A stretch of 58,805 bases of DNA from Chiloscyllium plagiosum (taxonomy: Eukaryota). Below, piece after piece: positions 1-58,805 of this stretch. The position numbers and the translations under genes are program-made. Within the stretch, counting starts at the first letter, position 1. Every line of letters begins with the position of its first letter. The notes below the pieces were generated by a model. It ran no database searches. It was not told the origin of the DNA and saw only the letters and a list, made by a program, of their open reading frames with translations. The DNA lies in the NCBI RefSeq assembly GCF_004010195.1, contig NC_057754.1:2761341-2820145 (forward strand), written 5' to 3'.

Positions 1-315
1 GCCTCCTGTCTGTCCCTCCTGATGCTGCCTGGCTTGCTGTGTTCCCCCAGCCTCCTGCCTGTCTGCCTGGTTACGTGGCACAGATAAGGCTCAAAAGAAT
101 CACACTTCACCCGAACACCAGTGTTAATCCTGAAGTCTGTCCCAAATTCAGCTACAAATGAATTTCGGGTCTCCAGTAAGTCACCATCCAATGTTTGTGG
201 GGAGGGGACAAGCACTTCAATCGAATATCTATTTCCAGCACTGTTTGGTGGTTTCTTTAGCAATTTCAGTGTCTGCCAAATTTTGATTGCAGCAATAGCC
301 ATTGCTTAACACCTG

Positions 316-494
316 TGTTCCCCCAGCCACCATTCCAACGCCCCTCCCCCAAGTCCCTCCTCCCTATCTTTTATCTTAGCCTGCTGGACCAACTTTCCTC
401 ATTCCTGAAGAAGGGCTAATGCCCGAAACGTCGATTCTCCTGTTCCCTAGATGCTGCCTGACCTGCTGCGCTTTTCCAGCAACACATTTCCATC
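316..494 (+). mobile_element. Penelope-like element 3' end, hammerhead family A
   Basis: Near-identical to 19826-19987, which adjoins PLE RT sequence; flanked by direct repeat TAACACCTG (307-315, 495-503). Confidence 0.8.
401..436 (+). ncRNA. Minimal type I hammerhead ribozyme motif (family A)
   Basis: CTGAAGA-A-GGGC-TAAT-GCCC-GAAA-C-GTC: full core, 4-bp stem II, GUC triplet; stem I weak. Confidence 0.7.
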
Positions 495-1057
495 TAACAC
501 CTGATTGCCTGATCTCACTTTTCACCTGGCCCCCTGTTGAATACGGGTTATTAAGTGGCAGCGAGGTGTTAAGTGACTATTATGTGTTAAATGATGATTA
601 GGTGTTAAGTGATGTCTTGCCTTTAGTTGTGTCCCACCCTCTAGGATTCCTATGCTCAACTTCTCCCCAATGCCTCCCAGCCCAACAAACTATGCTTTAC
701 AAAAATAAAGTAAACCACTGCGGATGCTGGAAATCGGAAACAAAATCAGGAATTGCTGGAAAGATCTGGCATCTAGGGAGAGAAAGCAGAGCTAACATTT
801 TGGGTCTGTTAACTGTTTAGGATGTTTTTAAGATTGGTTTCAAATCAGTGACCTCTCTGCCTCCCAACCCAAGACTCTTCTTTACTTTCCCGGGATCTCA
901 ACATGTCTCCAGTTCCGGCCTCTTGCAGATTCCTGATCAGTCCAGCACTGTGCTTTCGACTGCCTGGACTCCTTTACTTGGGAAGTTCCTCTCTAAAACT
1001 CCCCACCTATGTTTTTGCATATGAAATGGAATTTACATGTGAAAGAACCGAAACCAA

Positions 1058-1852
1058 AATGCCCGTTCTTTAATATGAGAGACTTAACAAACAATCCAGG
1101 TCTTTTTCAATATATAACTTCAGTTACATCACACTGTAAACTTTTGCTATGAATGCTGTGTCCAGCAATTTTATACTCCACAACCATCTGATGAAGGAGC
1201 GGCGCTCTGAAAGCCAGTACTTCCAAATAAACCTGTTGGACTATAACCTGGTCATAGAGTCATAGAGATGTACAGCACGGAAACAGACCCTTCGGTCCAA
1301 GCCTTCCATGCCGACCAAATATCACAACCCAATCTAGTCCCACCTGCCAGCACCCATCCCATATCCCTCCAAACCCTTCCTACTCATATACCCATCCAAA
1401 TGTCTCTTAAATGCTGTCATTGTACCAGCCTCCACCACTTCCAATCCTGGCAATATCCTTGTAAATCTTTCCTGAACCCTTTCAAGCTTCATAACATCTT
1501 TCCGACAGGAAGGAGACCAGAATTGCGCACAATATTCCAACAGTGGCCTACCGAATGTCCTGTACAGCCGCAACATGACCTCGCTGCATTTTGGGAAAGC
1601 AAATCTTAGCAGGACTTACGTACTTAATGCTAAGGTCCTGGGGAGTGTTGCTGAACAAAGAGACCTTGGAGTGCAGGGTCATAGCTCCTTGAAAGTGGAG
1701 TCGCAGGTAGATAGGATAGTGAAGAAGGCGTTTGGTATGCTTTCCTTTATTGGTCAGAGTATTGAGTACAGGAGTTGCCTCGGCATTTTTCTGAATGTTG
1801 TGTGATTTTTAAACTTGTACATCCCAGTCCAACACTGGCCTCTCCACATCAT
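1058..1852 (+). mobile_element. PLE-derived end, hammerhead family B (degenerate), split by a CR1 insertion
   Basis: Matches 39795-40029; consensus ctataacctggt|gttgtgtg is interrupted at about 1253-1795. Confidence 0.7.
1253..1778 (-). mobile_element. CR1-clade LINE 3' fragment with inverted 5' part
   Basis: (ATGACTCT)n tail at 1253-1268; ORF RPLLEYCAQFWSP..LERVQERFTR; 1583-1778 reads on + (HFGKAN..ERDLGV..KKAFGML). Confidence 0.85.
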
Positions 1853-2243
1853 ATTTTTTTTAATGGTGCTTCTTAATATTTGGCTACCTATCTTAATATT
1901 TCCCTTTGTGTCAAATCTCAATTGACAATGCCTCTGGGAAGCACTTTAGGGCCATTGGCCCAAGGTGCTATATAAATACCAGCTGTTTTGGATGTCAACC
2001 ACCAAATACTTGAGCTGAAGCAAACACGCAATAACTCTGATGGCAGGATATTGAAATTCGAGAACTGGAAATGAGTGAAATGATAAACTTAGGAAAAGGA
2101 AGGATTTCGCACATCATCAGGTTGATGCCGGGCACCTCCTCAAAATTCCTCCTGAAGCACAGCAGGCAGATAGGGCTGCCATTTTCAGCATAGCAAGGAA
2201 AATGAATTGGTTGCCCTGTCGGTCTGCATTTTGACAGTATTGG

Positions 2244-2471
2244 GCAGAAGTGAGGACTGCAGATGCCGGAAGCTAGAGTTTAGATTAGAGCGGTGCTGGA
2301 AGAGCACAGCAGGTCAGGCAGCATCCGAGGAGCAGGAAAATCGACGTTTCGGGCAAAAGCCCTTCATCAGGAAACGCCCTGATGAAGGGCTTTTGCTCGA
2401 AACGTCGATTTTCCTGCTCCTCGGATGCTGCCTGACCTGCTGTGCTTTTCCAGCACCGCTCTAATCTAAAC
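2244..2471. mobile_element. Palindromic PLE mini-element (two head-to-head family A ends)
   Basis: Inverted arms about 2278-2370 / 2379-2471; hammerhead cores at 2343-2370(-) and 2379-2406(+); 15-bp TSD TTTTGACAGTATTGG. Confidence 0.9.
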
Positions 2472-2549
2472 TTTTGACAGTATTGGTTCACCCAGAGAAA
2501 CTATGTGCAGGGATCTGTCAGAACTTGGGTCCAATGGTAACCGTAGGAT

Positions 2550-2750
2550 ATTTAGCATTCAACCGAGGTGGCAGATGTTGATTTAATGTCTCATCTGACA
2601 GGTGGCACCTGAGACTGTGCAGCACTCCCTTTATCTGGGCACTCAAAATGTCAGCTTGGATTGTGTGCTGAAGTTTACAACATCCACCCCACCTCGGATT
2701 TTTTTTTTTGACTCAGAGGGCTGTATGCTTCAAACTGAGAGGGAGGGTTG
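2550..2750 (-). mobile_element. Deu-domain SINE remnant (SacSINE1/AmnSINE-like)
   Basis: tttaatgtctcatctga..ggcacct..gtgcagcactccct..tgtcagc..tgactcagagg motif order. Confidence 0.6.
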
Positions 2751-2754
2751 TTAA

Positions 2755-4190
2755 CATGTCAGATTGGTTTATGTGCAGGGAAGGTCAGGTCTTACCAACT
2801 TAATAGAATTCTTTGAGGAAGTGACAAAGTTGGTTGATGAGGGAAGGGCTGGAGATGTCATATAGATTAGATTACTTACAGTGTGGAAACAGGCCCTTCG
2901 GCCCAACAAGTCCACACCGACTCGCGACTGTGGGAGCAAACTGGAGCACCCGGAGGAATCCCACACAGACACGGGGAGAATGTGCAAACTCCTCACAGAG
3001 AGTCACCTGAGGCAGGAATTGAACCCGGGTCTCTGGCGCTGTGAGGCAACAGTGCTAACCACTGAGCCACCGTGCCGTCCATGGGCTTCAGTGAGGTTCC
3101 CCATGATAGGCTGACGGAGAAGGTGACGTCGCATGGGGTCCAAGGGTGTGGTGGTTTGATGGATAAAGAATTGGCTGGGCAACAGGACACAGAGAGTAGT
3201 AGTAGAAGGGAGTTTCTCAAAATGGGGACCTGTGACCAGTGGGGTTCCACAGGGATCCATATTGGGACCACTGTTGTTTGTGATATACGTAAATGATTTG
3301 GAGGAAGGTGTAGGTGGTCTGATTAGCAAGTTTGCAAATAACACTAAGATTGGTGGAGTAGCAGGTAGTGAAGGGGTCTGTCAGAGAATACAACAGAATA
3401 TAGATGGATTGGAGCTTTGGGTGGAGAAATGGCAGATGGAGTTCAATCCTGGCAAATGCGAGGTGATGCATTTTGGAAAATCCAATTCAAGAACAACCAT
3501 CCAGTGAATGGAAAAGGCCTGGGGAAAGTTGATGTATGGAGCGATCTGGGTGTCCATTGTACTCTGAAGGTGGCAGGTTGATAGAGTGGTCAAGAAGGAA
3601 TATGGCGTGCTTTCCTTCATCAAACGGGGTATTGAGTACAAGAGTTGGCAGGTCATGTTACAATTGTAAAAGACTTTGGTTCAGCCACATTTGGAATACT
3701 GCGTACAGTTCTGGTCGCCACCTTACTCAAAGGATGTGGATGTTTTGGAGAGGGTGCAGAGGAGGTTCACCAGGATGTTGCCTGGTATGGAGGGTGCTAG
3801 CTATGGAGTTTGAGCAGATTAGGATTATTTTCATTATAAAGACTGAGGTTAGGGAGGATTTGATTGACGTCTACAAAATCATGAGAAGCTTTTTCCCAGA
3901 GTGGGGGTCACGGGTTCAAGGTAAGAAGGGAAATGTTTAGGGGAGATATACGTGGAAATTTCTTTAAGCAGAGGGTAGTGGGTGCCTGGAATACACTGCC
4001 AGCAGAGGTGATAGAGGTGGGCACGATAGCGTCATTTTAGATGTGTCTAGACAGATACATGAATGGGCGCAGGGAGCAAAGGGATACAGATCCTTAGAAA
4101 AGAGGTGACAGGTTTAGACAGAGGATCTGGATCGGTGCAGGCTTAGAGGGCCGAAGGGCCTGTTCCTGTGCTGTAATGCTCCTTGTTCTT
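2755..4190 (+). mobile_element. CR1-clade LINE, RT C-terminal half plus 3' end, decayed
   Basis: SGVPQGSILGPLLFVIYVNDL..ISKFANNTK..WQMEFNPGKCEVMHFG; 3' hairpin gggccgaagggcct. Confidence 0.9.
2863..3079 (-). mobile_element. HE1-type V-SINE (internally deleted), nested in CR1
   Basis: tRNA-like A/B-box head and (AATCT)n tail. Confidence 0.9.
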
Positions 4191-4417
4191 GGAGAGAGTT
4201 TGTGTATCAGAGCCGATAGTTGTCAATGAACTGATGTGACTTTTCATGCAGAGTCTTCTGGTTGTTTACTTAACGTTTGAGAGATTCATTCAAACATCTG
4301 ATAACAATGGGGACGAAGCTGATCTTGAGTCTACTCATTTGTGCGTGAGGACATTTATATCTTCTGCCTGAGAGTGGAAGAGAGTTAAACAGGGTGGGAG
4401 GGGTGTTTGATAGTGTT

Positions 4418-4531
4418 GGAGCGACGCTCCGAAAGCTAGTGTGCTTCCAATTAAACCTGTTGGACTATAACCTGGTGTTGTGTGATTTTTAACTTTTGTA
4501 CACCCCAGTCCAACACCAGCACCTCCAAATC
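4418..4531 (+). mobile_element. 5'-truncated PLE family B end
   Basis: ggagcgacgctccgaaagctagtg..ctccaaatc; lacks the CTGATGA half. Confidence 0.75.
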
Positions 4532-5348
4532 AGTAATAAGTGAAAGCAGTGTGTATGTGTGTGTGGGACTCTTGACTGAACAAACTTCAACAAACAAAAA
4601 TATGAATCAGACAGGAACTCTGCAACTTAAACCAATAACTAAAGGGAGGCTTGTCATTTAGACTATGAGATAATCTCCAAGTGTCAGAGTTGTAGTAACA
4701 AACAGACGTAACCATGGGAACGGTTACCTGTGGTGCAGGTTATTTTTTTGGAAACTTACCGCTGATCAATGGAGGTGTCTGTTGATGCCAGGAGCAACAG
4801 CAGTTATTAGAGATGACCTGCTTCTCCCCAGCAGAGAGATGGTGCACCTGGTACACGTATCTGCTGAAAACCACCTGCACTGAGCCTTCACTTTGCGAAG
4901 TGGATCATGTCCATTTCATACCAGACTTGAAATGTTTGTCTGTTTATCTCCCCACAGATGCTGCTAGACCCACACTAGCACTCAATGGTATTTGCAAGCA
5001 ATAAAGGTTAGCCAGTGCACCGGAGTTTGTTTGTTCCATAGGACTGTGAGACCCAAAGGAGTAAGGACCAGGCTCTTCAGCGACTCTAGCCTTCTCTATC
5101 AATCGACAGGATCGTGGCTAATCTATCACTCCTCACGCCTACTTTCCTGCCCCTTCCCCAGGACAACTTGATCAAGAACTGTCTCAGCCTTAAGTATCCA
5201 CAAGAACTCTGCCTCCATAGCTCTCTGTGATAGTGAGAGTTCCAACCCTCTGACAGAACAAACAATCCAGGTCTCTTGCAATATATAATTTCAGTTACAT
5301 CACTCCCTGAACTTTTGCCACAAATTCTGCATCTTACGATCTTATACT

Positions 5349-5988
5349 CCACAGCCACCCAGGTGGATAGTGCTGTTAAGAAGGTATACGGTGTGTTAGG
5401 TTCCATTCGTAGAGGGATTAAGTCCAGAGCCGCAATATCATGCCGCAACTATACAAAACGCTGGTGCGGCCACACTTGGAATATTGTGTCCCCATGTTTC
5501 GGGAAGGATGTGGGAGCATTGGAAAAGGTGCAGAGGAGATTTACCAGGATGTTGCCTGGTCTGGAGGGAAGGTCTTGTGAGGAATGGCTGAGAGACTTGA
5601 ACCTGTTCTCATTGGCAAGAAGAAGGCTAAGAGGGGATTTGACAGAGACATACACGATGATCAGAGGATTAGATAGGGTAGACAGTGAAAGTCTTTTTCC
5701 TAGGATAATTACTTCAGTGTATATGAGGGGGCATAACTACAAATTGAGGGGTGATAGATTTAAGACAGATGTCAGAGGCAGGTTCTTTACGCAGAGAGTG
5801 GTAAGGGCGTGGAATGCCCTACCTGCTAATGTAGTCAACTCAGCCGCATTAGGGAGATTTAAACAATCCTTAGATAAGCACATAGATGATGATGGGATAG
5901 TGTAGGGAGACGAGCTGAGAATAGTTCACAGGTCGGCGCAACATCGAGGACCGAAGGGACTGTTCTGCGCTATATTGTTCTATGTTCT
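5349..5988 (+). mobile_element. CR1-clade LINE 3' fragment
   Basis: [42 protein letters not shown]; (TTCTATG)-type tail. Confidence 0.9.
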
Positions 5989-6117
5989 AACCACCTGATG
6001 AAGGAGCAGCGCTCCGAAAGCTAGTGCTTCCAAATAAACCTGTTGGACTGTAACCTGGTGTTGGGGTGTGATTCTTAACTTTGTCCACCCCAGTCCAACA
6101 CCAGCATCTCCAGATCA
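5989..6117 (+). mobile_element. PLE family B end
   Basis: Same sequence as 39904-40029. Confidence 0.8.
5992..6026 (+). ncRNA. Minimal type I hammerhead ribozyme motif (family B)
   Basis: CAC-CTGATGA-A-GGAGC-AGC-GCTCC-GAAA-GC-TA-GTG: stem I CAC/GTG, 5-bp stem II, CUA triplet. Confidence 0.75.
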
Positions 6118-6380
6118 AGGAATTCCTCCTCATCTCAGTATTAAATTGAAACCCCCTAGTTCTGAGACGTTGCTCTCTGTTCCAGTAATGTTCCTCCACC
6201 TGAAAGGGCAGGCAGGGCGCCCAAATGACAGTGCTAACAGTGTCGCACTCCTCCAGTACTGCAAGGGGAGTGTCAGAGCAGCTTTTACACTCAGCTCTCT
6301 CAAACCTTTAACTGTCCGCCTCAGACAGAATTGAGCCCCACCTAACGCCATCACCCCATATGAGAGAATTGTTATTGGGA

Positions 6381-7015
6381 GTTAAAAAGTGTGGTGCTGG
6401 AAAAGCACAGCAAGTCAGGCATCAGCCGAGGAGCAGCAGAATCAATGTTTCGGGCATAAGCCCATCAACATTCCTGATGAAGGGCTTACACCCGAAACGT
6501 TGACTGTGTTGCTCCTCGGATGCTGCCTAACCGGCTGTGCTTTTCCAGCATCACACTTTTTGACTCCCAATAACAATTCTCTCAGGGCGGCACGGTGGCA
6601 CAGTGGTTAGCACTGCTGCCTCACAGCGCCAGGGACCCGGGTTCAATCCCACCCTCGGGCAATTGTTTGTGCGGAGTTTGCACCTTCTCCCCCTGTCTGC
6701 GTGGGTTTCCTCCGGGTGCTCCGGTTTCCTCCCACAGTCCAAAGATGTGCAGGGTCAGGTGAATTGGCCATGCTAAATTGCCTGTAGTGTTAGGTGAAGG
6801 GGTAAATGTAGGGGAATGGGTCTGGGTGGGTTGCGGGTCAGTGTGGACTTGTTGGGCCGAAGGGCCTGTTTCCACACTGTAAGTAAGCTAATCCAAACTA
6901 ATCATATGGGGTGATGGTGTTAGTCGGGTATAAATTCTGTGATTGTACTGCTGAGGCAGACAGTTAAAGGTTTGAGAGACTTTGATCTCCAGCATCTGCA
7001 GTCCTCAGTTTCTCG
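6381..7015. mobile_element. Palindromic PLE family A element with captured inverted flank and nested HE1
   Basis: Inverted arms 6381-6465 / 6471-6565; element tail resumes at about 6980-7015; degenerate TSD 6367-6380 / 7017-7030. Confidence 0.75.
6585..6903 (+). mobile_element. HE1-type V-SINE, full length
   Basis: gggcggcacggtggcacagtgg..ggttcaatccc head, central V domain, CR1-like tail. Confidence 0.95.
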
Positions 7016-7489
7016 TAATTATTGTTGGGACTCAAGTAGCCAGTCTGTGTACAATACTTACGTTGCACTGTGGGAACATCGGTTTAACATGTTGAAATTC
7101 CTTCTCTGCTAACACCACAAGACATCTAAATATATCAATCTGTTGGGGCAACCAGGGAGAGGAATTCCATACAAACAGGGTAAGCATCATTTGGTAAGCG
7201 CACATCGGGAAATCCAGCATTGATGGTCTTAGGCTCACAGGAGGCCACATATTAACACACTGAACCCTCCGCAGGGTAGGGCTCCTCTTTATTTGTTCTC
7301 CAGGAGGTAGACATCCACAATTCCCAAAAGTGACTTCTCTCAGGGATAACCCTCGAGAGGATCGGAAGAATATTGACTGCTGACCTCCTCTTCTCGTGGT
7401 TTTCCATCTTAGTACTGGCCCCGATCAGAAACCCTCCCCTCCGGGCAGGACATCTACTTCATTGTGCACCATTTCACAAGGAAAACGAA

Positions 7490-8190
7490 GAAGCCTTTTT
7501 GATTGTACAGCTCCTTGGGATGTCACAAAACACCTTACAGCCATTGAAGCAGCTTTCACATCTAATCATTGTTATAACTTAGGAAACACACCCTTTGTGT
7601 AGCACCCTTTGTGGGTGGCACGGTGGTTAGCACTGTTGCCTCACAGCGCCAGAGATCCAGGTTCAATTCCCGCCTCAGGCGACTGACTGTGTGGAGTTTG
7701 CACGTTCTCCCCGTGTCTGCGTGGGTTTCCTCCGGGTGCTCCGGTTTCCTCCCACAGTCCAAAGATGTGCAGGGTCAGGTGAATTGGCCATATTAAATTG
7801 CCCATAGTGTTAGGTATAGGGGTAAATGTAGGGGTATGGGTGGGTGGCGGGTCGGTGTGGACTTGTTGGGCTGAAGGGCCTGTTTCCACACTGTAATGTA
7901 ATCTAAATCTAATCTAATCTAAATCTAAAGATCCCACAAGCAGCCAATTGACAGTGGCCTCGATTATCTGTTTTCAGTGAAGTCGTTTGAGGGATAGATA
8001 TTGACCAAGAGAAGAGAAACTTTCTTCCTGCTGTTCTTTCATTGGTAGCTGAAGCATCTTTTATGTTCCTCCATAGTTTAACAGCACAACAGCTCCAAAG
8101 GTGTAGCCCTCTCTCAGTCTTACACTGAGAGTACCAGTTAGGCTGGATCCTCTGGTGCAGGATCGTAAGCAAGGATAATCCTGACTGAAA
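7490..8190 (-). mobile_element. Diverged Deu-domain SINE interrupted by HE1
   Basis: Tail ccttacagccattgaagc and core caattgacagtggcc..gggatagatattgacca. Confidence 0.5.
7613..7928 (+). mobile_element. HE1-type V-SINE, full length
   Basis: Head, V domain and (AATCT)n tail. Confidence 0.95.
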
Positions 8191-8749
8191 CGATATTGTA
8201 ATCATTTAAGAAGGCCTGCTTCCATTTCTGAGGACCATAAGGGCTGGCTGGTAAACATGGCTTTGTCAGACATACTGTAAACACACATTTGAACACAGAA
8301 TTGTATGCTTCATCATCCTTGTTTATTCTTGACCCTTCTGGTGATAATTACAGCCATTTTACTGAACAACTTAACCGAAAAAAATAAACCCAGCTGCACG
8401 CAGTGAGGACAAACTGTTTTTCATTATCCCTTCCATCTAAAACAAAGACATCTTCCTGATGAAGACATATTTTTCCAGTCTGTAAAATCCATCCCATTAG
8501 GGGAAGAGGGACTGAAACTGGGACTGCCCAGAAGGGGAGATAAGAAAGGAATCCTGGGGGTTTCACATGAAAAACTGTGCTACAAGGTACTAGTTGGAGA
8601 AAAGTTCTGGATTTAAGCTCACGTGCAGACAATGGAGATGGGAGCGTATACATATCAGACATTGGAATGGTCCGTACTTCAAGTAAAACTGCGGCAGGGT
8701 CAAAGTGAAGAAAGCAGAGGAGAAGGACTTGTATTTCTCTAGGGCCTTT

Positions 8750-9996
8750 TGTGACAAAATGTGCATGATGTCATTTTAGAGTTGGATTTTACTCTTGTGA
8801 AGAGTTTTATAACAAAAAGTAGGTCAGACAGTCCTTCTGAAATTGTGATCTAATCCAGTATGTGTCAGAGAGCAGAGTATCCCTGGAGTGTTAACAGAAA
8901 ATTGTTTACACAATGGTAGTTAATGATAGGGTAATAATTGAAGGCCATTTGATTGTTTTCAGTTAAGAATAATCAGAGATTATTTTTAGTTTATATAACT
9001 CAGAGATTCGGAGTTCTGAGGACAGTTTGGAAGAGACTTGATGGGGTCAGAAACAACTATAACCTCTTTCCATTTTCAGAACAATTGAGGTCATAAGTCA
9101 CCTCAGTAGAGCAGTTTAATTTATGTAACTTATAGATCCGTGATTGGTTAGAAATCTGCAGGTTATTAGAAGCTGAGAAAGTCTAAGCTCTCAGTTTTGA
9201 GAGTTTTCACGTAAGAAGATTCCATGGTTTACAGCACAGAAACTGGGAGGGAGGGTGGAGTCAGTTAAGTTATTTTTATTCACTCACATGGGTGTCACCG
9301 ACTGGCTGGCTCGCATTTATTGCCCATCCTTGAGATGGTCAGCTGCCTTCTTAAAATGCTGCGATCCGTGTGCTGTACTTGGATCCAGAATGCCTTTTGG
9401 GAGGGAATCCCAGGATTCTGACCCAGTGAAGGAACAGCGATTTCCAAATCAGGATGTAAGTAGGTTGGCGGTGGTGTTCCCATGTATCTTGTGATCATAG
9501 AGTCATAGAGATGTACAGCATGGAAACAGACCCTTCCGTTGTCCTTTTAGATGGAAGGGTTCATGGATTTAGAAGGTGCTGTCTGAGGATCTTTAGAGAA
9601 TTTCTACTGTGCATCTTGTGGTGCTAATCAAGCAGTGGCTGCTTTGTCCTGGATGATATCAAGTGTTGTTGGAGCTGCACTCATCCAGGCAAGTCTGACT
9701 TAAAGATTTGATGTATAATCTAATTTGTTTGGATTTGTATCATTGTAAAGTAATGATGTTTGGAAATTGTGTTGGTGGCTTTAAGATTTTTCTAATTGTG
9801 TTCTATATCTAAATAGCTTGGCTTTTTTTGTTTGTTTTATGTAATAAACTTCCTTTCTATTGTTAAAGAAACTCATCAACCTTGTGTGACTGGGTTTAGT
9901 GAATGATCACTATGTGAACTAAAATAAAAGGAAAACGTATGAACCATCAGGCCAGATTTCATTCTGGGTTCTCTACCATCAGCTAGGATCTCAACA
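8750..9996 (+). mobile_element. Probable solo LTR (Gypsy-like)
   Basis: TGTGAC..AACA termini, CTTT TSD (8746-8749, 9997-10000), AATAAA near the 3' end; flanks rejoin into a SINE tail. Confidence 0.65.
9280..9700 (-). mobile_element. L2/CR1-group LINE 3' end nested in the LTR
   Basis: gcatttattgcccatcc..ccaggattctgacccag motif shared with the SINE tail at 24790-24840; short CR1 tail at 9494-9538. Confidence 0.55.
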
Positions 9997-10429
9997 CTTT
10001 CATAGTTCAGGTTATTCTCTAAGTATTTTAAAGCTTTTGAAGTGTTCCTGCTGCGTAAAGGTGCAAGGGTCTGAAAGGGTTAATACCGAGGAGCGCTTTA
10101 AGCAGCAAGATGATAATTTTGTATGGACTTGGTTGGAGAAAACTTAGGTTCTTGAAGGGGTAAGATCTGCCATCCTAACATATCAGTGTAACTTACACGT
10201 AGTTGCTAACGTTAAAAGTTAAATTAGCAATTTTTAAAAAGTACAATTGTTTCAGACAAGAGCCACCTCCCATTAGAATACTGAATATTTTCTCTGCCAC
10301 ACCAGACCAACAGGCCCTGTAGATTGCTATCCTGAAGGAGGGCAGTAGCAGCAAACATATCCATTGTTGTGCAGACCATCTCATACAACAAAGTGGTCAG
10401 AGGTAAGTATTGTTCATGTTGCAAAGTAA

Positions 10430-10720
10430 TAAAATAATAAGTTACTGTTGTAAAGTCATAAATGTGACAGTCAATTTAGACACAGCAACCTCCCATAAGC
10501 AACAATGTGACAAATTATTAGATTGTTTTTACTGATGTTAGTTTATAGATAACTTGGCTCAGGACATTAAAGGACCATTCCTCTGCTCGTTGTCCAGTGG
10601 TGTATTCCAATAATGCCTTTTACATCCACCTGGGATGGCCGACCAGGCCTCAGGATAATGTCCCAACCAAAAGATGGTGCCTCCAACAATGAAGTATTGG
10701 GGTGCACACAAGAGAGGGAT
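10430..10720 (-). mobile_element. Deu-domain SINE remnant
   Basis: cacagcaacctccca..agcaacaatgtgac..ttttacatccacctg..aaagatggtgcctcc. Confidence 0.6.
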
Positions 10721-11300
10721 TGATATATAGAATTGACTTTGACTGGTATAGTGGAGGCAAAGATTTCTGCAATCCGTTCGGAGTGGTTATAGGGGGTACC
10801 TGTGTTACTGAACTAGGACAGTACAATGTCGTAAGTGTTGCTTGCCTAAATGTATGATCTTGTCCAGCAGATTGACCGAGGAGCAGAATCACTCGCTGAA
10901 ACCTGTTTAATCTTGAAGTTGAGGCTTAACTGTTCCTCTAAATTTGTGCACATAGCCAGTGGCTACTCATGCATGGATCACAATCAGAATCTGTTCTTTC
11001 AAATGCTATGTCCAAACTTTCGATCCTGGCAGCTCAGATACATTGAACGCTGAGCACTGACTTTTATTGAGTCAGAGGCAAATCAAGGAGTGAAACTGGG
11101 ATCTTCCAAGTCTGTACACCTCAGTATCAGACCAGCTGGTCAGATACAAAGCTACTGGGGGGATTTAATTTGTGTTTAGTAAGAGACTCTTAAATCATTT
11201 TGCTGACTGTGTGTAGGCACACCAGCTGTGGATTTTCAAGTTATGAAGCAAGGGGTGACTTAAGGAAATGGAATCTCATGGTGGTGTTCAAAATTCTGAA

Positions 11301-11575
11301 AGATTAGATTAGCTTCCCTATAGTATGGAAACAGGCCTTTCGGCCCAGCCAGTACACACCGAAGAGTAACCCACCCAGAACCCTGGCATTATGAGCAATT
11401 TAGCATGGCCAATCCACTCTAACCTGCACATCTTTGGACTGTGGGAGGAAACCGGAGGAAACCCGCGCAGACACGGGGAGAATGTGCAAACTCCACACAG
11501 ACAGTCGCCCGAGGCTGGAATCGAACCTGGGACCCTGGTGCTGCGAGGCAACGGTGCTAACCACTGAGCCTCCGT
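11301..11575 (-). mobile_element. HE1-type V-SINE
   Basis: Head, V domain and tail; possible TSD TGAAAG. Confidence 0.9.
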
Positions 11576-12194
11576 TGAAAGGTTTTGAGATAGTCAGTGT
11601 GACAGATTGCCTCCATTGGTTGGTGAATAGGTCTTGAGGAGGCGCAGGCAAGATTAGCGCCGAAAGAATGATGGAGGAGGTGAAGAAGAGGTTGCACAAC
11701 AATGGCGTGCATTCTGTACAGCATCTTTAAGTAAAAACATCTCCAGGTGTTTCTCAATGGCAAGAAAAATGGCAGTGACCATTTAAGCAGGTATTAGACG
11801 TGGCCAAGTGATTAGCAAAAGTGGTAGACTTTAAGGAGCATAAAAGAAGGAACAGATTTAGGGACAGAATTTTGGAGATTTAGGGACTAGGTAGTCAACT
11901 GCATGGCTGACAATGTTGCAGCAATTAAAATAAGGGCAGCTGTTATGATTTTGCAGAATTTAGACCAGATATTTTTATGTTGCAGTGATATTCTTGTGTT
12001 ATCTAAATGCAACACCAACGAGGTACATGAATTCCATTCAGTTAGAATCTTTTGAGGGCTTCCTTGCAGCTAAACCACCATAGACAATGCAGAATAATCT
12101 CCAGGCACAGTAAAACTTTCCAAAGCTAGGATCAGGACACCAAGTGGAGTAACAAGCTATGAGTTTGGGGAGCTGAGATAGAAATAGCCACCGT

Positions 12195-12415
12195 GGTGGC
12201 ATGGTGGGTCAGTGGTTAGCCCTGCTGTCTCATAGTGCCAGGGACCTGGGTTGATTCTAACCTTGGCTGCCTGTCTGTGTGGACTTTGCACGTACTCCCT
12301 GTGCCTGCGTACGTTTCTATCAGGTGCTCCCGTTTCCTCCCATAGTTCAAACCTGTGAGGGTTAGGTAGGTCAGCAATGCTGAGATTGTCCATAGTGTTC
12401 AGGGATGTGTAGGCT
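12195..12415 (+). mobile_element. Older diverged HE1-like V-SINE
   Basis: gtggcatggtgggtcagtggttagc head and V-domain similarity. Confidence 0.75.
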
Positions 12416-12446
12416 CTGACTAAAGTACAACAGCACACCTTCTAGT

Positions 12447-12540
12447 CAAAGTTAAAAATCACACAACCCCAGGTTATAGTCCAACAGGCTTATTTGGAAG
12501 CACTAGCTTTCGGAGCGACGCTCCTTCATCAGGTGGTTGT
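12447..12540 (-). mobile_element. PLE family B end with intact hammerhead motif (12501-12535)
   Basis: Minus strand CAC-CTGATGA-A-GGAGC-GTC-GCTCC-GAAA-GC-TA-GTG. Confidence 0.8.
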
Positions 12541-12895
12541 CCCTCTAACCAACGCTGTGTTAAATATTCATTTGTAGAAGCTGTTCAGGAAAGACAGATT
12601 TACGTAATTTTGGATTGTGTCCTGGGTTTGTGTGTGTGAATGATACAGTGAGAAGCCTTCACACTGTAGGAAGGGTAAGTGACTGCGGTAAAGATAGCTG
12701 AAGTCAGAAAAAAGCCAATTATTTACTTCCATCAGTTTGTGTAAGCTGTTGCCTTTAAGCAGTAGCTCAGAGACTTTGCAGATTATGTGCTAATCATCCA
12801 GTGCATCCTACAAAGAAATGAAGGAAACTGGGAGAAAAGAGATTGAAGATTAGAGTGCTGGCAAGCCAAAAGGACCATGTCAACAAACCCTTTGG

Positions 12896-13139
12896 ATTTG
12901 TGCTACTGAACTTTGATTTTTTTTTTCCTTACCTCCACCCTCCTACATCTAGGAGCTGAGTAGGTACCAAAGGGGTAGCCATGGGCACACGTATGGGCCC
13001 CAGCTATGCCTGTCTCTATTTGTGCTACTGAACTTTGATTTTTTTTTTCCTTACCTCCACCCTCCTACATCTAGGAGCTGAGTAGGTACCAAAGTGGTAG
13101 CCATGGGCACACGTATGGGCCCCAGCTCTGCCTGTCTCT
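12896..13139. repeat. 122-bp tandem duplication
   Basis: 12896-13017 and 13018-13139 nearly identical. Confidence 0.9.
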
Positions 13140-14320
13140 TTGTTGGCTATGTAGAGCAGTTGATCTTCCGTAGTTACACCGGCACCACTCCCCACCTCTT
13201 CCTCTGCTACATTGATGACTGCATCGGCGCCACCTCGTGCTCCCGCGAGGAGGTTGAGCAATTCATCAACTTCACCAACACATTCCACCCTGACCTTAAA
13301 TTTACCTGGACCATCTCTGACACCTCCCTCCCCCTCCTGGACCTCTCCATCTCCATCAGTGACGACCGACTTGACACTGACATTTTCTACAAACCCACCG
13401 ACTCCCACAGCTACCTGGATTACACCTCTTCCCACCCTAACTCTTGCAAAAATGCCGTCCCGTATTCCCAATTCCTCCGCCTCCGCCGTATCAACTCCCA
13501 GGAGGAGCGGTTCCACCATAGAACACACCAGATGGCCTCCTTCTCTAGAGACCGCAATTTCCCTTCCCACATGGTTAAAGATGCCCTCCAACGCATCTCA
13601 TCCACATCCCGCACCCCCGCCCTCAGACCCAACCCCTCCAACCGCAACAAGGACAGAACGCCCCTGGTGCCCACCTTCCACCCTACCAACCTTCGCATAA
13701 ACCAAATCATCCGCCGACATTTCCGCCACCTCCAAACAGACACCACCACCAGGGATATATTTCCCTCCCCACACCTTTCNNNNNNNNNNNNNNNNNNNNN
13801 NNNNNNNNNNNNNNNNNNNNNNNNNNNNNNNNNNNNNNNNNNNNNNNNNNNNNNNNNNNNNNNNNNNNNNNNNNNNNNNNNNNNNNNNNNNNNNNNNNNN
13901 NNNNNNNNNNNNNNNNNNNNNNNNNNNNNNNNNNNNNNNNNNNNNNNNNNNNNNNNNNNNNNNNNNNNNNNNNNNNNNNNNNNNNNNNNNNNNNNNNNNN
14001 NNNNNNNNNNNNNNNNNNNNNNNNNNNNNNNNNNNNNNNNNNNNNNNNNNNNNNNNNNNNNNNNNNNNNNNNNNNNNNNNNNNNNNNNNNNNNNNNNNNN
14101 NNNNNNNNNNNNNNNNNNNNNNNNNNNNNNNNNNNNNNNNNNNNNNNNNNNNNNNNNNNNNNNNNNNNNNCCACCCTCCTCTAGCTTATCTCTCCACGCT
14201 TCAGGCTCACTGCCTTTATTCCTGATGAAGGGCTTTTGCCCGAAACGTCGATTTCAAAGCTCCTCAGATGCAGCCTGAACTGCTGTGCTCTTCCACCACC
14301 ACTAATCCAGAATCTGGAAT
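13088..14320 (+). mobile_element. Penelope-like retroelement (Neptune-type), 5'-truncated RT, spans a gap, ends in a family A hammerhead end
   Basis: VAMGTRMGPS..YIDD..LPLLDL..FYKPTDSHSYLDYTSSHP..PYSQFLRLRRI; intact hammerhead motif at 14222-14249. Confidence 0.9.
13780..14170. other. Assembly gap
   Basis: N run. Confidence 1.
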
Positions 14321-14464
14321 GAAAGTTTACTGAGAAAAACTGTCACTGAACAATGAACAAGTACAGTCAAGGTGGATTCCCTCAAAAGGGAAAGGTAAGA
14401 CAAAGAAATCTGAGGTCCCAGAATGACAAAAGAGATGGAAATTGATAAAAGAGAAAAAGCGTGT

Positions 14465-15640
14465 TTATGATTGGCATTGAGTGATAGGAAACAGAGAGTA
14501 ATGGTCAATGGATATTTTTTGGGCTGGTGGAAGGGTTGTATTGGTGTTCCCCAAGGATTGGTACTGCGAACCTTTCTTTTCCTGATTTCGTTCAATGATC
14601 TAGAACTGATTCTACAGTGTGGAAACAGGCCCTTCAGCCCAACAAGTCCGACCCTCCAAAGAGCAACCCACCCAGACCCATTTTCCCTCTGACTAATGCA
14701 CCTAGCAGTACGGGCAATTTAGCATGGCCAATTCGCCTGACCTGCACATCTTTGGACTGTGGGAGGAAAGCGGAGCACCCGGAGGAAACCCACGCAGACA
14801 CGGGGAGAATGTGCAAGCTCCACACAGACAGTCACCCGAGGCTGGAATCGAACCTGGGACCCTGGTGTTGTGAGGCAGCAGTGCTAACCACTGAGCCACA
14901 GTGCCTGTGCAAAGATCTATATCTAGATCTTTGTGTGCTGGGGAAATCTCAAAGTGTGTAGATGATACAAAACTTGTAATTTGTGAGGAGGACAGTATAG
15001 AATTTCAAAAGGACATAGACAGATTGGTGGAGTGGGTGGATAGACGAATTTGGATGTGGAAAAGTGTGAGAAGATGCATTTTGATAGCAAGGATATCAAC
15101 AAAGGGGGCAGAGGATTGTCTTTGTGCACAAATCATTGAAGGCTGGGTGGAGACAGCAGTTAATAAAGCATACAGTATCCTAGGTTTTAGTAATAAGGGT
15201 AGAGAGTACAATTCATGCTGAATAGTCTGGGCCAATTGTTATCCCTCATCCGCAATACTGCGTACAGATCTGATTGCTACATCATTGAAAGGATAATAGG
15301 CAATAGACAATAGGTGCAGGAGTAGGCCATTCTGCCCTTCGAGCCTGCACCACCATTCAATATGATCATTGGAACACATTGGAGAAGAACTTTACAAGAA
15401 TGGTAAAATTTATGAGGCTGAATTTGAGAGGCTGGGACTTTTTCTTACGGAGAGAAGAAGCTAAGAGAAGATTTGAGTGGCTAGGGTGTGGAATGCACTC
15501 CCCAGAAGTGTAATGGAGGCAGGTTTAATTGAGACAGTCAAGAGGGCATCGGATCATTAGTTAAGAAGAAACAATGTGCAAGGATACGGGGAGAAGGCTG
15601 GAGAATTGCACTAAGTCTGAATGCTTATTCAGAGAGACTG
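14465..15640 (+). mobile_element. Old CR1 LINE RT/3' fragment
   Basis: LSDRKQRVMVNG..GVPQGLVL..ISKCVDDTKL. Confidence 0.75.
14611..14905 (-). mobile_element. HE1-type V-SINE nested in CR1
   Basis: Head, V domain and tail. Confidence 0.93.
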
Positions 15641-15678
15641 TATCTGCAGTATAAGCCAATGGTCTCGTTCTTGACTTT

Positions 15679-16269
15679 GGGAGTTGGGAGGTCATGTTGT
15701 GGCTGTACAGGAGTTTGATTCGACAATTTTTGGAATACTGCATCCAATTCTGGTCTCCCTGCTATAGGCAATAAGTTGTGAAATTTGCAAAGGTTCAGAA
15801 AAGATCTACAAGCACATTGCCAGGGTTGGAGGGTTTGAGCTACAGGGAGAGGTCGGATAAGCTGGAGCTGTTTTCCCTGGAGCGTTGGAGGCTGAGGGGT
15901 GACCTTATAAAGATTTATAAAATCATGAGGGGCATGGATAGGGTGAGTAGTCAAGGTCTTTTCTCCAAAGTCGGGGAATCCAAAACTGGAGGGAATAGGT
16001 TTAAGGTAAGAGGGGAAAGGTTTAAAAGGGACCTGAGGGGCAACATTTTCACACAGAGGGTGGTGCGTGTATGGAATGAGCTGCAGAGGAGGTGGTGGAG
16101 GCTGGTACAACTGCAACATTTAAAAGACTACGTGATTAGGAAGGGTTTGGAGGGATGTGGGCCAAATGGTGGCAAATGGGACTGGATTAGTTAGTTCAGG
16201 ATATCTGGTCGGCACGGACAGGTTGGACCAAAGGGTCTGTTTTCGTGCTGTGCATTTCTATGACTCTAT
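15679..16269 (+). mobile_element. CR1 LINE 3' fragment
   Basis: LPGLEGLSYRER..LFSLERWRLRGDL..FTQRVVRVWNEL; ATGACTCT tail. Confidence 0.9.
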
Positions 16270-16370
16270 AACACTTCTGCGAGTTAGTGTTTTACACAGA
16301 TTTATCATAATTGCTTTATTCTATATCTCCATTAATAAAACGCAAAATCCTTTGAACTTAATTACTCCTT

Positions 16371-16736
16371 CTGCCAACCTGCCCCACCACCATCAATGAT
16401 TCGTACACACCCAGTTCCCTCTGCTCTCCCCCTCCTTTTCACCTTGAACTCCTTCTTTTACATTATCATTGCATGTTCTTTCTACCAGAATAAGTCTCTT
16501 CACATTTCTCTGCATTATATTTCATCTGCCACTTGTCCACCCATTCTACCAACACTGCCAACCTGCCCCACCACCATCAATGATTCGTATAACCCAGTTC
16601 CCTCTGCTCTCCCCTCCTTTTCACCTTGAACTCCTTCTTTCACATTGTCATTCCATATTCTTTCTACCAGAATAAGTCTCTTCACATTTCTCTGCATTAT
16701 ATTTCATCTGCCACTCGTCCACCCATTCTACCAACA
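16371..16736. repeat. About 184-bp tandem duplication within an old minus-strand CR1 fragment
   Basis: 16371-16554 and 16555-16736 differ at few positions. Confidence 0.9.
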
Positions 16737-16788
16737 TGGCAATGTCCTTTTGAAATTTAACACCATTCCCGTCACAGTTCATAATATT

Positions 16789-17350
16789 GAACAGGCTGGG
16801 GCTGTTTTCCCTGGAGCGTCGGAGGCTGAGGGGTGACCTTATAGAGGTTTATAAAATCACGAGGGACTTGGATAAGGTAAATAGAGTAAATAGACCCAAG
16901 TCTTATCACTTGGGTGGGGCAGTCCAGAACTAGAGGGCATAGGTTTAGGGTGAGAGGGGAAAGATATAAAAGAGACCTAATGGGCGGTGTGTGTGTGGAA
17001 TGAGCTGCCAGAGGAAGTGGTGGAGGCTGGCACAATTACAGCACTTAAAAGGTTCAGGGATGTGTATGTTAGGTGCATTAGTCAGGGGTAAATGTAGAGT
17101 AATTGGAAATGGGTTTGTATGGGAGGGTCGGTGTGGACATGTTGGACCGAAGGGCTTGTTTCCACACTGCAGGGATTCTATGATAGGCTATGATAGCATC
17201 TGGAGGGGTAGGTGAATAGGAAGGGTTTAGAGGGATATGGGCCGGGTGCTGGCAAGTGGGACTAGATTGGGTTGGGATATCTGGTTGGCATGGACGAGTT
17301 GGACCGAAGGGTCTGCTTCCATGTTGTACAGCTCTATGAGTCTATTACTC
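16789..17350 (+). mobile_element. CR1 LINE 3' fragment
   Basis: ggctgttttccctggagcgtcggaggctgaggggtgacc; 3' hairpin ggaccgaagggtct. Confidence 0.85.
17053..17182 (+). mobile_element. HE1 3' fragment nested in CR1
   Basis: ttaggtgcattagtcagggg..tttccacactgcagggattct. Confidence 0.75.
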
Positions 17351-19209
17351 TAAGTCTCATGATATTCACTACTTTTGAAACTGTGCCCTACACACCAAAG
17401 TCTAGATTTACTAGTCAAGAAAAGCACTGGCTGCCATGTAATCTCATAGTAAACATTCGTCTAATCTCTTTCCGTGTCCATTACTCCATGGGCTTTAACT
17501 TTGCTGACAAGCAGCTATGTGTTAACTCTATCAAATACCTTTTGGAATTCCAATGTACACTCTTATCAATCTCTGTTACATCATCAAGAAACAAGCAAGC
17601 TAGTTAAACATAGTTTGTCCTTATCAAATCTGTGCTGGTCTTCTTTCATTGATATAAATTTGTTCAGTTAGTGGCTTGCATGCATAAAAATATCCCAAAG
17701 ACAATAAAACCCACTTTTGTGATCACTGATGTCTGTGGAATAATACTCAAAACAATGATCGTCTGACTCAGAGTGAGAAGGTGATCACTGAGACAAGCTT
17801 GGTGAATAAAGTGCTTCACAGATTCAAGGTAACAAGGCAGAATCTGGGGAGGAGATCTTAAGAACGCTGGTGAAATGCTCTATCAAAGAGATGAGGGTGG
17901 AGGCAGGCTTTCAAGACTGATGCAGGCTTTTCACGTAGTTGGTATTTGGTCACTGAACACCCAACAACATGAGGGAAAAGAACAAAGGGTTAGCCCCGAA
18001 GGAAGGTGACAGTCAGTACGGTCTTCCCAATGTTTAACTGAACAGTCTATCATTCATGTTGACTATTCAACCACAAACAGATTAGCCAAAACTCTAATTG
18101 TCTTGTGTTTTCACACCAAGAAAATCATGCCTCATTTTTAGGATGATGATCCTTGTTTTTCCAACAAATCCCTTGTTAATTCCCTTCTTCCCCGCCTCCC
18201 TTTCCATCATCCCCACTATCCAATGATAAATAAAATTGCCCGGGATACCAGCTCTCAAACAGAGCAGGCTCAAAATATTGACTGTTTCTCTGTGCACAGA
18301 TGCTGCCAGACCTGCTGAGTTCTCTGGCACTGGAGTTATCCCCTCTTTGAAAGAGGGGTCTTTTACACCCACCTGAAGGGCTTTTAAAATATGTAGGTTA
18401 TTTTCCAACCATCGCACACATGCTGATGGCATCGAGTGGCAAAAGGGAGTCAAACTGACCCCTGAGGGGCAGAAGTGAAATCAGCCAGAGACTTTCATGG
18501 GTTCTCCAATGTCCATCTCACAAGTGGATACAGGCAAGGAAATGATGGGCTGTGAGACGTTAAACATTACTAGCCAGTTTGGGAACCACAGAGGGATAAC
18601 ATGGCGTTGAGCACTCCAGCCTGGGACGTAGGCCAAGAGTTGAGTGGTGTGCGATTTACTCGCACTGACAGCTGGCTTCTGGGTTCAAACCATTATAAGA
18701 CCCATATCTCCCTCTGGGTCTTATTGACTTCAGATGATGGATTGATTGGGGCCGGTGGATAATTGAATGTGGCTGAACCCTACAACGTTGACATATGTTC
18801 TCCAGAATTTGAAGATTAATCTCCATGACGATGCTGCCAGCAACCCATGCCAGGAGAAAAATCCTCCTGGGCATCAAAAATGCATGCTTTTTTACATTCT
18901 CTTCCAATGCTTTTATCTGTCAGATATCAGACTTAGGGGAAAAGGTCATTTGACTTTCAGCTTGGGTAATGAAGAGTTCTGATGTCAGGTCACCTTGACC
19001 CGAAATATTGACTCTGTTTCTCTCCACAGAAGCTGCCAGACCTTCTGGGCTCTCACATGATTCACGGAAATCATGATGGCGAACTGATCACATGACTCTG
19101 CCATCAGTAGGAGAGAAGACACTAACCTAGAGTGAACACATGAAGAGATGTTTTACAGATTACTCTGGAGAGCTGTATTTGATAACCTATCGAGTGCAAA
19201 TGTATATGA

Positions 19210-19987
19210 AGAATCTGAGTTCATCCCTTGTGGTTGGAGGGTTCCCAGGCAGAAGATGAGGCGCTCTTCCTCCAACCGTCGTGTTGCCATGGTCTGGCGA
19301 TGGAGGATGCGGTTGCAGGGGAAGGTGCCGGGAGTGGAGGTTGGGTTGGTGGGGGGTGTGGATCTGACGAGGGAGTCACGGAGGGAGTGGTCTTTTCGGA
19401 ACGCTGATAGGGGAGGGGAGGGAAATATATCCCTGGTGGTGGGGTCCGTTTGGAGTTGGCGGAAATGACGGCGGATGATACGTTGTACATGGAGGTTGGT
19501 GGGGTGGTAGGTGAGGACCAGTGGGGTTCGGCCCTGGTGGCGGTTGGAGGGGCGGGGCTCAAGGGCGGAGGAGCGGGAAGTGGAAGAGATGTGGTGGAGG
19601 GCATCGTCGACTACGTCGGGGGGGATATTGCGGTCCTTGAAGAAGGAGGCCATCTGGGTTGTACGGTTTTGGAACTGGTCCTCCTGGGAGCAGATGCGGC
19701 GGAGACGAAGGAATTGGGAATATGGGATGGCGTTTTTACAGGGGGCAGGGTGGGAGGAGGTGTAGTCCAGGTAGCTGTGTACTATTTACTATAAACCGAC
19801 CGACTCCCACAGCTACCTAGACTACAATTCCAACGCCCCTCCCCCAAGTCCCTCCTCCCTACCTTTTATCTTAGCCTGCTGGACACACTTTCCTCATTCC
19901 TGAAGAAGGGCTTATGCCCGAAACGTCGATTCTCCTGTTCCCTGGATGCTGCCTGACCTGCTGCGCTTTTCCAGCAACACATTTTCA
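19210..19987. mobile_element. Neptune-type PLE with inversion: RT thumb/EN remnant (-) plus family A end (+)
   Basis: Minus ORF MASFFKDRN..RTPLVLTYHPTNL..RRLEEERLIFCLGTLQPQGMN; intact hammerhead motif 19900-19927(+). Confidence 0.9.
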
Positions 19988-20066
19988 GTACAGACTTAAA
20001 GCACAAGATACAGCAAGAATTTATAGCTTTTTTTTTAATATGCAAAGAGCTTATTTTTTATATTCG

Positions 20067-20370
20067 TAGAATCCCTACAGTGTAGAAACAGGCCCCTCAG
20101 CCCAAACCGACTCTCCAAAGAATAACCCACCCAGACCCATTCCCCCACCCTATTATTGTACATTTACCCCTGACGTATGCACCTAATCAATACATCCCTG
20201 AACACCAGGAGCAATTTAGCCCGGCCAAATCACCTAACCTGCACATCTTTGGATTGTGAGAGGAAACCCACGCAGACACGGGGAGTATGTGCAGTACACC
20301 CAAGGCTGGAATCGAACCCAGGTCCCTGGCGGTGTGAGGCAGCAGTGCTAACTGCTGAGCCACTGTGCCG
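20067..20370 (-). mobile_element. HE1-type V-SINE
   Basis: Head, V domain and tail, with small deletions. Confidence 0.85.
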
Positions 20371-20376
20371 ATCTAA

Positions 20377-20523
20377 TTTGAAAGGTTTCGTGTCGGTGTG
20401 CACCCGCTGGTGTGCATGCAGCTTACTGGAGCTGGTGAATCCTCTGCCACATTCAAAACAGTTCAATGGCCTGTCTACAGTGTGAACATGTTGATGTCTT
20501 TCCAGTTGAGATGGGTAATTGAA
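20377..20523 (-). pseudogene. Isolated Kruppel-type C2H2 zinc-finger fragment (1.5 fingers)
   Basis: FNYPSQLERHQHVHTVDRPLNCFECGRGFTSSSKLHAHQRVHTDTKPFK; in-frame TAA immediately upstream. Confidence 0.8.
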
Positions 20524-20829
20524 TTACTTGTTTCTGACTGGCTTGGGAAGGCAGGACAACATAATGACGGGCATGTTGGAAGAAATGTGTGGTGGGGCGG
20601 GGCAGTTGACAGCAGGACATTTTGTGAGGGCACTTCTAGGATATACCTTCCACCAGACGTGGAACTGAGGCCTGGTCTGATGGCTGTTCTCAGTTGATTT
20701 CTGACAGAGCACCGGGACCATACAGGAGAGATGAAAGAAACTGGGTTGCTTTACATTTGAACTGAGGAGCTGAAGAGGAGGTCTGATCGAGGTGTTCTGA
20801 ATTCTGAGGGCTTCGGAAGAAAAGCTTTG

Positions 20830-21125
20830 GATTTCTCTAGCGCAGGACTACGAGATGTTCCAAAGCGTTTCACAGCCAATGAAGCAATATTGTAGCATAG
20901 TTACTGTCGTAATGGAGGAGAGTTTGTACAAATCAAGCTCACAGTATCAGCATTGTGATAATGACCCAGGTAATCTCCTTGTGTGATGCTAATTGAAGAA
21001 GTAATAATTGCCCAGGACCCGTGGAAAAACTCTCGATGCCATGAGATCTTTTACATCCACCTGCGGATCCACGCAGAGCATCAGATTACTGTGTTCTGAT
21101 AGTGCAGCGCTTCCTCAATATTGCA
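20830..21125 (-). mobile_element. Deu-domain SINE remnant
   Basis: ccaaagcgtttcacagccaatgaag..tgtgataatgacc..gccatgagatcttttacatccacctg. Confidence 0.7.
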
Positions 21126-21905
21126 TTCAAATAGGACATGAAAATCCAGCGCTTGTTGGACTAACTTGCACTTCAACACTATGAAAGCTATACCTCTTGA
21201 AACGCCTTGTGGCAATTTTCTGCACCAAAGATACTGTATACACTAAAGTTGCTACTGACACTAATCCATTCTCTGGTGTACACACCCCTGATGAAAGAAA
21301 ATTCAGAAAACAAAAGCAAACATAAAAAGGGTTGGGCAACGATGGGAAGAGAGGCAGAAATACTGGTTAGTATGAACTCTCTTGATCGGATGTTAAGATC
21401 AATTCCACCAGGACAATTACCAATATTCAGTGGATCAAAAAAGGGACTTCCTTAGTTCCTCTGTCTGACTCTGCGTCAAACTAAACAGCGCAATCACCCA
21501 CTCACCCAAAGGCTTAGTTAAGGTTCATGAGTGACTCATGCCTAAATTGTGCACGCCCAATCATGTCTCCTTTAAAATGTGAGGTGCTGCTTGGAAGCAA
21601 ATCTCAGTTCCTTACTGCTACTGTCACTCTTGCCTCTCTGCCAAGTTGCTAAATAAGGGGTTTGACGCCATTCCTATCTGACTGCAGCAGGCCTACATTT
21701 GTAACCCTCAGCAAACCGTTGGTTACCATGTCAACCATTTGTTTATCTTTCATACTAGTGAGCCCTACCTGCTGACTACACTCTCAAGGTAGCTTATTTC
21801 TCACAGTTTATACCGCAGATAAACCAATAGACAACTCCCAAAAGGTTTTGACTGTCCTGTACAATAATCTGAAATTCATGACAATTATTCACACCTTTAT
21901 TATTT

Positions 21906-22361
21906 GTCCTCCTTTGCTGCACCTGTGAACCCTGGAGACTATAAAACAGTCATTATGCCCAAATATTTAGTCACTGGCAAAATTAATATTTATCCTTCCC
22001 CAGTTGGCACAATTTTAGGTTGCATAATAACTCTGTATTTTGGTCTTCAACCAGTCCTCCTTTGCTGCACCTGTGAACCCTGGAGACTATAAAACAGTCA
22101 TTATGCCCAAATATTTAGTCACTGGCAAAATTAATATTTAGAGCTGGAAATGTGTTGCTGGAAAAGCGCAGCAGGTCAGGCAGCATCCAGGGAACAGGAG
22201 AATCGACGTTTCGGGCATAAGCCCTTCTTCAGCAACACATTTCCAGCTCTGATCTCCAGCATCTGCAGACCTCACTTTCTCCTCAAAAATTAATATTTAT
22301 CCTTCCCCAGTTAGCACCAATTTTAGGTTGCATAATAACTCTGTATTTTGGTCTTCAACCA
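21906..22361. repeat. 148-bp tandem duplication; second copy carries an insertion
   Basis: 21906-22053 versus 22054-22361. Confidence 0.9.
22141..22285. mobile_element. PLE family A mini-element with inversion
   Basis: Hammerhead motif 22205-22232(-); 14-bp TSD AAAATTAATATTTA (22127-22140, 22286-22299). Confidence 0.9.
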
Positions 22362-23127
22362 TGTCTGTAGTTACTCTTCCTTTCTCTTGGCTGGAAATTG
22401 GGCTACAGTTTCACGGCTCATTGACACCTCACCAGCTGGTCAGCCCTAATGGGTAACAGGAAATTGCCAACTCTCCACGATTGTTGTGGAATCATCTCCA
22501 GCGGTGACGGAGTCATTTCCTGGACATCTGTGTGAAAACTCAGAGGCATTAAAAGTGTGCCTCATCTTCATGTTCCTTGAGAACTTTTCTTTGTTAAAAA
22601 GATGGATCAGGGAAAGAACTGGATATTTAGAGGTATTGTGGTGAAACCTTCAGGACTACATCCAGCCAGAACTATTTGATGGAAGGGTATTGACCCATTG
22701 CGAATATCAGTGCCTCCATCTGCATGCTAACTTAGTGCCTGGCTCCTATTATGCAGCTGGAGACAGTGCCAGGGATCTGTGATCACCCAGGCGTTGCCCA
22801 GGTTCACAATCTGGCAGTCAAGGCACATTAATCCTCCTGAGTGTGAGGCCAGTCACACTCCAGCCCTGTGAAAATCACCAGATACTCATTGGCAAACTTT
22901 CCAGTCTACAACAGAGAGCAAGTAGAAAGTGGCTGATGTGGAGGGGATTGTAAATACGGCATGCCATGGAGCATGTGATCATTATTTGATGGTGAACCCA
23001 TCCCTTATGGTTAATATTCTCCTTTGCTGAAGTTAATGAGCCAGACAGGGGTCAGTCCCAGTCATCATTAAGTCTCAATTGGCGACAGATTGTTTGTTTG
23101 TGAGGTGTGTGCGTTAATCAGGCCAAT

Positions 23128-23363
23128 CATGGAATCCGACCATGCAAAAGCAGGCCAGTCAGCCCACACTGACTGTCCAAGGAGCGTCCCACCCAGACCC
23201 ATCCCCGCCTCCCGGCATTTCCCATAGCTAATCCACACGTCCCTGGGCACTATGGGCAACTTAGCATGGCCAATCCACTTAACCTACACATCTTTGGACT
23301 GTGGGATAAACTGGAGCACCCGGATGAAACCCACGCAGACACGCACAAACTCCCCACAGACAG
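23128..23363 (-). mobile_element. HE1-like V-SINE, 5'-truncated
   Basis: V domain and tail similarity. Confidence 0.8.
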
Positions 23364-23364
23364 C

Positions 23365-23688
23365 CAATAAGTGAATGGGAGTGAGGATGGAGGTGATAGG
23401 TCAGAGAGGAGGGTGGGGGACGTGTCCTACCTGCCAATCTTCCTTCCCACCTGTCTGTTCCACCCTCCTCTCTGACCTATAACCCTCACCCCAACCCCCA
23501 TTCACCCATTGTACTCTTTGCTACCTTCCCCCCCCCCCACTCTGGAGGCTCTCTGCCTCCATTTTTGATGAAGGGCGAAACGTCAATTTTCCTGCTTCTC
23601 AGATACTGCCTGACCTGCTGTGCTTTTCCAGCACCACTCTGATCTAGACTCTGGTTTCCAGCATCTGTAGTCCTCACTTTTGCCTCCT
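23365..23688. mobile_element. PLE family A 3' region with inversion, degenerate hammerhead
   Basis: Matches 55515-55800 in reverse; stem II partly deleted (tgatgaagggcgaaacgtc). Confidence 0.75.
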
Positions 23689-24485
23689 CTTGTGCTCGCC
23701 TTCCTATTGCTGCATGTTTCTGACATTGGTCACCCAACATGTCCATCATTAGCATCTCACCTCTCTCCAATGCAAGCAAACAGTTGACCACTTCTTGATA
23801 ATCAAGCCACCAGATAAATTAAATCATGAAAGAAAAATTTGAAAAAGCACGTGCACAGATTTCTAGCCGTTTTTTCTCTAGATTTGTTTGCAACAGGTGA
23901 CCTCAATCCAAATCTTCAGTTACTGGGAGATTTTAAAACTGGAACATTGGAAGCCCACTTCTAGTGGGGAAGCGCTACCGAAAAAGGCAAAAAGCTCTTC
24001 AGAAGGAGAGCAGGGTCAGTGTTTGGTGAAAGAAAGAGACCAAGCGCATTGACCAGCATCGTGCAATCTGCAGCTGTAGGGAAGCAGCACCTTGGATTAA
24101 CAGCAAACACGTGCAGAAGTGTATCCAGTTTCATCTCACCTACTTTCAAACGCTTTATGAGTTGGGGTTTACAATCTTGCACATGTGACCTCTTGTGATA
24201 ATTAACCTCTTCCCCAAACCTCAGCAGATCAGGGATCGCTCTAAGGCTATAATCAAGTAAGTGATCTCTCTGAATGACCTCGAATTTTTTTTTTTGGTGG
24301 TAATTATTAGTGCTGCTGTGCATTGGATTTAATTACAGGCCTGGTTTCTCCAGTATTCCCCTCCCTCACTCATCAGTGTTCTATACTCTCATCTACCTAA
24401 ACTCCAACTTGGTCCAAACCTCTGCTGTCTGCTACTTATCCAGTCTTCACACCCACATGCCAGCCCTACCATTCACTCGTGCCAG

Positions 24486-24840
24486 GGCAGACAGTGGCAT
24501 AGTAGCATTGTCAATGGATTAGTAATTAATGCTCTGGGGCCACTGGTTCAAATCCCATCACAACAGTTCAATTTAAATTCAATTAATAGATTTGGAATAT
24601 CAAGTTAAAACATGGAAGTATCTTCAATTGTTGTAAAAACCCATTTGATTCATTAACACGCCTTAGGAAAGGAACTTACATGGTCTCGCCTACGTGGGCT
24701 CACAGTAACCCTCTGTTCTGTCATCACTTTATAACTCTGTTATACTGTGACTGACACATAATTGCCCTCTGAAATGGTCTAGGAAGGGCAATTAGGGATG
24801 GGCAACAAAAACTGGCTTGGCTAGTCATGCCCATATCCCA
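24486..24840 (+). mobile_element. tRNA-derived SINE with L2/CR1-like tail (not HE1)
   Basis: A box tggcatagtagc, B box ggttcaaatccc, tail ggcaattagggatgggcaac..gcccatatccca. Confidence 0.6.
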
Positions 24841-25686
24841 TAGAGTCATACAGCACAGAACTATGCCCTTCAGTCCATACTGACCAGATAGGGTGGCACG
24901 ATGGCTCAGTGGTTAGCACTGCTGCCTCACCGCACCAGGGTCCCAGGTTCGATTCCAGCCTCGGGTCATTGTCCGTGTGGAGTTTGCACATTCTCCCAGT
25001 GTCTGCGTGGGTTTCCTCCCGGTGCTCCGGTTTCCTCCCACAGTCCAAAGATGTGCAGGTCAGGTGAATTGGCCACGCTAAATTGCCCGTAGTGTTAAGT
25101 GCATTAGTCAGAGGGAAATGGATCTGGGTGGGTTACTCTTTGGAGGGTCGGTGTGGACATGTTGGGCTGAGGGGCCTGTTTCCACACTGTAGGGAATCTA
25201 ATCTAATCAGATATCCTAAATCAATCTAATCCCATTTGGCCCATAATCCTCCAATCCTTCCTATTTACATACCTATCTAGATGTCTTTTAAATGTTGTAA
25301 TTGTACCAGCCTCCACCACTTCCTCTGGCAGCTCATTCCACACATATATACCACCCTCTGCGTGAAAAAGTTGCCCCTTAGGTCCCTTTTAACTCTTTCC
25401 CCTCTCACCTTAAACCGATGCACTCGAGTTTTGGACCCCCCCGACCTTGGGGAAAAGACCTTGTCTATTTACCCTAGCTGTGCCCCTCAGCCTCCGACGC
25501 TCCAGGGAAAACAGCCCCAGCCTATTCAGCCTCTCCCTATAGCTCAAATCCTCCAATCCCGGCAACATCCTTGTAAATCCTTTCTGAACCCTTTCATGTT
25601 TCACAACCTTCCTATAGCAGGGAGACCGGTGTTGCACACAGTATTCCAATAGTGGCCTAACCAATGTCCTGCACAGCCGCAACAAC
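24841..25686 (-). mobile_element. CR1 LINE 3' fragment interrupted by HE1
   Basis: RTLVRPLLEYCVQ..ERVQKGFTRMLPGL. Confidence 0.85.
24891..25207 (+). mobile_element. HE1-type V-SINE, full length
   Basis: Head, V domain and tail; TSD CAGATA. Confidence 0.95.
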
Positions 25687-25759
25687 ACGAAAGAGTCAGG
25701 ACAAAGATTGCGGGTTTGAGCTCCATAGTTGAGCAATTGCTTTCGAAACCGACACTAAC

Positions 25760-26025
25760 CCTGGGCAGCTGTAAAATCCATCGGCGCTATTTTTTTTGAA
25801 GAGGGGAGGGTGGGGAGCTCTCCCCAGTGCCCTGAGGACCAATATTTATCCCTCAGTCAACATCACTGAAAACAAATCCTCTCTGTGAGATCTTCCTGTG
25901 TCATGTGGCTGTGTCATTTTCTGCATCCACACAGCGATTACACCTCAAAGGAAACCGATCCCATTAGCCGCAAAGAGTTTAGGGACATCCTCGGGCACCA
26001 TATAAATGCAAACTCTTGCTTTCTT
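25760..26025 (+). mobile_element. Deu-domain SINE 3' part
   Basis: ccaatatttatccctcagtcaacatcactgaaaac..atataaatgcaa tail. Confidence 0.7.
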
Positions 26026-26494
26026 AGTATTGGCTGAGAATGAAATCTCAGACTCTCTTGCAGGAAAACCTCAGGAAGTCCGTCATAATGTCGACGTTTT
26101 GCTTATTTCTTCCCCCACCCATGGGTTAACAGCTTGTGTAAAAGGAGGTCGCCTCTCCTGTTGAGCTGTTTTAGCTTTGCTTTCTCTTGGTGACTCACTC
26201 AGCATAGCTTCCGGCTCTATGCTAGGCACGTTGGACAGCCTGGAGAAACCTGACACCCTGAGGGGTGCCCCAGTGCTGGCAGCAGGGGCTGTTATGTATG
26301 TTCGCTCTTCCCGAATGAGGTCACCCAGCCATACTACTAAAAAGCTGCAGGTTTATCGTGTGCATAACACGCTCGCAGAGAATGAGGAACAGCAGGCAGA
26401 TTCAGACGAGCAGCCATTGTTTATAGACGGGCCATTCAAAATACAAAGTCACAGAAAGAGGCCGGTCTGTCCACTGTTTCTCCACCAAACTCAT

Positions 26495-26661
26495 CTTTTG
26501 CTCTAAATTCTGTGTCTTGTGGTCCCGCTCCACAGCTACCTGATGAAGGGGCAGCGCTCCGAAAGCTAGTGCTTCCGAATAAACCTGTTGGACTATAACC
26601 TGGTGTCGTGTGATTTTTAACTTTGTCCACCCCAGTCCGACATCGGCTCCTCCACATCATG
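26495..26661 (+). mobile_element. PLE family B end with hammerhead motif (26540-26568)
   Basis: CTGATGA-A-GGGGC-AGC-GCTCC-GAAA-GC-TA (G-U wobble in stem II). Confidence 0.8.
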
Positions 26662-26684
26662 GCCACCAACCTCATTGTTATTTA

Positions 26685-26824
26685 ATGTTGAAAATGTGTT
26701 GCTGGAACAGCGCAGCAGGTCAGGCAGCGTCCAGGGAACAGGAGAATCGACGTTTCGGGCATAAGCCCTTTTCCAGCAACACATTTCCAGCTCTGATCTC
26801 CAGCATCTGCAGACCTCACTTTCT
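26685..26824. mobile_element. PLE family A mini-element with inversion
   Basis: 15-bp TSD CCTCATTGTTATTTA (26670-26684, 26825-26839); truncated hammerhead. Confidence 0.85.
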
Positions 26825-27189
26825 CCTCATTGTTATTTAGTCCCAAGCTTACCTGCTCTTCCATCATGACCCCACTATTGTTTCACTTTTCAGCTGTTCA
26901 TCCAATCCCCATACAATTGGATCTGGTTCCGCCACCTTTTAGATCACAAAGCACTTCTTATCACCCCCTCTGACTCTGTTGCCAATTTTAAATTTGTCTC
27001 TTCTGGTTAAGAACCTTGCTGCTACTGGAAGCGTTTTCTGTTTTTGCGAGAGGTTTGTTTTTCTGAGAGGTCAAAACTTCTCATCACTTTGAAGACCGTC
27101 TTAAATTTTCCATTACCTCTCTGCACCAAGGAGGACAATACCAACCTCTCCAGTCTCTCCACTTACTTGAAGTTCTTAGTTCCTTCATA

Positions 27190-28070
27190 GGGCAATAAGT
27201 TCAAATTGTAGGCCTGGACCGAGGATTGGCTTACAACGTGGGCTCATTCAGATAGAGGGGAACTGGAGACTTGGCCCAGACTTGAAGCTGGAGTCTGATG
27301 TGGGATGAACTAGGTACCAGAGAGGGGCTGGTGTCTTGCTCAGGCTGAAGTCAAGCAGGCTGAGACCACAATTAGGGCAGGCTGCAGACCAGACCAAAAC
27401 CAGGGGCTGGAATCTTGAATAGGCTCAGCATGGGTGGCACAGTGGCTCAGTGGTTAGCACTGCTGCCTCACAGCACCAGGGTGCCAGGTTCGATTCCAGC
27501 CTCGGGTGACTGTCTGTGTGGAGTTTGCACGTTCTCCCCGTGTCTGCGTGGGTTTCCTCCGGGTGCTCTGGTTTCCTCCCACAATCCAAAGATGTGCAGG
27601 TCAGGGTGAATTGGCCGTGCTAAATTGCCCATTGAGTTTGGTGCGTTAGTCAGAGGGAGATGGTTTGGGGTGGGTTACTCTTCAGAGGATCGGTGTGGAC
27701 TTGTTGGGCCGAAGGGCCTGTTTCCACATTGTAGGAAATCTAAAAAAAGAAAAATGACTCAACCAGGTAGAGGGGGGTGCTAGAATCTTGCATCTACTCA
27801 CACCAGGGACTGTATGGTCAGACCAGGAACAGGGTTGCGGGAGTCTTCCTAGACCATGTGCTGGAATCAAGAGTAGGCCTGCTAGAGGCCTCTGAAGCCT
27901 TGTGTAGGCGCAGACCATCTAGAGTGGGGCTAGAGTTTCGCTTTGGCCTGGAATACATAGAGAAGTTCTGGAGTCTAATGTAGACCTGAAGAGGAGCTGG
28001 AACCTTAATTGTACATCCAGAGCAACGAGAAGGGTCTAGTAGAGCCATTTCAGTAGGTTTGGTGTCCAAC
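27190..28070. repeat. Highly degenerate tandem repeat interrupted by HE1
   Basis: Recurring ggggctggagtct..aggcctg-like motif at roughly 30-40 bp spacing. Confidence 0.45.
27432..27742 (+). mobile_element. HE1-type V-SINE, full length
   Basis: Head, V domain and tail. Confidence 0.95.
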
Positions 28071-28072
28071 AT

Positions 28073-28218
28073 AGGCATCTGGATGGGTATATGAATAGGA
28101 AGGGTTTGGAGGGATATGGACCGGCTGCTGGCAGGTGGGACTAGATTGGGTTGGGATATCTGGTCGGTATGGATGGGTTGGACCGAAGGGTCTGTTTCAA
28201 TACTGTACATCTCTATGG
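28073..28218 (+). mobile_element. CR1 3' terminus
   Basis: ggcatctggatgggtatatgaatagg..ggaccgaagggtct..ctctatg. Confidence 0.85.
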
Positions 28219-28458
28219 ATGGAAATCCTAATCCTTGAAGGGTGAGTTTTAAAAATAAAAATCCATCAGCTTTTCACTTGACCTGGTACCGATCACCATA
28301 AATTACCAGATTTATCGAAATGACTGCTCCAGTGCCAAACCAACCCAAGTACTGTTCTATAGAAGCTGCTGGGATACAGTTATCCAGCGCACTGCTTCCC
28401 CAATTCTGTTTCCCACTCTTCTTTGGAAGACTTTGTTGTTGGGCTTAGCTTTGGTGTT

Positions 28459-28760
28459 GGGGTGGCACAGTGGCTCAGTGGTTTGCACTGCTGCCTCACA
28501 GCACCAGGGTCCCAGGTTCGATTCCAGCCTTGGGCGGCTGTCTGTGTGGAGTTTGCACAATCTCCCCGTGTGAGTTTCCTCCGGGTGTTCCGGTTTCCTC
28601 CAAAGATGTGTGGGTCAGATGGACTGGCCGCGCTAAATTGCCCATAGTGTTAGGTGCATTAGTCAGAGGGAAATGGGTCGGGTTGGGTTACTCTTCGGAG
28701 GGTCGGTGTGGACTGGTTGGGCCGAAGGGCCTGTTTCCACACTGTAGGGAATCTAATCTA
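28459..28760 (+). mobile_element. HE1-type V-SINE
   Basis: Head, V domain and tail. Confidence 0.93.
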
Positions 28761-28767
28761 ACTGATG

Positions 28768-29089
28768 CGTGGCATGGTGACTCAGTGGTTAGCGCTGCTG
28801 CCTCACAGCCCTAGGGTTCTGGTTTCAATATCAGCCCTTAGGCTGTACCTGTGAAATTTGCACATTCTCCCTGTGTCTTTGGTTTCTTCCCAATGTCTGA
28901 AGACGTGCGGTTAAGGTGGATTGGCCATGCTAAATTGTCCATAGTGTCCAGAGATGTGCAGGCTAGGTGGATTAGCCATGGGAGATGCAGAGATACAGGG
29001 ATAGGGTAGGGCTGGGGCTCTAAGTGAGATGCTCTTCAAGGGATTTGATGGGCTAAGTAGCCTGCTTCCACACTGCAGGGCTTCAATGA
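28768..29089 (+). mobile_element. Older HE1-like V-SINE with two internal repeat units
   Basis: ggtggattggccatg..gatgtgcaggctaggtggattagccatg. Confidence 0.8.
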
Positions 29090-29399
29090 TTGTAAGTGAT
29101 AGGGACATGAAGTATGACATGACTTAATGTATAGAAAAGCAATAGCAAAGTTTCAAATCAAAAATTAAATTGGGAAATGCTTGAAAATCCTCAGTATTGT
29201 GGAGGGAAACAGTAACAAAATGATGAGCGGACTGAGGGCGATAGGGTGGGATGCTCTTCAAAGGACTCAATGGGCCGAATGGTCGTGAACTGCACTGTAG
29301 GGACTCTCTGATTCTATGGTTAATGTTTCGTGTCAATGACTCTTCAAGACCCCATGGATGCATTTTCCAACAGGATTTCTCTCGCTCACAAGCGGCAAC

Positions 29400-29660
29400 A
29401 CAGAGGCCACCCTTGTAAATGAGGCAGGTGAACTGATACAGCCTGGGGTGCTGCACTGTCAGATGTGTTGTCTCTCAACCGAAGCATTGAATCATGAGGC
29501 GTTGCATGCATTCTTAGCTGGCTGCAAAAGATCTCATGATTGTGTTCGATGAGCATTGCCACTGGAAAATACTCAATCCGTTCTGTCACATGTTTATCAC
29601 ATTGCTGTTTGCAAGATCTTGCTGTGAGCAGATTGATGTCAGGATTCCTACATTATATTG
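29400..29660 (+). mobile_element. Deu-domain SINE remnant
   Basis: gtgctgcactgtcagatgtg..aaaagatctcatg..tcacattgctgtttg..gatcttgctgtg. Confidence 0.6.
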
Positions 29661-30877
29661 CAAAAACCGCAACACCGGCCCCAAATGCCCTTTTTGGGGA
29701 ATATCCTGGGGTGGCGAAAGGCAAGACTTTTTTCCTCTCATCCATTGCAAAGTTTTTTGTGCTTCCCTATAAGTGTTGCCTTTCAGAGCAGAGACCAGGG
29801 AAACTGCGAAGCTATTGAGCAATGTTTCCCTCATGCATATCGAAAGGGTTAAAATGGCTGACAGGATTGGGAGCTCAGCTTGAAGCACATTGTGTGTGTT
29901 TGGGGAAAAAAACATGACATGATGAAATCAAGAGCTGTTTACATGAGTTGAGTACGTACCACTCCCTGTCAGATTGGGTGGGGCTGATGTTGGCTTCAAC
30001 AGTCCCCCTTGGGCAGTGGGAATGTGGAACAATCCACTGTATTATAGAAATGTGCTCGCTTTATTCCTCAACACTTTCTCCTCTGGTCACTAGGGAAACT
30101 ACTGCCCACTCACTAGAATTTCTGTGATAAATTCCCTCGTTAAAACAAAAACGCAGCAAGCTGACGGAGGTCTGTTGTTGCTGAGCAACATCTTGGTGCT
30201 GGGTCTTTGCTTTAGTTACTGCCTGTTTCTCGGACTCTCAGGTCACCCTCCTCTCCTGAGGTTTGCTGCAGGATCCTGAATCTGCGGGGTCCAAGACACC
30301 CCCCATCTCAGTGGGACCCTGTGCTTCACACAGCACCCGAGGCAGTCAGAGTACTTTATCAGTCGGCTATCCGACTATGGGGAGCTTCACCACCCCTCAG
30401 CCAACATCCACAAAAGCTTCCAAACCCGCGCGAGGGTGTACTTTTTCTGGGTGACATGGGACGTGGGAACCTTTCCTGATTTCAGCCACTCTGCATCGCA
30501 CAGGGCAATTGTTGCTCAAATGACCAATTTTGGCCAATACTGGCGAGAAATGTACTCTTTACTCAAATAGGCTAATGCTGCACTCTCCTCTCATATCGCA
30601 AACCTATTAATATTCCACCCAGCCAATCACATTCTTCCTTCATTCCTCACATTTTATACTATCCCAACCACTCTAATCCATCCCTCAACTCATTTTCCGC
30701 ACCATTTAGTATCCCACCCAGCTGTATTCCATTCTCCCCTTTATTCCCAGAACCATTTAATATCCTCCCCAGTCTAATCCCACTCTTTACTCTCCATGGC
30801 ATTCAATATCCCACCCAGTCTAATCCCACTCACCTCCTTCTCATGCCCTGCACCCTTTAAGATCCCACCCAGTCTAT

Positions 30878-31187
30878 GGGCGGCACAGTGGTCAGCACTG
30901 CTGCCTCATCAGCGCCAGAGACCCGGGTTCAATTCCCGCCTCGGGCAACCGTCTGTGTGGAGTTTGCACATTCTCCCTGTGTCTGCGTGGGTTTCCTCCG
31001 GGTGCTCCGGTTTCCTCCCACAGTCCAAAGATGTGCAGGTCAGGTGGATTGGCCATGCTAAATTGCCCATAGTGTTAGGTGCAGGGGTAAATGTAGGGGT
31101 ATGGGTCTGGGTGGGTTGTTCTTTGGAGGGTTGGTGTGGACTTGTTGGGCCGAAGGGCCTGTTTCCACACTGTAAGTAATCTAATCT
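30878..31187 (+). mobile_element. HE1-type V-SINE, full length
   Basis: Head, V domain and tail. Confidence 0.95.
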
Positions 31188-31538
31188 ACTCTCATTCCCT
31201 CTCCCACTCAACACACTTTTAACATCACACACAAACTAATCACAACCTCCCCATCAGTCCCCTACTCTTTAATATCCCAACCAGTCCAATTCCACTTTTC
31301 ATCTCACTTCCCAGACCCATTAGTTTCCCACTCAGCCTGATCTCACTCTTGCCACACACTTTAAGATCCCACGCAGTTTAAGCACAATCTCCTCCCCATT
31401 CCCATCTCCTTTAGTAGCCCGCTGAGTCTATTCCCACTCTTCCCGCGCATGTTGAAATCTCCGAGCCAGTGTAATCTCATTCTTGCCACATGCATTAATA
31501 TCCCACCCAGTCTAATGCCACTCTCCTCTAACTCCCCA

Positions 31539-31965
31539 CATGAGACCATAAGATATAGAATTAGGCCATTCAGCCCATTGAGTCTGCTCCACCATTCAAT
31601 CATGGATGATACATTTCTTAATCCCATTCTCCTGCCCTTTCCTTGTAACCCTTGGTCCCCCTACAGATCAAGAAAGTATTTCTCTCTGTCTTAAATACAT
31701 CCAATGACATAGTTACCACAGCCCTCTGCAGCAATGAGTTCCTCAGATTAACCACCTTCTGGCTGAAGAAGTCATCTGAGTTCTAAAAGGGTGTCCTTTC
31801 AGTCTGAGGCTGTCCCCCGAGGGTTGTAGTAGTCTCTCTTACGAGTGGAAACATCTTCTCGAAGTCCACTCTATCCAGGTCTCTCAGTGTTCTCTACGTT
31901 TCAATCATATTCCTGCGCCCTCCCCTCCCCCCTCCAAATCTTCTAAACTCCATCAAGTACAGACC
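31539..31965 (-). mobile_element. CR1 LINE 3' fragment (different family)
   Basis: cataagatatag..ggccattcagcccattgag..gtccactctatccagg. Confidence 0.75.
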
Positions 31966-32454
31966 CAAACCTCAGGGGGAATTCTATCACTTTATGGGCA
32001 CTGTCCCCTAGGGGTTCTTCACCTTAAACTCCCTCATCACGTTTGCCTTATTACACGTCCTTAATATCCCAGCCAGTCTAATCCCACGATTTTGCATTTG
32101 GCTTTCCACCTCACAGTCTGCTCACTGCCCAGTTTTGATTGATCCCTACCCTCCTCACTCACGATGTATCTAATTATTCCTTTCTTTCTTTGAAGAAGAA
32201 GGTCCGGTATTTGGGAATGGTAAAACATTAGGTCGCTGAGCAAGATTGGTTGCCTTTGTCTTCTGAGTACAAATTGTGCTGGGGATGTGGCATGAAAACT
32301 CAGCTTTGCAAACATCTTGCTTTTCTGCTGAGTATTTATCCATCATTTGTTTGATAGTATGTGCTATGCATTCTGCTGGACTGTTGGAGTATATCGTGGG
32401 GTGACAATGTGATGTGGCTCATTTCCCACTTAGCACACATGCCATGAACAAGTC

Positions 32455-32610
32455 AAAAGTGAGGACTGCACATGCTGGAAATCAGAGTCTAGAGTCATTT
32501 ACCTCTCCACCCCGGAGCCTCCCTGCCTTCATTCCTGATGAAGGGCTTTTGCCCGAAACGTCGATTCTCCTGCTCCTCGGATGCTGCCTGACCTGCTGTG
32601 CTTTTCCAGA
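32455..32610. mobile_element. PLE family A end with inversion, intact hammerhead motif 32535-32562(+)
   Basis: CTGATGA-A-GGGC-TTTT-GCCC-GAAA-C-GTC. Confidence 0.85.
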
Positions 32611-32645
32611 CTCATGCCTTGAAGACATTATCCAGCCTGGGATAC

Positions 32646-33600
32646 TGTAATGGACCAGATCAGACCCCACCATAATATATTAAGAAGGTACCCAAGACCC
32701 TAGCTTCTTCTTATTTTATAGGTAAATGTGAGGTGCTGTGTTCCAGATGCAACTCGATTGATCAAACTACTCAACATTAAGCAAAACACAATGTATTCAA
32801 ACACAATAATTAAAATACAACAAAATAAAGAAAAACTTGGAATAGCTTAACTCTATTGGAAAACTTAACAGAATAATAGATACAGTAACTATTACTAATT
32901 AAAATTGTGGGCGGCACGGTGACACAGTGGTTAGTGGTTCAATTCCCACCTCAGGCGACTGACTGTGTGGAGTTTGCACATTCTCCCCGTGTCTGCGTGG
33001 GGTTTCCTCCGGGTGCTCCGGTTTCCTCCCACATTCCAAAAACGTGCAGGTTAGGTGAATTGGCCATGCTAAATTGCCCGTAGTGTTAGGTGAAGGGGTA
33101 AATGTAGGGTAAATGGGTCTGGGTCGGTTGCGCTTCTGCGGGTCGGGTTGACTTGTTGGGCCGAAGGGCCTGTTTCCACACTGTAAGTAATCTAATCTAA
33201 TCTTAACTGTTCCAATGTGATAACATTCCATAAACACACCCTCAGCAAAAAGGTGAATTCAGAAAAACAGATTGTCTCACATGCAACCCTCTCAGCAAGG
33301 AAGTGATACATGCAGCAGCTCCCTAAAGAGACAGCGAGAGAGAGAGAGAGAGTTGCAACTGGGAGAGATGCACGGCCTACCAATCCTGCTGAGATTCCAG
33401 CAATAAATGCCGAAAGCTAACGATAAATCCTGGATCTGTGAGATCGGACCCACTAAGGCTACTTCTGCTGTGCTAACTCTTAAAACAAAAGGCCTCACAA
33501 GTTGTTTATCATCTCATAGACCGCTCGTCACCTGTCCACCAATCTCGATCTAAAAGAAACCAGGACAAAACGTACCTCTTAAAGCCACAGTATTGTCACA
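32646..33600 (-). mobile_element. Solo LTR (Gypsy-like)
   Basis: TG..CA termini, ATAC TSD (32642-32645, 33601-33604); minus-strand start TGTGACAA as in the 8750 element. Confidence 0.75.
32909..33202 (+). mobile_element. HE1-type V-SINE nested in the solo LTR
   Basis: Head with internal deletion, V domain, (AATCT)n tail. Confidence 0.93.
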
Positions 33601-34167
33601 ATACTGAATAGGCCAAAAATAGCGCTCATTGTGTCAGTGACCGTTACATTTGTTGCATTGCTAAGTCATCAGAGAATGGTAAATTTAGAACAGCAATCCA
33701 TCACATTCTTCTCCATTCACTGTGAACAAGCCTGTTGCTACTTTTGTCAAAAGAATGGATAGAACATAATTCAGATGAAGATAATCTCTCAGCTGCTAGA
33801 ATTTGTCCGACGTCACATACATTCACCAGTTTTTGAATATTTTGATATGAAAACTTAGTAATGCTCTTGATATTATTATGATCCCGGATTATGATAACAC
33901 TAGAAAAATCAGATCTGAGAATGAAACCTGGCTTGATAGATCATAGTATTATTTTTCACAGTTGGTCACCATAGTCATTGAACATATTCACATGGGGCTG
34001 CCAGTGTTCTTTAGCAAATGAACACAAGTCAACTGCACAAAAGATATAAACAATCATAGCTACATATATGTAAGAGGATTCAACACCTTTTGATTTTTTA
34101 CAAATATTCAATCCGAATGAAGTTAATTTCTTCCTGAACTGACTTCTTTCTGACTACTTGTTGGTCT

Positions 34168-34546
34168 TTGTATTGAGTACAGGAGTTGGGAGGTCATGTT
34201 GGGGCTGTACAGGACATTGGTTAGACCACTGTTGGAATTCTGGTCTACTTCCTATCGGAAAGATGTTGTGAAACTTGAAAGGGTTCAGAAAATATTTACA
34301 AGGATGTTGCCAGGGTTGGAGGATCTGAGCTACAGGGAGAGGCTGAACAGGCTGGGGCTGTTTTCCCTGGAGTGTCGGAGGCTGAGGGGTGGCCTTATAG
34401 AGGTTTACAAAATTATGAGGGGCATGGATGGATAAATAGGCAAAGTCTTTTCCCTGGGGTCGGGGAGTCCAGAACTAGAGGGCGTAGGTTTAGGGTGAGA
34501 GGGGAAAGATATAAAAGGGACCTAAGGGGCAACTTTTTCACGCAGA
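34168..34546 (+). mobile_element. CR1 LINE 3' fragment running into the gap
   Basis: LYRTLVRPLLE..LERVQKIFTRMLPGL. Confidence 0.9.
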
Positions 34547-35018
34547 NNNNNNNNNNNNNNNNNNNNNNNNNNNNNNNNNNNNNNNNNNNNNNNNNNNNNN
34601 NNNNNNNNNNNNNNNNNNNNNNNNNNNNNNNNNNNNNNNNNNNNNNNNNNNNNNNNNNNNNNNNNNNNNNNNNNNNNNNNNNNNNNNNNNNNNNNNNNNN
34701 NNNNNNNNNNNNNNNNNNNNNNNNNNNNNNNNNNNNNNNNNNNNNNNNNNNNNNNNNNNNNNNNNNNNNNNNNNNNNNNNNNNNNNNNNNNNNNNNNNNN
34801 NNNNNNNNNNNNNNNNNNNNNNNNNNNNNNNNNNNNNNNNNNNNNNNNNNNNNNNNNNNNNNNNNNNNNNNNNNNNNNNNNNNNNNNNNNNNNNNNNNNN
34901 NNNNNNNNNNNNNNNNNNNNNNNNNNNNNNNNNNNNNNNNNNNNNNNNNNNNNNNNNNNNNNNNNNNNNNNNNNNNNNNNNNNNNNNNNNNNNNNNNNNN
35001 NNNNNNNNNNNNNNNNNG
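34547..35018. other. Assembly gap
   Basis: N run. Confidence 1.
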
Positions 35019-35733
35019 GGCAATTTAGCACGGCCAATCCACCCTAACCTGCACATCCGTGGGCACTATGGGCAATTTAGCACGGCCAATCCACTCTAAC
35101 CTGCACATCCCTGGGCACTATGGGGCAATTTAGCACGGCCAATCCACCCTAACCTGCACATCCGTGGGCACTATGGGCAATTTAGCACGGCCAATCCACC
35201 CTAACCTGCACATCCGTGGGCACTATGGGCAATTTAGCACGGCCAATCCACCCTAACCTGCACATCCGTGGGCACTATGGGCAATTTAGCACGGCCAATC
35301 CACTCTAACCTGCACATCCCTGGGCACTATGGGGCAATTTAGTTTGGCCAAGCCACCCTAACCTGCACATCCCTGAACACTATGGGCAATTTAGCTTGGC
35401 CAATCCACCCTAACCCGCACATCCCTGGGCACTAAGGGCAATTTAGTACGGACAATCCACCCTAACCCGCACATCCCTGGGCACTAAGGGCAATTTAGCA
35501 CGGCTGATCCACCCTAACCTGCACATCCCTGGGCACTATGGGACAATTTAGCACGGCCAATCCACCCTAACCCGCACATCCCTGGGCCTAAGGGCAATTT
35601 AGCACGGCCAATCCACCCTAACCTGCACATCCCTGGGCACTATGGGCAATTTAGCTTGGCCAATCCACCCTAACCTGCACATCCCAGGGCACTATGGGCA
35701 ATTTAGCACGGCCAATCCACCCTAACCCACATA
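35019..35733. repeat. 52-bp minisatellite expanded from the HE1 internal repeat unit
   Basis: About 14 copies of GGGCAATTTAGCACGGCCAATCCACCCTAACCTGCACATCC(G/C)TGGGCACTAT. Confidence 0.95.
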
Positions 35734-35856
35734 ACTTTGGACTGTGGGAGGCAACCCATGCAGACACTGGGAGAATGTGCAAACTCCACACAATCATCCA
35801 AGTGTGGAATCAAAACCGGGTCCCTGGTGCTGTGAGGCAGCAGTGCTAACCACTGA
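35019..35856 (-). mobile_element. HE1-type V-SINE carrying the tandem expansion
   Basis: Head and V domain at 35734-35856 continue directly into the array. Confidence 0.85.
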
Positions 35857-36611
35857 TCCATCATACCTGTCACGCTATCATGGAATCCCCACGGTGTGGT
35901 TGCAGGCCATTCGGCCCATCGATTCTGGCATCTTGTAAACTTTCTACACAAACTGGGAGACACCACAAATTAACCTACCCTTCTGTTCTTCTGAACTGAA
36001 AAACCTGATTCTTTCGGACTGAAACCTACCAGTGGCCCCTGGTCAATTTTTCCTTTTGTAATCAAGGAAGAATATTCTGGACTATCCTGAGACCTATCCC
36101 CTTCCAGGTAGGTTCCAGAGAACATGTTCCACTTGTATAACTGCTACCTTTTAAATACTGATTTCCTTTCCTACTGATTTCTTTTCCTTTTCTGAGCAAT
36201 CTTTAGGTATTACTTCGGCAATCAGTGACTCATTTAGCTTCCAGCAATTGGCTTTAGTATGTCCAGTTGTGTTACAACAGGAGCATATTATTTTCTAGAT
36301 ATAATTTGAGTTGTAGTGTCTCTCATTTACTATTCTAGTGTCCCTCTATTTACTCACTCAAACTAGTAGCTTTTCCATCCCCATATTTTCTATTCCTCAT
36401 GGTATTGCTATTTGACAAAATAACATAAGTTTATTACATAAAAGTAAAGTGTACAAAGCTATAAGAGAATTTAAAAGATATTAATATAATCAACCACACA
36501 AACACCTCACTCTGGTAATACCTTTTATAGATACTCTGTCCCAGTGAAGTGTTACTCTTATCTTGTCTCTTTAATTTTTTATTTCAATAACTCTTTCCAG
36601 TTTTAATGCAG

Positions 36612-36937
36612 AAATAGACAAAGTCTTTTCCCTGGGGTCGGGGAGTCCAGAACTAGAGGGGCATAGGTTTAGGGTGAGAGGGGAAAGATATAAAAGAGAC
36701 CTAAGGGGCAACGTTTTCACACAGAGGGTGGTACGTGTATGGAATGATCTGCCAGAGGGTGTGGTGGAGTCTGGTACAATTGCAACGTTTAAGAGGCATT
36801 TGGATGGGTATATGAATAGGAAGGGTTTGGAGGGATATGGGCCGGGTGCTGGCAGACTAGATTGGGTTGGGATGTCTGGTCGGCATGGACGGGTTGGACC
36901 GAAGGATCTGTTTCTGTGTTGTCCATCTCTATGACTC
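36612..36937 (+). mobile_element. CR1 LINE 3' fragment
   Basis: RGNVFTQRVVRVWNDLP; tail ctctatgactc. Confidence 0.9.
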
Positions 36938-36938
36938 G

Positions 36939-37781
36939 AGAATTAAAGGATGCTTGGGGATGTTATATTCCTTAACTAAACCCATCAACACTTGCAAGGT
37001 TTTACTGTCTGGGGCCTCAGGAAAAATTAGGCTCCTAACTGAAAAAGTTGTGGGTCCACAAGCTGTCAGGAGAATTACTCATTGCTTTACATCTGCCCCA
37101 ATGACATTTGCCCGGAAAAATCTAATGCATTCTTTCCACCTACAGGGCCCAGTCTTTGATGGCAGGATCAAACAGGTCAAGCTTCCGAAATAACAGTATA
37201 CTGCCAGAAATGCTTACCCCAACTCAACGAGTTGTGAGTGAATTTCTTCAGAGTGTGCTTTTCTCCTGTTGCCAGTGAAATAACTCCACAGAGGCCAGTG
37301 TCCCGTCACCAGGTCACCCTTTATTTACACATGAAGGGTCCTTGACACGGATCCAGTTCCAGATCAGAGTGAACCCAACCTCTGATACTCCTGTTTTTTT
37401 TTAGAGGGGCAGGCAGTCGGCCCTAACGACCCCCTCCACGGCCCGCTGCCTCGACCTGTTCTCCTGTTTATTTCTTTTTTTTTCTTTTTACTACCACCTA
37501 AGTGCAGTAGTCCTTATTTTATCCCCAGCACCCATGGTGCGTGCATGTGCAGGTGTGAGACACAGTGAAAGGCACAAAGTGCACGAATCTTTATTCAAAT
37601 TCCACCACCAGGGAGATAGGAAAACACCCGGGTGGCCAGTGACAAACACTGCCCTTCACATCAAGATACTCCTGTTTATATCTGTCATCCAGGACTCCCT
37701 GATTGGACCAGATTAACTGCCCCAATCAGGGAACTCCTATTTTATGAGATCCACCTGGCTGACCTTATTACAATCACTACA
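36939..37781 (-). mobile_element. gag: Gypsy-type LTR retrotransposon remnant: 5' LTR (37276-37781), PBS-like site, decayed gag N-terminus (36939-37199)
   Basis: LTR TGTAGT..TTTCA with AATAAA, followed by TGGCAAC; translation LFRKLDLFDPAIKDWAL*VERM..FRANVIG..VILLTACGPTTFSVRSL..PEAPDSK, with stops. Confidence 0.75.
37397..37664 (-). mobile_element. Poly(A)-tailed insertion (L1/Tx1-type 3' UTR) inside the LTR
   Basis: 13-bp TSD GATACTCCTGTTT (37384-37396, 37665-37677); poly(T) at the left end. Confidence 0.75.
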
Positions 37782-37796
37782 GAAGTCATGCTCTTA

Positions 37797-38113
37797 GGGC
37801 ATCACAGTGGCTCAGTGGTTAGCACTGCTTCCTCACAGCGCCAGGGACCCGGGTTCAATTCCCGCCTCAGGCAACTCTCTGTGTGGAGTTTGCACATTCT
37901 CCTCGTGTCTGTGTGGGTTTCCTCCGGGTGCTCCGATTTCCTCCCACAGTCCAAAGATGTGCAGGCTAGGGTGAATTGGCCATGCTAAATTGCCCGTAGT
38001 GTTAGGTGGAGGGGTAAATGTAGGGGAATGGGTCTGGGTGGGTTGCTCTTCGGAGGGTCGGTGTGGACTTGTTGGGCCAAAGGGCCTGTTTCCACACTGT
38101 AGGGAATCTAATC
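37797..38113 (+). mobile_element. HE1-type V-SINE, full length
   Basis: Head, V domain and tail. Confidence 0.95.
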
Positions 38114-38114
38114 A

Positions 38115-38590
38115 ACAAATCTGCTGAAATTATTTGAGGATATGTAGAACATAGTGGAAAGGGGAGATCGGAATGTTGTTTACTTGAATTTTCAGAAGGC
38201 TTTTGTTAAGGTCCCACAGTTAAGGATAAAAGGGGGAAGATTTAACAGGGACCTAAGACACAACGTTTTCACACAGAGGGTGGTGTGTGTATGGAATGAG
38301 CTTCCAGAGGAAGTGGTGGAGGCTGGTATAATTACAACATTTAAAAGGCATCTAGGTGGGTATATGATAAGGGAGGGTTGAAGAGTGATATGGGCCAAGT
38401 GCTGGCAAATGGGACTGGAATAATTTAGGAAATTTGGTTGGCATGGACGAGTTGGAGCACAGGGTCTGCTTCGGTGCTGTACAACTCTATGACTAAAGTT
38501 GAATGGAGGTCATGTCCTGAAGTAGATTGACAACTGGTTGGCTGACAGGAAGCAAAGGGTAGAAATAAACAGATCTTGTAACTTGTAGGT
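38115..38590 (+). mobile_element. Old CR1 RT fragment with a younger CR1 3' end nested (about 38220-38493)
   Basis: VVYLNFQKAFVKVP, then FTQRVVCVWNELP. Confidence 0.75.
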
Positions 38591-38614
38591 TCTTGTCAGC
38601 TGTAACACGGGTTG

Positions 38615-38835
38615 GGTTCTGGTTAGCTGAATTGGCTGGATGGCTGATTTGCAACATAGAGTGAAGCAGCAGCATAGGTTCAATTCCTGCAGTGGCTGAG
38701 GTTATCGTGAAGGACTCTCCTTCTCAACTTTGCCCCTCGCCTGAGGCATGGTGACCTTCGGGTTAATCCACCAGCAATCGTGTCTTCATAATGAGCGAGC
38801 AGTCTATTGCTGTTTTAACACTACGGTCATTTTAC
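38615..38835 (+). mobile_element. tRNA-derived SINE (unassigned family)
   Basis: A box ttagctgaattgg, B box ggttcaattcc; related fragment near 40265-40340. Confidence 0.5.
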
Positions 38836-39594
38836 TCTAGCTCCCACGTCAATTTAGCTTTTAAATTGTCTTGATCTGCCTTTTCAGGACGTTTGATTGC
38901 CCTATACCATTGACATGATGTGGGAGGTTAACAGTGTGGAAAGCTTGGTGATCTTCTGAAATTGACATTTTGCTTAGTTGACTCTGCACTTCATTGATGT
39001 GTTCGTACTTGTGCACCTTTGAGGTGTGGTATTGCACTACCTTGTTGGTCACCTGTGGTTTGTTCTGGATCTGGCTTGGACTTGGGAATCAGCCCACTGT
39101 CCCTGGATTCCACGTGATGTGCAGATATCAGAAAAGGCTGGACCTGATTTTGGGCAGGTGGGACAAGCCATGACTGTTAACAGATTTTGTTTGGTGTGCT
39201 TTGCTGACAATGGAAGTAGTGTTGGCTGCACCTAAAGCATGTAATTGTTTTGGGCTGCCATTATAGCTTAATACTTGGATCCATCTTCAAGTAATGCATA
39301 AGTGGGCATATGATGTGCTCATACTTATGTCATCCCCCATAACAAAAGAAATTGGACATGGATATCACGATATTGAAGAATCTAATAGACATTATTACAA
39401 CTGACTGTTAGATACAAACATTATATTCCTCAGGCACATTGTTTCAGGTCTAACCTAAAGCTATTAGTTACAACAGAAAACAGCATTTTTCCAGTCGTGT
39501 GTCGTACTGCAGGAGATCCCAGCAGGAGATAGAATATGACCTTTATAACCTCAGGTCACATACTGTGGTGATATCATGAGCATGTTTCTTAAAG

Positions 39595-40029
39595 TTAAAA
39601 ATCACACAACACCAGATTATAGTCCAACCGGTTTATTTGGAAGCACTAGCTTTCGGAGCGTCACTCCTTCATCAGGTGATTGTGGAGGACACAATTCTAA
39701 GGCACAGAATTTATAGCAAAAATTTACAGTGTGATGTAACTGAGATTATACATTGAAAAAAACCTTGATTGTCTGTTGGGTCTTTGATCGAACAGATGAA
39801 AGATTCAACAGACAATCAAGGTTTTTTTCAATGTATAATCTCAGTTACATCACACTGTAAATTTTTGCTATAAATTCTGTGCCTTAGAATTGTGTCCTCC
39901 ACAACCACCTGATGAAGGAGCGACGCTCCGAAAGCTAGTGTGCTTCCAATTAAACCGGTTGGACTATAACCTGGTGTTGTGTGATTTTTAACTCTGTACA
40001 CCCCAGTCCAACACCGGCATCTCCAAATT
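39595..40029. mobile_element. Palindromic PLE family B element
   Basis: About 195-bp inverted arms; hammerhead motifs 39647-39675(-) and 39909-39937(+); 13-bp TSD ATGTTTCTTAAAG. Confidence 0.9.
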
Positions 40030-40644
40030 ATGTTTCTTAAAGGTTTACTGATATACTGACCGTGAGACTCAGTGCAACAGTGGCCAAACCGATTGAATCA
40101 CAGCTTGCAAATCCTTCCAACACTGGCCATGGCAGGCACTAAGGGAGGGGGAGATTCCTGGTCAGCCATGAGATGGATAGAACCTTGGAGTCTCTACCAT
40201 CACCAGCAAAAGCTCCAGGCTGCAACTTGTGTATAAAAGCCCAAGTTATGGTAGCAACTTCTACACAGTGGTTGGCTCAGTTGGCAGGACAGCAGATATG
40301 GATACTGGTGTTAGCAGCAAGGCGTTCAACCCCCCCCAATGCATCAAGGGTTGACGGCTAATTGAAGGCGGGCTGTCACGGGATGTAAGTGTTAGGAATA
40401 TTGTTGGAAATCCTACTCTCAAGTTGCTGAGGCGAACGATGACTGGATTAATTGTAAAACATTTTCCCCAGCACCTGCTCTGGGGGAAGACAGATAGTTA
40501 CAGTTCATCTATACAAATGGTCTTTCCTTGTTCTTAAGAATTTGAAAAGAAAACACACAGGCTGAAGTCCACTGGGCGCTACAGCATTGCTGCCTTTCCT
40601 CAAGATTAAAAAAAACTCTTGACGTGACTAGACTTGATGCAAAC

Positions 40645-40990
40645 AAGAAAGCAAGAATTTGCATTTCAGTCACGCCTTTCTGAACCCCTGGGCATTCCCA
40701 AAATGCTTCTCAGCCGATGTATCTTTGAAGTGCTATAATGTCAGAGATACAGTAGCCAATTTGAACATAGTAAGTTTCTACAAACAGGAATGCAATAGTG
40801 AGCATATCATCCCCTTAAATCATGATTGAGGTATAAAAATTGTCTCTTCCCAAGAGTGGCTATGGAATGTTTTATATCCACCTGAGAGGGCAGATGGGTT
40901 GCAATTCTCATGGCAGCTACTTCTGCAATAGAGTGTTAACATGAGCCTACTTTGACTGATTCAAAGACAAATATGCTCCCACCTAACTGT
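40645..40990 (-). mobile_element. Deu-domain SINE remnant
   Basis: aagaatttgcatttc..gcctttc tail; tttatatccacctgagagggcagatggg. Confidence 0.65.
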
Positions 40991-41092
40991 TTTATGATTG
41001 GATATGATCAGGGACATATGAGTATATTTGCCAAACACTAAGTCTGCTTGCTGGTATTAGTCTAGCCTCTGATACCATGTCCTAGGCAGTAG

Positions 41093-41262
41093 GTAGGCAG
41101 CATCCAACGAGCAGGGGAATTGACGTTTCGGGCAGATTCCTGAAGAAGGGCTCATGCCCGAAACGTCGATTCTCCTGTTCCTTGGATGCTGCCTGACCTG
41201 CTGCGCTTTTCCAGCAACACATTTTTCAGCTCTGATCTCCAGCATCTGCAGTCCTCACTTTC
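41093..41262. mobile_element. PLE family A mini-element with inversion, intact hammerhead motif 41140-41167(+)
   Basis: 13-bp TSD TCCTAGGCAGTAG (41080-41092, 41263-41275). Confidence 0.9.
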
Positions 41263-41390
41263 TCCTAGGCAGTAGATAAGCAAAATTTACAAAAATAGTA
41301 AATAGGGTTCTTCTGGCTACTTTACATGGCTACATGTAAGATATATGATTATCTTGAGACCCATCAGTTACAACTTAAGTGTAAGTACAG

Positions 41391-41888
41391 AGTCGAAGAG
41401 TGTGGTGCTGGAAAAGCACAGCCGATCAGGCAGCATCCGAGGAGCAGGAGAATCGATGTTTTGAGCATGAGCTCTTCATCAGGAACGCTTATGCTCATGA
41501 TTTGGAGGTGCCGGTGTTGGACTGGGGTGTACAAAGTTAAAAATCACACAACACCAGGTTATAGTCCAATAGGTTTAATTGGAAGCACACTAGCTTTCAA
41601 AGTGTTGCTCCTTCATCAGGTGATAGTGGAGGGCTCAATCCTACAGAATTTATAGCAAAAATTTACAATGTGATGTAACTGAAATTATACATTAAAAAAT
41701 TGATTGTTGAGTCTTTCATCTGTTTGAATACCATGATAGTTTCACTTCTTTCATGTGTAAATCACGTGAGCTTATGCTCAAAACGTCGATTCTCCTGCTC
41801 CCCAGATGCTGCCTGACCGGCTGTGCTTTTCCAGCAACACACTCTTCGACTCTGATCTCCAGCGTCTGCAGTCCTCGCTTTCTCCCTG
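41391..41888. mobile_element. Palindromic PLE family A element with a nested family B element (41498-41769, -)
   Basis: Outer TSD AAGTGTAAGT(A/G)CAG; inner TSD GCTTATGCTCA (41487-41497, 41770-41780). Confidence 0.85.
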
Positions 41889-41899
41889 AAGTGTAAGTG

Positions 41900-42049
41900 C
41901 AGTACAACCTCGGTTATCCCAACGTCAATTATCCAAATTTCGGATTATCTGAACAAGATCCCAAGGTCCCGTAATCAGTCATCTGAGCAATCAGTTATCC
42001 AAACAAAATACACCCCGCCCGGCTCATTCAGATAATTGAAGTTGTCCTG
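41900..42049. mobile_element. Tc1/mariner (Tigger/pogo-like) MITE
   Basis: Imperfect TIRs CAGTACAACCTCGGTTATCC / cagataattgaagttgtcctg, followed by TA. Confidence 0.65.
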
Positions 42050-42056
42050 TACGTGC

Positions 42057-43740
42057 TGGTGGGGTGGAAGGGTGTTTTTCTAGTGGTGTTCCACAGGGAT
42101 CAGTCTTAGGCCCGCTGCTGTATTTATGGATGATCTGGGGGAAAATGTGAATGGTTTGATTAGTAAGTGTGCAGATGACACGAAGTTACTGACAGTGCCG
42201 ACGATTGTGAAAGGACACAACAGAATATCAATAGATTGGCGACAAAGGCATGGAAATGGCAGACGGAGTTTAATCCAAATAAATGGGCCGAGCGGTGGGC
42301 GTGATCTGTGTGGACTTCAGTAAGGCGTTCAACAAGGTTCCCCATGGGAGACTGGTTAGCAAGGTCAGATCTCATGGAATACGGGAGAATTAGCTATTTA
42401 GATACAGAACTGGCTTAAAAGTAGAAGACAGAGGGTGGTGGTGGAGAGTTGTTTTTCAGACTGGAGGCCTGTGACCAGTGGAGTGCCACAAGGATCGGTG
42501 CTGGGTCCACTACTTTTCGTCATTTATGTAAATGATTTGGATGCGAGCATAAGAGGTATCGTTAGTAAGTTTGCAGATGACACCAAAATTGGAGGTGTAG
42601 TGGACAACGAAGAAGGTTACCTCAGATTTTGGGTGGCACGGCGGCACGGTGGCACAGTGGTTAGCACTGCTGCCTCACAGTGCCAGAGACCCGGGTTCAA
42701 TTCCCGCCTTAGGCGACTGACTGTGTGGAGTTTGCACATTCTCCCCGTGTCTGCGTGGGTTTCCTCCGGGTGCTCCGGTTTCCTCCCACAGTCTAAAGAT
42801 GTGCAGGTCAGGTGAATTGGTCATGCTAAATTCCCCGTAGTGTTAGGTAAGGGATAAATGTAGGGGTATGGGTGGGTTGCGCTTCGGCGGGTCGGTGTGG
42901 ACTTGCTGGGCCGAAGTGCCTGTTTCCACACTGTAAATAATCTAATCTAATCTAATCTAAAATGGGAGGCAGTGCATTTAGGTGTGAATCGTACTGTAAA
43001 TGGCAGAAACCTCAGGAACATTAGCTTACAAACTGTGCAGGTCCACAGTTCCCTAAAAGTAACAACACCAGTGACCAAGGTGCTTAAGAAGGCATCTGGC
43101 ATGCTGACCTTCATCAACCGGGACATGGAGTACAAGAGTTGGCAAACCATGTTGTAGCTTTATAAACCTCTTGTTAGGCTGCATTTGGAGTATTGTGCGC
43201 AGTTTTGATCGCCACACCACCAGAAGGACGTGGAAGCTTTGGAGAGAGTGCAGAGGAGGTTCACCAGGATGCTGCCTGGCCTCGAAGGCATTGGCCAATG
43301 AGGAAAGGTTACTAAAGGCTAGGCTTGTTCTCACTGGAAAGACGGCGGCTGAGAGGAGATCTGATCGAGGTCTACACAATTGTGAGGAGCAGAGATAGGG
43401 TGGATTAGTCAGAGGCTTTATCCCCAGGGTTGAAGTTTCAATTACAAGGGGGGGGGCACAGATTTAAGGTGAGAGAGGGAAAGTTTAAAGGGGATGTATG
43501 AAAGATGTTTTTCACACAGAGGGGGCAGGAGTTTGAAATGCACTGTCAGACGATGTATTGGAAGCAGGGACGTTGGTAACATTTAAGTGGCATCTGGATG
43601 GTTACATGAATAGGGAGGGAACAGACCAAATAAGGGCAGAAAGTTTGTCTTTTACTTTAGTTAGGGCATGATGATCAGCACAGGCTTGGAGGGCCGAAGG
43701 GCCTGTTCCTGTGTTGTCGTTCTCTTTCGCTCTTTGTACT
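42057..43740 (+). mobile_element. Composite CR1 LINE RT/3' fragments
   Basis: TSGVPQGSVLGPLLFVIYVNDL..VSKFADDTK; 3' hairpin gggccgaagggcct. Confidence 0.88.
42631..42960 (+). mobile_element. HE1-type V-SINE nested in CR1
   Basis: Head (first 10 nt duplicated), V domain, (AATCT)n tail. Confidence 0.95.
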
Positions 43741-44957
43741 TCAGCTACACACTTTTAATACTAAGAGTAACAACTCTGGAACTGGTTAGCGCTTTCCAGG
43801 AGTAGTTCGATGTAACCTGATAGGTGGAGCTTATCTTGTGATTCCATTTAGCCCTTTCAGACCTTAAACAACACCAACCACTTGTGGGACACAGTAAACA
43901 AGGGCATACATTCCTGTTACTTGAAGAGTGATCCTACTGGCCAGTTTTCCATCCCTTTGTAACCTAATCAGCCATTTGGTTTGAATTGAGTAATACTTAG
44001 CAGAGAACCCAACCTTGTTCTATTTAATGTCTGTGCCCTTCCAGTCAGCAGTAAAGGCCTGTGAACCTGTTAGGGTTAATTCTGCTGCGAGCTGTTGTTG
44101 CTGTTCATGATTAGGAGCCAAGTCTTGCAAGTACAGAGATCCTCAATCAGGCTAATGAGGCTGTAGTGATCTTGTTGTGCTCCCACATCTGGAACTAATT
44201 TGTGTATTTTTCAGGCCGTTTTTCTGGAACTTTGGAAAGAAAGCTGCAATCCAGCAGAGGGGCGTGAGGGGCTGTCGTGGGGAGGGGAAGGAACTGGCGC
44301 AGACAACCCTCCAGGTGGGATGGCTTGGCAGATGAGCGAGATGCCCTCCTTTTTTTTCCTGTCTATCTCTCTCTCTCACACACACACAAAACCTGGAGTC
44401 CCACTGAACTTGTAAACTCTCCTGCAGTTGTCACGAGCTTGTTGCTCATTTAAAAAATCTGTTTTCTGTTTCTGTATCTCTCTCAAGGACATTTCTTGAG
44501 CGCAGTTAATTTGCCCGGACTTATGATTTGGGTCCTCATCATTTGACTTTCATTAGAACTATTGCAGAGAAAAGACAAGGGTGGGAATTGAATGTCAGGC
44601 TGTCTTCAGCTCTTCGCCTGAGAGACACTGATTCCTGTTTTGGCCTGACTGTCATTTGCTTGGCTGTTCCACTACAGGAAGCATCACAGCCAATAGAATT
44701 TCACTCCTCAATCGTTTTTCTTGCATCAAGCCCCGAAAGAAGGGTGTGTCATAAAATATGAAGGCTCTCAGGTATGGATTTTATTCACCCAGTTCTCTTT
44801 CCTACTGAGGTCTTTGAATAGAGGGATCGTGGAGATGAATGCAGATGGGTGTATTAATTCAAATTTTAAATGTAGTGTCGATCTCGCTGTCCGTGCACCT
44901 TCTCTGCAGCAGTAACATCATATTCCCCGCTCTATTCTATCACCCTATGATCTTACC

Positions 44958-45297
44958 ATAGAGTCCCTGCTATGTAGAAACAGGCCCAACAAGTCCACGC
45001 CGACCCTCTGAAGAGTATCCCCCCCAGACCCATTCCCCTGTAACCCTGCATTTCCCATGGATATTACACCCAGCCACCACACACCTGGACACCATAGCCA
45101 ATTTAGCGTGGCCAATCCTACACCCTGACCTGCACATCTTTGGACTGTGGAAGGAAACCAAAGCCCCTGAAAGAAACCCACGCAGACACGGGGAGAATGT
45201 ACAAACTCCACACAGACAGTTGCCTGAGGCTGGAATCGAACCCAGGTCCCTGACGCTGTGAGGTAACAGTGCTAACCACTGGGCCATCATGCCTCCC
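44958..45297 (-). mobile_element. HE1-type V-SINE
   Basis: Head, V domain and tail. Confidence 0.9.
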
Positions 45298-45307
45298 AAA
45301 GATCATA

Positions 45308-45680
45308 CCATCTTGTGAATGTTCTTGTAAATCTTTTCCGAACCCTTCCAAGTTTCAAAATATCTTCCCGAAAGCCGGGAGGCCAGAGCTGAATGCAATA
45401 CTCCTGTACAGCTGCAACATGACAACGCAACAATGCGCTGACCAATAAAGGAGAGCATACCAAATGCCTTCTTCACTATCCTATCTACCTGCAACTTCAC
45501 CTTCAACGAATTATGAACTTGTACCCCAAGGTCTCTTGGCTCAGCCATACTCCCCAGGACCTTACCGGCAAGTGTATAAGCCCTGCCCTGATTTGCCTTT
45601 CCAAAATGCAGCACCTCACTTCTATCTAAATTAAACTCCATCTGCCACACCTCGGCCCATTGGGCCACCCGATCATTAAA
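45308..45680 (-). mobile_element. CR1 LINE fragment
   Basis: WAEVWQMEFNLDRSEVLHFGKAN..RDLGVQVH..KKAFGML. Confidence 0.88.
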
Positions 45681-46662
45681 ACCACAGAAGGACTGGGAGT
45701 AAACAGACTCCAGCATTTAGATTAAAAATCTGTCTATCTCAGCCTTGAATATACTTAACAATCCAGGCTTGGCAGCCCTCTGAGGGAAAGAATTCACTAC
45801 CCTCTAAAAGAAAAAGAAAGCCTCTTAATCCTTGTCTTAAATGAGTAACCCCTTACTCTGAGTTAATGTTCTCTAGTCCCAGACTCTCCCACAAGGGGAA
45901 ACAACCTCTCTGCATCTACTCTGTCGAGCCCCTCGAAGAAACTTATATATTTTGATAAGGTCTGTTTCCTTCTAAACTTCAGTGAGTACAAACCCGATCT
46001 ATTCCACTTTCCTTCATATGACGGTCCTTCCACACCTTCATTCAACTGAGTGAATCTTCTCTAGACTGCCTCCAATGACCATGTATCTTCCCTTTCGTTG
46101 AGGGAACCCAAACTGTTCTGGCTGTGACCTTGCATAATTTTAGCAAAACCTCTCTATTTTTATATTCCATTCTCCTCGGAATGGAGACCAACATTCCATT
46201 AGACTTCTCTATTAGCCTCTGGCAATTGGATGACAGCGTTTTACGATGCAAGCACTCGGATCGCCAGTCCCTCCAGCTTTCTGCAGTCGGTCCCCATTTA
46301 AATCATACGCAGCTGTATTCTTGCCATATTTCCTCACATTATATTCCATCTGCCAATTTTTTTCCCACTCACTTAACCTGTGTCATCCTCCTCACCTATT
46401 TTTGTATCAGCTGCAAATCTGATACGATACATTCACTTCTGTCATCCAAGTTATTAACATATATTGATCCCTGAGGCACCCTGCTAGTTATAGGTTGTCA
46501 TCCTGAAAATGATTCTTTATCCCAACTGCGTCTTCTGTTAGTTTGCCAATCCTCTATGCATTTTAGTACACTACTTCCAATACTATGCACACATTTAACA
46601 TGTCGTGCCAAATCTACATGTCATCCATGCCAAAACTACATGAACGTGTTATGTTCTGTGAT

Positions 46663-46751
46663 TGAAATGTGTTGCTGGAAAAGCGCAGCAGGTCAGGCAG
46701 CATCTAGGGAACAGGAGAATCGACGTTTCGGGCATTAGCCCTTCTTCAGGA
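46663..46751 (-). mobile_element. PLE family A end, intact hammerhead motif 46722-46749
   Basis: Minus strand CTGAAGA-A-GGGC-TAAT-GCCC-GAAA-C-GTC. Confidence 0.85.
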
Positions 46752-46803
46752 TGTTCTGTGAGTGCCTCCTTTATAATAGACACTAATGGCTTCCCAGTGA
46801 CTG

Positions 46804-47112
46804 ATTAGATTAGATTCCCTACAGTGTGGAAACAGGCCCTTCGGCTCACCGAGTCCACACCGACCCTCCGAAGAGCAACCCACCCAGACCCGTTCCCCTA
46901 CATTTACCCCTGCACCCAATACTACGGGCAATTTAGCACGGCCAATCCACCCAAACCTGCACATTTTTGGACTGTGGGAGGAAACCGGAGCACCCGGAGG
47001 AAACCCACGCAGACACGGGGAGAATGTGCAAACTCCACACAGACCATTGCCCGACCCGGGTCCCTGGCGCTGATGAGGCAGCAGTGCTAACCACTGAGCC
47101 ACCATGCTGCCC
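46804..47112 (-). mobile_element. HE1-type V-SINE
   Basis: Head, V domain and tail. Confidence 0.95.
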
Positions 47113-47437
47113 CACCACCCCCGATGTTAAGCTAACTGGCCGATAGTTGCCTGAACCTTTTGTCATCCTCTCTTTTTTGAATAAGGGTGCTACGCTGGCA
47201 GTTTTCCAGTCGTCTGGGATTTTTCCAGAATCTAAAGATTCTTGGAAAATTACTCCTGGTGCATTTCACTATTTCTGTTGCGACTTCCTTTAAAATCCGA
47301 GCTTGCAGCCCATCAGGTTGGAGGGCCTACTCAGACTTTAACCCTATTGGTTTCCCTAGTACTTTTTCTCTAGTGATTGATGTTGGGATTATTTCCTTCC
47401 CTCCTTTAGACCCTTGATTATTTTGTGATTTTCGGAA

Positions 47438-47494
47438 GCATTCAAAAGAGGTTTACCAGGACGTTGCCGGGTAAGGAAGGTTTGAGTTATAAGG

Positions 47495-47541
<47 letters not shown>

Positions 47542-47630
47542 TGTTTAGTTTGGGATAACGTTCAGCGTGAACTGAAAGGGTTGAACTGAACGGTCTGTTT
47601 CTCTGTTGTATGACTCTTTGACTCTATGAC
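47438..47630 (+). mobile_element. CR1 3' fragments joined by a poly-G run
   Basis: gaggtttaccaggacgttgccggg..(G)41..tatgactctttgactctatgac. Confidence 0.65.
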
Positions 47631-47994
47631 AAGACATCAGTGAAAAGTGAAACAAAGTCTTTATTCAACTCTTCTGCCACACCCACTGATCCTCTCCGCC
47701 TTTCCCGTAGCCTTTATACAATCTCACCTGACCACTGCACCCTCTTCCCCCAACCTCTATTTCCTCTTTCCTCAGTCTTATAGCATTTCCTCTGACCACT
47801 GAGACTCCTTCCCAGCATTTACTCCCCCTCCCTCAGATGGACCCTCCATCTTCAACTTCTACTGCCAACTCTCTGACCTTTATCCCTCACTTCCCAATCT
47901 GAACACACTCCTTCTCCAGCATCTGCTATCACTTCCTCAGCCTCTGTACACTCTCCAAACCTTAAACCCCTCCCAAATCTCTTCTATACCCTGT

Positions 47995-49085
47995 ACTATT
48001 CATTTATTGATTAATCGTTGTCACATGTACCTAAGTACAGTGAGTTTTGTTTGGTGAGCAGCAAAGGCAGATCATAACAAACAAGTTCATACAGATGCTT
48101 AGTTAAAAATCACACAATACTAGGTTATAGTCCAACAGGTTTATTTGGAAGCACTAGCTTTCGGAGCGCCGCTCTTTCATCAGTTGACAATCAGGAGCGT
48201 CGCTCCGAAAGCTAGTGTGCTTCCAATTAAACCTGTTGGACTATAAGCTGATGTTGTGTGATTTTTAACTTTGTATACCCCAGTCCAACACCCACATCTC
48301 CGAATCATGACTAATACAGATGCTTAAACAGATGCTTAGACAGATTGAAGCATTACCAATACACAGGAGATGTAAAAAGGAAGGTCAACATTAGATCTGA
48401 AATTAGAGAGGTCCATTCAGCACTCTGATGTCAACAGGGAAGAAGCTGGTCCTGAACCTGTCGGTGCATGTGTTCAAGCTTCTGCCTGTTGGAAGAGAGC
48501 ATTACTGAGGGGGGGGGGGGGGGGGGGGGGGGCGGGGATCTTTGATGACATTGGCAGCTTTTCCATGGCAACAAAAAGTGTGAATAAAGTCCATGGATGG
48601 AAGATTGGCTTCCATTATGGTCTGGACTGCGGGCACAACTTTGTGTAGTTTCTTAAGTTCCTGGGCAGACTGCTTGCCACACAAGCTGTTATGCACCTGG
48701 GTAGAACGCTTTCTGTGGGGCATCAATAGAAGTTGGTGAGGGTCCCAAACTTCATAAGCCTCCTGAGGATGGAGAGGCGTTGCTGTGCCTTCCTGACTGT
48801 TACACCTACGTGGGAGCCCCAGAACAGATTGTCAGTTATCGTCACTCTTGACGCTCTCGACTCTCTCTCCACCTTGGCTCCATTGATGTAGATGGAGGAG
48901 TGACCTCCTCCTTTCTTCCTGAAGTCAATGATCAGCTCTTTTGTTTTGCTAACATCGGGCGAGAGATTGGTACGATTGCACCATGACACCAAGCACTCAA
49001 TCTCCTCATTCATTCATTGTTTGACATCCGGCCTACAACTGTGGTGTCAGGAGCAAACTTGTAATTGGCGTTTGTATGAAATTTG
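47995..49085 (-). mobile_element. Rex1/Babar-type LINE, RT C-terminus and 3' end
   Basis: LVSWCNRTNL..VSKTKELIIDFRK..ITDNLFW..RKAQQRLSILRRLMKFG. Confidence 0.8.
48102..48313. mobile_element. Palindromic PLE family B mini-element nested in the Rex LINE
   Basis: Inverted arms; 13-bp TSD ATACAGATGCTTA (48089-48101, 48314-48326). Confidence 0.88.
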
Positions 49086-49589
49086 GTGGCACAGTTACTC
49101 CCACCAGCCCAAGCCTCCTTCCCTATCCCTTATCCCATTCGGCCTCTGCTTACTTCCTCCAGGCTCCGCTCCTCTTCCCTCACTGTCTCCCCCCTCACTT
49201 TCCAGCCTTGAACCCTTTCCCATTCTTCCTCAATCTCTCACCGCCCAACCTCGATATGTTCTGGTTCACTTGAACCCTCATCGTTCCTTTTTGTAAAGCA
49301 ATGAGCCTGAAGTCTTGGCTTCTGCGGTGTCTCATTCTGTGGAACCCTTCCCTCTGCCATGTAGGTTACGTGGGTGAGGGCCCCTGTGTTAGCTCTCCAT
49401 CTCTGGAGAACCAATCTAGGTGAGGTTCAGCCAGCTTCTCTCTTCTCTGTTTTATCCCTCCACTCCCCTCACCTTCAGGCAGATCATTAATGGTAGAAAA
49501 AACAGTATCAATCTTTGATATCAGCTACATATCTGAAGCTGGCATTGCCACAAGATTAAATCTGTAATCCATGGGGTGGGATTCACCTG

Positions 49590-49890
49590 CCTTACTATCC
49601 CCAACATCCAGACAGGATGCTTACTGGGTGCATCTATAAAAACTCGTAAGAGTCTTTATGGACACGCCAAATTTCCTTAGCCTCCTGAGGAAGTAGAGAC
49701 GTTGTTGTGCTTTCTTGACCATTGCGTCAATGTGGGTGGACCAGGACAGATTGTTGGTGATCATCATGCCCAGGAACCTGACGCTCTGTGCCATCTCTAC
49801 CTCAGCAACATTGATGCAGACAAGAGTATGCCCACCCCTCCGCTTCCTGAAGGCAATGACCAGCTCCTTCATTTTGCTGGCATTGATGGA
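49590..49890 (-). mobile_element. Rex1/Babar-type LINE fragment
   Basis: NASKMKELVIAFRK..FLGMMITNNLSWSTH..KKAQQRLYFLRRLRKFG. Confidence 0.8.
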
Positions 49891-50260
49891 GAATAAAGCT
49901 CCCTCTGCACTGTCTCCATCGAACACTCCCAGGACTGGGCCGGAGCAGGGCTAGATACAGAGTCAAGCTTCCCCTTTCAAATTTCTTTGCCTCAGCTCTC
50001 TCAGCACCAACAGAGAAACCCACATCAGTTTCCCAAGCCATCCACTCACCACTCTGAGTGTGAGTGCTGATGGGATCTAGTACCAAATCTCGAACAGTTT
50101 TGCGCTTAATGGCAACATTGATGCTGCCCTCAACTGTTTAACATTGCATTTGCAATTCTCCAATCAGACAGGGCTTTAATCCCGAAGTACTGAGCAGATG
50201 AGAGTCGAGCTGATGTTGAGGGTGATGGGGGGGAGCTGTGGATTGTGAAAATTTTTTTTT

Positions 50261-50539
50261 TAGATTAGATTACTTACAGGAAACAGGCCTTTCGGCCCAT
50301 CAAACCCACACCGACCCATTCCCCTACATTTGCCCCTTCACCTAACACTATGGGCAATTTAGCGTGGCCTATTCACCCTAACCTGCATATGTGGGAGGAA
50401 ACCGGAGCACCCGGAGGAAACCCACGCAGACATGGGGAGAATGTGCAAACCACACACAGAGTCGCCTGAGGCGGGAATTGAACCCGGGTGTCTGGCGCTG
50501 TGAGGCAGCGGTGCTAACCACTGTGCCACCGTGCTGCCC
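50261..50539 (-). mobile_element. HE1-type V-SINE
   Basis: Head, V domain and tail. Confidence 0.93.
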
Positions 50540-51171
50540 AAAATGATGATTTTGAGTTCACGGGGAAGTAAAAACATTCTGCCAATGACTGGCAAGTGTG
50601 CAGGAGCTTGACAAAGGCAAAATAAGGCTAAACTGCATTGCCCTCTGCAGCTGAATAGCCTTATTCTGGCCTGCACCATTCAGGCTGTTGAACAATGGGC
50701 ACTGGGTGAGCATCCAGGGGCACTGTTTATTGCCCAGGAGTCAGAGTCTTAAAATGAGGAAGCATGAGTCAGGCTGTTGGGAAAGATACTTTAAAAAAAA
50801 CACAGCAGGCTCTTGTTGTATTTTAGTCCAGCTCATTCTGCGGTCACCTGCTTGCTATTCTATAGCTAATTTGATCTGAAGTTGCCTTGGAAATGGCCGT
50901 ATCAGCTGAAAGTTTGAGCTACAGGAATTTTTAGAAATTAAAAAAAGGGCACCGCCCTTTCTGCACTCGAGGCGTGTGGTGGCTGAGTCATTCTTGGGTG
51001 TGTCCCGAGGAGGCTGAACGGAAGATGAAAGGGCTGGGATTGGAGCCACATATCGAGTCTAACAGGCTGGAAGATTTGCTGGGAGGAGGGAGATTTTGGA
51101 ATTTGCATCTGTGTCTGGGTAAAACCAGAGAGAGTCCTGATTGACTCTGCCCAGAAACCAAAGCACTGAGA

Positions 51172-51724
51172 GAGATGTAGAGTCATGCAGCGTGGAAACA
51201 GGCCCTTCGGTCCAACTCGTCCATGCCGACCAAGTTTCCCAAACTAAACTAGTCCCATTTGCCCGCATTTGGCCAACATCCCTCCAAACCTTTCCTATTC
51301 CTGGGAGTTGCAGTGGGAGAGGGACTCCCTGAGATTATTGTAGAGAGAGGAGGAAAACTTCTTCAAGGCTCCTTGGATGCTGCCTGAACTGCTGTGCTCT
51401 TCCAGCACCACTCATCCAGAAACTGCTTTCCAGCATCTGCAGTCGTTGTTTTTACCCTTTCCCATTCCTGTTCCAGTCCAAATATCTTTTGGTTGTAACT
51501 GTATCTTCATCTACCACTTCCTCTGGCAGTTCATTCCACACACGAACCACCCTCTGTGTGAAAAACTTTCCCCTCACATCCCTTTTAAATCCTAGTTAGC
51601 TTAAAAACATGCCCTCTCGTTTCGAACTCCTCAAGGGAAAGGACCATTGCTGTTCACCTTATCCGTGCCCCTCATAATTTTTAGAAACCTCTAGAAGGTC
51701 ACCCCTCAACCTCCTACGCTCCAG
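51172..51724 (-). mobile_element. CR1 LINE 3' fragment with a nested PLE piece
   Basis: ggaaacaggcccttcggtcc terminus; aggtcacccctcaacctcctacgctccag. Confidence 0.85.
51304..51455. mobile_element. Short PLE family A insertion
   Basis: 15-bp TSD CCTTTCC(T/C)ATTCCTG (51289-51303, 51456-51470); ends in the family A tail. Confidence 0.75.
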
Positions 51725-51845
51725 TGATCTTCAATAGACAATAGACTATAGGTGCAGGCTATTCTGCCCTTTGAGGCTGCACCACCATTCATTATGATCA
51801 TGGCTGATCATCCTCAATCAGTATCAGGGATCTATGGACAAGCAC

Positions 51846-52326
51846 TTTTTTTTAAATTTCAAAAATATACTTTATTCATAAAATAATTTGATGGTCTGTA
51901 CAGTTGGTCATGCCATACATATGTAAACATGTACATACAGAGATCAGAATTTATCATTTTTATACAGGTCTGTACATTTTTCGATCATATGCCCATATAA
52001 TTAGCTGAGGCGTCAGCAGAGCCCAAATGACTGCGTGGGCCCCCTGTTCTTCGTTGGGCAGGCAGACTTTACACAGTGGTCTTTCCCCACCGCGCCTTGG
52101 CGGCAGCTGCCCCAAGCTTCAGCGCGTCCCTCAACACGTAGTCCTGGACCTTGGAATGTGCCAGTCTGCAGCACTCAGTCGGGGTCAACTCCTTCAGCTG
52201 GAAGACCAGCAGGTTTCGGAGCGTCCTTCACCGAGTTGATGATCCTCCAGGCACAGTTGATGTTCGTCTCGGTGTGCGTCCCGGGGAACAGGCCGTAGGG
52301 CACGGAGTCCCGCGTCACGGGATCGC
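51846..52326 (-). mobile_element. Tx1/L1-clade LINE, 5'-truncated ORF2 C-terminus plus 3' UTR
   Basis: YGLFPGTHTETNINCAWRIINSVKDA..RNLLVFQ..RLAHSKVQDYVLRD..KARWGKTTV*; AATAAA plus poly(A); TSD TGGACAAGCAC. Confidence 0.85.
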
Positions 52327-53497
52327 TGGACAAGCACCCCCAAGATGCCTCTTCTCCTGGTGTCCAACCATTCCTTGAGTACTCCCCTGTCTTGCTCCTT
52401 CTCCCAAAGTGTGTCACCTCATATTCATCAGAGTTCATTTCCATCTGCTACCGGTCTACCTATTTGACCAACCTGTTTCTGTCTTCCTGTTACCTAACGT
52501 CTTCTTTCTCGTTGTCAACCGCCTGGGCAGTCATCCGCAAACGTATTTATTATCCTCCGGACATTCTCATCTACATCATTTGGGAATATTGCAAATAGTA
52601 AGGAACCCACAAGCCACTTAGTATTTGTGATCGATTTGCGTGGCACCCTCTTCTGGCACCAAGGGACACTAACGGAGAATGCATGCTGACTCCAAGGACT
52701 GGTCGTGTGGACAGGATTGAGGGCAAAATGAGGGGGCGGGGGGGGGGGGAAGTTTCAATGAGGTTCGGTCCCCGAGTTTCAGTCTGGACCCTCAGTCGCA
52801 CCTGCCAGCTCACCCCTTTTTACCCTCCCCTGTCCCAGGTCCCAACAAGCACCACTCTCCCATTGAGGTAGGAATCCCACAGGGGCTGCCTCTTCCAAGC
52901 CCCCCATCTCAGGTGAACGATTGTTTCCCCCAGTGAAAAACTGTCTGACCGTTTGGCATTGGAAGGAATCACGCTGGATTGCATGGAGGACTGGGAGTGG
53001 ATGGACCAGTTTAACCTTCAGGCCTGGCCCTTTTAGAAGTGGCGGATTGAGCATGGAGTGGGGTTTAGACGTTCCCAGTAATCCCTCCCACTTCAGGCTG
53101 ATTGATCCTCACAGGCACTGAGGCTTGCTGTAGTAACCTCAAAGGCTTTACCTGTTCAGTACAGGCCTGTAGGCTGTTCAATGCAACATTGATCTCCTAC
53201 CTACAGTGCACTTCCTATTGGGTAATCAACATTCACAGTGACTAGAGGATCAGACCCTAACTCGTTGCCCTCCCCACTGGTCACTTAGCACTGGATCCTA
53301 CAACAAAGGGCCTAGAGTGAGATCAGCTAATGCATTACACAGGCTGCATAGTGAAGCTCAGGCCTGCTATGTGTTATGATCACGTTCCAGAATCTTCTGA
53401 GATGAAAATGGGACCAGATCAGTTTAGGAAACCTGGTTGATGTGGACGGGTTGGGTCGAAGGGCCTGTTTGAGTTCTGTATACCTATGGGACTCTAT

Positions 53498-53790
53498 GAT
53501 TAGATTAGATTCCCGACAGGGTGGAAACAGGCCCTTTGGCCCAGCAAGTCCACACTGACCCTCCGATGAGTAACCCACCCAGACCCATTTCCCTCTGACT
53601 GATGCACCAAACACTACGGGCAATTAAGCATGGCCAATTCACGTGACCTGCACATCTTTGGACTGTGGGAGGAAACCGGAGCACCCGGAGGAAACCCACA
53701 CAGACGTGGGGAGAATGTGCAAACTCCACACAGACAGTCACCCGAGGCGGGAATTGAACCTGGGACCCTGGTGCTGTGAGGCAGCAGTGT
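53498..53790 (-). mobile_element. HE1-type V-SINE
   Basis: V domain and tail; 5' end clipped. Confidence 0.93.
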
Positions 53791-53820
53791 TTGGGTGACT
53801 GTTTGTGTACATGCAGCACC

Positions 53821-55515
53821 AGGAGAAAGTGAGGACTGCAGATGCTGGAGAAGGGTGCCTGCTGAAGGGCTTATGCCCGAAACGTCGATTCTCCGGCTTA
53901 TCGGATGCTGCTTGACCTGCTGTGCTTTCTCCTGGGCCGTGAAGTGGGGATAGGTGAACACAAGTAGAGAGTACGGCCTGGTTGGTCGATGGGAGGAAAG
54001 AATCTGGTTAATAGTGGAAGGAAAGGTCAATTAGAGGGATGGAAGGGAGGGAGAGCAGCTGGGAAAGGAGTCAGAGGAATGGGAAGGGAGGTTATTTGAA
54101 ATTGTGGCCCTCAATGTTGAGTCCTCCAGACTGTAGGTTACCCACACAGAAGATGAGGAGTTGCCCCTTCAATTTGCGGTCTGATTCGTTGTGGCAATGG
54201 AGGAGGTCGAGGATGGTCATGTCGGTAAGGGAGTGGGAAGGGGAATTAAAATGGACAGTGCCTCGGAGGTTTTTGTGGGCCCGTCTGAGATGCTCAGCGA
54301 AACGTGCCCTGAGTTTAAGTTTGGTCTCCCCAATGTAGAGAAGACCACATCGGGAGCACCAGTTACGGTGGCTCAGTGGTTAGCGCTGCTGCCTCACAGC
54401 GCCAGGGACCCCGGTTCAATTCCCGGCTTGGGCAACTGTCTGTGTGGAGTTTGCACATTCTCCCCAGTGTCTGCGTGGGTTTCCTCCGGTTTCCTCCCAC
54501 AGTCCAAAGATATGCAGGTTGAATTGGCCATTGCTAAATTGTCCATAGTTTTAGGTGCATCAGTCATGGGTAAATGTAGGGGAATGGGTGGGTTGCTCTT
54601 CGGAGGGTCAGTGTGGATTTGTTGGGTCGAAGGGCCTGTTTCCACACGAAAGTTGGGAAAGGGAGGCTTTTTGAAATTGGAGAACTAATGTTGATTCCTC
54701 TGGGTTGTAAGCTACCCCAGGCAAAAGATAATTATTTGTTCCTCCAATTTGCAGTCTGATTGCTTGTGGCAATGGAGGAGGCTGAGGATGGTCATGTCAG
54801 AGAGGGAATAGGAAGGGGAATTGAAATAGGCAGTGACTGGGAGGCCAGGTCCGCCTTTGTGAGCATGGCTGAGATGCTCAGCAAAACATGCCCTTAGTTT
54901 ACATTCGGTCTCACCAATGCAGAGAAGACCACAGCGGGTGCACTGGGTACAACAAACTAGGTTGGAGGAGAGGCAGGTGAACCTCTGTCTGACCTGGAAG
55001 GACTGGGGTCCTGCATGGAAATGACAGGCGTGGTGTGTCGGCAGATTTTGCATCTTTTACGTTTGCATGGGAGGGTACCAGGGTTTTGTTGGGGGAGTAG
55101 ACGGTAGGTGTGAAGAGTGGTGAAAACCAAGGATTGGCAAAGGGAACGGTCCTTGTGGAAGGCAGAGAGGGGTAGGGAGGGGAAGGTGTTCTTGGTGGTG
55201 GGATCTAATTGGAGTTGGCGGAAGTGTTTCGGGATGATACATTGGATGTGGAGACTGGTTGGGTGGGTCGGTGAGGGAAGGGGACCCTGTCTTTATTGTG
55301 TTTAGATGGGGGCGAGGTTTGGAGCAGTGGAGCAGGGAATGGAGAAGGTGTGGTGCAGGACTGTCTAGATGACAGAGGGGGTAAAGCACGTTGTTCAAAA
55401 TAGGTGGACATCTGGGCTGCCTGGGCGTGGAATGTCTCCTCGTCCGAGCAGATGCAGAGGAATTGGGAGAACGGGATTGTGTTCTTGCAGGATACTGGGA
55501 TGGAGGAGGTGTAGG
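53821..55515 (-). mobile_element. Neptune-type PLE: RT thumb plus GIY-YIG endonuclease remnant with partial tandem duplication and inverted end
   Basis: FTCLSSNLVCCTQCTRCGLLCIGETECKLRACFAEHL..KLEEQIIIFCLG; 54060-54360 repeats 54650-54935. Confidence 0.85.
54365..54647 (+). mobile_element. HE1-type V-SINE nested in the PLE
   Basis: Head, V domain and tail. Confidence 0.92.
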
Positions 55516-55826
55516 TAAAAACAATGACTGCAGATGCTGGAAACCAGATTCTGGATTAGTGGTGCTGGAAGAGCACAGCAATTCAGGCAGCATCCGAGGA
55601 CAGGCAAAATCGACGTTTCGGGCAAAAGCCCTTCATCAGGAATAAAGGCAGAGAGACTGAAGCGTGGAGAGATAAGCTAGAGGAGAGTGGGGGTGGGGAG
55701 AGAGTGGCATAGAGTACAATAGGTCAGGGGGGAAGGAGATGAAGGTGATAGGTCAGGGAGGAGAGGGTGGAGTGGATAGGTGGAAAAGAAGCTGGGCAGG
55801 TCGGACAAGTCCGGACAAGTCAGGGG
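55513..55826 (-). mobile_element. PLE family A 3' end, intact hammerhead motif 55612-55639
   Basis: Reverse complement of 14171-14320. Confidence 0.88.
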
Positions 55827-56888
55827 ATCGAGTTGCTTTACCTCTTAATTTACATGCAGCCTACCGCTTATCCTTAAAGATTGATACTGTAAAAGTAAGA
55901 TTAATTTTTTTTATATACTTACCTTAATGTGCACCAAGGAGGAACTAGTGTTTGTATCAGTCCTTAGCATTTCTGTGGGACACTGGAAGCATCAACCATC
56001 CCAGTTTGTGATCGTCTGTCCCTATCACAGATCCTTCCTGAGCAATGCTGCCTGTGTCGCATAGTTTGCTGTTCACCTTTACTTCCCAGATTGGTGCCTT
56101 AATGTGTACTGTATGTGTCTGCAGCCCACTGGTCATTTTAAAATGAGGTCCCTCTGTTAAAGAGGAAGCAATCATTCCCATGATCAATTTTTATTGGCCT
56201 CAACCAATTTCTACCCTTCAAACTAAAATGGAAATTGCTGTCTGGTTGTGAAAGCAAGTAACATGGTGAGATGAAGAAACTTCAGTAAGGTTGAGGAAGA
56301 CACTTGGAGCACAGAGCTGACAGATGAAATCCCCTGAAGGACAAGAAGCAGGTGTGCTGGCTGTGGGCATATGCTTGATCGTAACTGGTTTAAATGCTTT
56401 TCTTTGAATCAAGGTCAATAATTCTACAGCCATTCTAGCTAATACTAGATTCATCACATCATAGAAATCCCTCAGGTACAGTTCAGGTTATGTTAGAATT
56501 AGAATTTGAATTAGCCTCATTGTCACATGTATTGAAATGAGTACAATGAAAGGTTTACAATTCACCACTTACAGCATCATGTTAGGTATAAAATATCTAA
56601 GTACAGATTCTTAAGTACAAATTCTTATGAAAAACAAATTAGAAAAAAAAAATGTCCAGTAGTACAGACCATAGAAATGAATTTGAAAAATAAGGAAATA
56701 AGAAGTTCAGCAAAACAATCTTTCCAACTCAGTTTAGGCCAAACGATCGCCATGCCAGGTTGTCGAGAAACGTTCAATGTTGATGTTGGGCTGAATATCA
56801 ATTCTATTTCCATTGTCACCTGTTTCCTTTCAGTAGCTCAATCCAAATTAAAATCATTTTATTCAGTAAAATACCATTTACAGCAACT

Positions 56889-57190
56889 TGCGGCACGGTG
56901 GCCCAGTGGTTAGCACTGCTGTCTCACGGCGCCAGAGCCCCAGATTCAATTCCAACCTCAGGTGACTGTCTGTGTGGCATTTGCACATTCTCCCTGTGTC
57001 TGCGTGGGTTTCCTCCAGGTGCCCCGGTTTCCTCCCACAGTCCAAACTTGTGCAGATTAGGTGAATTGGTCACACTAAATAGCCCAGAGTGTTAGGTGTA
57101 GGGGAATGGGTCTGGTGGGCTGCTCTTCGGAGTGTCGGTGTGGACTTGTTGGGCCAAAGGGCCTGTTTCCACACTGTAAGTAATCTAATC
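56889..57190 (+). mobile_element. HE1-type V-SINE
   Basis: Head, V domain and tail. Confidence 0.93.
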
Positions 57191-58380
57191 AGAGAACTGA
57201 ACACTCCACACAGACAAGGAATAACATTTGAAACAATTACTATTGATTTACCTGTGTAAACAATATTTAATTTTATGTATCAGCATTAACACATAATATA
57301 AAGCTGTAAACATATTTTATTTTGAAATAGGTAACTTAGTATGCAACAAACGTCTTGAATATTGCAGTGTGGGAAGAAGATGGGAGGAGGGATTGCTGTG
57401 CAATGGACTTGAACCAGTATCATTTCTGAGTTATCAATGATTGTTACTATCCATGTCTCAGATAATCAGATTCTTGGAAAATGATTACCAGCAAGATTCA
57501 CTTCAACTTGTTGCTTGACAGGTCAGTGATGCATTGAAAACTTGCCTGATGTTCGGCAAATGGTTGATACGTTTCTGACACCCGTGAGTTTTAGACTGAG
57601 GTAAAAAGCATTCAGTACTTTGATTTTTTCTTAACCTTGCATAAATCTTTGAATTTTATTGTTATCTACATTTTAATTAATGGACAATATCTTTCTGAAT
57701 CTGGGTTCACATGGCAAGTAATCATTGAATTAGACAGTAGGACTATTTGAATATTGCTGGAAAGAAAATATGAAAGAATCAAAGTTTTTCATTTTGCATT
57801 CGTGAGCACAAACACAAGAATGTGCAAATTTCAAATGCCTACAATAATTCAGATGCCTTGAGAAAAAGATGATGATTGGCTGACAAGTCAGTTTTGATTG
57901 GTTGAGGCATTGCTTCATGGAGAACCAACAGGAAAAATAGGTTCCCCAGGATTCCTGGCTGAGCAAAGCTTGAACAGATTCCTTGTGTTCAGTGAGAGCA
58001 TGTGTCTGAGCATGATTGCATGCCGCTCCGATCAAGCATAAATAAGTCACATTACAAACTTAACTGATTATTTTAAATTGGTTGGGAGGAGAGCTATTTA
58101 TTACCCAGTCCACTTTTGATGCTCTCTGGCAGCTTTGTTTTCTGGATGAGTTAGATGAAAAATCCTCAACCATTCCAATTCAAGATGAAGAACAGAAAGG
58201 CACCCAGCAAGTGTGGACTATCATCTGAATTGCTTAACTACTGAAAGACCTGTGTGTCACCACAATTGTCCTTCTGTGTTGGAGAGTGGACTCCATTCCA
58301 TGATGCTGCGCAAAAATAAAGGAGGTTGCAACCACTGTGGCATTCGACCCTTTGTCATCATGAGAAAGGCCCTTGTTAGG

Positions 58381-58521
58381 ATCATAGAACATAGAACAAT
58401 ACAGAGCACAACAGGCCCTTTGACTCTCGAGTTGCACTGACCTGTGAACTACTCTAAGTCCATCCCCCGCAACTATCCCATCATCATCCATATACTTATC
58501 CAAGGACTGTTTAAAAGCCCT
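58381..58521 (-). mobile_element. CR1 3' terminus (same family as 5349-5988)
   Basis: catagaacatagaacaat tail; MDKYMDDDGIV. Confidence 0.85.
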
Positions 58522-58524
58522 TGT

Positions 58525-58805
58525 GTTCTGTTGTGGTTCTGTTCGCCGAGCTGGGAATTTGTGTTGCAGACGTTTCGTCCCCTGTCTAATTCAACCCAAA
58601 CGCTGGGTCAGATATGTGGATGACACCTTTGTAATCATTAAAAACACAGAAATAGAGAACACACACCGGATCATCAACGCCACACTCACAGGAATCCGAT
58701 TCACCAGAGAGTAAAAAATGGACAACCAACTCCCATTCCTAGACGTGATGGTACAGAGAACACCGAACGGAGAATTCACCACAAAGGTACACAGGAAAGC
58801 CACAC
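58525..58805 (+). mobile_element. Poseidon/Penelope-type PLE RT fragment with inverted terminal piece
   Basis: PKRWVRYVDDTFVI..IRFTRE*..QLPFLDVMV..FTTKVHRKAT; 58525-58588 carries GAAACGTC on the minus strand. Confidence 0.8.

What the first reader, a model, noticed from the sequence alone, without database searches (positions are those of the whole stretch)
401..55639. Family A minimal hammerhead ribozymes scattered across the window on Penelope-like ends
Seen: CTGA(T/A)GA-A-GGGC-nnnn-GCCC-GAAA-C-GTC occurs intact at 405(+), 2343(-), 2379(+, wobble), 14222(+), 19900(+), 22205(-), 32535(+), 41140(+), 46722(-) and 55612(-). Among these copies, variation falls at core position 7 (T/A) and the stem II loop (TTTT, TAAT, TTAT, TCAT), where hammerheads tolerate change. 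The motif is physically attached to Neptune-type RT at 13088-14320 and 19210-19987. Established: PLEs carry minimal type I hammerheads whose palindromic stem III loop allows dimeric cleavage, and an extra A after A9 is a known natural variant. Inference: stem III forms only by pairing ACGT with ACGT of a second copy. Stem I (ATTC/GATT) is weak, so activity is unproven.
Basis: partly seen in the sequence, partly recalled or inferred. Interest (0 to 1): 0.72.

Follow-up and report, generated by a model that had tools for sequence, protein, structure and literature searches.

The report
Shark Penelope hammerheads mark transcript starts
These motifs are tiny hammerhead-ribozyme sequences at the ends of a very abundant Penelope-type jumping gene in a likely shark genome, a known arrangement, and most copies are short stubs that likely record reverse transcription running off the capped start of an uncut RNA, so the scattered copies are likely inert even though paired base changes between families suggest the parent element keeps the ribozyme under selection.

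Summary
In detail: 9 exact motifs plus one wobble copy, none in shuffles. They belong to a Neptune/Nematis-type Penelope-like element (PLE): RT, Zn linker, GIY-YIG, then hammerhead and tail. The genome holds 86,254 exact copies. Minimal PLE hammerheads are known (PMC4209133).

Corrections: the 14222 link to RT crosses an N gap; at 19.2-20 kb RT and hammerhead lie on opposite strands; only 6 of 10 copies keep stem I; close neighbours are mostly head-to-head, so cis dimers are unlikely.

Support for a selected ribozyme: stems I and II and the palindrome covary across families (ACGT/AGCT), and one family of 1,248 copies has U3-A8 for C3-G8.

Beyond the finding: 5' ends pile up at the first bases of stem I, with an excess G in front (8,911 vs 4,913; family B 2,255 vs 352) and a TATA-like box 30-32 nt upstream. 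The tail runs on into the ORF. Most copies are therefore likely cap-to-tail reverse transcripts of uncut RNA. In 59 of 67 inverted pairs exactly one arm has the long tail. I found no clear cleavage footprint. The scan reached similar readings before, in this and other genomes (254 notes).

The parts
401..436 (+). Family A minimal hammerhead (stem I ATTC/GATT; predicted cut after C at 432), preceded by 76 nt of element 3' UTR and followed by a short tail
2255..2373 (-). Long-tail arm of a head-to-head pair; motif at 2370-2343, stem I partly lost
2378..2460 (+). Short-tail arm of the same pair; wobble motif at 2379, 5' strand of stem I lost
6391..6554 (.). Older, degenerate head-to-head family A pair
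13082..13779 (+). PLE reverse-transcriptase fragment (GVAMGTRMGP..YIDD region), ending at an N gap
14171..14317 (+). Element 3' end with TTATCT at -32, hammerhead 14218-14253 and short tail, beyond the 391-N gap
19220..19779 (-). Inverted arm: RT thumb, linker and endonuclease C-terminus with an internal deletion
19784..19980 (+). 43-nt RT piece joined to 3' UTR, hammerhead (19896-19931) and short tail
22144..22235 (-). Stub starting at the core, joined to an inverted long-tail piece; stem I lost
23418..23686 (+). 3' UTR plus hammerhead with stem II deleted, long tail
32503..32609 (+). Family A copy with about 40 nt upstream and an inverted tail piece
41095..41265 (+). G-ATTC stub: begins at the inferred transcription start (A at 41136) with an extra G; intact hammerhead, long tail, short inverted arm
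46669..46751 (-). Stub starting 2 nt before the core, short tail
53858..53926 (+). Stub with a core change at position 6
55513..55826 (-). Element 3' UTR, intact hammerhead (55643-55608), long tail
12447..12541 (-). Family B stub starting G-ACAACCAC (inferred start plus extra G); hammerhead with AGCT palindrome
39591..40009 (.). Family B head-to-head pair, both arms with TATAAA 32 nt before the inferred start
48101..48286 (.). Family B head-to-head stub pair

Best explanation
The motifs are the minimal hammerhead of a high-copy Neptune/Nematis-type Penelope-like retrotransposon, and most window copies are likely inert stubs made when reverse transcriptase, likely starting inside the tail, ran off the capped 5' end of an uncut transcript. 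Shown: the unit order is RT - Zn linker - GIY-YIG - 3' UTR - hammerhead - tail, and the tail continues into the 5' part of the ORF. Copy 5' ends pile up at the first bases of stem I, with an excess G before them and a TATA-like box 30-32 nt upstream. Inverted pairs carry one long and one short tail. Stems and the 3-8 core pair covary between families. Inferred: a promoter in the upstream pseudo-LTR starts transcription at the A of ATTC, so the hammerhead is the first ~36 nt of the mRNA and recurs at its 3' end. The protein nicks both target strands and primes two cDNAs from the two tail start sites. A cDNA begun in the 5' leader ends at the cap (stub, extra G). One begun in the 3' repeat runs on into EN and RT (long copies). 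The two cDNAs join head to head. The ribozyme likely cuts slowly after GUC, only as a dimer and with protein help, in master transcripts; cutting in the leader would remove the cap.
For: Architecture. The tail-to-ORF junction is covered in RNA reads of a run under a related species label. 5' ends: 48 of 142 tail-anchored copies from unselected regions end at -5..-1 (9.6 per nt, against 1.75 inside the motif and 0.1 upstream of -12). 340 RNA reads of that run have loose ends at -4. Extra G: 8,911 G-ATTC vs 4,913 A-ATTC and, in family B, 2,255 vs 352, with background G 0.218 and A 0.283. None of 30 G-ATTC loci shows element body upstream (one automatic flag was false on reading). Promoter box: TATAAA at -30..-32 in 15 of 15 family B cases and TTATCT at -30..-32 in 81 of 86 family A cases. 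An extra G marks capping in full-length L1 insertions (PMC11702581). Tail asymmetry: 59 of 67 (A) and 33 of 39 (B) pairs have exactly one long tail, none has two. Covariation; U3-A8 in 99 of 100 listed of 1,248 family H matches. In vitro precedent for internal start sites, an uncut template and a protein-assisted hammerhead: PMC11167929.
Against: No transcription start or cleavage was observed directly. The only raw RNA run that laid (single-cell polyA, related species label, about 2% read) shows no pile of read starts or ends, and reads lie on both strands. In 6 distinct G-ATTC loci the G lies inside the target duplication, so it could be target-derived. In the local sample, family B G starts are few (8 G vs 11 C among body-less copies; 5 of 7 non-inverted ones). 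No complete tandem unit (hammerhead-tail-ORF-hammerhead) was recovered from this gappy assembly; the order is pieced from separate loci. The active dimer fold is unfavourable by nearest-neighbour energies (-9.3 vs cofold minimum -22 to -25 kcal/mol). Pfam hits are just under their cut-offs.
Confidence: 0.72

Rival explanations
1. The motif is kept as an RNA fold (protein-binding or packaging signal) or as a promoter-proximal element and no longer cuts in vivo.
For: Copies derive from uncut RNA. Copies starting at the cut site are only slightly enriched: 934 vs 669 at the next base, and 5 of 142 locally. Folding disfavours the active state. PMC4209133 reports low activity, and PMC11167929 finds hammerhead mutants still insert in vitro.
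Against: The C3-G8 to U3-A8 swap, the palindrome swap CG/GC and NUH kept in all ten family patterns are catalytic-core constraints. The anole PLE hammerhead cuts with protein (PMC11167929).
Confidence: 0.2
2. The pile-up of 5' ends comes from joining by microhomology to ATT-type endonuclease target sites, or from an RT stall, not from a transcription start.
For: The anole endonuclease prefers 5'-ATT-3' (PMC11167929). Family A starts with ATT, a small bump lies at GATT (+28), and target duplications sometimes include GAT.
Against: Family B has no ATT at its boundary yet shows a 6.4-fold G excess and a canonical TATAAA at -30..-32. An RT stall is expected on the 3' side of a hairpin, not past it (inference).
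Confidence: 0.15
3. One reading: the scattered copies are working ribozymes that pair up and cut host transcripts.
For: The genome holds 86,254 exact cores, and RNA reads cover the motif on both strands.
Against: Among 85 near-intact copies, neighbours under 500 bp are on the same strand once and on opposite strands six times. 4 of 10 window copies lack stem I. No read ends pile at the cut site. Copies decay at CpG sites like neutral DNA.
Confidence: 0.08
4. The stubs are a separate non-autonomous family (retrozyme or SINE-like) that amplifies itself.
For: Very high copy number, sharp ends and target duplications. Animal retrozymes derive from pLTRs (10.64898/2026.07.22.740005).
Against: The stubs match the same subfamilies as RT-linked copies and lack the upstream box. 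They are not in hammerhead tandem arrays, and the inversion junctions differ from copy to copy.
Confidence: 0.05

Closest known systems
Minimal hammerheads in pLTRs of metazoan PLEs (Cervera and de la Pena 2014, PMC4209133; Lunse et al., seen only as cited in PMC6765202)
   Same: Type I layout, no stem III loop, palindromic 15.2/16.2, extra base after A9, G10.1-C11.1, mostly solo copies. The U3-A8 variant is also reported there, in Schistosoma.
   Different: Copy number is at least 86,254 exact for one family, against about 9,000 (Xenopus) and 4,000 (coelacanth), counted with a different descriptor. Stem II is only 4 bp.
Poseidon element of the green anole, PAc (Frangieh et al. 2024, PMC11167929)
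   Same: Hammerhead followed by a tail with two discrete 3' ends; tail continuous with the ORF; uncut RNA as template; no read ends at the cut site.
   Different: Different clade (Zn linker here). That paper did not map a start site and saw no start-site difference between strands. Here paired arms are nearly always one long and one short, and the 5' ends carry a cap-like G.
Neptune/Nematis EN+ PLE insertions (Craig et al. 2021, PMC8557442)
   Same: C-terminal GIY-YIG, CX2-5CxxC linker, strong 5' truncation, inverted 5' copy, tail at one end only.
   Different: Truncation here is concentrated at one point, the front of the hammerhead.
Penelope of Drosophila virilis promoter (Schostak et al. 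2008, PMC2377424)
   Same: Transcription starts inside the pLTR, upstream of the hammerhead.
   Different: That promoter is internal and TATA-less, with an intron between start and hammerhead. Here the inferred start is at or within 8 nt of the core, with a TATA-like box upstream.

Membership tests
Minimal PLE hammerhead (type I) | Core CUGANGA ... GAAA ... UH | tested here: met
   recovered core-blind from tail-defined clusters
Minimal PLE hammerhead (type I) | Stem II with G10.1-C11.1 and an extra base after A9, with covariation | tested here: met
   GGGC/GCCC, GGAGC/GCTCC, GTTACCT/AGGTAAT and others
Minimal PLE hammerhead (type I) | Stem I closing the motif | tested here: met
   3-4 pairs with compensatory changes across families; U.U mismatch in most A subfamilies, perfect in the CTGT one; lost in 4 of 10 window copies
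Minimal PLE hammerhead (type I) | Palindromic 15.1-16.1 allowing dimer stem III | tested here: met
   CG 106 and GC 26 of 169 descriptor hits; CA 25 and TG 5 fit CpG decay
Minimal PLE hammerhead (type I) | Self-cleavage as dimer or with protein | not testable with these tools
   Indirect footprints were weak or absent
Rfam hammerhead families | Covariance-model match | tested here: not met
   no hammerhead among 9 matches at E<=1
EN+ Penelope-like element | RT followed by C-terminal GIY-YIG in one ORF | tested here: met
   L031/L257 open RT to GIY-YIG; Pfam GIY-YIG E 1.8e-4 and RVT_1 E 1.6e-6, both just under cut-off
EN+ Penelope-like element | Inverted 5'-truncated copy and one-sided tail | tested here: met
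EN+ Penelope-like element | Full unit flanked by direct pLTRs | tested here: inconclusive
   hammerhead-tail after the ORF and tail before the ORF seen in separate loci; no whole unit recovered
Neptune clade | CX2-5CxxC linker between RT and EN (shared with Nematis) | tested here: met
   CHRRNCKTC; definition from PMC8557442
Neptune clade | Placement in an RT phylogeny | not tested
   no reference PLE set available
Non-LTR retrozyme | Tandem repeats each with a hammerhead | tested here: not met
   no such array in the window; 1 same-strand neighbour under 500 bp among 85 copies

The most novel reading that the evidence does not exclude
In these shark PLEs the hammerhead begins at the cap and works as a switch between fates. 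Uncut RNA is the template, and a protein dimer loads both tail start sites to prime both ends of one break (one long arm, one short arm). Dimer cleavage, promoted by the same complex, decaps and retires the transcript. More than 100,000 stubs then form a nucleotide-resolution record of PLE start sites and of a two-ended priming mechanism.
Probability: 0.3. Interest if true: 0.7.

Novelty: new member of a known kind. Interest (0 to 1): 0.42.

Why it matters
The role of PLE hammerheads and the origin of inverted pLTRs are stated as open in PMC8557442 and PMC11167929. This genome gives quantitative constraints. The template is mostly uncut, the transcript likely starts at the hammerhead, paired arms use the two start sites one each, and natural compensatory variants (U3-A8, AGCT) show selection on the catalytic fold. 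These make direct tests cheap. The ten motifs in the window are ordinary, likely dead stubs.

Tried and rejected
Rfam search gave only chance miRNA-type hairpin hits. Pfam on the two window fragments gave nothing; longer genomic copies gave sub-threshold hits.

Cleavage footprint: copies starting at the cut site number 934 vs 669 at the next base (loci not inspected) and 5 of 142 locally. I judged this too weak and confounded by ATTC microhomology.

RNA: no listed holder is on record as RNA. Run X21 laid no reads. X20 showed no start or end pile, and this library type is not suited to the question.

A 'broken-core' family B lineage (C3.A8) was rejected: it co-occurs with CGA and TGA forms, as CpG decay predicts. 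A subfamily with templated G at -5 was rejected. A G copied from the cleavage product was rejected, because family B and the GAAT subfamily lack the needed homology.

No full tandem element was found among 20 + 30 loci, and the ORF start is unresolved. Lunse et al. could not be read. One Cervera supplement file was not searched and may list more species.
Full report
Observation. The motif matches 9 times exactly and 0 times in 100 shuffles; the wobble copy at 2379 is present. BLAST with one copy finds 20 family A pieces and 11 pieces of a second family, B. Rfam lists no hammerhead at E<=1. The window lies in a 3.56-Gb genome with 43,103 + 43,151 = 86,254 exact family A matches and 0 for the reversed control; family B has 15,860. 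That the host is a shark is my inference from a tRNA-derived SINE that I recall as HE1-like; no call names the organism.

Link to a PLE. The RT at 13082-13779 is cut from the 14222 motif by 391 N. At 19.2-20 kb the RT/EN piece is on the minus strand and the motif on the plus strand, an inverted two-arm insertion. Genome-wide the link is firm: of the 30 best RT loci (one is the window itself), 28 have the motif downstream on the same strand, 12 with no gap, and the two misses run into gaps. L031/L257 reads RT, CHRRNCKTC linker, IIYC..YIGETG endonuclease, stop, and the motif about 730 nt after the end of the RT query match. Pfam gives GIY-YIG and RVT_1 just under cut-off. The linker defines Neptune and Nematis together (PMC8557442, passages read); no tree was built. 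In L263 the tail that follows the hammerhead runs straight on into the 5' part of the ORF, and RNA reads under a related species label cover that junction. Hammerhead plus tail is thus both the 3' end and the 5' leader of the unit. No whole unit was recovered.

Is the fold selected? A descriptor scan of 1.39 Mb (120 fetched regions, 20 of them chosen for known matches, plus the window) gave 169 hits in at least seven families. Positions 15.2/16.2, left free, were CG 106, GC 26, CA 25, TG 5 and other 7. Stem I, also left free, pairs at 3-4 positions with different base pairs in different families. The exceptions are the U.U mismatch in three A subfamilies and one mismatch in family C, which had only 3 copies. 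Clustering 455 copies on the tail alone gave 12 clusters of 5 or more. The core was kept in those that could be called, while loops and the segment after the cut site varied, and one cluster had U3-A8. The sample for includes motif-selected loci, and part of the tail is as conserved as the core, partly because it was the anchor. The U3-A8 family has 1,248 matches, 99 of the 100 listed being U3-A8. PMC4209133 (parts 1-2 of 4 read; one of its supplement files searched) describes the same variant in Schistosoma. An apparent C3.A8 lineage of family B is CpG decay. Against activity: the active dimer scores -9.3 kcal/mol versus -22 to -25 for the best cofold, and monomers fold otherwise.

Where copies begin. 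Anchoring on the tail, 48 of 142 copies from unselected regions end at -5..-1 relative to C3 (copies running into N and 45 weak matches to family A were set aside). That is 9.6 per base, against 1.75 inside the motif and 0.1 upstream of -12. Before ATTC the element has C or T, yet the genome holds 8,911 G-ATTC and 4,913 A-ATTC copies, and family B holds 2,255 G-ACAAYCAC and 352 A-ACAAYCAC. None of 30 G-ATTC loci shows element body upstream, and 11 have an inverted arm. Non-inverted ends at -5..-1 are preceded by G in 15 of 30 cases, against 9 of 39 inside the motif. TATAAA lies 30-32 nt before the family B boundary in 15 of 15 cases and TTATCT 30-32 nt before the family A boundary in 81 of 86. 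An extra G is the mark of cap copying in full-length L1 insertions (PMC11702581, passages read). I infer a capped start at the front of stem I. Caveat: in 6 distinct loci the G is inside the target duplication, and the anole enzyme prefers ATT (PMC11167929), so microhomology contributes.

Two-arm insertions. Tails end at two places. In head-to-head pairs exactly one arm has the long tail in 59 of 67 (A) and 33 of 39 (B) pairs and none has two; about half is expected by chance. PMC11167929 (parts 1-2 of 4 and passages read) shows that an anole PLE nicks and extends both strands, starts at two internal sites that match tail ends, uses uncut RNA and has a protein-assisted hammerhead. The asymmetry suggests one start site per DNA end (inference). 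One-sided tails are known qualitatively (PMC8557442).

Does it cut? Copies beginning at the predicted cut number 934 against 669 one base on, far below the start-site peak and confounded. In the one raw RNA run that laid (1,806 reads, about 2% of the run), reads cover both strands and no starts or ends pile up. Among 85 near-intact copies, close neighbours are same-strand once and opposite six times, and 4 of the 10 window copies lack stem I. The scattered copies are likely inert. Catalysis in master transcripts is likely from covariation and precedent but is unshown.

Novelty. The kind is known. Searches of the held library found no paper on elasmobranch PLE hammerheads or cap-marked stubs. 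The 2026 retrozyme preprint (part 1 of 5 and passages read) includes one chondrichthyan but counts tandem arrays only. Lunse et al. was seen only through a review (PMC6765202, passages), and subscription papers and Repbase are not covered. PMC2377424 (passages) places the fly Penelope start in the pLTR with a TATA-less internal promoter. After my reading was formed, the scan's notes showed 254 findings with these words in at least 28 genomes, several with the same run-off reading; these are not independent evidence. Verdict: new member of a known kind, interest 0.42.

Noticed in passing
window 1188, 4425-4511, 5995, 12532(-), 26540, 39675(-), 39909, 41619(-), 48183(-): Family B PLE-type hammerhead (AGCT palindrome, canonical TATAAA upstream, 15,860 exact genome matches); its coding region was not examined.
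   Followed up: partly
L155, L159, L178 and genome-wide: Family H with a U3-A8 core and a perfect AGCT/AGCT stem I, 1,248 matches.
   Followed up: partly
fetched regions: Further hammerhead families (E, F, G) with U after A9, 7-bp stem II and unrelated tails; not linked to an ORF here.
   Followed up: partly
L012-L040: Many RT-linked copies have internal deletions in the endonuclease/3' UTR (motif 285-560 nt after the RT match instead of about 730).
   Followed up: no
window 35018-35727: 52-bp tandem array (13.6 copies) derived from an internal part of the dispersed SINE, next to an N gap.
   Followed up: no
window 1-60; L097, L149, L150: 49-bp tandem satellite derived from a PLE tail (family C type), lacking the hammerhead.
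   Followed up: no
window, about 19 copies (e.g. 6576-6834, 24882-25140): tRNA-derived SINE, recalled as HE1-like of sharks, plus CR1-like LINE 3' ends.
   Followed up: no
L030:1350-1650 in run X20: RNA reads over the endonuclease region are 3-4-fold strand-biased while hammerhead/tail reads are not; the direction depends on library chemistry.
   Followed up: no
L248 upstream of the RT match: The PLE fragment abuts a frame resembling an LTR-retrotransposon reverse transcriptase.
   Followed up: no
whole window: The window is about 6-fold richer in exact family A motifs than the genome mean; flanking regions of the same contig are not similarly rich (15 in 374 kb).
   Followed up: partly
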